From a bacterium (GTDB taxonomy: Bacteria; Acidobacteriota; Blastocatellia; HR10), in the NCBI GenBank assembly GCA_041640655.1, contig JBEPZV010000022.1, forward strand, positions 1 through 38,472: a stretch of 38,472 nt of DNA. The letters run 5' to 3'. The notes beneath the pieces were generated by a model that was given only the letters and a program-made list of their open reading frames with translations, was not told the DNA's origin and did not search any database. Both the position numbers and the translations under genes were made by a program. Positions 1-38,472 of this stretch are shown piece after piece (position 1 is the stretch's first letter; every line of letters begins with the position of its first letter).

Positions 1-174
1 TATAAGCGCTTTCGCCTGACGGCGACGGGGAAGATCAAACGCGGCCATTCGCACGCCCGTCACCTCTTGACGAAGAAGCCGCCCAAGCGCAAGATGAAAC
101 TCGATCGGGACACGTACGTGGACCCGACTGATGCCAAGCGCGTCAAGCGGTTGCTGCCGTACGGTCGCGCTTGA
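1..174 (+). CDS. rpmI: 50S ribosomal protein L35, 5'-truncated by the window edge
   Basis: Frame 1 translates as [31 protein letters not shown]...KRLLPYGRA* (TGA 172-174), a typical L35. Lies directly upstream of rplT. Not in the ORF track. Confidence 0.95.
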
Positions 175-206
175 GCTGATCGGCTGCGAGAAGGGAGTGA
201 ACGATC

Positions 207-575
207 ATGCCGCGAGTCAAACGGGGTCATAAACGCGTCGAACGACGCAAGAAATATCTCCGCCTGGCGAAGGGCTACTGGGGCGCCAAGAGCCGGCTTC
301 ACCGTTATGCGAAGGAGGCTGTGCAGCGCGCCTGGAAGTTCGCGTACATCGGACGGCGTTTGAAGAAGCGCGACTTTCGCCGTCTCTGGATCATCCGCAT
401 CAACGCGGCGGCGCGCCAGAACGGCCTCAGCTACACGCAATTCATGCACGGTCTGAAGCTGGCGGGAGTTGCCCTGGATCGGAAGGTCTTGGCCGATCTG
501 GCCGTCCGCGACGCGGCCGCCTTCGCCGAGCTGGTCGGCGTCGCCAAACACGCCTTGGCCGCTCAGGCGTCATGA
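207..575 (+). CDS. rplT: 50S ribosomal protein L20
   Basis: MPRVKRG...AKGYWG...[18 protein letters not shown]...[19 protein letters not shown] at 191-197. Confidence 0.98.
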
Positions 576-606
576 GGCACTCGGCCGAGACGCAGAGGTC
601 CTTCGC

Positions 607-1635
607 ATGCGCGAGCGCGTGGAACAGATTCGCGCCCAACTCCGCGATGAGTTGATGCAGGTCGCGGACATGGCGGCTCTGGCCCGTGTGCGCGATCGCT
701 ATCTCGGGCGAAAGAGCGGGTTGATCACCCAACTCGTCAAAGAGTTGGGGGCGCTTCCTCCGGAGGAGCGACCGACGATCGGTCGCCTGATCAATGAGCT
801 GAAGGAGGAGGCCGAGGCCGCGCTCGAACGGCTTCGCGTCCAGCTGGAGGAACAGGCCGAGGCGGAACGCTTCGAACGCGAGCGCGTGGACATCACGCTG
901 CCGGGCTTGCGCCCGCTGTTTGGCGCCCCGCACCCGATCACCCTCATCCGTCAACGGATCGAGGATATTTTCGTCTCGATGGGCTATGCGGTGGAGAGCG
1001 GTCCTGAAGTCGAGACAAGCTACTACAACTTCGACGCCCTCAATATCCCGCCGGGACATCCGGCGCGCGAGGCTCAGGATACATTCTACCTGAGCGAGGA
1101 TCTCGCGCTGCGGACGCAGACCTCGACCGTGCAGATTCGAGCGCTCGAACGGCGGCGTCCCCCTCTGCGCATCATCGCTCCGGGGAAGGTCTTTCGCCGC
1201 GACACGCCCGATCCGACGCATAATCCGATGTTCTTCCAAGTCGAAGGGCTCGCGCTCGATCGCGAGATCACGATGGGCGATCTGAAGGGGACGCTGCAGG
1301 AGTTCGTCCGGCGGATGTTCGGACCGCAGGTGCGCACGCGCTTTCGCCCGAGCTACTTCCCCTTCACCGAGCCGAGCGCCGAAGTGGACTTCAGCTGCTT
1401 CGTCTGTCGCGGGGAAGGATGTCGCGTCTGCAAGGGAGCCGGTTGGATCGAACTCGGCGGATGCGGCATGGTCCATCCGCGGGTGCTGCGCGGCGCCGGC
1501 GTAGACCCGGAGGAATTCACCGGGTTCGCCTTCGGCCTGGGTCTGGATCGTATGGTCGCGCTCATGTACGGCCTGGAGGACATTCGACTCCTCTATGAGA
1601 ACGATCTTCGATTCCTCGAGCAATTCGGCTTCTAG
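607..1635 (+). CDS. pheS: Phenylalanine--tRNA ligase alpha subunit
   Basis: [47 protein letters not shown]; CxxC..CxxC insert. Start moved from 469 (overlaps rplT) to ATG 607. Confidence 0.97.
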
Positions 1636-1689
1636 CCGGAGGGCGGGAGGCAACGCCCGATCTCCCGTCGCGCGGGGGACAGCGACCGT

Positions 1690-3741
<2,052 letters not shown>

Positions 3742-3765
3742 TCCCCGCGCGCGCCAAAAAAGGAG

Positions 3766-3794
3766 TTGCCAGATTATGGCCGTCGGGGTAGAAT
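3766..3794 (+). promoter_or_regulatory. Sigma70-type promoter for the zapB-like/zapA genes
   Basis: TTGCCA (3766-3771), 17-bp spacer, TAGAAT (3789-3794). Confidence 0.65.
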
Positions 3795-3828
3795 ACAGCT
3801 CAGCCGCGTGTCAATTGGAGGGACGATC

Positions 3829-4107
3829 GTGGCGGGATTGAGCGGTCTGGAGAAGTTCGCGCACCTGGAAGATAAGATCTATCGCGCGATCGAGCAGTTC
3901 AAGGCCCTGCGGCAAGAGAAGGAGGCTCTGGAGAAAGAAGTGGCCACCCTGCGACGAGAGATGAGCGCGCTGCTGGCGGAGAAGGATCGGCTGGAGGCCC
4001 AAGTGGAGCGCTTGCTGACGGAACGCGATGCCATCAAGCTCAAGATCGAAGCGATGCTGGAAGCGCTCTCGGTCCTGGAACAGGAGATGGTGGATTCCCT
4101 GCGATGA
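3829..4107 (+). CDS. ZapB-like coiled-coil cell division protein
   Basis: 92-aa heptad coiled coil (LEKFAHLEDKIYRAIEQFKALRQEKEAL...) directly before zapA; GTG 3829 follows GGAGG. Confidence 0.7.
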   Translation: MAGLSGLEKFAHLEDKIYRAIEQFKALRQEKEALEKEVATLRREMSALLAEKDRLEAQVERLLTERDAIKLKIEAMLEALSVLEQEMVDSLR

Positions 4108-4487
4108 TGAGGAGCGAACCGGAGCCTATGGAGACGACGCGCACACAGACGGTGAAGGTCGAGATCTACAATCAAACGTACAACCTCCGCGCCGACGGCA
4201 ACGCCGAATACATCCAGCAACTGGCCGCGTATGTGGATCGGCACATGCGCGAGATCGCCTCGAAGACCCTCACGGTGGATTCGCTCAAGGTCGCGATCTT
4301 GGCGGCGTTGCTGATCGCCGACGAGCTGCATCAGATGAAGCAGCGATACGAGCAGTTGGACGCCCAGTTGGCCCAACGCAGCGCGGAAGCGGGCGAGCTG
4401 CTCGACCAGGTGCTCAAGAGCTACCGATCTGGCGACCGTCGAACCGGCGAGGCGTCGGACGCAGCATCCGAACTTCGACATTCCTGA
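4104..4487 (+). CDS. zapA: Cell division protein ZapA
   Basis: VKVEIYNQTYNL...LAAYVDRHMREI...KVAILAALLIADEL; ATGA overlap with the upstream gene (alternative start 4128). Confidence 0.9.
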   Translation: MMRSEPEPMETTRTQTVKVEIYNQTYNLRADGNAEYIQQLAAYVDRHMREIASKTLTVDSLKVAILAALLIADELHQMKQRYEQLDAQLAQRSAEAGELLDQVLKSYRSGDRRTGEASDAASELRHS

Positions 4488-4491
4488 TGAG

Positions 4492-4763
4492 GCCCACAGT
4501 GAGCGACGGCGCGCGGGCTCGTCGGCCGAGGTGAAGGGGCTATCTTCGCTCGGATGACCGGAGCTCCCGCCGAAGGATTCGCCCTTCCCTCACCGGATCG
4601 AGTATAATCTTGTACCTCAATGCCACGAGCGACCACAGGGTGGGCGATCTCGTGAACAGGAACGGGCATCGGGGCGGTGGGGTCAAGTCGGGGAATCCGC
4701 CCGACGGCCGAATCTCCATGCGCATCGCCCGCCCGAATTCCCAACCAAGGAGGGGGATGGCAT
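4492..4763 (+). ncRNA. Structured intergenic RNA: 6S RNA candidate by position, or a cis-regulatory pdxS leader
   Basis: Several long complementary segments, e.g. 4638-4648/4724-4734, 4687-4692/4700-4705, 4533-4540/4581-4587. TATAAT at 4603-4608. Lies right after zapA, where ssrS often sits. No recognised family consensus. Confidence 0.35.
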
Positions 4764-5646
4764 GATCATGGATGATCTCTTCCGGGTGAAAGTCGGATTG
4801 GCCGAGATGCTCAAAGGGGGCGTCATCATGGACGTCACCAATGCCGAACAGGCCCGCATCGCGGAGGAAGCGGGAGCCGTCGCCGTGATGGCGCTCGAAC
4901 GCGTGCCCGCGGATATTCGCGCTCAAGGGGGCGTGGCGCGCATGGCCTCGATCAAGCGGATTCGCGAGATCATGGAGGCGGTCTCCATCCCCGTGATGGC
5001 GAAGGTGCGCATCGGCCATTTCGTCGAAGCCCAGATCTTGCAGGAACTGGGCGTGGACTTCATTGATGAGAGCGAAGTGCTGACGCCGGCTGACGAGGAG
5101 CACCACATTGACAAGCATCAGTTCAAGGTCCCCTTCGTCTGCGGAGCGCGCGATCTCGGGGAAGCGCTGCGCCGGATCGGCGAAGGCGCGGCCATGATCC
5201 GGACCAAAGGGGAGGCGGGCTCGGGGAACATCGTCGAAGCCGTTCGACATCTGCGCAGCGTGCTGGATGCCATCCGCCGTCTGACGGTCCTGCCCAAAGA
5301 GGAACTGATGGCCGAGAGCAAGCGTCTGGGAGCCCCGTATGAGCTGGTCCAGTGGGTCGCCGAACATGGCCGCCTCCCGGTGCCGAACTTCGCGGCCGGA
5401 GGAATCGCCACGCCAGCCGATGCCGCGCTCTGCATGCAACTGGGCGCGGAAGCCGTCTTCGTCGGGTCCGGGATCTTCAAATCCGAAGACCCGGCGCGAC
5501 GGGCGCGCGCGATCGTCAAGGCCGTGACCTACTACAATGACCCCAAGATGCTCCTGGAAGCGAGCGAAGAATTGGGCGAGCCGATGCGCGGCCTGGACGT
5601 GTCGCGGCTGGCCAAGGAAGAGCTTCTGCAAACGCGCGGGTGGTGA
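4762..5646 (+). CDS. pdxS: Pyridoxal 5'-phosphate synthase lyase subunit
   Basis: [63 protein letters not shown] at 4747-4753. Confidence 0.98.
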
Positions 5647-5649
5647 ACG

Positions 5650-6231
5650 ATGAAGATCGGTGTGCTCGCCGTTCAAGGAGACTTCGCCGCTCACGGGCGC
5701 GTCCTGCAGCAACTTGGTGTCCCATGGTGCGAGGTTCGACATCCCGAGCAATTATCAGAGATCTCGGGCCTGATCCTGCCGGGTGGCGAGAGCACGACGA
5801 TGTTGAAGTTCCTGTTCGAAGAGGGATTCCTCGAGCCGCTTCAGGACTTCGCCCGCCGTGGCGGCGCCTTCTTCGGGACGTGCGCGGGAGCGATCCTCTT
5901 GGCGCGCGAGGTCACCAATCCGCGCCAACCTTCGCTCGGGCTCTTGGACATCTCGGTGCAGCGGAATGCCTACGGCCGCCAGATCAACAGCTTCGTGGAT
6001 CGCGTGCTCAGCCCCGTTTTCGGTCCGCCTCCGCTGGAGATGGTCTACATCCGCGCCCCCATCATCACGCGCGTTGGCCCCGGCGTCGAAGTCCTCGCCG
6101 AACATGGGGGGCATCCCGTGCTCGTGCAGCAGGGGCGCTGCCTGGCGGCCACCTTTCATCCCGAGTTGACCGAAGACCGACGCGTCCACGAGCGGTTCCT
6201 GCGGCTGGTCGAGGCGGCCTCCGCACGATGA
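5650..6231 (+). CDS. pdxT: PLP synthase glutaminase subunit
   Basis: IGVLAVQG, PGGESTT, GTCAG, RNAYGRQ, FHPELT. Confidence 0.98.
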   Translation: MKIGVLAVQGDFAAHGRVLQQLGVPWCEVRHPEQLSEISGLILPGGESTTMLKFLFEEGFLEPLQDFARRGGAFFGTCAGAILLAREVTNPRQPSLGLLDISVQRNAYGRQINSFVDRVLSPVFGPPPLEMVYIRAPIITRVGPGVEVLAEHGGHPVLVQQGRCLAATFHPELTEDRRVHERFLRLVEAASAR

Positions 6232-6233
6232 GG

Positions 6234-6266
6234 CGAGAGGGGTCGAGCGCATCCGGCCCTCTCTCG
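6234..6266 (+). terminator. GC-rich hairpin after pdxT
   Basis: CGAGAGGGGTCG...CGGCCCTCTCTCG imperfect inverted repeat; no strong U-tract. Confidence 0.35.
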
Positions 6267-6290
6267 TTGGAGGCGAACGCGCGCTTCATC

Positions 6291-6319
6291 TTGACAGCCA
6301 CGCCGCCGGTCATGATAAT
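6291..6319 (+). promoter_or_regulatory. Sigma70-type promoter of gntR
   Basis: TTGACA (6291-6296), 17 bp, GATAAT (6314-6319). Confidence 0.7.
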
Positions 6320-6331
6320 ACGGCTCTTCGT

Positions 6332-7000
6332 ATGCGCGGGAGCCGGTCAACGAATCCGGGACAACGGCGCGTGCTGTCCGATGGCATCTATGATCAGCTC
6401 AAGGCCGAGATCATCACCGGCGCGCTGAAGCCCGGGCATTACTTCTCGGAGACCGAACTCGCTCGACGATTCCACGTCAGCCGCACTCCGATCCGCGAAG
6501 CCTGCGCGCTCTTGGAGAGAGAGGGCCTGCTGCAGAGCCTCCCCTACAAGGGGTATCTCGTCCCTCCGATCACCTTCGAGGACTTGCAGAAGCTCTACCA
6601 AGTGCAGCTCATCGTTGAGAGCGCGTGCGCGGAGTTGGCGGCTCACGCCATTGACCCTGAACACTTGACCATGCTCGAGCAGCTCTGTCGGGCCTCCTAT
6701 ACCTTTGAGGATCGCAAGAGCTACTTCGCCTTCATCCGCGCGAATTTCCGCTTCCATACGCTCATCGCTGAGGCGACGGGCAATGACCTGCTGCTGGAGA
6801 TCGTGCTCGACGTCGAGAACAAGCTCCAGCGCTTCTTCTATCACACGATCGGCCTGGGCGCCTATGGCCCGCTTTTGGTCGAAGAGCACACGGCCATTGT
6901 TCAAGCGCTGCGCGATGGCGATCCGCACCGCGCCCGTCGCGCCATGGAGCGACATATTCAGAACACGAAGGAGCGAACCTCGAAGCTGTTTCTGAAGTGA
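6332..7000 (+). CDS. GntR family (FadR subfamily, FCD domain) transcriptional regulator
   Basis: wHTH SETELARRFHVSRTPIREA; FCD motifs NFRFH..IAEATGN and EEHTAIVQAL..MERHI. Confidence 0.92.
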   Translation: MRGSRSTNPGQRRVLSDGIYDQLKAEIITGALKPGHYFSETELARRFHVSRTPIREACALLEREGLLQSLPYKGYLVPPITFEDLQKLYQVQLIVESACAELAAHAIDPEHLTMLEQLCRASYTFEDRKSYFAFIRANFRFHTLIAEATGNDLLLEIVLDVENKLQRFFYHTIGLGAYGPLLVEEHTAIVQALRDGDPHRARRAMERHIQNTKERTSKLFLK

Positions 7001-7043
7001 GGACGTCATCGGGAGCATCGTGCGCCACGACCGCGAGGAGGAG

Positions 7044-8957
7044 ATGATGAGGAGGGGAGGAGGACGCCGCTCTGTACTCGGGATGAGTCTTCTCGTCCTC
7101 GCCGTGCTTCTCTCAGGTCCTCGAGCGACGGCGCAGCCACAGGCTGCGCCGATCGAGCTCTGGGTGGACGCCTCGGAGGCGCCGCGAAAGATCTTCCACG
7201 TGCGCATGCAGATCCCCGTCTCGCCCGGCCCGCTCGTGCTCGTCTATCCCAAGTGGATTCCGGGCGAGCACGGACCGACCGGCCCGATCGCGAACCTCGC
7301 GGGGTTGAGCGTGCGCGCTGGTGATCGCGAGGTCCCCTGGCGGCGCGATCCGCGCGACATGTTCGCCTTCCACGTGGAGGTCCCCTCGGGCGTCTCTCAG
7401 CTCGAGGTGACCTTCGACTACCTCTCTCCGACGGCGCCCGGGGGCTTCAGCACGAATCCCTCGGCGAAGCTGGCCGTCATGGATTGGCACCTGTTCCTCC
7501 TCTACCCGAAGGGGAGCGACATCGAGCGAACGCTCGTTCGCCCGAGGCTCCGCCTGCCCGCAGGCTGGCAGTGGGGGGGAGCGCTGTCGGCGCAAGCTGC
7601 ACGTCAGAATGAGATCGTCTTCGATCCCATCCCCCTCTTTCTGTTGATGGACACGCCCATCGTCATCGGCGCGCACTATCGGCGGATTGAGTTGGCGGGA
7701 CCGACCGACGGGCTCCCTCCGCATGTGATGGACATCGTCGCCGATAGCGAATGGGCGCTCGACATCCCCGCATCGCGCCTGGCCGCCTATCGGCGGCTCG
7801 TTCGAGAAGCCCGGGCGCTCTTCGGCGCCATGCATTATCCGCGCTACCATTTCCTCGTGTCGCTCAGCGATCACATCAGCCCCTTCGGTCTGGAACACCA
7901 CCAGACGTCGAACAACCAGGTCCCCGAACGGTTCTTCGTGGACGAGGAAGTGCATCGGCGATTGGCCGATCTGCTGCCCCACGAATTCGTCCACGCCTGG
8001 TGCGGCAAGACGGTGCGCCCACAAGGCCTGGTGACGACCGACTATCAGCAGGAGATGCTCACCGACATGCTCTGGATCTATGAGGGGCTGACGCAGTACT
8101 ACGGTCTCGTGCTCGCTGTGCGAAGCGGCTTGCTCTCGATGGAGGAGGGACGCCAAGTGCTGGCGGCTTACGCCGATGGATTGAATCATCAAACGGGGCG
8201 CCTCTGGCGACCGCTTCAAGACACGGCGACGGCAGCGCAGATCCTCTACACAGCTCCGGCGGAGTGGGCGAACTGGCGACGCGGCGTGGATTTCTACCCC
8301 GAAGGTGCGCTGCTGTGGCTGGAGACCGATGTGCTCATTCGCCAGCTGACCGAGGGACGGCGCTCGCTGGATGACTTCGCACGAGAATTCTTCGGCTCCG
8401 GCATTGGACCGGGCGGTCGGATCTTCGTGAAGCCGTACACGGCCGAGGAGCTCTACGCCGCGCTCCACAAGATCGTCCCCTACGACTGGAAAGGCTTCTT
8501 CGCGTCTCGACTCAGCGAGAAACGACCTCAGGCCCCGATGGCCGGCCTTCTCGAAGGAGGATGGAGGTTGAGTTACACAGAGGCGTCTAATCCCTTCGCG
8601 CTCCCGCTCTCGGAGGACGTCCTTCCGCTTCCCTCCTCGCTGGGTCTGGCCGTGAAAGAAGACGGGCGCATCCTCGACGTCGGCTATGGGACGCCGGCCT
8701 ATCGGAGCGGCCTCGGACCCGGGATGAAGATCGTCGCCGTGAATGGACGACGGTTCAGCAAGGACGTCTTCCTGCGCGCGCTCGCCGCCGCGCGCGACGG
8801 TCGCCCGATCCAGCTCCTGGTGGAGAACGACGAGTTCTTCACCACGCACGAGTTGCTGTACCCCGAAGGGGTGCGATTCCCGCAGCTGGTGAGGGATGAG
8901 AAGAAGCCCGATGTGCTGTCGCAGATTCTGGCGCCGCGCGCCGCCGAGCGACGATAA
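7044..8957 (+). CDS. Secreted M61 (glycyl aminopeptidase family) metallopeptidase with C-terminal PDZ domain
   Basis: Signal peptide; PKWIPGEH, GLEH, HEFVH (HExxH), WIYEGLTQY; PDZ segment GTPAYRSGLGPGMKIVAVNG. Confidence 0.88.
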   Translation: MMRRGGGRRSVLGMSLLVLAVLLSGPRATAQPQAAPIELWVDASEAPRKIFHVRMQIPVSPGPLVLVYPKWIPGEHGPTGPIANLAGLSVRAGDREVPWRRDPRDMFAFHVEVPSGVSQLEVTFDYLSPTAPGGFSTNPSAKLAVMDWHLFLLYPKGSDIERTLVRPRLRLPAGWQWGGALSAQAARQNEIVFDPIPLFLLMDTPIVIGAHYRRIELAGPTDGLPPHVMDIVADSEWALDIPASRLAAYRRLVREARALFGAMHYPRYHFLVSLSDHISPFGLEHHQTSNNQVPERFFVDEEVHRRLADLLPHEFVHAWCGKTVRPQGLVTTDYQQEMLTDMLWIYEGLTQYYGLVLAVRSGLLSMEEGRQVLAAYADGLNHQTGRLWRPLQDTATAAQILYTAPAEWANWRRGVDFYPEGALLWLETDVLIRQLTEGRRSLDDFAREFFGSGIGPGGRIFVKPYTAEELYAALHKIVPYDWKGFFASRLSEKRPQAPMAGLLEGGWRLSYTEASNPFALPLSEDVLPLPSSLGLAVKEDGRILDVGYGTPAYRSGLGPGMKIVAVNGRRFSKDVFLRALAAARDGRPIQLLVENDEFFTTHELLYPEGVRFPQLVRDEKKPDVLSQILAPRAAERR

Positions 8958-8970
8958 CGCGAGGGCGACG

Positions 8971-10293
8971 ATGAGCGACGAGGTCCGAGAAGAAGTATTC
9001 CCCGCAGCTTCGCCGAAATCCCCCAAGGTGTCTTCGGAGAACGCGAAACGCACGGTCGGGCTCCTGGCGTGGCTTCGACACGCTTCGACCGAGCAGCGCC
9101 GCGCGCTCGTGGCCGCGTGCCTGGGATGGATGCTCGACAGCATGGACGTCATGCTCTATGCGATGGTCCTCGCCCACCTGATGCGCGACTTGCAGATGAG
9201 CGCTTCGACAGCGGGCTTGCTCGGATCACTCACGCTGCTCTCTTCGGCAGTCGGGGGTGTGCTCTTCGGCCTGCTGGCCGATCGCGTGGGTCGAACGAAG
9301 GCGCTCATGGCGAGCATCCTCATCTACTCGGTCTTCACCGCCGCCTGCGGTCTGGCACAGACCATCACCCAGCTCGCCGTGTTTCGCGTTCTCCTGGGCC
9401 TGGGCATGGGGGGAGAATGGGCGACGGGAGCCGCGCTCGTCTCGGAGACCTGGCCCCCTGAGCATCGCGGCAAAGCCTTGGGGATCGTCCAAAGCTCCTG
9501 GGCCGTGGGCTACGCGCTCGCCGCGGCCATCACGGCGCTCGTCCTGCCGCGCTATGGATGGCGAGCGGTCTTCTTCTTCGGCGTCCTCCCCGCACTCTTG
9601 ACCTTCTGGATTCGACGCTCGGTCGAAGAACCCGCATTGTGGAAGACGGCGCATCAAGAGCGCGCGCGCTCGACCCTCTCAGCGCCTGGGATCGCGGAAC
9701 TGTTCCACCGGCAGTTCCTCCGCCATACCCTCACGACGACGCTTATGAACACCAGCTCCATGTTCGCCTGGTGGGGATTGTTCACGTGGATTCCGGCGTA
9801 TCTGACGCTGCCGCCTGAGCATGGAGGAGCGGGCTTGAGCATTCTGCAAACCTCCACATGGGTGATCCTCATGCAGGTCGGCATGTGGCTCGGCTATGTG
9901 ACCTTCGGATTCATCAGCGATTGGGTGGGGAGGCGGCCGACGTATCTCGCGTACTTCCTCATCGCAGCGGCCTTGGTTCCCATCTACGGAGGCGCGCGGC
10001 ATCCGATCCTGCTGCTCCTTCTCGGTCCGATCGTCGCCTTCTTCGGGACGGGATACTTCAGCGGCTTCGGAGCGATCACCGCCGAGCTCTTCCCGACGCG
10101 CATTCGAGCCACGGCGCAGGGCTTCACATACAACTTCGGACGAGGCGTGAGCGCACTCGCACCGTTCGCCGTCGGCCAGTATGCCGAAGCGCACGGCCTG
10201 GGCGTCGCCTTCTCGCTCACGACGATCGCGTTCCTGATCGCTGCCGCCTTCGCCCTCGCTCTCCCCGAGACGAAGGGGAGAGTGCTCGAGTGA
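8971..10293 (+). CDS. MFS transporter, organic-acid:H+ symporter type (SHS/AAHS-like)
   Basis: About 12 hydrophobic segments; GWMLDSMD, GLLADRVGR, GLGMGGEW, ELFPTRIRATAQG, LPETKG. Start approximate. Confidence 0.9.
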   Translation: MSDEVREEVFPAASPKSPKVSSENAKRTVGLLAWLRHASTEQRRALVAACLGWMLDSMDVMLYAMVLAHLMRDLQMSASTAGLLGSLTLLSSAVGGVLFGLLADRVGRTKALMASILIYSVFTAACGLAQTITQLAVFRVLLGLGMGGEWATGAALVSETWPPEHRGKALGIVQSSWAVGYALAAAITALVLPRYGWRAVFFFGVLPALLTFWIRRSVEEPALWKTAHQERARSTLSAPGIAELFHRQFLRHTLTTTLMNTSSMFAWWGLFTWIPAYLTLPPEHGGAGLSILQTSTWVILMQVGMWLGYVTFGFISDWVGRRPTYLAYFLIAAALVPIYGGARHPILLLLLGPIVAFFGTGYFSGFGAITAELFPTRIRATAQGFTYNFGRGVSALAPFAVGQYAEAHGLGVAFSLTTIAFLIAAAFALALPETKGRVLE

Positions 10294-10306
10294 GCGAAAC
10301 ATCCTC

Positions 10307-10364
10307 TTGACAATCCGATCGGCTCCCATAAAATAGAGGGGCAGCTGTATACAATGTGGATACA
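10307..10364 (+). promoter_or_regulatory. TBDR promoter with tandem FadR/GntR-like operator
   Basis: TTGACA (10307-10312), 16 bp, TAAAAT (10329-10334); palindrome TGTATACA (10346-10353) and near copy TGGATACA (10357-10364). Confidence 0.7.
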
Positions 10365-10403
10365 AAAACGGTAGGAGGAACTCGGAGCCAGAGGAGGATC
10401 GCG

Positions 10404-13238
10404 ATGAGGGATCGGACCCAAGGAGGATGGATTGTCGTCTTGGTCGTGCTCGCCCTTGCTCTGAGGTGCGCCTATGCTCAGGGCGAGTTGGCGACGATGC
10501 GAGGGAAAGTGACCGATGAGACGGGGGCGGTGATCCCCGGCGCCGTCGTCACGGCGACGAACGTCGAGACGGGCTTTCGGCGAACGGCCCGAACATCGGA
10601 CTCGGGGGATTACTGGCTCCCCGCCCTTCCCCCCGGGACATATGAGCTGGCGGTAGAGGCGACTGGGTTCACTCGCCAAATCCGGCGGGGCATCGTTCTG
10701 ACGATTCGGCAGGAAGCGATCATTGACGTCGTACTCAAGGTCGCGGGAATCGAGGAGACGGTCGTCGTCACGGCGGAGGCCCCGATTGTGGAGACCTCGA
10801 AGTCCGAGGTCACCACAGGCGTGAGCGAGCAAATGATTCGCGACCTACCGGTCAACACGCGCCGCTGGCTCGATTTGGGATTGCTCACCCCGGGGGTGAG
10901 TCAGGACAACATTCGGGGATTTTACTATAACAACCTCAACATCGGCGGAGGATCTCGCTGGTGGGCGAACGGCTTCGTCGTGGATGGTGTCACCAACACG
11001 TGGGCCGAGATGGGCGAGCCGCGTCAGAATTTCCCGCAGGATGCCATTCGCGAGTTCAAGGTCAACACGATGCAGTTCAAGGCCGAATATGGTCTGGCCA
11101 GCGGAGGTCTCCTGACGGCCGTCACGAAGTCGGGGACGAACGAGCTGCACGGGAGCGCGTTCCTCTTCTTCCGGGATAAGGTCCTCAACGCGCGCAATTT
11201 CTTCGAGAAAACGAGACCCAACTACCGGCGCTATCAATATGGGGGGAGCTTGGGCGGACCGATCGTGAAGGACAAGACGCACTTCTTTGGCTCTATCGAG
11301 CGCACGGATGAGAACCGCTTCTTCACCGTCTTCACCGGAGGGCTCTATCCGCAGGAGGAGGGGACGTTTCTGAGCGATCAATGGCGGACGATGTTCGTCG
11401 TCCGGGTGGACCATCAATTCAACGAGAGCCATAAGCTCTTCGCTCGATATGCGCAGGAGGACGAGTATCGGCCGTTTTTGACCGCTGGGGGGATCAACGC
11501 GCGGAGCGCGGGCTTTGGTTTCGCCGTTCCCCGTCGGGCACCGGTTATTGGATGGACGTGGACGATCTCACCGCGAGCGCTGAATGACTTCCGCTTTCAA
11601 TATGCCTTCGCCAAATACATCGTCTCCCCGGCTGACACGGGGAAGCGCGGCCATTCGTTCGATCCAGGCGATTTCCCTCAGAAGCGCTTCGACGACTGCG
11701 CGCAGATCATCGTGCGTCCCAGCTTGGTCACCGGCAATTGCAATTCGCAAATGGGGCCTGAAAAGCGGTGGCAGTTCGTGAACAACTTCTCCTACCACAT
11801 TCCGAACCGGTACGGGAAGCACGAGATCAAGACCGGCGTGGATTACAACTGGATTGATTTCGCGGCCGACATCTTCATCAACGTGAAGGGGACCTATTCC
11901 TTCGCGACCGACAAGCCCTACGATCCGAACGATCCGACGACCCGCCCATATCTCTTCACCATGCAATTTCCGGCCTACACGCGGAAGCCGGTGACGCACT
12001 TCTCCGCGTACGTTCAGGACGATTGGTCGCCAATCCCCTATCTCACGCTCAATCTCGGACTGAGGTACGATGTGCAACTGGGTTCCTTCAATGAAGACAT
12101 TGACCAAATCCGATTCCCCGTCCCGGTGCCGTACGTCACTTCCAAGGGACGCGGAGATCACAACAACTTCGGGCCTCGATTTGGTTTCGCGTGGGATCCG
12201 ACGCGGAAGGGCAAGGCCGTGATCCGCGGCGGCTATGGGATCTACTACGAGAACGTCCGGACGCTCACGAACTTCGCCGAGCGTTGGTGGCCGCAGCAGA
12301 AGCTGATCGTCATCTCCAATCCGGCGTATCCGGATCCTTTCCAGGGGCGGAGCCCGGAGGAGTTCATCTCCAAAGCGCCGCCCAATATCACCGTGCTGGC
12401 CAACGATAGCGTCAATCCGTACTCCGAGCAGTACAACCTCGGGCTCAGCATGCAACTGACGCCGAATGTGGCCGTTACAGTGGACGGCGTCTACCACCTC
12501 GGGCTCAAGCAGTGGCGCGCCATAGATGCGAACTATTTCCCCAGCCCGACTGTCCGCGTGCGCCCCAACCCCAATTTCGCACGCGTGACGCGGCGGGAGA
12601 CGGCGGCGAAGTCCCACTATAAGGCGCTCTACGTCAAGGTGGAGAAGCGCTTCAGCCGGAGCTTCACCTTCCTGAGCCATTACACGTTGGCCAAGGGGAA
12701 GGACAATTTGCATGATGGACTCCCGCCGGATCAATTTCGCCTGAGCGACGAATGGGGGCCGAGCCCGACTGATCGCCGTCATGCGTTCGTCTTCAGCGGT
12801 CTGTGGCAACTGCCCTACGGATTCACGCTGGGGGCGATCGTGCAGCTCCGATCGAGTCTGCCGTTTGAAATCACGGCGGGGACGGACCTCAACGGCGACG
12901 GCGTGGCGGGCGATCGCCCGGTGGGCATCACCCGAAACATGGGCTGCCGGGCCATGGACCTGCAGGCGCTCAATGCGTATCGGCAGGCGAATCGGCTCGC
13001 CCCGGTGAGCGAGGCAGACATTCTGTGTCCGGGCTATGCGAACGTGGACTTCCGGCTGACGAAGGCCTTCGCCTTCAAGGAGGCCACGCGCCTGGAGGTG
13101 ATCTTCCAATCCTTCAACCTCTTCAATCGGGTCAACTTCAATCCGCCAACAGGGAATCTGCGCTCCGGGCTCTTCGGAAAGCCCACGACGGCGCTGGATG
13201 CGCGCCAGCTTGAGTTGGCGCTGCGGTTCAGCTTCTGA
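10404..13238 (+). CDS. TonB-dependent receptor, Oar-like, with carboxypeptidase-regulatory-like N-domain
   Basis: Signal peptide; GKVTDETGAVIPGAVVTATN, TKSGTNELHGS, YVQDDW..LTLNLGLRYD, NNFGPRFGFAW; terminal Phe (LRFSF). ATG 10404 follows GAGGAGG. Confidence 0.92.
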   Translation: MRDRTQGGWIVVLVVLALALRCAYAQGELATMRGKVTDETGAVIPGAVVTATNVETGFRRTARTSDSGDYWLPALPPGTYELAVEATGFTRQIRRGIVLTIRQEAIIDVVLKVAGIEETVVVTAEAPIVETSKSEVTTGVSEQMIRDLPVNTRRWLDLGLLTPGVSQDNIRGFYYNNLNIGGGSRWWANGFVVDGVTNTWAEMGEPRQNFPQDAIREFKVNTMQFKAEYGLASGGLLTAVTKSGTNELHGSAFLFFRDKVLNARNFFEKTRPNYRRYQYGGSLGGPIVKDKTHFFGSIERTDENRFFTVFTGGLYPQEEGTFLSDQWRTMFVVRVDHQFNESHKLFARYAQEDEYRPFLTAGGINARSAGFGFAVPRRAPVIGWTWTISPRALNDFRFQYAFAKYIVSPADTGKRGHSFDPGDFPQKRFDDCAQIIVRPSLVTGNCNSQMGPEKRWQFVNNFSYHIPNRYGKHEIKTGVDYNWIDFAADIFINVKGTYSFATDKPYDPNDPTTRPYLFTMQFPAYTRKPVTHFSAYVQDDWSPIPYLTLNLGLRYDVQLGSFNEDIDQIRFPVPVPYVTSKGRGDHNNFGPRFGFAWDPTRKGKAVIRGGYGIYYENVRTLTNFAERWWPQQKLIVISNPAYPDPFQGRSPEEFISKAPPNITVLANDSVNPYSEQYNLGLSMQLTPNVAVTVDGVYHLGLKQWRAIDANYFPSPTVRVRPNPNFARVTRRETAAKSHYKALYVKVEKRFSRSFTFLSHYTLAKGKDNLHDGLPPDQFRLSDEWGPSPTDRRHAFVFSGLWQLPYGFTLGAIVQLRSSLPFEITAGTDLNGDGVAGDRPVGITRNMGCRAMDLQALNAYRQANRLAPVSEADILCPGYANVDFRLTKAFAFKEATRLEVIFQSFNLFNRVNFNPPTGNLRSGLFGKPTTALDARQLELALRFSF

Positions 13239-13249
13239 TCGTGCTCGGT

Positions 13250-13325
13250 CCTCACGGGAGAGGTGCGATGAGTCCCGAGTGCGGCGGCATGTCCATGAGG
13301 GACTTCACCGCCCTCTCCTGTGAGG
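13250..13325 (+). other. Long intergenic stem-loop between the TBDR and M14 genes
   Basis: CCTCACGGGAGAGG (13250-13263) pairs with CCTCTCCTGTGAGG (13312-13325); inner AGTCCC/GGGACT. Confidence 0.6.
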
Positions 13326-13372
13326 TCCACGGACCTTCTTCGATTCGCGGCGGCATCCTGGGGGGACGAACG

Positions 13373-16300
13373 ATGAGAAGGAATGCTCGATGTTTGGCGG
13401 TGCTGGGGGGATCGGCCGTGCTCATACTCGCTCTTTCGATCCCGGCACACGCGCAGGAGCGGCTTTCGAGTCTCGCGCAGGTGTTCTCGAAAGGATACCT
13501 GCTCCAAGATCGCAACGATGACGGTGTCGTTGATTTCGTCGCGCTGGCGATCATCGCTCCTCGCGAAGCCACAGCGGCTGACGCGGCCATCCTCGCGGAC
13601 ATCGGCGCGCGTTTGGGATTCGAGACGATGGGGCTCGATGTGCCATTGGTCTTCACGGATTCGGATCCCGCGCTCCCGGAAACCCCTTATGTGCTCCTGA
13701 TCGGGAGCAAGAATCGGTGGATTCAACGACTCGTCGGCGAAGGACGGCTGGATCTGGCGACGCTCAACCCCGGGGAGGGGATGATCGCGCTCCTTCCCTC
13801 CGCTCTCGAGGGGAGAGATGCGCTCGTCATTGTGGGACGCGATGACGATGGCCTTCGGGAAGCCGGTCACGTCTTCGCCGCACGGATGCCGTACCTCTGG
13901 CGCGTGGGGAGAGAGACCGTGAGACAGATCGAGGAAGAGGCAACGGCGTTCTTCGAGAGAAACGGCCTCGGGCGCCCATCGGTAGCCGCGCGCACCATCA
14001 CGGTGCGCAGGGGAGCGGAGGAGATCGCGTCGGTCCTCCTTGAAGTGTCGTTCGGTCGCGCGACCGAAGCGGTGCAGGCCGCCGAACGGCTTCGGGAGCT
14101 TGCGGCCGCGCATGAACGGCATCAGCGCGAGGACGTGCTCAATTACGCGAGCGTCGCTCGGCTGATCTTCGAGCTTCGAGCAGGAGCCGAGGCGCAACGC
14201 GTGGAGGTTCCAAGAAGCGGGATGCCGAAGAGGGATCCGCTCCCCCTCGTCCGTGAGAGTCGGGAACCCGCTCGAGAGTTGAGCCTGGCCAACATTTACT
14301 CCACGGAAGGGCTCCTGAAAGGATCGCCGACCGAACTCATCCCGAACCGCGTGGACACGACGATCCTCGTGGGACCGGATCGGGAGGCGGTGTGGGCGGC
14401 GGAGATCGCCGCGCGCCTCGGCTTGGAATCCACGGGTGTGAAGCTGCCCATCTCCCGAATGGCCAATGAGGTCACAGATGAGAAGAGCGAGATCAATCCG
14501 GTCCTGATCGGGCGAGAGAACCCCTTCGTGCGAGCGCTTCGAGAGCGAGGGAAGCTGACGACTCTCGCGGAGTTGCAACCGAATCAGGGCGTGGTCGAGA
14601 TCGTTCATCATGCGTTTGACGAATCTCCAGCCGTCGTCGTCGCGGGCGCCGATGAGGCGGGGACGCGCGAGGCGGCCCGCTACTTGGCCGCTCGTGTCCC
14701 CTATCTCTGGGAGCACAAGAAAGGCCGACTGACCCTTGGGATGATCGAGGACGAGGTGCGACGGTTCTTCGCCGCGCGCTCCGGCGCCGGACAGGCGGCC
14801 ACAGCGCTCTACAAGCTGGATCGGCTCATCGCCTCGGAGCTTGCGGGAAAAGATGTGGAATCGGCCACTGTGAACGTCTACGTGGAGGACGCCGAGGATG
14901 GATTCGCCCGCTTCGTGGAGGACTACATTCGTCCCAAGCTCAAGGCCGAGCGCGTGCAGATCGCGGCGACCAACATTGATCTCTTCCATGCGCGGCCGAT
15001 TCTGGACGAATCGTGGGAGATCCCGTGGGAAGTTCAGGACGTCTGGAATGTGCTGCGCTCCCGCGTCCTCCCGCGCGTGAAGAAGCAGTCGCGTGTGGAG
15101 ATCGAGATTCGAGTGAGCGAGGCTCCGGAGGTTCGGCGCGAGCTGGAACGCGCCATTCGCGCGGCGTTGCGACAGCGAGGGATCCCCGAGGAGAGGATCA
15201 CCGTCCGCGTGCTCTCCGCCTACAAGCAAGGCTTCAGCTGGATCACGGACGTCGTGCTCCCGGCGATTCGGGAGCGCCGGTCGGAGATCGCGAAGATCCT
15301 CATTCGCTTCGCCCCTGTGGAACAGGAGAAGGATCGGCCGGAGCTTCGGTGGCAGACGATCTTCTCCCCTATTCGCTGGTTGCAGGAGCTGTATCCCATA
15401 GACGAAGTGCTCGCCCGTGAATTAGGGCTCCCCGTGGATGCGATCGTCTTCGAGAAGGCCGCTTCGCCCAAGAGCCCGATCTATCATCTTGAAGTCCTCG
15501 ATCGCGCGGGGCGTCCTCTCTATCAGGGCGATTTCGATCCGAAGTTCGTGGTCCTCCCGCTCTTTCGGCAGTTCCCCGACTACGAATCGGTTCGGGTGAC
15601 GACGGGATGGATTACGGCCGATGTGGACGGCCGGCGCGTGGCGGATGAACGGATCGTCACTGATCCGGAGAAGTTCTGGGCTCTCTATCAGACGAAGCTC
15701 CTGCCGCGTCTTTTCGCCTATGTCATGGACCTCTACGAGGGGCAGCCCAAGACCGAACACGCGCCGTACTTCGGCGAGTTGAGGGTGGAGCTGACGCTGA
15801 GCGAGCCGGATTATCCGCTGGGTATTGATCAGGAGCAGATCTCATCGCTCGAGGCCCTGCATGAGGACATCTATTTCGGCACATTGGCGTTCCTTGATCT
15901 CATTGGGTTGAAGTTCGTCGGGGAACGGTTGCTCTATCCGGGACGGATCATCCCCCTCATCTATCCCCCCCGCCATGGGGAGAATGGGCGCGCGCGGATC
16001 CTCCTCACGGGAAAGGCAGCGGGCTCTCCGCGCATCGTCCTCGAATGGACGGAGCGGGGGAAGGAAGGAAAGCAGAAACGTTCGCTCGACATCCCGAAGG
16101 TGGCCGTCGAAGATCCGCGCGTCGTGGCGGCCATTGTGGAGGCCGGATACGAAGGGGTACGACGCGTGGATGTCGCGCTGCGCACGGATACTGAGCGGGA
16201 TGAGCGCGAGGAGCTGATCAAACGGGCCCCTGAAGAGATCGTGGATCGCACGATCCTCTCCGCTGAGCAAGCGCGCGCCATGGTGGAGATCTTGCGGCGG

Positions 16301-17632
16301 CTTCATCAAGCGCGGCTCTTCACGGCGACGTTGGCCTATCCGCAGCTCGATCGCCTTCGCATCCGCCTCATCTCCCCGGAGAAGACGACGTCCGAGGACC
16401 TCCCGAATCCAGGCTCGACATTCCCGGTGAAAGATATCGAAGCCCGAGGGCGAGGATATCGGCATACGGGCGAGCGGATCGTCCACTGGGCGGAGCCGAT
16501 CAGCCCTGAAGCATGCGAGGAGATCATCGCGAAGCTCAGCACGTTTCCGGAGATCACGGCCTATTGGGTCGGCAGGTCGTACCTAGGACGCGACATCTGG
16601 GCGATGGACGTCATGTGGCCGATCTCGACGACGCTCTGGTCGCACGCGAAGGCGACGACGTTCAAGCCGACGCTCTTCATCTCCGGCCGACAACATGCCA
16701 ACGAGGTCTCCAGCACGAGTCATATCTTGCGCCTCGCCGAATTGCTGGCGACCGATCCGGCGTACAAGAAATATCTCAAGCGAGTGAATGTGGTGCTGCA
16801 TCCGATCACGAATCCGGATGGGGCCGCGCTGGCCTATGAGTTGCAGAAGCTCACCCCCCACTTCATGCTTCACGCCGGATATTGGGGGGCCTTGGGCGTG
16901 GACGTGACCGTCGGTCAATGGGAGCGCGATCCGATATATCCGGAGACAAGAGTGAGGCGCGAGATCTGGCGCACATGGTTGCCGGATGTTTTCCTGAATC
17001 CGCATGGCTATCCCTCCCACGAGTGGGTTCAGCTCTTCGGAGAGTACGCCGGATGGGTGCGCTCGCGTGTGCCCGAGCGCGGGCGGGCGTGGTGGGCCCC
17101 GCGCGGATGGTTCATTCCGGGGTTCTCCTATGTTCAAGACCCTCGATATCCGAAGCACAAGGACGTGGCCTTCGCGCTTCGCGATCGCATTGCCGAGGCG
17201 ATCAACAGCGACGCCCGTTTGCGCGAGCTGAATCGTCGCATGTACGCGCGCTATCGGAAGTACGGCGTGCAGTGGGATCCGAAGACCTACAAGGAGGACC
17301 TCCACAAAGGCGTGCGCATCTACACGGCCATCAAGGGGATCAAGCCGAGTCCGAATGCCCCGAGTTTCATGGGGCGATACCCTGCCGTGACCGTCTTCGA
17401 GAGCGGCACGGAAGCTCCCGATGAGACGGCGCGAGGAGAGTGGCTCGAGCTTGTGGCGACCGCGGGACTTCTCTTCGATCTCGCTCACGTGCAGTTCCTC
17501 TACGAATCCCACTACGAGGTGAAGCGGAGCGAGGAGGAGATGGCCACGGGCATCCGATTCACGGTGAGCCGAAAGCGCCCGGTGCTCCCCCCTCAGGCGG
17601 AGACGCGCGCCCTTGAGCCCTCGGCGCGATGA
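13373..17632 (+). CDS. Large secreted multidomain protein (1419 aa) with a C-terminal M14 zinc carboxypeptidase-fold domain
   Basis: Signal peptide ending AHA; GRSYLGRDI, GRQHANE (HxxE), NPDG, NPHGY; duplicated N-terminal domain. Confidence 0.8.
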   Translation: MRRNARCLAVLGGSAVLILALSIPAHAQERLSSLAQVFSKGYLLQDRNDDGVVDFVALAIIAPREATAADAAILADIGARLGFETMGLDVPLVFTDSDPALPETPYVLLIGSKNRWIQRLVGEGRLDLATLNPGEGMIALLPSALEGRDALVIVGRDDDGLREAGHVFAARMPYLWRVGRETVRQIEEEATAFFERNGLGRPSVAARTITVRRGAEEIASVLLEVSFGRATEAVQAAERLRELAAAHERHQREDVLNYASVARLIFELRAGAEAQRVEVPRSGMPKRDPLPLVRESREPARELSLANIYSTEGLLKGSPTELIPNRVDTTILVGPDREAVWAAEIAARLGLESTGVKLPISRMANEVTDEKSEINPVLIGRENPFVRALRERGKLTTLAELQPNQGVVEIVHHAFDESPAVVVAGADEAGTREAARYLAARVPYLWEHKKGRLTLGMIEDEVRRFFAARSGAGQAATALYKLDRLIASELAGKDVESATVNVYVEDAEDGFARFVEDYIRPKLKAERVQIAATNIDLFHARPILDESWEIPWEVQDVWNVLRSRVLPRVKKQSRVEIEIRVSEAPEVRRELERAIRAALRQRGIPEERITVRVLSAYKQGFSWITDVVLPAIRERRSEIAKILIRFAPVEQEKDRPELRWQTIFSPIRWLQELYPIDEVLARELGLPVDAIVFEKAASPKSPIYHLEVLDRAGRPLYQGDFDPKFVVLPLFRQFPDYESVRVTTGWITADVDGRRVADERIVTDPEKFWALYQTKLLPRLFAYVMDLYEGQPKTEHAPYFGELRVELTLSEPDYPLGIDQEQISSLEALHEDIYFGTLAFLDLIGLKFVGERLLYPGRIIPLIYPPRHGENGRARILLTGKAAGSPRIVLEWTERGKEGKQKRSLDIPKVAVEDPRVVAAIVEAGYEGVRRVDVALRTDTERDEREELIKRAPEEIVDRTILSAEQARAMVEILRRLHQARLFTATLAYPQLDRLRIRLISPEKTTSEDLPNPGSTFPVKDIEARGRGYRHTGERIVHWAEPISPEACEEIIAKLSTFPEITAYWVGRSYLGRDIWAMDVMWPISTTLWSHAKATTFKPTLFISGRQHANEVSSTSHILRLAELLATDPAYKKYLKRVNVVLHPITNPDGAALAYELQKLTPHFMLHAGYWGALGVDVTVGQWERDPIYPETRVRREIWRTWLPDVFLNPHGYPSHEWVQLFGEYAGWVRSRVPERGRAWWAPRGWFIPGFSYVQDPRYPKHKDVAFALRDRIAEAINSDARLRELNRRMYARYRKYGVQWDPKTYKEDLHKGVRIYTAIKGIKPSPNAPSFMGRYPAVTVFESGTEAPDETARGEWLELVATAGLLFDLAHVQFLYESHYEVKRSEEEMATGIRFTVSRKRPVLPPQAETRALEPSAR

Positions 17633-17750
17633 ATGGGCGATCCCCCTAAGCCGACCACTTGCGTCAGGACGAAGGCAGCGTCTATGGTGAGAGGGGACCG
17701 AGCAAGGCGCCTTGCCCTGATACTGAGGTGACCGAGAGCAGGAGGCGAAG

Positions 17751-19769
17751 ATGTTGCGAATTGGCGTGGATACGGGAGGGACATTCACGGACTTCGTCCT
17801 TGTGCGCGATGGGGTGATCGTCACCCTGAAGGTGCCTTCGACGCCGAAGCATCCCGAAGAAGCGGTGCTCGCGGGGGTGAGCGAGGTGCTCGGCGAAGAG
17901 GATGTGGAGTTCGAGTTGGTGCACGGGACGACCGTGGGAACCAACGCGTTGCTCGAGCGCAAGGGGGCGCGCACGGCGCTGCTCACGACCGAGGGATTCG
18001 AGGACGTGCTGGAGATCGGGCGACAGAATCGGCCGGGGTTGTATCAACTCACGGCCTCGCGGCCGAAGCCACTTGTCCCGCGAGCGCTTCGTTTCGGCGT
18101 GCGCGAGCGCGTGACATCTGCGGGAGAGGTGCTCATTCCCCTGGATCGCGATCAGGTGCACGAGCTGCGCGCGCGACTCGCGCAACTGGGCGTGGAATCC
18201 GTCGCCGTTTGCTACCTCTTCGCCTTCCTCGAACCGAGGCATGAGCGGGAGACGGCCGAGCTGTTGGCCGACCTCGGCGTGCCGGTCTCGCTCTCGCATG
18301 AGATCCTGCCGGAATTTCGCGAATACGAGCGCACCTCCACGACGGTCATCAACGCCTACTTGGCCCCACTCATGGGCCGATACATCCAGCGGCTGGAGGA
18401 GGGCTTGATCCATCTCGGAGACGCGCGCCGTTCTCCGGTCCGTCCGGTGCTGCGCATCATGCAGTCGAACGGGGGGTCGATCTCCGCGCGCGCAGCGGCC
18501 GAGCAGCCGGTGCGCACGGTGCTCTCCGGACCGGCCGGAGGTGTGGTCGGCGCCTTCGCCATTGCTCAACGCATCGGACTCTCGCGGATCATCACCTTCG
18601 ACATGGGGGGGACCTCGACCGACGTCAGCCTCGTGGAGGGCGCGATTCAAACGACGCACGAGGCGCGCATCGCCGAGATGCCCATCGGCATTCCAGTCAT
18701 TGACATCCACACGGTGGGCGCCGGCGGCGGGTCCATCGCGCGCGTGGATGAGGGCGGTGCCCTGCGCGTCGGACCGGAGAGCGCGGGCGCCGATCCGGGT
18801 CCCGTCTGCTATGGGCGAGGCGAAGAGATCACCGTCACCGATGCGCACCTGCTGCTTGGACGGCTCGATCCCGATCGGTTTCTCGGTGGAACGATGCCGC
18901 TTCATCCGGCGCGCACGCGCGAATACTTCAGCGTCTTCCGCCACCGTTTCCCCCGCCCGGCCTCGGAGGTGGAGATCGCCCTGGGGATTCTCGACGTCGC
19001 CAATGCCAACATGGCACGGGCCATCAAGGTCATCTCCATCGAACGCGGCCATGATCCGCGCGATTTCACCCTCATCGCTTTCGGAGGAGCTGGAGGGTTG
19101 CATGCGTGCGACCTCGCCGAGATGCTCTCGATCCCGCGCGTGCTGGTGCCGAAGCATCCCGGTTTGCTCTCAGCGCTCGGCGTCTTACTCTCGGACGTCG
19201 TCAAGGACTACTCGCAAACGGTCATGCTCGCGCAGGAGGAGATCGCGCCGGAGCGCTTGGAGGTGGTCTTCTCTCGCCTGGAGGCGCGCGCGCGCGCAGA
19301 CCTTCGCGCCGAGGGATTCCCCCCCGACCGCATCCTGCTCTCGCGCTTTGTGGACGCGCGCTATGCCGGACAAGCGTTCGAGCTGTCGCTGCCGTTCACG
19401 CCCGATCTCATCGCGGAGTTCCACCGCGCGCACGAACGTCGCTATGGCTATGCGGACTCTGCGCGAAAGGTCGAACTGGTCACTCTGCGCGTGAGAGTGT
19501 GCGGGATCACGGAGAAACCCGCCTTCCCGCCTCGCGAGCGCCGCGCGATCGCGGTGGAACCGGTGGCGCGCCGCCCCGTCTATTTCCAAGAGGACGGATC
19601 CCCGATCGCGCGAGAGACGCCCTTCTACTGGCGCGAAGCGCTCGCGCCAGGTGCGACGCTCGCCGGGCCGGCCATCGTCCTGGAGTACAGTGCGACGACG
19701 GTCGTCCCACCCGGATGGCGCGCGGAAGTAGACGAATACGAGAACGTGATCCTCTCGCGGGAGCGTTGA
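17751..19769 (+). CDS. Hydantoinase A / ATP-dependent 5-oxoprolinase family, ATP-binding subunit
   Basis: GVDTGGTFTD, HGTTVGTNA, EYERTSTT, SGPAGG, DMGGTSTD, GAGGGS, SAGADPGP; SD AGGAGG. Confidence 0.92.
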   Translation: MLRIGVDTGGTFTDFVLVRDGVIVTLKVPSTPKHPEEAVLAGVSEVLGEEDVEFELVHGTTVGTNALLERKGARTALLTTEGFEDVLEIGRQNRPGLYQLTASRPKPLVPRALRFGVRERVTSAGEVLIPLDRDQVHELRARLAQLGVESVAVCYLFAFLEPRHERETAELLADLGVPVSLSHEILPEFREYERTSTTVINAYLAPLMGRYIQRLEEGLIHLGDARRSPVRPVLRIMQSNGGSISARAAAEQPVRTVLSGPAGGVVGAFAIAQRIGLSRIITFDMGGTSTDVSLVEGAIQTTHEARIAEMPIGIPVIDIHTVGAGGGSIARVDEGGALRVGPESAGADPGPVCYGRGEEITVTDAHLLLGRLDPDRFLGGTMPLHPARTREYFSVFRHRFPRPASEVEIALGILDVANANMARAIKVISIERGHDPRDFTLIAFGGAGGLHACDLAEMLSIPRVLVPKHPGLLSALGVLLSDVVKDYSQTVMLAQEEIAPERLEVVFSRLEARARADLRAEGFPPDRILLSRFVDARYAGQAFELSLPFTPDLIAEFHRAHERRYGYADSARKVELVTLRVRVCGITEKPAFPPRERRAIAVEPVARRPVYFQEDGSPIARETPFYWREALAPGATLAGPAIVLEYSATTVVPPGWRAEVDEYENVILSRER

Positions 19770-19771
19770 AG

Positions 19772-21364
19772 ATGTCGTGTGATCCGATCAAGCTGGAGAT
19801 CTTCAAATCGCTCTTCATCTCGATCGCCGAAGAGATGGGCGTCACGCTGCGACGCACGGCCTTCTCCCCCAACATCAAAGAGCGACGCGATTACTCCTGC
19901 GCCATCTTCGATGAGGAGGGACGGCTTGTCGCTCAAGGCGACCATATGCCCGTGCATCTGGGGTCGATGCCGATGTCGGTGCGGAAGGCCATCGAGGCCG
20001 TCGCGCTCGACCCCGGCGATGTGGTCGTTCTCAACGATCCGTATGAGGGCGGGACGCATCTGCCGGATGTGACGCTCGTCTCCGCCGTTTACGTCGAAGG
20101 GCGACCGTTCTTCTACGTCGCCAATCGCGCGCATCACGCCGACATCGGCGGTATGTCCGCCGGCTCGATGCCGCTCTCGACCGAGATCTTCCAGGAGGGC
20201 TTGCGCATTCCGCCGATCAAACTCTATGAGCGCGGACGGCTCAACACGTCGGTCATGCGCCTGATCCTGGCCAACGTGCGGACGCCGGTCGAGCGGGAAG
20301 GCGACCTCACGGCGCAATTGGCAGCCAATCGCACGGGCGAGAAGCGGCTGCGCGAGGTGGTTGCCAAATACGGCGCGGAGGAGGTCGCCTTCTACATGCG
20401 CGAGCTGCAGGCATATGCTGAGCGCATGGTGCGCGCGCGCCTGGCGACGATCCCGGATGGCGATTACGGGGCCGAGGATTACCTGGACGATGATGGGATC
20501 ACCGAGGATCCCATCCCGATCCGCGTCACGATTCGCATCCGGGGAGATTCGGCCATTGTGGATTTCACCGGGTCCGCTCCGCAGACGCGCGGCAACGTCA
20601 ATGCCGTGTACGCCATCACCCTCTCGGCCACGTCTTACGTCTTCCGCGCGATCACTGGCGGCGATATTCCGGCCAACGCGGGCGTGCTCGCTCCGATCAC
20701 GGTCATCGCGCCGGAGGGGACCGTCGTGAACGCCGTCTTCCCGGCTCCGGTCGCAGCGGGGAATGTCGAGACGTCGCAACGCCTGGTGGACGTGCTGCTG
20801 AAGGCCCTGGCGCCGGCATTGCCCGATGTCATCCCGGCGGCCAGCAGCGGCACGATGAATAACCTCACGCTCGGGGGGATTGATCCGCGTACCGGGGCTC
20901 CTTTCGCGTACTACGAGACGATCGCCGGAGGCATGGGCGCGAGCCCTCAGGGCGATGGTGACAGCGGCGTGCACACGCACATGACGAATTCGCTCAACAC
21001 ACCCGTGGAAGCGCTCGAATATGCCCTGCCCGTACGCGTGCGCCGCTACTGCCTGCGCGCGGGTTCCGGAGGACGCGGCCACCACCGCGGAGGTGACGGG
21101 ATCATCCGCGAGATCGAATTCCTCACCGATGCGGATGTCGCGATCCTCTCCGAACGCCGACGCTTCGCCCCTTACGGCCTTCATGGCGGCGAACCCGGTC
21201 AGCCTGGAGAGAACGTCTTGATCTCCAATGGCATCGAGCGCCGATTACCCGGGAAGGTGAACATCCGCGTGAGAAAAGGCGACGTGCTCTCCATCCGAAC
21301 TCCCGGAGGAGGAGGATGGGGCGCTCCCACGCGCAATGCCGAGACCTCATCCGTGTTGAGCTGA
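19772..21364 (+). CDS. Hydantoinase B / 5-oxoprolinase family, metal-binding subunit
   Basis: SPNIKERRDYSC, PVHLGSM, NDPYEGGTHLPD, HHADIGG, GTMNN, HTHMTN, TPGGGGWG. True start is ATG 19772, not 19106. Confidence 0.92.
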   Translation: MSCDPIKLEIFKSLFISIAEEMGVTLRRTAFSPNIKERRDYSCAIFDEEGRLVAQGDHMPVHLGSMPMSVRKAIEAVALDPGDVVVLNDPYEGGTHLPDVTLVSAVYVEGRPFFYVANRAHHADIGGMSAGSMPLSTEIFQEGLRIPPIKLYERGRLNTSVMRLILANVRTPVEREGDLTAQLAANRTGEKRLREVVAKYGAEEVAFYMRELQAYAERMVRARLATIPDGDYGAEDYLDDDGITEDPIPIRVTIRIRGDSAIVDFTGSAPQTRGNVNAVYAITLSATSYVFRAITGGDIPANAGVLAPITVIAPEGTVVNAVFPAPVAAGNVETSQRLVDVLLKALAPALPDVIPAASSGTMNNLTLGGIDPRTGAPFAYYETIAGGMGASPQGDGDSGVHTHMTNSLNTPVEALEYALPVRVRRYCLRAGSGGRGHHRGGDGIIREIEFLTDADVAILSERRRFAPYGLHGGEPGQPGENVLISNGIERRLPGKVNIRVRKGDVLSIRTPGGGGWGAPTRNAETSSVLS

Positions 21365-21381
21365 GAGCCATCTGGCCGGCG

Positions 21382-22482
21382 TCACGGGCTTGAGCCTACT
21401 GCGGGCCGCGCGCCATAGGCTCTGCGCTCTTGAGCCGCATCCTGATCGGCCGCGGAAGAGCCGGACCGCACGCGCTCCACCCCTCGGCTCTCCGCGCTGG
21501 ACCTCACAATCCGTCGGTCGTCCTTCGAGGCAGAGATGGAGGGCGCGGGCGAGGGTGAGGACGCGCCGGGAACAGAAGGCGACGCGCTCTCCACCCACAC
21601 CGTGTACCATATGCTCGCGAGCAGGTGAGCCGCGGCGGCCAGGCGTTCTGCGGCGAAGCGCTTCGCTTCCGGGTGCGTCGAGCCCGGCACGAATCCACCC
21701 TGACGATCCAGGTCATAGAGTCGGTCAACCAGCGCATGGGACTCGCGCAGATAGCGCATCGTCTCCTCAAACAACGAACCGAGCCGGCGCGGCGGCTTGA
21801 GTCGAGACCTCACGTCGGATTCTCGGATGGCTTCGTTCACGAAATCGTTCTCGAATCGAAGGTGAATTCCCCGCTCGGTCGTGTATCCGCGCGGGTTCGG
21901 CGCGAAGGCCGTATTCCACCCGTCGTAGTGAACCGTCGTGTGGTGCGGTTGAGCGCCATCGGCGACGAAGTGGCCGAGCACACCGGCGATGACGATGATG
22001 TTCCGCTCGATCTGACGGCGCTCGGCGCGCTCGCGCGCCGTACGGCGCGGCGCCTGTCGCCAGAGCCGAAATTGCACGCGCAGGAGTTCGGTCAGCTCGA
22101 CGATCCGATACGGCAAGAAGCCAACAGTCGTCAGCGCCACGTCGCCGCGGACGAGCCCGCGTTCGATGAGCCCGTGCAGGAATTGGTACCGATCCAGGGG
22201 GAGTTCCCATCCCTCCACATACTCGAGATTGACGAAGTGGTCGGGCGCATTCACGGCGTTCAACGCCGGTTCCGCCGGAGAGCGCCAGCGATCAGGATCG
22301 TAGCCGAGATACTCCAACTCCAACACGGCGCGTCGAAAGAAGAGCGGCATCTCGGGAGGGAGCGATCGCGCGGCCAAGCGATTGACGAGACGATGGCCCT
22401 TCTCCCCCCATCCCCACGCAGGGGGTGTGACGAGAAGCCCAAGTCCTAGCAAGGCGAGAATTCGGCGTCCATGTGCCATCAT
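21382..22482 (-). CDS. Secreted S1/P1 nuclease / Zn-dependent phospholipase C-fold protein
   Basis: Signal peptide followed by mature N-terminus WGEKGH; PDRW, DHFVNLE, GHFVADGAQPHH, HLRFE metal-ligand pattern. Confidence 0.78.
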   Translation of the reverse strand: MMAHGRRILALLGLGLLVTPPAWGWGEKGHRLVNRLAARSLPPEMPLFFRRAVLELEYLGYDPDRWRSPAEPALNAVNAPDHFVNLEYVEGWELPLDRYQFLHGLIERGLVRGDVALTTVGFLPYRIVELTELLRVQFRLWRQAPRRTARERAERRQIERNIIVIAGVLGHFVADGAQPHHTTVHYDGWNTAFAPNPRGYTTERGIHLRFENDFVNEAIRESDVRSRLKPPRRLGSLFEETMRYLRESHALVDRLYDLDRQGGFVPGSTHPEAKRFAAERLAAAAHLLASIWYTVWVESASPSVPGASSPSPAPSISASKDDRRIVRSSAESRGVERVRSGSSAADQDAAQERRAYGARPAVGSSP

Positions 22483-23777
22483 CCCTCTCCGCTCTCACGA
22501 GGATCAGCGGGCATAGAACCGCCCCCTCCCATCGCTGGGAAGAAGTAGGCGTAAGGCTGCCGGAGGATGTGCTTCTCGATGAGGAACGTGAGGAGCGCCG
22601 TCCCGAGGATGCTGAGGAGGATCACCGCGTACACGATGTCCTGAATGATGGCGCCCCGTTCCACTCCCGCTTGCAGCGGCAAAGAGGCGAGAACCGCTGC
22701 GGCCAGCCCCTTGGGGATCATGACCGCCGCCACCGCCCCGTCGAAGCCACGCACCATCTTCCCCACAGCCCCCCACACCACGGGAATCCGAATGAGGAAG
22801 AGCACGGCCACGATCCCCACCCCAACGGCGAAGAGCACGACGTCCGTCAAGCGAATGGACAGGCCGATGTAGACGAAGAAGAACGTCTTCAGCAGGAAGA
22901 CGATCTCCGAGAAGAACGACTCCTCCGTCGGATTGAGCTGAACAGCGCGCCCGCGCAAGAGATCCCAAAGCGCCGAGCGAGAGAGGCTCTGAATGTTCCC
23001 CAGAATGACCCCGAACGCCAGGGCGGCGATCGCGCCGCTATAGCCCAGCAACTCGGCGACCCCGAAGATGATGAAGACGAACGCCGGCGTCAGGAACATG
23101 CTGTTCTCCAACTGGCGCACGCGCTGCAAGACGGCCGACCAGAAAAGCGCGGCCAGAGCGCCAATGATGGCGGCGACGAGGAATGAGGCGATGATCTGCC
23201 CCAGCATCAGCGTAGGCCGCAGCTCGTGATAGCGAACGGCCTGGACGAGCGCGAGCGTCGTGACGATGCAGAGCACGTCGCTGAAGGTGGATTCCAGAAG
23301 CAGGATGGCGCGCGCCTCAATCCGCAGGGGAAGTCGTCCGATGAGCGGAATGACGACGGCCGAGGAGGTCCCACCGATGATGGCCCCCAAGATCATCCCC
23401 TCGAGCGCGGACATCCGAAGCCCCAGGGCAGCGATCACCGCCACGACGAGCACCGTCCCGATGAAGTTCAGGACCGTGAGGCGCATCCCCGGCAGAAGCG
23501 ATTCGCGCAGCGTCGCCAGATTCAGCCCCAGCCCGCTCTGAAAGAGGATGATGACGAGCGAGATCGTCGTGAAGACCGGACCGACTTTCCCGAACGCCTC
23601 GGGCGTGATCAGCTTCAGGATCGGCCCGATGAGCAAGCCCAGGACGACGAGCGGCAAGACGTCTGGAACGCGCGTGCGTTCAAAGAGCGCGGAGAACAGA
23701 TGCGCCAGGAAGACGAGAAGTCCGACGAAACCGATGGCCAGGGCGATCTCCACCTCTCCCTCCACGAGCCTTCTCAC
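22479..23777 (-). CDS. Cation:proton antiporter, CPA superfamily, NhaP-like
   Basis: About 12-13 TM segments; RVPDVL, IILFQSGL, GTSSAVVIP, LESTFSD, PKGLAAAVLA. Confidence 0.85.
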   Translation of the reverse strand: MRRLVEGEVEIALAIGFVGLLVFLAHLFSALFERTRVPDVLPLVVLGLLIGPILKLITPEAFGKVGPVFTTISLVIILFQSGLGLNLATLRESLLPGMRLTVLNFIGTVLVVAVIAALGLRMSALEGMILGAIIGGTSSAVVIPLIGRLPLRIEARAILLLESTFSDVLCIVTTLALVQAVRYHELRPTLMLGQIIASFLVAAIIGALAALFWSAVLQRVRQLENSMFLTPAFVFIIFGVAELLGYSGAIAALAFGVILGNIQSLSRSALWDLLRGRAVQLNPTEESFFSEIVFLLKTFFFVYIGLSIRLTDVVLFAVGVGIVAVLFLIRIPVVWGAVGKMVRGFDGAVAAVMIPKGLAAAVLASLPLQAGVERGAIIQDIVYAVILLSILGTALLTFLIEKHILRQPYAYFFPAMGGGGSMPADPRESGEG

Positions 23778-25354
23778 AAGAGAATGGCGCGGACGTCTCG
23801 GATGGCCGGGAGGCGTCGGATCTCGGTCAACACGTCGTCCGAGATGGGCGAATCGAGCGTGAGCACGCCAATGGCCATGAGGTCGGCCCCTCCGCGCGCC
23901 AGGGCGAAATGTCCGATATTCACCTGCGCATTGCCGAGGACCGTCCCGACGCGCCCGATGACTCCCGGTACGTCCTCGTTGCGGATGAGGAGCATGTAGG
24001 GTGTCAGCGGGATCTCCAGAGCCACGCCGTCAACGGAGACCAGGCGCAGGTTCCCCGGATGCAGCACCGTCCCTTCGACCCAATCCACCCCTCCGGCACC
24101 ATCGCGGAGCTGCACGCTGATCAGGTTGGCATAGCTGCGCGCGCGGCTGCTGCGCGTCTCGATGACCTCGATGTCGCGCTCCTCGGCCTTCAGGCGCGCG
24201 TTGATGAGATTCACCTCCTCATCGAGCATCTGCCGCAAGACGCCGCACAGGACGGCATTGGAGATGGGATAGACGTTGGCGCGATTCAGCTCCCCATAGT
24301 ACCGGAGGCCGATCTCGCTCGGACGCACGCGCGCGATCTGCGCGATGAAGGCGCCCAGCTTCTCTCCGAGCTCGAGGAAAGGGCCGAGGCGCTGCAGCTC
24401 TTCGGGCGTGAGCGCGGGGAAGTTCACGGCATTTCGGATGATGCCCGATTGCAGGTAATCGCGCACCTGAAGGGCGATCTCCACCCCCACCAGCTCCTGC
24501 GCCTCGATCGTCGAAGCGCCGACATGCGGCGTCGCCAGAACGCGCGGATGCTCCAGGAGCCGGCGATTCCGCGGCGGCTCCTCGGCGAAGACGTCCAGGC
24601 CCGCGGCGGCGATCTTCCCCGAATCGAGACCTTCGAGCAGCGCTGCCTCATCCACCAGCTCGCCGCGCGCCGTGTTGATGAGGATCACGCCCGGCTTCAT
24701 CCGCGCGATCGTCCCCCGATTGATCATCCCTCGCGTCGCGCGCGTGAGCGACGCATGAAGCGAGATGATGTCGGAGAGGGCCAGCAGCTCCTCCAGAGGG
24801 ACGAGCCGCACGTCCAGGTCCTGCGCGAGGCGCTCCGCGATGAAAGGATCATGAGCGATCACTGTCAGGCCGAAGGCCTTCGCCCGTTTGGCCACCTCCT
24901 GCCCCACCTTCCCGAGCCCGATGAGGCCGAGCGTCTTGCCCCTCAGCTCGCGACCCAGAAACAGCTTGCGCTCCCATTCCCCGCGCTTCACCGAAGCGTT
25001 GGCCGCGACCAGATGTCGCATGAGCGCGAGCATCAAGCCGAACGTGTGTTCGGCGACGCTCACGCTGTTGCTGCCGGGCGTGTTCATGACGAGGATGCCG
25101 CGAGCCGTCGCCGCCTCCAGATCCACATTGTCCACGCCCGCGCCCGCGCGACCGATCACCTTCAGGCGCTGCGCCCTCTGGATCGCGCGCGCCGTCAACC
25201 GCGTCTGGCTTCGGACGATCACCGCGTCGTAGTCCCCGATGATCGCCTCCATCTCCGTCGGCGTCGTCGCCGACCGAACGTCCACGTTCCATCCCGCCTC
25301 CCTCAGGACCTCGATCCCGGATGGGGCGATCGCCTCCGCGACCAGGATGTTCAT
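23774..25354 (-). CDS. serA: D-3-phosphoglycerate dehydrogenase, type I with ASB and ACT domains
   Basis: IGRAGAGVDNVD, NTPGSN..SVAEH, GLGKVG, INTARG, TPHVGAST, C-terminal ACT domain (DVPGVIGRVG). Confidence 0.95.
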   Translation of the reverse strand: MNILVAEAIAPSGIEVLREAGWNVDVRSATTPTEMEAIIGDYDAVIVRSQTRLTARAIQRAQRLKVIGRAGAGVDNVDLEAATARGILVMNTPGSNSVSVAEHTFGLMLALMRHLVAANASVKRGEWERKLFLGRELRGKTLGLIGLGKVGQEVAKRAKAFGLTVIAHDPFIAERLAQDLDVRLVPLEELLALSDIISLHASLTRATRGMINRGTIARMKPGVILINTARGELVDEAALLEGLDSGKIAAAGLDVFAEEPPRNRRLLEHPRVLATPHVGASTIEAQELVGVEIALQVRDYLQSGIIRNAVNFPALTPEELQRLGPFLELGEKLGAFIAQIARVRPSEIGLRYYGELNRANVYPISNAVLCGVLRQMLDEEVNLINARLKAEERDIEVIETRSSRARSYANLISVQLRDGAGGVDWVEGTVLHPGNLRLVSVDGVALEIPLTPYMLLIRNEDVPGVIGRVGTVLGNAQVNIGHFALARGGADLMAIGVLTLDSPISDDVLTEIRRLPAIRDVRAILL

Positions 25355-25386
25355 ACACGCCTCTCCCGAACCCACGACTTCACGCC

Positions 25387-25416
25387 ATTATGGCGCCAGG
25401 GCGCGCGGCCCGTCAA
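25387..25416 (-). promoter_or_regulatory. Candidate serA promoter
   Basis: Minus strand TTGACG (25416-25411), 18 bp, CATAAT (25392-25387); the -10 sits in palindrome CGCCATTATGGCG. Confidence 0.5.
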
Positions 25417-26582
25417 GGACGTCGCTCTGGCGCGCGCCGAAGCTTCACCACCGTCTCGACATGAAACGTCTGCGGGAAGAGATCAAGCGCCACGATGGAA
25501 GAGAGAACATAGCCGTCGGTGAGCAGCCATTTCAGATCGCGAGCCAACGTCGTCGGATTGCAAGAGACATACGTGATGCGCTCAGGCGCCAACCGCGCGA
25601 GCGCACGAACGAGCGCGCGCGAGAGTCCCGCGCGCGGAGGATCGAGGACGACAAGATCCACCGGGCCCACCGCGCCACCCTGCCGCGCGAGCCATGTCTC
25701 CACGCGCTCCGCCACGAAGCGGCAGTTCCGAAGGCCATTGTGCCGGGCATTCCGGCGGGCGAAGCGCACGGCGCGCGGATCGCTCTCCACACCGATGACC
25801 TCGGCGAAGCGCAGCGCGAGTGGCAGCGTGAGAAATCCCACGCCGCAGAAGAGGTCGAGCGCGCGCTCCCCCTCCTCTCCCGCGGTGACGCGCTCGAGCA
25901 ACTCGGCCAGCAGAAAGCGGTTCGCTTGAAAGAAGGTTCGCGCGTCGAACGTATAGGTGAACCCGCCCACCGACCAGGAGACCGTCATGGGCTCGCCCAG
26001 AGGATGAACGGCGATGCGCCCATCTTCCCCTTGAACGAGGTCGAGCGCGCGTATGTTCACGAAGCGCTCGGGAGCCTGCTGCCGCCATCGCTCCAGCGCG
26101 GCGTTCAGCTCTGGGCTGAGGAGCGGACATTCGGCGATCGCGCAGAGGTCATGCGACGCCGGTCGGTAATACCCGAGTTCGACGCGATCCCCCGAGACAC
26201 GGACCTTCACCTGCGCGCGCAGCCGATAGTGGAATTCCTCCGAGGGCACGATGGGGATATCTTCCGACCAGAGGATGCCACCGATCCGCGAGAGCGATTC
26301 GCGAACAAATCCCACTTTGATGCGCTGCTGCGCAGCATAGTGAAGATGTTGGAGCTGGCATCCCCCGCAGGTCCCGTAGTACGGGCATGGCGGATCCCGC
26401 CGATCGGGCGAGGCCTCGATCAGCCGCACCAGACGCGCTCGCGCGAAATCGGGCCGCTCCTCGGTGATCTCTACCAGGGCGCGTTCTCCAGGCGCGACAG
26501 AGGGGACGAGCACGACCCGCCCCTCATGGCGTGCCAGTCCCTCTCCCCCGTAGACCACGCGCTCGATGGTGACCTCGATCAC
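25413..26582 (-). CDS. rlmD: 23S rRNA (uracil-C5)-methyltransferase, RlmD/TrmA family with TRAM domain and 4Fe-4S cluster
   Basis: TRAM N-terminus, CPYYGTCGGCQLQH, FFQAN, DLFCGVG, LDPPRAG, YVSCNPTTLARD, DLFPQTFHVE; GTG 26582 preferred as start. Confidence 0.88.
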   Translation of the reverse strand: MIEVTIERVVYGGEGLARHEGRVVLVPSVAPGERALVEITEERPDFARARLVRLIEASPDRRDPPCPYYGTCGGCQLQHLHYAAQQRIKVGFVRESLSRIGGILWSEDIPIVPSEEFHYRLRAQVKVRVSGDRVELGYYRPASHDLCAIAECPLLSPELNAALERWRQQAPERFVNIRALDLVQGEDGRIAVHPLGEPMTVSWSVGGFTYTFDARTFFQANRFLLAELLERVTAGEEGERALDLFCGVGFLTLPLALRFAEVIGVESDPRAVRFARRNARHNGLRNCRFVAERVETWLARQGGAVGPVDLVVLDPPRAGLSRALVRALARLAPERITYVSCNPTTLARDLKWLLTDGYVLSSIVALDLFPQTFHVETVVKLRRAPERRP

Positions 26583-26773
26583 GTCCGCTCGACATATGCC
26601 TGGACCGGCGCCGGTTCCTCTCGAACGTTCACGCAGAGGACCACGAGATCGGAGAATCGCTCCCGATTCTTCTCCCACCATTCTCGGAGAGCAGGAGGCA
26701 GGAACGCCGAAGCGCCCGGAAACAGCGCCAGCACCGCGCGCCTCCATTCTCGCCGTCCCGCGAGGCGCGGCAT
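26579..26773 (-). CDS. 64-aa small protein resembling a truncated TlpA/redoxin fragment
   Basis: Strong SD (GGGAGGGGAG); LVVLCVNVREEPAPVQAYVER resembles the redoxin beta2-helix; TGA overlaps the rlmD GTG (GTGA). Confidence 0.45.
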   Translation of the reverse strand: MPRLAGRREWRRAVLALFPGASAFLPPALREWWEKNRERFSDLVVLCVNVREEPAPVQAYVERT

Positions 26774-26806
26774 GATCTCCCCTCCCGTGACCCCTCCATC
26801 CGGAGC

Positions 26807-28162
26807 TCAGTCAGATGGACCACCGGCGCGATATGTGGCCGCGAGGCGCTCCAGCCGTTGCTGGATCTCTGCCTCTGGGATCCACCGCCCGCGTACCATT
26901 ACGCCCGCCAAGTTCTTCAAATGTCCCAGATCAGACAGCGGATTCCCTTTGACCAAAATCAGATCCGCGCGCGCGCCGACTTCAATCGTCCCGAACCGAT
27001 CCTTGTGCCGGAAATACTCACCCACGTTGCGCGTCGCCGTCTGCAGGATCTCATAGGGCGTCAGCCCGCACTCTAGCATCACAGGGATCTCCCGGTGAAT
27101 GGAGAAACCGGGGACGCTGAATTGCTGCGGGGCATCGGTTCCGAAGAGGATGCGCACCCCCCCGCGATGCAACGCGCGCAGGATCTCTTTTCGATTCGCG
27201 GCGATCCGCTCGGCCCGCTTCCGATCGTATTGGGGATCGCTCAGGCGCGCGCGATGCGCCCGGGTCCAGCTCTCGACCATCTGCGGGGGCATGTAGCGCA
27301 GCTCCGGGTAGGCGAGCAGCATCTCCAGATCGCGCGCTCCGATCAAGACCTCCCAGAGCGCCATCGTCGGGACGACCCATGCGCCGGCCTCCCGCGTCCG
27401 ACGCACGATATCCTCGAGCTTCACGCGATCGAGCGGCCCTTTCTCTCCCTCCAGGTACTCGATGTAGCCATCCAGGTGATCAATCGTCTCCTGGCCCATC
27501 TCGAGCGCGTGAACGATTCCCACGGCCGCCGGGACATGCCCGACCCAGCGCATGCCCACTTCCTTGGCCGTCCGCGCCATGGCGTCGTATTCCTCGCGCG
27601 TGAGCCCGGGATGAATCTTCAGCAAATCCCAGCCCTGCTGCTTCTGCTCGCGAACGCGCGCACTGGCCTCCTCCGGAGAATTGATCGAAGCATCGTTGAA
27701 GCTCGGTCCGGCCAGATAGAGCGTGGGCGAGAGGATCTCCCCTCGATTCGCCCGCTCGCGGAGTTCCAGCTGGCCGGGCGCGCCGAGCATCCCGCGCACC
27801 GTCGTGACGCCATTGGAGAGATAGAGGAACAGGATGGCTTCCAGATATTCTCGCGGGGCTTGCGGCGGGGGGATATGCCCGTGCATCTCCCCCAGGCCCG
27901 GAAGCAGATAATATCCCCGCCCGTCGATCCGCACCGCCCCCTCGGGCACGTTCACCCGCGCGCTCGGACCGATCTCCACAATCCGGTCCCCTCGCACGAG
28001 GACGGTGTGATCCTCCAGAATGCGCTCGGCGGTCATCGGGATGACGTTCACGCGAAGGAACGCGACTTCGGTCGCACTCGGCGATCGCCCACCTCCCGCG
28101 CCGAAGGTGGACCCGATCAGGAGACTTCCCGTCAGAGCGATGAGCTGCCATCGAATTCTCAT
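26807..28162 (-). CDS. Secreted metal-dependent amidohydrolase
   Basis: Signal peptide; PGLGEMHGH (HxH), NGVTTVR, LLKIH, GHV, IDH, GTDAP, GTIEVGARADLI. Confidence 0.88.
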   Translation of the reverse strand: MRIRWQLIALTGSLLIGSTFGAGGGRSPSATEVAFLRVNVIPMTAERILEDHTVLVRGDRIVEIGPSARVNVPEGAVRIDGRGYYLLPGLGEMHGHIPPPQAPREYLEAILFLYLSNGVTTVRGMLGAPGQLELRERANRGEILSPTLYLAGPSFNDASINSPEEASARVREQKQQGWDLLKIHPGLTREEYDAMARTAKEVGMRWVGHVPAAVGIVHALEMGQETIDHLDGYIEYLEGEKGPLDRVKLEDIVRRTREAGAWVVPTMALWEVLIGARDLEMLLAYPELRYMPPQMVESWTRAHRARLSDPQYDRKRAERIAANRKEILRALHRGGVRILFGTDAPQQFSVPGFSIHREIPVMLECGLTPYEILQTATRNVGEYFRHKDRFGTIEVGARADLILVKGNPLSDLGHLKNLAGVMVRGRWIPEAEIQQRLERLAATYRAGGPSD

Positions 28163-28196
28163 ATCGCCACCCCCTCCCCGCAAATATGCGACGCCA

Positions 28197-28205
28197 ATAG
28201 TATCA
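28197..28205 (-). promoter_or_regulatory. Candidate extended -10 promoter of the amidohydrolase
   Basis: Minus strand TGaTACTAT about 35 bp upstream of the ATG. Confidence 0.35.
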
Positions 28206-28260
28206 CGATCCCTCCTGGCGGGGAACCCTCGGATGAGCCTTCACCGCCTTCGAGCGCGCT

Positions 28261-30021
28261 TCATGAGCCGGGCGCGCGGCGCGCGAACCAGAGGCCCCGA
28301 GCGCGCCCGGCATTCAAGACGAAGCCCACGATGCGCCCCTCCGAATCCCGGCGGAACGCGTAATGCAAACCGGTGAGACTCAGGAAATCATCCTCGCCAA
28401 GAGACAGCAGCGGGTACACCGGAATCCCCCGCGCGCGCACGATCAAGGCATTCCCCTCGCGCGCGATCGTATAGCTGACCTCCAGCTCTTCGCTCTCATA
28501 CGTCCCCACGTACTCCAGCAGGCGCTCGGGCGAAAGCGTCACCGGCTCCACCCTCTCGTAAACCTCTTCCGGACGACCTGGGCGGAGAACCCGAAGTCGA
28601 GTGGGGGCTCCCGCACTTCCCGCCTCGAAGACCACCTCCGCCGAGAACGGAGCCCCGACGAGATGAAAGCGATTCTTCTCAACCGGCTGCAACTCCCACT
28701 GCGATCCCCACGCCTCCAGAGACAACGTGGCGTCTCGCGAAAGAAGGCGAAGGATGGCGCGCGACCTCGGATTCCGATAGATCCCCACGCGAGCCGCGCG
28801 TTCCTCCGCCGAGAGCACAGCGGGCTTCGCCGAGGGCGCGGGCTCGGGGAAGACCGAAGCCAAGTAAAGATCGGCCACCTGACGCGCGAGCCGCGTCGGA
28901 TCCACCGCACTCACATTGCAGAGGCAGATCACCGAGAAGCGCTGCTCGGGGACGCGCAGGAACTCAGCGCGATACCCCGCCCAGGAGCCTCCGTGCCGAA
29001 TCACCGTCAAGCCGCGATACGTCTCCACGATCAGGCCCGCCGCATACCGAAGCGTCTCACCACTGGTGAGCCGACCGGGTGCGAGCAGGCGACGAATCAA
29101 CTCTGGCCCACCCACCTTCGGGTGATCGAAGTTCTGATCCCAGAGCGCCAGGTCCTCCACCGTCGTCATCAGCGCGCCATCCCCCGTCTGTTCGAACTGG
29201 GACATGTTGATGCGGAACCCTCCGCCGGGGACCGGGGCATATCCGGTCGCTCGGCGCGGGACGATGCGCGCGTGATCATCCTGAAACTGCGTGCTCGTCA
29301 TCCCGAGCGGACGGAAGATGTGCTCCTCGGCGAACTCGCGGAGCGACGTGCCGCTCACGCGCTTCACGATGACCGAGAGCAGGAAGTAGCCGGAGTTGCT
29401 GTAGAGATACTCCTCGCCGGGGGGGAAGTTGAGCCCCTTCTGCCGCACGATCAGTCGAAGCGCATCCTCCTCGGTCGTGACGCCGTCGAAGCGAACGCCC
29501 GCCAGGGCCATGAGCGTGAGATAGTCGCGAAGACCGCTCGTATGGTGAAGCAGATGGCGCAAGGTGATCGGACGCCCATAGTCCGGCAGCTCCGGCACGA
29601 ACCGTCGGATGTCGTCATCGAGCGAGAGCCTCCCGTGCTGCTCCAAAAGGAGCAGGCTCGCCGCCGTGAATTGCTTCGAGGTGGAAGCGATGTCGAAGAC
29701 CGTGCGCGGCGTGATTGGGATCCCGTGCTCGAGATTGGCCATCCCATAACCTCGCGCGTAGAGGAGCCGTCCGTCCTTGATGATCCCCACCGCGCATCCG
29801 GGCGAATCCGGCCGGTCCCAGGCGGCGAACAATCGGTCCACCTGCGCCTGAAGCGCCTTTGGATCCTCCCCAACGGGCGCGGCCCTTCCCTCACCAGTCG
29901 AAGGCTCGCCCGCCTCGCCCCTCATCAACAGCCCCATCCCGATCACTCCGACGATCCACGCCTTCCGCCACCGCCTTCGGAGAATCCCGAGCGCGCTCGA
30001 CCATTCTCGCGTCCCATGCAT
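28261..30021 (-). CDS. Serine hydrolase, beta-lactamase class C / D-aminopeptidase-like, with two C-terminal beta domains
   Basis: SxxK (IASTSKQF), LLHHTSG, YSN, HGG; hydrophobic N-terminal export segment; start MHGTREW after GAGGAGAAG. Confidence 0.87.
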   Translation of the reverse strand: MHGTREWSSALGILRRRWRKAWIVGVIGMGLLMRGEAGEPSTGEGRAAPVGEDPKALQAQVDRLFAAWDRPDSPGCAVGIIKDGRLLYARGYGMANLEHGIPITPRTVFDIASTSKQFTAASLLLLEQHGRLSLDDDIRRFVPELPDYGRPITLRHLLHHTSGLRDYLTLMALAGVRFDGVTTEEDALRLIVRQKGLNFPPGEEYLYSNSGYFLLSVIVKRVSGTSLREFAEEHIFRPLGMTSTQFQDDHARIVPRRATGYAPVPGGGFRINMSQFEQTGDGALMTTVEDLALWDQNFDHPKVGGPELIRRLLAPGRLTSGETLRYAAGLIVETYRGLTVIRHGGSWAGYRAEFLRVPEQRFSVICLCNVSAVDPTRLARQVADLYLASVFPEPAPSAKPAVLSAEERAARVGIYRNPRSRAILRLLSRDATLSLEAWGSQWELQPVEKNRFHLVGAPFSAEVVFEAGSAGAPTRLRVLRPGRPEEVYERVEPVTLSPERLLEYVGTYESEELEVSYTIAREGNALIVRARGIPVYPLLSLGEDDFLSLTGLHYAFRRDSEGRIVGFVLNAGRARGLWFARRAPGS

Positions 30022-30089
30022 CTTCTCCTCCGGATCAGCAGAAGAGGTGCCGAGGACCCGCAAATCTTGCACGCATCCGAACGCAGGAC

Positions 30090-30118
30090 ATTATACGCGA
30101 CTGCGCGTCTCCAACCAA
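30090..30118 (-). promoter_or_regulatory. Candidate promoter of the serine hydrolase
   Basis: Minus strand TTGGTT (30118-30113), 17 bp, TATAAT (30095-30090). Confidence 0.55.
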
Positions 30119-30252
30119 TTCGTTGAGCGGGAAGAAGCGCGGAGACACGACATCTCGCAACGAGGCCTCATCCCAGGCCATCAGGAGAACAGGGGCGGCG
30201 ACATTGGGATCATGAGCGCGCGAAGATCACCTTGCCGATCTGCGGGCACAGA

Positions 30253-30285
30253 AGGCGGGAGCTCCTGCTGCTGGAACTCCCGCCT
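30253..30285 (-). terminator. Hairpin immediately downstream of the second TBDR
   Basis: Minus strand AGGCGGGAGTTCC-agcagca-GGAGCTCCCGCCT: 13-bp stem with one G-U pair, weak U-tract. Confidence 0.55.
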
Positions 30286-30290
30286 CGCGC

Positions 30291-33200
30291 TCAGAAGATG
30301 AACTTCAGGCCGAATTGGATCTGCCGGTTCAGCGTCGTCGTCGCGTTCACCCGACCGAAAGCCGAGGACGCACGGTTCCGCTCCGGGATCCCGAAATTCG
30401 CGTGATTCGCCGCATTGAAGAACTCCGCGCGGAACTGAAGCCGGCGTTCTTCCCCAAGGCGGAAATTCTTGAACAGCCCCAGATCGAGATTGTTGATCCC
30501 ATCGGCGATGAGGATATTGCGTCCCGCGTTCCCGTAGGCGAACACTCCCGGCGGCAGCACGTCAGAGAAGGCGTCGGTATTGAACCACCGATCGGGCGTG
30601 GGCTTCTTCACCTTCGGATCCCCCACGACGAAGGGGCGATTCTCCCCTCCTGTGTTGGAGATGTCCCGCGTCGTGATCACGGTGAACGGCCGCCCGGATT
30701 GGAGCGTGAGGATTCCGGTCACCTGCCATCCGCCCAGGAGATGATCGAGGATCGGGTGCGCCGCCGAGAGCCAGCGTCGGCCTCGCCCCACGGGGAGTTC
30801 GTAGACGAAGCTCGTGACGAAGCGATGGCGCGCATCGAACTCCGAGAGCCCGCGCTCGGCGCGCAAATTCCGGGGATTTTGAACGCCGGCTTCACCAACG
30901 CCTGAGGTCGAAGGCGGCGCCCCGAGGTCAATGGATTTCGAGAACGTCCACGAGGCCAGCAGCGAGAGGCCTTGAGCGAAGCGGCGCTCGACGCGCACGG
31001 AGAGCCCGTGATAGTTGGACGTCCCTACTGCGTCTCGCCAGAAGACGTTGCCCCACTGCGGCCAGGGCCGACGCGGCTGAATGGGACCAGGACCTGGCTC
31101 CGGCTGGTTGATGTCGAAGAGCAAGGGCAAGTGCGTTCCCTTCGACCCCAGATAGGTCACTTCGACGAGCAGATCGGTCGTCACCTCACGCTGGATCCCC
31201 AGGCTCCATTGCTGAACATAAGCCGAGGGGAAATCGGGATTAATCCCATGTGGCGTGAACCCTCCGGCCGCGACCCCTGAGGGGAAGGGCCGCTCCCACG
31301 TCGCCACGACGCGCGTCGTCGTATTGGTGAAGGTCTGGCGAATGCGGAACGGGATCCCTCGGTACATCTGCGAGAGCCCATTGCCGGCCACAATCTGATT
31401 GTAAAAAATCCCATAGCCGCCGCGGATTACCGTGCGATTATCGCCGAAGAGGCGATAGGCGAATCCGAAACGCGGCGCGAAGTTATTCGTGTCCAAGCGC
31501 CAGAGCCGACGCCCAAGCGGCGAGCGCCCCACGGTGATGAGGTTCCCATTGGCATCCACGCCGATCAGACGACCGTCGGCGACGGGGACCAGTCCGGTCT
31601 TCGGATCGAAGCTCGACATCTTGTTGACGCGCTCGAGCTCAGGGAAATTCAGCTCGTACCGCAGGCCGATGTTCAGCGTCAGCTTCGGGGAGACCTTCCA
31701 ATCATCCTGCACGTAAAAGCCCGCCTGCGTCGTATACGTGTTGGAGAACGGCTCGCCCGGGGCGCGCGAGGTCGAGCGCAACAGCCCCAGCAGGAAATCG
31801 GCGAAGGCATGCCCGGTGAATTGCCCGTTGAACAGGAAATCGCCGCGACCGAACTGCGTGAAGAAGGAGTTGAAGATGAACCGCTTCACATCGGCCCCGG
31901 CCTTCAGCGTGTGATCGCCACCGGTATAGGTCACGCTGTTGGCGATGTGATAGGTGTTCGTCCGTCGCCCCTGCGGGAGATTGGTCGGCCCTCCGATCGT
32001 GGCGAAGCCCGAGACGCGCACCTGCGGCAAGCCCGTGTTGAAGAACTCCGGACCGGCGAGCCCATCCGGGCCGCCCTGTGGGAGGCCGAGCTTCTGCACC
32101 ATGTTGCCCAACCGCATGTCCTCGTGGAACCGATTCGTGCGGATCCGGTTGTACCCGATGCGAAACTCGTTCAAGAAGCGGGGCGAGAAGACATGCGTGT
32201 CCACGATGGCGATGTGCTGCGTCCGCTCCGGCTCCGTGCATCCGAATCCCGGAATCACGCGATCCCCGCAGAGGGGATTCGACGGCTCGAAATTCTCCCG
32301 CTGCATGAATTGATAGCTCGCGAAGAAGCTGTTCGCCTCGGAGAACTTGTGATCCACGCGAACGGAGAATTGGTTCTGATCCTGAGTCCGAACGGAATTG
32401 AACGCATAGTTATTGGCCAGCCCCGGCTGATTCGGCAGCGGCCAGAACTCCAGCAAGGCGCGGCTGATCCGATGGATGCGATCCTCGGGGATCCGATTGC
32501 CGGGGAAGGGCTGCCCCGTCTGAGGATCGCGAATCGAGGTCGCGATCTCGGAGAAGTCTCCGCGCCGCATCTTCTCCGTCGGAACCGTCGCCAGTCGAGC
32601 GACGCCCTCGGTCAAGCGTAAGCCCTCATAGGTGACGAAGAAGAACGCGCGATCGCGGACAATCGGCCCTCCGGCCGAGAAGCCAAACTGATGGCGCTTC
32701 AACTCCGGCTTCGGCCCGCGCAGGAAGAAGTTGCGCGCATCCAGATTGTCGTTGCGCAGGAACTCGAAGACCGTGCCATGAAATTCGTTGGTCCCGGATT
32801 TCGTCGTGATGATGATCTGCCCGCCCGAATGCCGACCATATTCGGCGCTGTAGATCCCCGTCAGCACCTTGAACTCGCGAATCCCATCCACCGAGGGCCG
32901 GTGCGTCGGCTGCATCGTGGTCTCATCGTTGTTGTCAATGCCGTCGAGCAGGAAGTAGTTGTTGACCTCCGGATTCCCCGCGACGTTGAAGCCGCCGCGA
33001 AATCCGAGCGTCGAGCCCTGAGGGGGATTGAAGACGTTGGGCGCCAATTGGGCGAGTTGCCAGAACTCGCGCCCGTTCAGGGGGAGCTCCTTCACTTTCT
33101 GCTCGTCAATGACGTTCCCCACCATCGCGTTCTCCGATTGCACGAGCGGCGCTCCGGCCGTCACGACGACGCGCTCCTCCAGCTCGCCCACCGCCAGCGT

Positions 33201-33518
33201 GAAGTCCAGGCGCGCCTCCTGCCCCACCTGCAGGACGATCCCCTCGCGGACTTCGGTCTTGAATCCCGTCGCTTGGGCCGTGACGGAATACGAATCCGCC
33301 GGAAGCTGCGTGATCACGTAGTCGCCCGATTCGTTCGTCACCGTCGTGCGGACCCATCCCTTGTTCACATTCCGAACCGTGATCGTCGCCCCGGGGATGA
33401 CCGCTCCCGATTGGTCTCGCACGGTCCCCCGAAGCGTCGCCGTGAAGCTTTGCGCGCTCGCGGACGGGAACCATACGCCCACCAGACAGAGAGCCAAGAG
33501 CAATCCGATGCTTCTCAT
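30291..33518 (-). CDS. TonB-dependent receptor, Oar-like
   Basis: Signal peptide (ASA); GTVRDQSGAVIPGATI, TKSGTNEFHG, YVQDDWKV..LTLNIGLRYE, NFAPRFGFAY; terminal LKFIF. Confidence 0.92.
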   Translation of the reverse strand: MRSIGLLLALCLVGVWFPSASAQSFTATLRGTVRDQSGAVIPGATITVRNVNKGWVRTTVTNESGDYVITQLPADSYSVTAQATGFKTEVREGIVLQVGQEARLDFTLAVGELEERVVVTAGAPLVQSENAMVGNVIDEQKVKELPLNGREFWQLAQLAPNVFNPPQGSTLGFRGGFNVAGNPEVNNYFLLDGIDNNDETTMQPTHRPSVDGIREFKVLTGIYSAEYGRHSGGQIIITTKSGTNEFHGTVFEFLRNDNLDARNFFLRGPKPELKRHQFGFSAGGPIVRDRAFFFVTYEGLRLTEGVARLATVPTEKMRRGDFSEIATSIRDPQTGQPFPGNRIPEDRIHRISRALLEFWPLPNQPGLANNYAFNSVRTQDQNQFSVRVDHKFSEANSFFASYQFMQRENFEPSNPLCGDRVIPGFGCTEPERTQHIAIVDTHVFSPRFLNEFRIGYNRIRTNRFHEDMRLGNMVQKLGLPQGGPDGLAGPEFFNTGLPQVRVSGFATIGGPTNLPQGRRTNTYHIANSVTYTGGDHTLKAGADVKRFIFNSFFTQFGRGDFLFNGQFTGHAFADFLLGLLRSTSRAPGEPFSNTYTTQAGFYVQDDWKVSPKLTLNIGLRYELNFPELERVNKMSSFDPKTGLVPVADGRLIGVDANGNLITVGRSPLGRRLWRLDTNNFAPRFGFAYRLFGDNRTVIRGGYGIFYNQIVAGNGLSQMYRGIPFRIRQTFTNTTTRVVATWERPFPSGVAAGGFTPHGINPDFPSAYVQQWSLGIQREVTTDLLVEVTYLGSKGTHLPLLFDINQPEPGPGPIQPRRPWPQWGNVFWRDAVGTSNYHGLSVRVERRFAQGLSLLASWTFSKSIDLGAPPSTSGVGEAGVQNPRNLRAERGLSEFDARHRFVTSFVYELPVGRGRRWLSAAHPILDHLLGGWQVTGILTLQSGRPFTVITTRDISNTGGENRPFVVGDPKVKKPTPDRWFNTDAFSDVLPPGVFAYGNAGRNILIADGINNLDLGLFKNFRLGEERRLQFRAEFFNAANHANFGIPERNRASSAFGRVNATTTLNRQIQFGLKFIF

Positions 33519-33558
33519 GGCCTTCCTCACCTCCTTAGCTTGGGATACTGCAGGGCCT

Positions 33559-33588
33559 TCAATACCACGGATGATCGCCCGATGTCAA
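33559..33588 (-). promoter_or_regulatory. Candidate promoter of the second TBDR
   Basis: Minus strand TTGACA (33588-33583) followed by TGGTATTGA; weak -10 match. Confidence 0.4.
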
Positions 33589-33622
33589 GGCACCTTGGCG
33601 CAGCACCTGACGGGTGTAACTC

Positions 33623-33651
33623 TTGCCCGAGCCAGAACGTACTCGTATGAT
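33623..33651 (+). promoter_or_regulatory. Candidate promoter of the RND operon, divergent from TBDR2
   Basis: TTGCCC (33623-33628), 17 bp, TATGAT (33646-33651). Confidence 0.55.
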
Positions 33652-33682
33652 GAAGTCGCCACGGGCGAAGGGGCGTGAGGGG

Positions 33683-34969
33683 ATGACGAAGAGAGGATTG
33701 ACGTTCATAAGGAAGAGACGACCGAGCCTCCCGCGAGAGAGCCGTCGAGCGACGCGGAAATGCCTCGTGCTGCTCGGTCTCTGCGCGGGAGCGCTCCTGG
33801 CTCTGGGGGGGTGCCGAAGCCAATCTCCGGCCTCGAGTGCGCACAACCCCTCCGAAAGTGACTCGACATCACCGAAGCAGGTGCAGACGGCGCGCGCCGT
33901 CACGCGGCCTGTGGAGGACACGGTGATGGTCGTGGGCACGCTGGCTGCGTACGACCAGGCGACGCTCAAGGTGAAGGTTCCCGGGCGCCTGCAGACGATC
34001 ACGGTGGATTTCGGCAGCGTCGTGCGCCGAGGGCAATTGATCGCGCAGATTGAGCCTCGCGATTACGAACTGCGCGTGGAGCAAGCGGAGGCGGCACTGG
34101 CGCAAGCGCGCGCTCGCTTGGGGCTGTCGCCGGAGGGGACGGACGATCGCGTGGATCCCGAGCAGACGGCGCTCGTCCGTCAGGCGCGCGCCGTGCTGGA
34201 GGAAGCGCGCGCCAATTACGAACGATCGGCGCGACTGCTGGAAGAGGGCATCATCCCGCGCTCCCGCTTCGACGCCGATGAAGCGGCCTATAAGGTCGCG
34301 CTCAGCCGCTATCAGGACGCCCTCGAAGAGGTGCGCCATCGTCAAGCGCTGTTGGCCCAGCGGCGCTCGGAGCTGGCATTGGCGCGACAGCAATTGGCCG
34401 ACACGGCCCTCCATGCGCCCTTTGATGGCGTCGTACAGGAGCGACACACGAGCATCGGCGAATTCCTCGCCGCCGGCGCCTCGGTGGTGACGATCGTGCG
34501 CATGGATCCGTTGCGGCTGCGCGCCGAAGTCCCAGAGCGCGAGGCTCACCGCGTGCGCCCGGGGCAGCACGTGCGCGTGTGGGTCGAGGGCGATCCCACG
34601 ATCTACACTGGCCGGATCGTGCGCCTCAGCCCGACCATCGCCTTGCAAAACCGCATGCTCGTCGTCGAAGCCGAAGTGCGCAACAACGGACAGCTTCGTC
34701 CCGGTGCCTTCGCGCGCGTGGAGATCATCACAGACGAGCATCGCTCCGCGCTGGTCATCCCTCCGGCCGCGATCGTGAGCTTCGCGGGGTTGGAGAAGGT
34801 CTTCGTCGTACAAGAAGGGAAGGCCGTGGAGAAGCGTGTGACGACTGGTCGCCGCACGGCGGAATGGGTGGAAATCCTCTCCGGACTCGAGCCTGGAGAA
34901 GAGGTCGTCCTCAATCCGGGCAATCTCCAGCCGGGACAACCCGTGCGACCCATTCGCGGGCGGTCGTGA
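33683..34969 (+). CDS. RND efflux periplasmic adaptor (membrane fusion lipoprotein)
   Basis: Lipobox-like LALGGC; KVPGRL..DFGSVVRRGQLIAQI, long alpha-hairpin, APFDGVV, LRPGAFA, GLEPGEEVV. Confidence 0.92.
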   Translation: MTKRGLTFIRKRRPSLPRESRRATRKCLVLLGLCAGALLALGGCRSQSPASSAHNPSESDSTSPKQVQTARAVTRPVEDTVMVVGTLAAYDQATLKVKVPGRLQTITVDFGSVVRRGQLIAQIEPRDYELRVEQAEAALAQARARLGLSPEGTDDRVDPEQTALVRQARAVLEEARANYERSARLLEEGIIPRSRFDADEAAYKVALSRYQDALEEVRHRQALLAQRRSELALARQQLADTALHAPFDGVVQERHTSIGEFLAAGASVVTIVRMDPLRLRAEVPEREAHRVRPGQHVRVWVEGDPTIYTGRIVRLSPTIALQNRMLVVEAEVRNNGQLRPGAFARVEIITDEHRSALVIPPAAIVSFAGLEKVFVVQEGKAVEKRVTTGRRTAEWVEILSGLEPGEEVVLNPGNLQPGQPVRPIRGRS

Positions 34970-35000
34970 GGTTTGCGCGAGAGAAGCCAGGAGAGACGGC

Positions 35001-38000
35001 ATGCAAAAACTCGCGGAGATCTGCATTCGTCGTCCCGTCTTCGCCACCAACATCATTCTGGCCCTGGTCGTCGTCGGCGCGGCGAGTTATTTCCGCCTCG
35101 GCGTGGATCGGTTTCCATCGGTGGATCTGCCCACGGTGAGCGTGCGCACGGTCCTGCCCGGAGCGTCACCGGAAGAGGTGGAGACGCAGGTCTCGCAGCG
35201 CATTGAGGAGGCCGTCAACACCATCGAGGGCATCTACGAACTGCGCTCTATTTCCGGGCCCGGCGTCTCCGTCGTCATCGTGACGTTCAATCTGGACCGC
35301 GATATTGATGCCGCGGCCCAGGACGTGCGCGATCGCGTGGCCACGGTGTTGCGCGATCTGCCGCGCGATGCCGAGCCCCCCATCATCTCCAAGTTCAACA
35401 ACGACCTCTCCCCGGTGATGACGATCGCCCTCTCAGCCGATCGGCCGCTGCGGGAGCTGACGGAGCTGGCCGAGAAGATCGTCAAGCGACAGCTGGAGCG
35501 CTCCAGCGGTGTGGGCGAAGTGCGACTGGTCGGCGGCTTGGAGCGCGCGATCAACATCTGGATTGATGCGCACCGGCTGGCCGCCTATCAGATTCCGATC
35601 ACGGCCGTGCGCGAGGCGATCGTGCGCCAGAATGCGGACGTCCCTGGCGGTAACGTGACCGCTGGACCTCATGAGCAAACGTTGCGCACCATGGGGCGCA
35701 TCACCGATCCCAAGCGCTTCGAGGATCTCGTCCTCGCGACCGTCAACGGTGCGCCCATCCGCGTGCGCGACATCGGATGGGCCGAGGACGGGACGAAGGA
35801 GCAGCGTTCGCTCGCCCGACTCAACGGCGTGCCCACGGTGACGCTCGAGATCCGCCGTCAATCCGGAGCCAACACGATCGAGGTCATCGAGGGGGTCAAG
35901 GCCCGGCTCGCTCGCGTTCAGGCGCAGCTCCCTCCGGATGTACGCCTGGAGGTGATCCGCGATCAATCGCGCTACATCTACGCGGCGCTCCATGAGATCA
36001 ACATGCACCTGTTGGTCGGGAGTCTCCTGGCCTGTTTGGTCGTCCTCCTCTTCATGCGGAGCTGGCGCTCGACGCTCATCGCCGGTGTGGCGATCCCGGC
36101 CTCGGTCATCTCGACCTTCGGGATGATGCGCGCCTTGGATTTCACGCTCAACAGCGTGACGATGCTGGCGCTCGTGCTCATGGTCGGCATCGTCATTGAC
36201 GATGCCATCGTCGTGCTGGAGAACATCTTCCGCTTCGTCGAGGAGAAGAAGATGCGCCCCTTCGAGGCGGCGCGCGCGGCGACGGCCGAGATCGGCTTGG
36301 CCGTCACGGCCACCACCCTCAGTCTGGCCGTCATCTTCGTCCCCGTCTCCTTCATGTCCTCGATCTCGGGACGATTCCTCTATCAATTCGGCATCACGGC
36401 CGCGGTGGCTGTGATGGTGAGCCTGTTGGTCTCCTTCACGCTGACGCCCATGCTGAGCGCTCGCCTGTTGCGCGCCGAAGATGCCGCAGGAGGCTCCGGC
36501 GTGGCGCGATCGCGAACGGGATTCTACGCGTGGATGGAACGCGCATACCTGACGATCCTCGCCCTGGCCATGCGCCATCGCCTGCTCGTGGCGGCGGCGG
36601 CCGTGCTCGTGATGCTCGCCTGCATCCCCCTCTATCAGATCCTCCGACAGGAATACATCCCCAGCGATGTGGATGAGGCGGAGTTCGAGATCACCGTGAC
36701 GGCGCCCGAAGGCACGAGCCTCGCGGGAATGGATGAGGTCATGCGGATGATCGAGGCCGAGGTGCGCGCGACGCCGGGCGTCCGCCTCATCCTGGCGTCG
36801 GCTGGCGGAGGATTCCTCGGCAATGTCAACCAAGGGAACATCTACGTCCGTCTCGTCCCGCATGAGGAGCGTCGCTTCTCCCTCGCCCGTCTCTGGCGCG
36901 AGACGCTCAGAGGTCGTCCGCCAGACGCCTTCCGCGGGAATTACACGCAGCGCGACGTCATGCAGGAGGTGCGCCGTCGGTTGCGCAAGTATCGCGATCT
37001 GCGCATCTCGGTGCGCAACATCCCCTCATTCAACATCGGTGGGGGCAACTTCGATATTGACTTCGTCATTCGCGGCCCGGATCTGGAGCAGCTCGCGGCG
37101 TACGCCGAACAGTTGCGTCGGCGCGCCGATGAGCTGGGCATCATGGATGCGGATACGACGCTGAAGCTCGATAAGCCCGAGCTGCGCGTGAACATTGATC
37201 GAGACCGCGCGGCGGCGCTCGGCGTCTCCACCGAAGACATCGCGACGGCCTTGCGCCTGATGGTGGGCGGGGACGAGAAGGTCTCCCGCTTCCTCGATCC
37301 AGCGCTCAACGAAGATTATGATGTCCAGCTCCGACTGACCGATGGCGATCGCAACGATCCGGAGACGATCTCGCGCCTGTACGTGCCGAGCCGCACGGGG
37401 GGATTGATCCGACTCGATAATCTCGTGCGCTTGGTACCAGCGCGCATCGCCTCGCGAATTGACCGGCTGGATCGGCAGCGGCAGGTCAGCCTGCGCGCGC
37501 AGGTCGCTCCCGGATACGGCCTGGCCGATCGTCTGCAAGCCCTGCGCGCGGCAGCCGCGCAGTTGAACATGCCTCCCGGTTATACGGTCAGCATCGCCGG
37601 GCGTGGTCGAGAGCTGGAGCGCACGTTTCGGGAATTCATCTGGGCCTTCCTGTTGTCGGTCATCTTCATGTACATGATCCTGGCCTCGCAATTCGAGAGT
37701 TGGGTGCATCCGTTCACGATCTTGCTCTCGCTGCCGCTGTCGGCTCCCTTCGCCCTGCTCTCGCTCTGGGCGACGGGCAACACGCTCAATCTCTACTCGG
37801 CTCTGGGATTCCTCGTCCTCTTCGGCGTGGTCAAGAAGAACGCCATCCTCCAGATCGACCACACGAATCAATTGCGCGCGCAAGGGATGGATCGGCTCTC
37901 GGCCATCTTGCAGGCGAATCGTGATCGGTTGCGCCCCATCCTGATGACGACGCTCACGCTCGTGGCCGGGATGATCCCGATGGCGATCGGGACGGGACCG

Positions 38001-38300
38001 GGAGCGGAGGAGCGGCGCGCCGTGGCCGTCGTCGTCATCGGCGGGCAATCGCTCTGCTTACTGCTGACGCTCATTGTCACACCGGTAGCGTATTCGCTCC
38101 TGGATGATCTGGGGGCGACCGCCTGGTGGCGCGCTCTCGCCGAACGCGTGCGCGCGGCGACCGAACCGATGAGGCGCTCACTCCGTGTCATCGTCGGCGG
38201 GCGGCCAGCGAGCGAACGGCCTCGCCTCGTCGGAGATTCCTCGCTCGCGCGCGATCGCCGAGGGCGCGAGGTCGAAATCGGCGCCAAAAGCGGCGATTGA
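35001..38300 (+). CDS. RND efflux transporter, AcrB/MdtB-like HAE1 family
   Basis: IRRPVFA, PGASPEEVE, proton-relay motifs GIVIDDAIVVLEN, VKKNAIL, RLRPILMT. Confidence 0.95.
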   Translation: MQKLAEICIRRPVFATNIILALVVVGAASYFRLGVDRFPSVDLPTVSVRTVLPGASPEEVETQVSQRIEEAVNTIEGIYELRSISGPGVSVVIVTFNLDRDIDAAAQDVRDRVATVLRDLPRDAEPPIISKFNNDLSPVMTIALSADRPLRELTELAEKIVKRQLERSSGVGEVRLVGGLERAINIWIDAHRLAAYQIPITAVREAIVRQNADVPGGNVTAGPHEQTLRTMGRITDPKRFEDLVLATVNGAPIRVRDIGWAEDGTKEQRSLARLNGVPTVTLEIRRQSGANTIEVIEGVKARLARVQAQLPPDVRLEVIRDQSRYIYAALHEINMHLLVGSLLACLVVLLFMRSWRSTLIAGVAIPASVISTFGMMRALDFTLNSVTMLALVLMVGIVIDDAIVVLENIFRFVEEKKMRPFEAARAATAEIGLAVTATTLSLAVIFVPVSFMSSISGRFLYQFGITAAVAVMVSLLVSFTLTPMLSARLLRAEDAAGGSGVARSRTGFYAWMERAYLTILALAMRHRLLVAAAAVLVMLACIPLYQILRQEYIPSDVDEAEFEITVTAPEGTSLAGMDEVMRMIEAEVRATPGVRLILASAGGGFLGNVNQGNIYVRLVPHEERRFSLARLWRETLRGRPPDAFRGNYTQRDVMQEVRRRLRKYRDLRISVRNIPSFNIGGGNFDIDFVIRGPDLEQLAAYAEQLRRRADELGIMDADTTLKLDKPELRVNIDRDRAAALGVSTEDIATALRLMVGGDEKVSRFLDPALNEDYDVQLRLTDGDRNDPETISRLYVPSRTGGLIRLDNLVRLVPARIASRIDRLDRQRQVSLRAQVAPGYGLADRLQALRAAAAQLNMPPGYTVSIAGRGRELERTFREFIWAFLLSVIFMYMILASQFESWVHPFTILLSLPLSAPFALLSLWATGNTLNLYSALGFLVLFGVVKKNAILQIDHTNQLRAQGMDRLSAILQANRDRLRPILMTTLTLVAGMIPMAIGTGPGAEERRAVAVVVIGGQSLCLLLTLIVTPVAYSLLDDLGATAWWRALAERVRAATEPMRRSLRVIVGGRPASERPRLVGDSSLARDRRGREVEIGAKSGD

Positions 38301-38452
38301 ACGTGATGGGCGAAAACTTGGATTCCCACCCCACGCCCAGGATGTCCGTCGAGCCTGCCCCCCATACCCTGCGAAGGGGGATGGGCATAGCTCTCAGACT
38401 CCCGCCACCCACTTGAGATGGCGGAGAACCCACTCAGGAGGGATGAACGACT

Positions 38453-38472
38453 ATGAGCATCGAGATGACACG
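38453..38472 (+). CDS. Probable start of the next gene, truncated by the window end
   Basis: AGGAGG at 38436-38441 then ATG 38453 (MSIEMT...); alternative ATG 38443. Confidence 0.3.

Follow-up and report, generated by a model that had tools for sequence, protein, structure and literature searches.

The seven-gene cluster at positions 6332-21364 of the window, the whole 38,472-nucleotide stretch of acidobacterial DNA analysed here, most likely takes up pyroglutamate (5-oxoproline), or molecules with a pyroglutamate end, from the surroundings and turns it into glutamate. We put the probability at about 60% that the locus exemplifies a conserved Acidobacteriota system for acquiring and catabolising 5-oxoproline. 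The original prediction had described seven co-oriented genes of particular families, and the ORF list together with Pfam and NCBIfam confirms them, all on the + strand. Upstream lie pheT and pdxS/pdxT, and downstream a convergent unknown gene, an Na/H exchanger and serA. Because these flanking genes are housekeeping genes, the cluster is sharply bounded. Its features are as follows.

6291-6319, + strand: sigma-70-like promoter match TTGACA-17-GATAAT, directly 5' of the GntR gene (consensus scan, 11/12 matches)
6332-7000, + strand: GntR regulator of the FadR subfamily, 222 aa, with a GntR HTH and an FCD ligand domain (PF00392 61.9 bits, PF07729 103 bits)
7020-8957, + strand: secreted M61 (glycyl-aminopeptidase family) peptidase (PF05299 and PF17899; Peptidase_M61_N and Peptidase_M61)
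8896-10293, + strand: MFS secondary transporter, proposed 5-oxoproline/H+ importer (Pfam MFS_1, 166 bits)
10307-10334, + strand: sigma-70-like promoter match TTGACA-16-TAAAAT, 5' of the TBDR gene (consensus scan, 11/12 matches)
10346-10364, + strand: candidate GntR operator immediately 3' of the -10 box, consisting of the palindrome TGTATACA and then TGGATACA (conservation)
10404-13238, + strand: TonB-dependent receptor (TBDR)-like outer-membrane protein (CarboxypepD_reg 83 bits, OMP_b-brl_4 406 bits, PF00593 33 bits with a cut-off of 27)
13373-17632, + strand: large secreted M14 protein, 1,419 aa (partial Pfam M14 match, 54 bits, and S_layer_C)
17751-19769, + strand: HyuA, ATPase subunit of an ATP-dependent lactamase, proposed 5-oxoprolinase subunit A (Pfam Hydant_A_N, Hydantoinase_A, Hydant_A_C)
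19772-21364, + strand: HyuB, catalytic subunit of the same lactamase, proposed 5-oxoprolinase subunit B (Hydantoinase_B, 749 bits)

Conservation of the cluster and exchange of its lactamase

Co-conservation was followed in 80 fetched loci that carry the large M14 protein. The FadR-type GntR, the MFS transporter, the TBDR, the M14 protein and HyuA/HyuB are found together far outside the genus and across Acidobacteriota classes, a check that the original prediction had itself proposed. MFS orthologues (50-67% identity) adjoin the M14 gene in 36 of the 80 loci and HyuB orthologues (59-65%) in 13; TBDR orthologues (37-59%) occur in 19 and GntR orthologues (37-44%) in 8 of the 80 distant loci. Distances between the genes are short for the most part, with medians of 321 bases for PxpA and 976 for MFS. 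Most versions come from soil-type lineages (Terriglobus and Granulicella isolates, Vicinamibacterales MAGs), and the earlier argument from high temperature is thus unnecessary.

A lactamase is present in 32 of the 80 loci, as HyuAB in 13, PxpA in 20 and both in one, and 28 of these 32 also have the MFS transporter. With the NCBIfam model "5-oxoprolinase subunit PxpA" (cut-off 226), the linked PxpA reaches 357 bits. Ten genomes were compared for their lactamase content; they were picked from loci showing the association, and the related genomes among them are not independent. PF03746 (PxpA) is absent from all five HyuAB-type genomes, and three of them (G041, G042 and G043) carry no PF02538 gene besides the linked HyuB. 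Each of the five PxpA-type genomes has exactly one PxpA, the linked copy; four of the five give no HyuB match, and in four PxpB lies on another contig, so PxpA has moved from its usual partners to a place beside the M14 and MFS genes. This makes the linked enzyme the strongest 5-oxoprolinase candidate that these genomes offer. The exchange is not strictly exclusive, since locus L011 has PxpA beside HyuAB and genome G050 has both systems. The L011 string reads large M14 gene, gamma-glutamyltransferase, TBDR, DUF2891, PxpA, HyuA, HyuB. DUF2891 occurs in 6 of the 80 loci, and in the Terriglobia loci it stands between the TBDR and M14 genes. In Campylobacter jejuni, deletion of cj0552-4 (DUF969, DUF979, DUF2891) abolished growth on 5-oxoproline (PMC12795558). 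Given the HyuAB/PxpA exchange, the linked lactamase as the sole member of its family in the tested genomes and the recruitment of DUF2891, the cytoplasmic step is very probably the opening of 5-oxoproline, and the pyroglutamate end of the original prediction is well supported.

The N-terminus of HyuA has DTGGTFTD, which fits the phosphate-binding motif DxGGTxTD given in PMC8453981. HyuB starts at ATG 19772, 2 bases past the HyuA stop; the ORF start at 19106 was rejected. The best PDB matches of HyuA are 7hk5, an N-methylhydantoinase (2e-150), and 6yra (3e-123), and its score against the CapA equivalog of NCBIfam is 545 bits, under the cut-off of 1000. The closest solved relatives of HyuAB were deposited as N-methylhydantoinase and as an enzyme from P. 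jessenii that is described as a caprolactamase and lacks 5-oxoprolinase activity. Each of the P. putida PxpABC paralogues, and OplBA likewise, acts on a different lactam (butyrolactam, valerolactam or caprolactam), so family membership alone leaves the substrate unfixed. The window's own genome (89.8% completeness) has no PF03746 gene and four HyuA paralogues; in it, therefore, the linked pair is not the sole 5-oxoprolinase candidate. The linked HyuB orthologues form a tight group separate from the three own-genome paralogues.

The same architecture could serve another cyclic amide, such as hydantoin, N-methylhydantoin, 2-pyrrolidone, valerolactam or a carboxy-lactam like 2-aminoadipate lactam. 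The N-methylhydantoinase name of the best PDB match of both HyuA and HyuB and the P. putida specificities would suit this, as would the own genome, in which a cluster of the classical hydantoin type, with racemase, M20 and HyuAB, shares the GntR and TBDR design. However, we consider it unlikely. Of the 10 genomes compared, 8 have no further copy of the linked PxpA or HyuB, and DUF2891 and gamma-glutamyltransferase in the locus indicate glutamyl/5-oxoproline chemistry. The recruited transporters are of anion or proline-like types, among them a sodium:solute symporter that takes the MFS place between the M14 gene and HyuA in one locus (L025). In addition, bacteria are said to need 5-oxoprolinase to clear spontaneously formed 5-oxoproline, a point that citing papers attribute to Niehaus et al. 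2017.

Secreted and membrane proteins

The predicted "M14-fold hydrolase" is indeed secreted and has an M14 domain, but this domain is only the last ~380 residues of a multidomain protein of which at least 1,468 full-length relatives exist. Its translation begins with a signal-peptide-like N-terminus. In the predicted models, residues ~28-565 form two BcsB-like or S-layer-anchor-like alpha/beta modules and ~1030-1410 an M14 carboxypeptidase domain with a C-terminal beta-sandwich; between them lies a conserved region (~566-1030). The N-terminal model (pLDDT 93.5) matches BcsB with Z 19.7 and the Methanococcus voltae S-layer anchoring domain with Z 16.6 at 27% identity. The C-terminal model (pLDDT 88.7) matches carboxypeptidase D domain II with Z 24.8 (rmsd 3.4, 293 aligned). 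H1108, E1111, H1211 and E1347, the putative metal and base residues in the protein's own numbering, are invariant across 58 sequences. The classical M14 motif that binds the C-terminal carboxylate of the substrate is GVDxNRNF. At this position the protein presumably reads GVDVTxGQW and, if so, it may be something other than a simple carboxypeptidase.

The modelled likeness of the N-terminal half to periplasmic BcsB and an archaeal cell-wall anchoring domain would also fit an enzyme that acts on the cell's own envelope (peptidoglycan stem peptides or S-layer trimming), with neighbours that recycle envelope-derived products. MpaA and Csd4, M14 members that act on peptidoglycan peptides, are among the structural matches, but at Z about 15 they are far more distant than the carboxypeptidases of the classical type (Z 22-25 for D, B, A and T). 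Nutrient uptake is the better fit for a TBDR and a GntR repressor that responds to a ligand. Moreover, one genome of the genus (G004) does without the M14/TBDR part altogether, and a search of 34 genomes from other genera of the same class did not find it. We thus regard an envelope role as very improbable. In 39 of the 80 loci, including all 20 from Gemmatimonadota, the M14 gene has no partner gene within reach, so this protein family is not tied to 5-oxoproline everywhere.

The TBDR ORF begins at GTG 10356, and ATG 10404 is preceded by GGAGG. The start is probably ATG 10404, because the promoter-like site and the conserved palindrome fill 10307-10364. A Pfam search with E up to 1 gave no Plug domain match. 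TBDR-like genes are very common here, with a second one in the window and two more beside other HyuAB pairs; the second in the window shares 26-31% identity over comparable lengths, against 37-59% for the orthologues. As the own genome has two more clusters of the GntR/TBDR/HyuAB type, the TBDR could equally import the small cyclic amide as such. The original prediction likened the locus to a polysaccharide-utilisation locus, but in the strict sense it is not one, since a SusD-like gene is absent.

The M61 protein, with a weak C-terminal PDZ (PDZ_6, E 0.002), is encoded in all four genomes of the genus for which the fetched DNA extends that far (G001, G003, G005, G006) and in none of the 80 distant loci. 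It is therefore a genus-specific accessory gene. The first 62 bases of the MFS ORF lie within the M61 gene, and the MFS start codon is uncertain. Its best NCBIfam subfamilies, both under cut-off, are aromatic-acid/H+ and sialate/H+ symporters (organic-acid type).

These peptidases raise the question of general peptide and amino-acid scavenging, where the 5-oxoprolinase would be a housekeeping or detoxifying enzyme for 5-oxoproline from imported Glu and Gln and not serve a nutrient target. The predicted classical carboxypeptidase fold, the M61 enzyme of the own genus, an M20 peptidase after the MFS gene in locus L010, and a linked lactamase that is the genome's only one, as expected of a housekeeping enzyme, all lend it something. 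Even so, there is no evident reason why a housekeeping enzyme should be recruited repeatedly (HyuAB, or PxpA split from PxpBC) beside the same MFS and M14 genes, and the conserved core has no amino-acid or oligopeptide permease. G004, which has lost M61, TBDR and M14 and has a truncated GntR, keeps exactly MFS, HyuA and HyuB over full-length alignments, and this resembles an uptake-plus-hydrolysis pair. Scavenging is thus an improbable explanation, and we favor dedicated use of 5-oxoproline.

Regulator and candidate operator

The GntR protein is 41% identical to the Terriglobus copy but only 29% to a paralogue from its own genome. The promoter scan found 3 sites in the region against a chance mean of 2.5, so only position and conservation lend the promoter-like sites weight. 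The match at 6291-6319 has its position as sole backing. At 17659-17688, where a possible separate promoter had been suggested, the consensus scan gives no site. Upstream of the TBDR gene, comparable TTGACA and TAAAAT/TAGAAT boxes stand 5' of the palindrome in four genus relatives. Apart from those at 10346-10364, the 38-kb window has no TGTATACA or TGGATACA site. Across the 1.64 Mb of DNA that was fetched, TGTATACA turns up 12 times; 10 of these copies lie 5' of a TBDR orthologue or between divergent GntR and TBDR genes, namely in the window, in 4 relatives from the genus and in 5 loci of Terriglobia.

That the genes are chance neighbours with no functional unit is hardly credible, though TBDR-like genes are so frequent in these genomes and the scan total is no better than random expectation. 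The conservation data already contradict it, with orthologues together across classes in varied orders and orientations and single-copy genes within a few hundred bases of the M14 gene in genomes of 4-9 Mb. Distantly related genomes carry a rare palindrome at the equivalent regulatory site, and protein identities of 35-50% argue against a single recently transferred island.

Proposed route from capture to glutamate

We infer the following route, including its substrate, the direction of transport, the TBDR cargo, the M14 cleavage target and the GntR ligand. GntR would repress the TBDR-M14-HyuAB transcription unit through the TGTATACA palindrome behind the TBDR promoter, and would be released by 5-oxoproline or a close relative. 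The TBDR would carry the substrate over the outer membrane, be it peptides blocked by a pyroglutamyl residue or free 5-oxoproline where this is scarce. The M14 protein, a putative secreted Zn carboxypeptidase-type enzyme on BcsB-like or S-layer-anchor-like modules, would digest material that has been imported or is attached to the surface, working from the C-terminus and in this genus together with M61, and leave 5-oxoproline. The MFS transporter would then move 5-oxoproline into the cytoplasm, where HyuA and HyuB would open the ring to glutamate at the expense of ATP. There is a precedent in Corynebacterium glutamicum, with a GntR-type pxpR, which binds 5-oxoproline at about 0.7 uM, and with pxpT and pxpABC (PMC13274462).

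The original interpretation is thus partly supported: its co-conservation and pyroglutamate step are supported, its M61 gene proves specific to the genus, its heat argument is unnecessary, and its polysaccharide-locus likeness and 17659-17688 promoter are not supported. This combination of parts, a regulated cluster probably for pyroglutamate capture and breakdown, has not been described, and versions of the locus are common to many soil and hot-spring Acidobacteria.

Gene cluster and its conservation

On the comparisons of sequence described here, the gene cluster under study is a real, regulated and widely conserved unit. An ORF scan of the window found seven long + strand open reading frames at 6332-21364 with short gaps between them. 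Pfam and NCBIfam searches bore out the families assigned by the original prediction to seven co-oriented genes, with the gene starts corrected.

Genes of the cluster (window coordinates, strand, product, source of the assignment)
6332-7000, + strand: GntR regulator with FCD domain (Pfam, NCBIfam)
7020-8957, + strand: M61 peptidase with a weak C-terminal PDZ domain (Pfam, NCBIfam)
8896-10293, + strand: MFS transporter (Pfam, NCBIfam)
ORF from 10356, suggested start ATG 10404, + strand: TonB-dependent receptor (TBDR)-like protein (CarboxypepD_reg, OMP_b-brl_4, PF00593)
From 13373, + strand: big M14, 1,419 residues (signal-peptide-like N-terminus in the translation; partial M14 match)
17751-19769, + strand: lactamase subunit HyuA (Pfam, NCBIfam)
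From ATG 19772, two bases past the HyuA stop, + strand: lactamase subunit HyuB (Pfam, NCBIfam)

The flanking genes are unrelated to the cluster. Upstream are pheT, pdxS and pdxT; the downstream side has a convergent gene, then, among others, serA and the gene of a Na/H exchanger. The convergent ORF adjoining HyuB (21382-22482, minus strand) encodes 366 residues and has zero Pfam or NCBIfam matches; it also adjoins HyuB in six of six genus relatives, at 78-87% identity. Further along the minus strand (26807-33530), a gene for a 1,079-residue TBDR-like protein with a weak Plug match is upstream of a DUF3471 beta-lactamase-family serine hydrolase and an amidohydrolase, and the group may form one more locus in which hydrolases are tied to a TBDR.

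An alignment of 15 big M14 relatives was used as the query to fetch 80 genomic loci, each with flanks of up to 10 kb. Genes were counted in each locus by tblastn with the window proteins and with neighbours found in the fetched loci.

Genes found in the 80 loci (number of loci; identity to the window protein)
MFS orthologue: 36 of 80; 50-67%
HyuA and HyuB: 13 of 80; 49-54% and 59-65%
PxpA (LamB/YcsF): 20 of 80; not applicable
TBDR orthologue: 19 of 80; 37-59%
GntR: 8 of 80; 37-44%
DUF2891: 6 of 80; not applicable
Gamma-glutamyltransferase: 2 of 80; not applicable
M61: 0 of 80; not applicable

A lactamase gene is present in 32 loci (both kinds in one, L011), and 28 of these 32 also carry the MFS gene. 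At least one of MFS, lactamase and TBDR occurs in 41 loci. The other 39 have none of the three; they include all 20 loci labelled Gemmatimonadota from their record titles, and short contigs make up many of them. The housekeeping genes that flank the cluster in the window do not recur in the 80 loci. The neighbourhood conservation that the original prediction proposed to check holds for MFS, TBDR, big M14, GntR and HyuAB, but not for M61, which lies outside the conserved cluster. In Terriglobia the order is HyuB<-HyuA<-GntR<- ->TBDR->DUF2891->big M14->MFS, and in many Vicinamibacterales-type loci it is big M14->PxpA->MFS, a row that the TBDR often precedes. A quick tree of 59 big M14 sequences (FastTree) has three groups, i.e., Terriglobia, Gemmatimonadota without partner genes, and a Vicinamibacterales-type group that includes the window.

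Two side observations concern these loci. In seven of them (L009, L011, L014, L016, L023, L042 and L043) big M14 occurs as two paralogues, both within 10 kb. Six of the seven have one copy upstream and one downstream of the TBDR, and in the quick tree these six upstream copies branch separately as a group. In L014 the second copy is downstream and on the other strand. In addition, a protein of about 440 residues directly follows MFS in six loci (L018 16459-17793, L022 16478-17872, L033 16902-18173, L023, L024 and L032). It has a signal-peptide-like N-terminus and two internal repeats, and gave no Pfam or NCBIfam match.

Among 40 relatives examined, big M14 is found at 85-97% identity in five of the six other same-genus genomes. 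It was not found in any of 34 genomes of other genera in the same family, order or class, which gave only weak M14-domain matches (E above 1e-6). The order pdxS-pdxT-GntR-M61-MFS-TBDR-big M14-HyuA-HyuB is genus-wide wherever the fetched stretch reaches. The same-genus genome G004 (locus L107, contig C3 17000-36999) is a natural deletion variant. Its GntR is down to a 54-residue match, M61, TBDR and big M14 are gone, and a short M14 remnant with a stop (TGA) is left. MFS, HyuA and HyuB are kept over full-length alignments, which argues that MFS and HyuAB are a unit able to stand alone.

Regulation and occurrence

The regulator has the domains of the FadR subfamily of GntR proteins (PF00392, 61.9 bits; PF07729, 103 bits), and is 41% identical to the Terriglobus locus copy vs 29% to a GntR/FCD paralogue in its own genome. 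A consensus scan gave sigma-70-like sites with 11 of 12 matches before the GntR gene (6291-6319) and the TBDR gene (10307-10334). There are three sites in all, the number expected in shuffled sequence (mean 2.5), so that the weight of these sites comes from position and conservation. The scan gave no site at 17659-17688, where a separate promoter had been proposed.

Directly behind the second -10 box are TGTATACA (10346-10353) and TGGATACA (10357-10364), the sole such sites in the window. TGTATACA occurs 12 times in 1.64 Mb of fetched DNA. Ten copies are just upstream of a TBDR orthologue or inside the divergent GntR-TBDR spacer, in the window, in same-genus loci L102-L105 and in distant Terriglobia loci L036, L037, L040, L041 and L072. 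The remaining two, in L007 and L008, are elsewhere, the L007 copy within the gamma-glutamyltransferase gene region. The site is missing from the G004 deletion locus. Operators of FadR-type GntR regulators are palindromes of the t.GT...AC.a type near the regulated promoter, and TGTATACA fits such a palindrome as a candidate site. Its position suggests that the TBDR is in fact translated from ATG 10404, a codon preceded by GGAGG.

Related DNA was also found in sequencing libraries. In metatranscriptome library X20, 7% of sampled words matched, and contigs of 178-398 bases map, with 1-12 differences, to GntR/M61, M61, TBDR and the HyuB end; as mere contigs of an RNA library, they demonstrate neither transcription nor an operon. 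DNA runs X5, X7 and X13 covered all 30 bins of the stretch, with several contigs each and a few differences per hundred letters. Near-identical DNA comes from hot springs, and most locus versions come from soil-type lineages, judging by record titles; a special link to high temperature, as first suggested, is therefore not needed.

Lactamase, transporter and the probable substrate

HyuA (Hydant_A_N 181, Hydantoinase_A 323 and Hydant_A_C 48 bits) and HyuB (Hydantoinase_B 749 bits) score above all Pfam cut-offs. Together, with genes 2 bases apart, they have the domains of a two-subunit hydantoinase/oxoprolinase. The HyuA N-terminus (...GVDTGGTFTDFVL...) contains the phosphate-binding motif of actin-like ATPases, DxGGTxTD, which is ascribed to subunit A in PMC8453981. 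The eukaryotic-type 5-oxoprolinase and bacterial HyuAB, OplBA and CapAB (PMC8453981; bioRxiv 10.1101/2021.12.09.472016) share this two-component architecture, the Pfam domains and DxGGTxTD with the window proteins. The best solved relatives are 7hk5, an entry named N-methylhydantoinase, and 6yra; a literature search found no paper on the 7hk5 structure. Caprolactamase was rejected as an assignment, since the scores against CapA (545 bits, NF050156) and CapB (292 bits, NF050157) are below the equivalog cut-off of 1000. Homology alone therefore leaves the HyuAB substrate unnamed.

Genome content is more telling. In 20 of the 80 loci the equivalent place is filled by PxpA. The PxpA adjoining big M14 scores 357 bits vs a cut-off of 226 in the NCBIfam subfamily '5-oxoprolinase subunit PxpA'. 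All five PxpA-type genomes (G046-G050) have exactly one PxpA, with coordinates inside the fetched locus; four of the five gave zero match to the window HyuB, and in four PxpB is on another contig. In the five HyuAB-type genomes (G041-G045) PF03746, the PxpA family, was not found, while control genomes matched, and in three of the five the linked HyuB is the sole PF02538 gene. Niehaus et al. 2017, as cited in PMC8453981 and bioRxiv 10.1101/2021.12.09.472016, are given as the source of the view that bacteria need a disposal route for spontaneously formed 5-oxoproline. On this view, a sole HyuAB or PxpA family member in a genome is the natural candidate for its 5-oxoprolinase. The alternation with PxpA and the sole-copy status thus give indirect support to the linked lactamase being a 5-oxoprolinase.

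The window's own genome has four HyuA paralogues. PxpABC was rejected as its 5-oxoprolinase, as PF03746 had no match in this assembly (89.8% complete) and control genomes matched. The linked HyuB sequences cluster tightly and well apart from the three paralogues in the window genome, which are on long branches. Fused HyuA-HyuB forms with 55-65% identity to HyuB occur in Edaphobacter and Ktedonobacteria; the name '5-oxoprolinase' that some of them bear was given automatically, and we do not count it as evidence. A third HyuA of the genome (L089) has as its partner a HyuB that carries a fused acetone-carboxylase gamma domain. In Pseudomonas putida, PxpABC paralogues and OplBA each act on a single lactam, according to bioRxiv 10.1101/2021.12.09.472016, and given such specificity a lactam other than 5-oxoproline is a possible substrate. 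We favor 5-oxoproline, on the alternation with PxpA and the sole-copy status.

Variants of the locus offer other links to 5-oxoproline. In Terriglobia loci, DUF2891, with a signal-peptide-like N-terminus, is between TBDR and big M14, and it is also in L011. This Vicinamibacterales locus (9851-24227) contains big M14, gamma-glutamyltransferase (TIGR00066, 435 bits vs a cut-off of 358), a second TBDR, DUF2891, PxpA, HyuA and HyuB. We take its PxpA directly before HyuAB to resemble the fungal lamA/lamB lactam-utilisation pair. Upstream, L011 also has another big M14 paralogue, together with genes for a sigma-54 response regulator and a receiver-only protein. The place of MFS, between big M14 and HyuA, is occupied in L025 by a gene of the sodium:solute symporter family (14566-16092). 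In Campylobacter jejuni, cj0552-4 encode DUF969, DUF979 and DUF2891, and their deletion abolished growth on 5-oxoproline (PMC12795558). The likeness to our loci is the DUF2891 of the Terriglobia and L011 versions (6 of 80 loci); the window differs in having no DUF2891, and the scanned subset of ORFs gave no DUF969 or DUF979. In Pontixanthobacter, clusters named Hydantoinase B/oxoprolinase, DUF969, DUF979 and DUF2891 are numbered consecutively with an equal co-occurrence value (PMC10040529); from the numbering we infer that the genes are adjacent.

The MFS transporter is nearest to organic-acid/H+ symporters among the curated NCBIfam subfamilies, with scores below the cut-offs. Its best solved-structure matches are synaptic vesicle glycoprotein 2A entries, over the N-terminal half only (E about 3e-17). 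SV2A is the binding site of pyrrolidone drugs, a curiosity and not evidence for the role of the MFS protein.

Among the closest known systems is pxpR-pxpTABC of Corynebacterium glutamicum, a dedicated 5-oxoproline utilisation system with a GntR-type sensor (PMC13274462, which also underlies the following comparison). In both, the gene of a GntR-type repressor adjoins those of a secondary transporter and of an ATP-dependent enzyme that is a 5-oxoprolinase in C. glutamicum and a putative one in the window locus. They share a logic, likewise putative in the window locus, in which 5-oxoproline is sensed, imported and opened to glutamate. They differ in the transporter, which is NRAMP-like PxpT in C. 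glutamicum and MFS here, and in the enzyme, which is PxpABC there and HyuAB-type here, in a genome where no PF03746 was found. The window locus also adds an outer-membrane TBDR and a 1,419-residue secreted M14 peptidase.

Outer components and the role of the locus

TonB-dependent receptors have a 22-strand barrel, a Plug domain (PF07715) and a TonB box. The TBDR of the cluster has the barrel (OMP_b-brl_4 406 bits; PF00593 33 bits vs a cut-off of 27) and an N-terminal CarboxypepD_reg domain (83 bits). Plug had no match in residues 1-366 at E up to 1; about 125 residues between the N-terminal domain and the barrel are the right size for it. The M61 protein has both family domains (Peptidase_M61_N 92.8 and Peptidase_M61 107.8 bits). 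The same receptor type, CarboxypepD_reg plus OMP_b-brl_4, occurs twice more beside HyuAB pairs in this genome, in clusters on contig C1 (80000-97000, L087; 97001-114000, L088) with a GntR-type gene nearby. One is of hydantoin type (GntR/FCD<-TBDR<-M20<-Asp/Glu/hydantoin racemase<-HyuA<-HyuB<-amidohydrolase, with a luciferase-like oxygenase also present), and the other reads TBDR<-HyuA<-HyuB<-isochorismatase<-CoA-transferase (family III)<-HMGL-like lyase. On the strength of these two clusters, the TBDRs of this organism may take up small cyclic amides as such.

TBDR nutrient loci, such as SusC/SusD polysaccharide utilisation loci (PULs) and TBDR-linked catabolic operons, bring together an outer-membrane receptor and a local regulator with secreted hydrolases, a transporter of the inner membrane and an enzyme of the cytoplasm. 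The window locus shares this list of parts and differs in that Pfam gave no SusD family match among the seven gene products; a strict SusC/SusD-type PUL was thus rejected, and the description of the locus as PUL-like does not hold in that sense. Its target also appears to be an amino-acid derivative and not a glycan.

Big M14 had been described as a secreted M14-fold hydrolase. The M14 domain is present, but the protein is of a different nature, with 1,419 residues and, as its one strong Pfam match, a partial M14 domain near the C-terminus (PF00246, 54 bits vs a cut-off of 21.6, with only the first ~100 model positions aligned). At least 1,468 full-length relatives are in the protein collection; where a name is given, it is M14 family metallopeptidase or hypothetical protein, and 'bacterium HR10' is the source of the nearest named relative (96% identity). 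A search of Protein Atlas gave unnamed M14 clusters only, and the whole protein had no match among PDB chains in a sequence search at E up to 0.01. Two AlphaFold models were made from 58-sequence alignments, covering residues 566-1419 (pLDDT 88.7, pTM 0.89) and 28-565 (pLDDT 93.5). By VIA-align, the last ~380 residues match carboxypeptidase D domain II (Z 24.8, rmsd 3.4, 293 aligned), procarboxypeptidase B (Z 24.3) and carboxypeptidase T (Z 22.6), and reach only Z 14-15 against MpaA, Csd4 and the succinylglutamate desuccinylase/aspartoacylase group. Foldseek is concordant, with bacterial M14 entries at best E 8e-11. The fold of the classical carboxypeptidases (D domain II, B, A and T) is shared, including a C-terminal beta-sandwich as in carboxypeptidase D, whereas big M14 has ~1,000 extra N-terminal residues.

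H1108, E1111, H1211 and E1347 (H543, E546, H646 and E782 in alignment A2) are invariant in the 58 sequences, so that the protein has both the fold and the HxxE...H plus Glu signature of M14 metallocarboxypeptidases. By analogy with the family, the first three would be zinc ligands and E1347 the catalytic base. In carboxypeptidase A, Asn144, Arg145 and Tyr248 bind the free C-terminal carboxylate of the substrate. By eye, big M14 has GVDVTxGQW where a GVDxNRNF-like motif would be expected. A profile search of PDB sequences with A2 gave two weak carboxypeptidase matches, the alignment ending at an NPDG motif. The middle region (~566-1030) is modelled with high confidence; the fold-search matches listed are filled by the M14 domain, and a few procarboxypeptidase A and B matches start at about model residue 256-262, which hints that it includes a pro-segment-like piece. 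The N-terminal model resembles the periplasmic cellulose-synthase subunit BcsB (Z 19.7, 286 aligned), the cell-wall anchoring domain of a Methanococcus voltae S-layer protein (Z 16.6, 27% identity) and N-terminal domains of GH115 enzymes (Z 10-12). Given the M14 fold, the invariant residues and these module matches, the models suggest that big M14 is probably an active zinc hydrolase of carboxypeptidase type on modules of a polymer-holding or envelope-anchoring type.

Taken together, we suggest that the inner half of the locus, the transporter and the ATP-dependent lactamase, most likely imports 5-oxoproline and opens its ring. The outer half, TBDR and big M14, joined by M61 here and by DUF2891 in other lineages, most likely supplies the 5-oxoproline, in a manner that we infer. 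A far-reaching version, which we hold to be unlikely as a whole (roughly three chances in ten), is that the big M14 family (~1,400 residues) would be a dedicated envelope enzyme freeing 5-oxoproline from what its partner TBDR brings in, either pyroglutamyl-blocked peptides or a glutamyl-rich polymer, that the locus would be the first outer-membrane-to-cytoplasm 'pyroglutamyl-substrate utilisation locus', and that HyuAB, not PxpABC, would be the sole 5-oxoprolinase of many Acidobacteria. A literature search found no description of this gene combination, in agreement with the original prediction, which had not recognised it as a described system. The locus is best grouped with operons for 5-oxoproline utilisation and with catabolic loci linked to a TBDR.

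5-Oxoproline is a spontaneous product of glutamine and glutamate, and one would expect it to be common at sites of protein decay. If our reading is true, a dominant soil phylum would own a regulated system dedicated to its harvest. The parts of that system, an MFS transporter, a TBDR, an enzyme of the HyuAB type and a giant M14 peptidase, had not been tied to this task before. Two unrelated 5-oxoprolinases would substitute for each other within one locus. The regulator and its operator would be a testable pair and a potential 5-oxoproline sensor. In addition, the locus would give the first functional handle on the uncharacterised big M14 family, with well over a thousand members.
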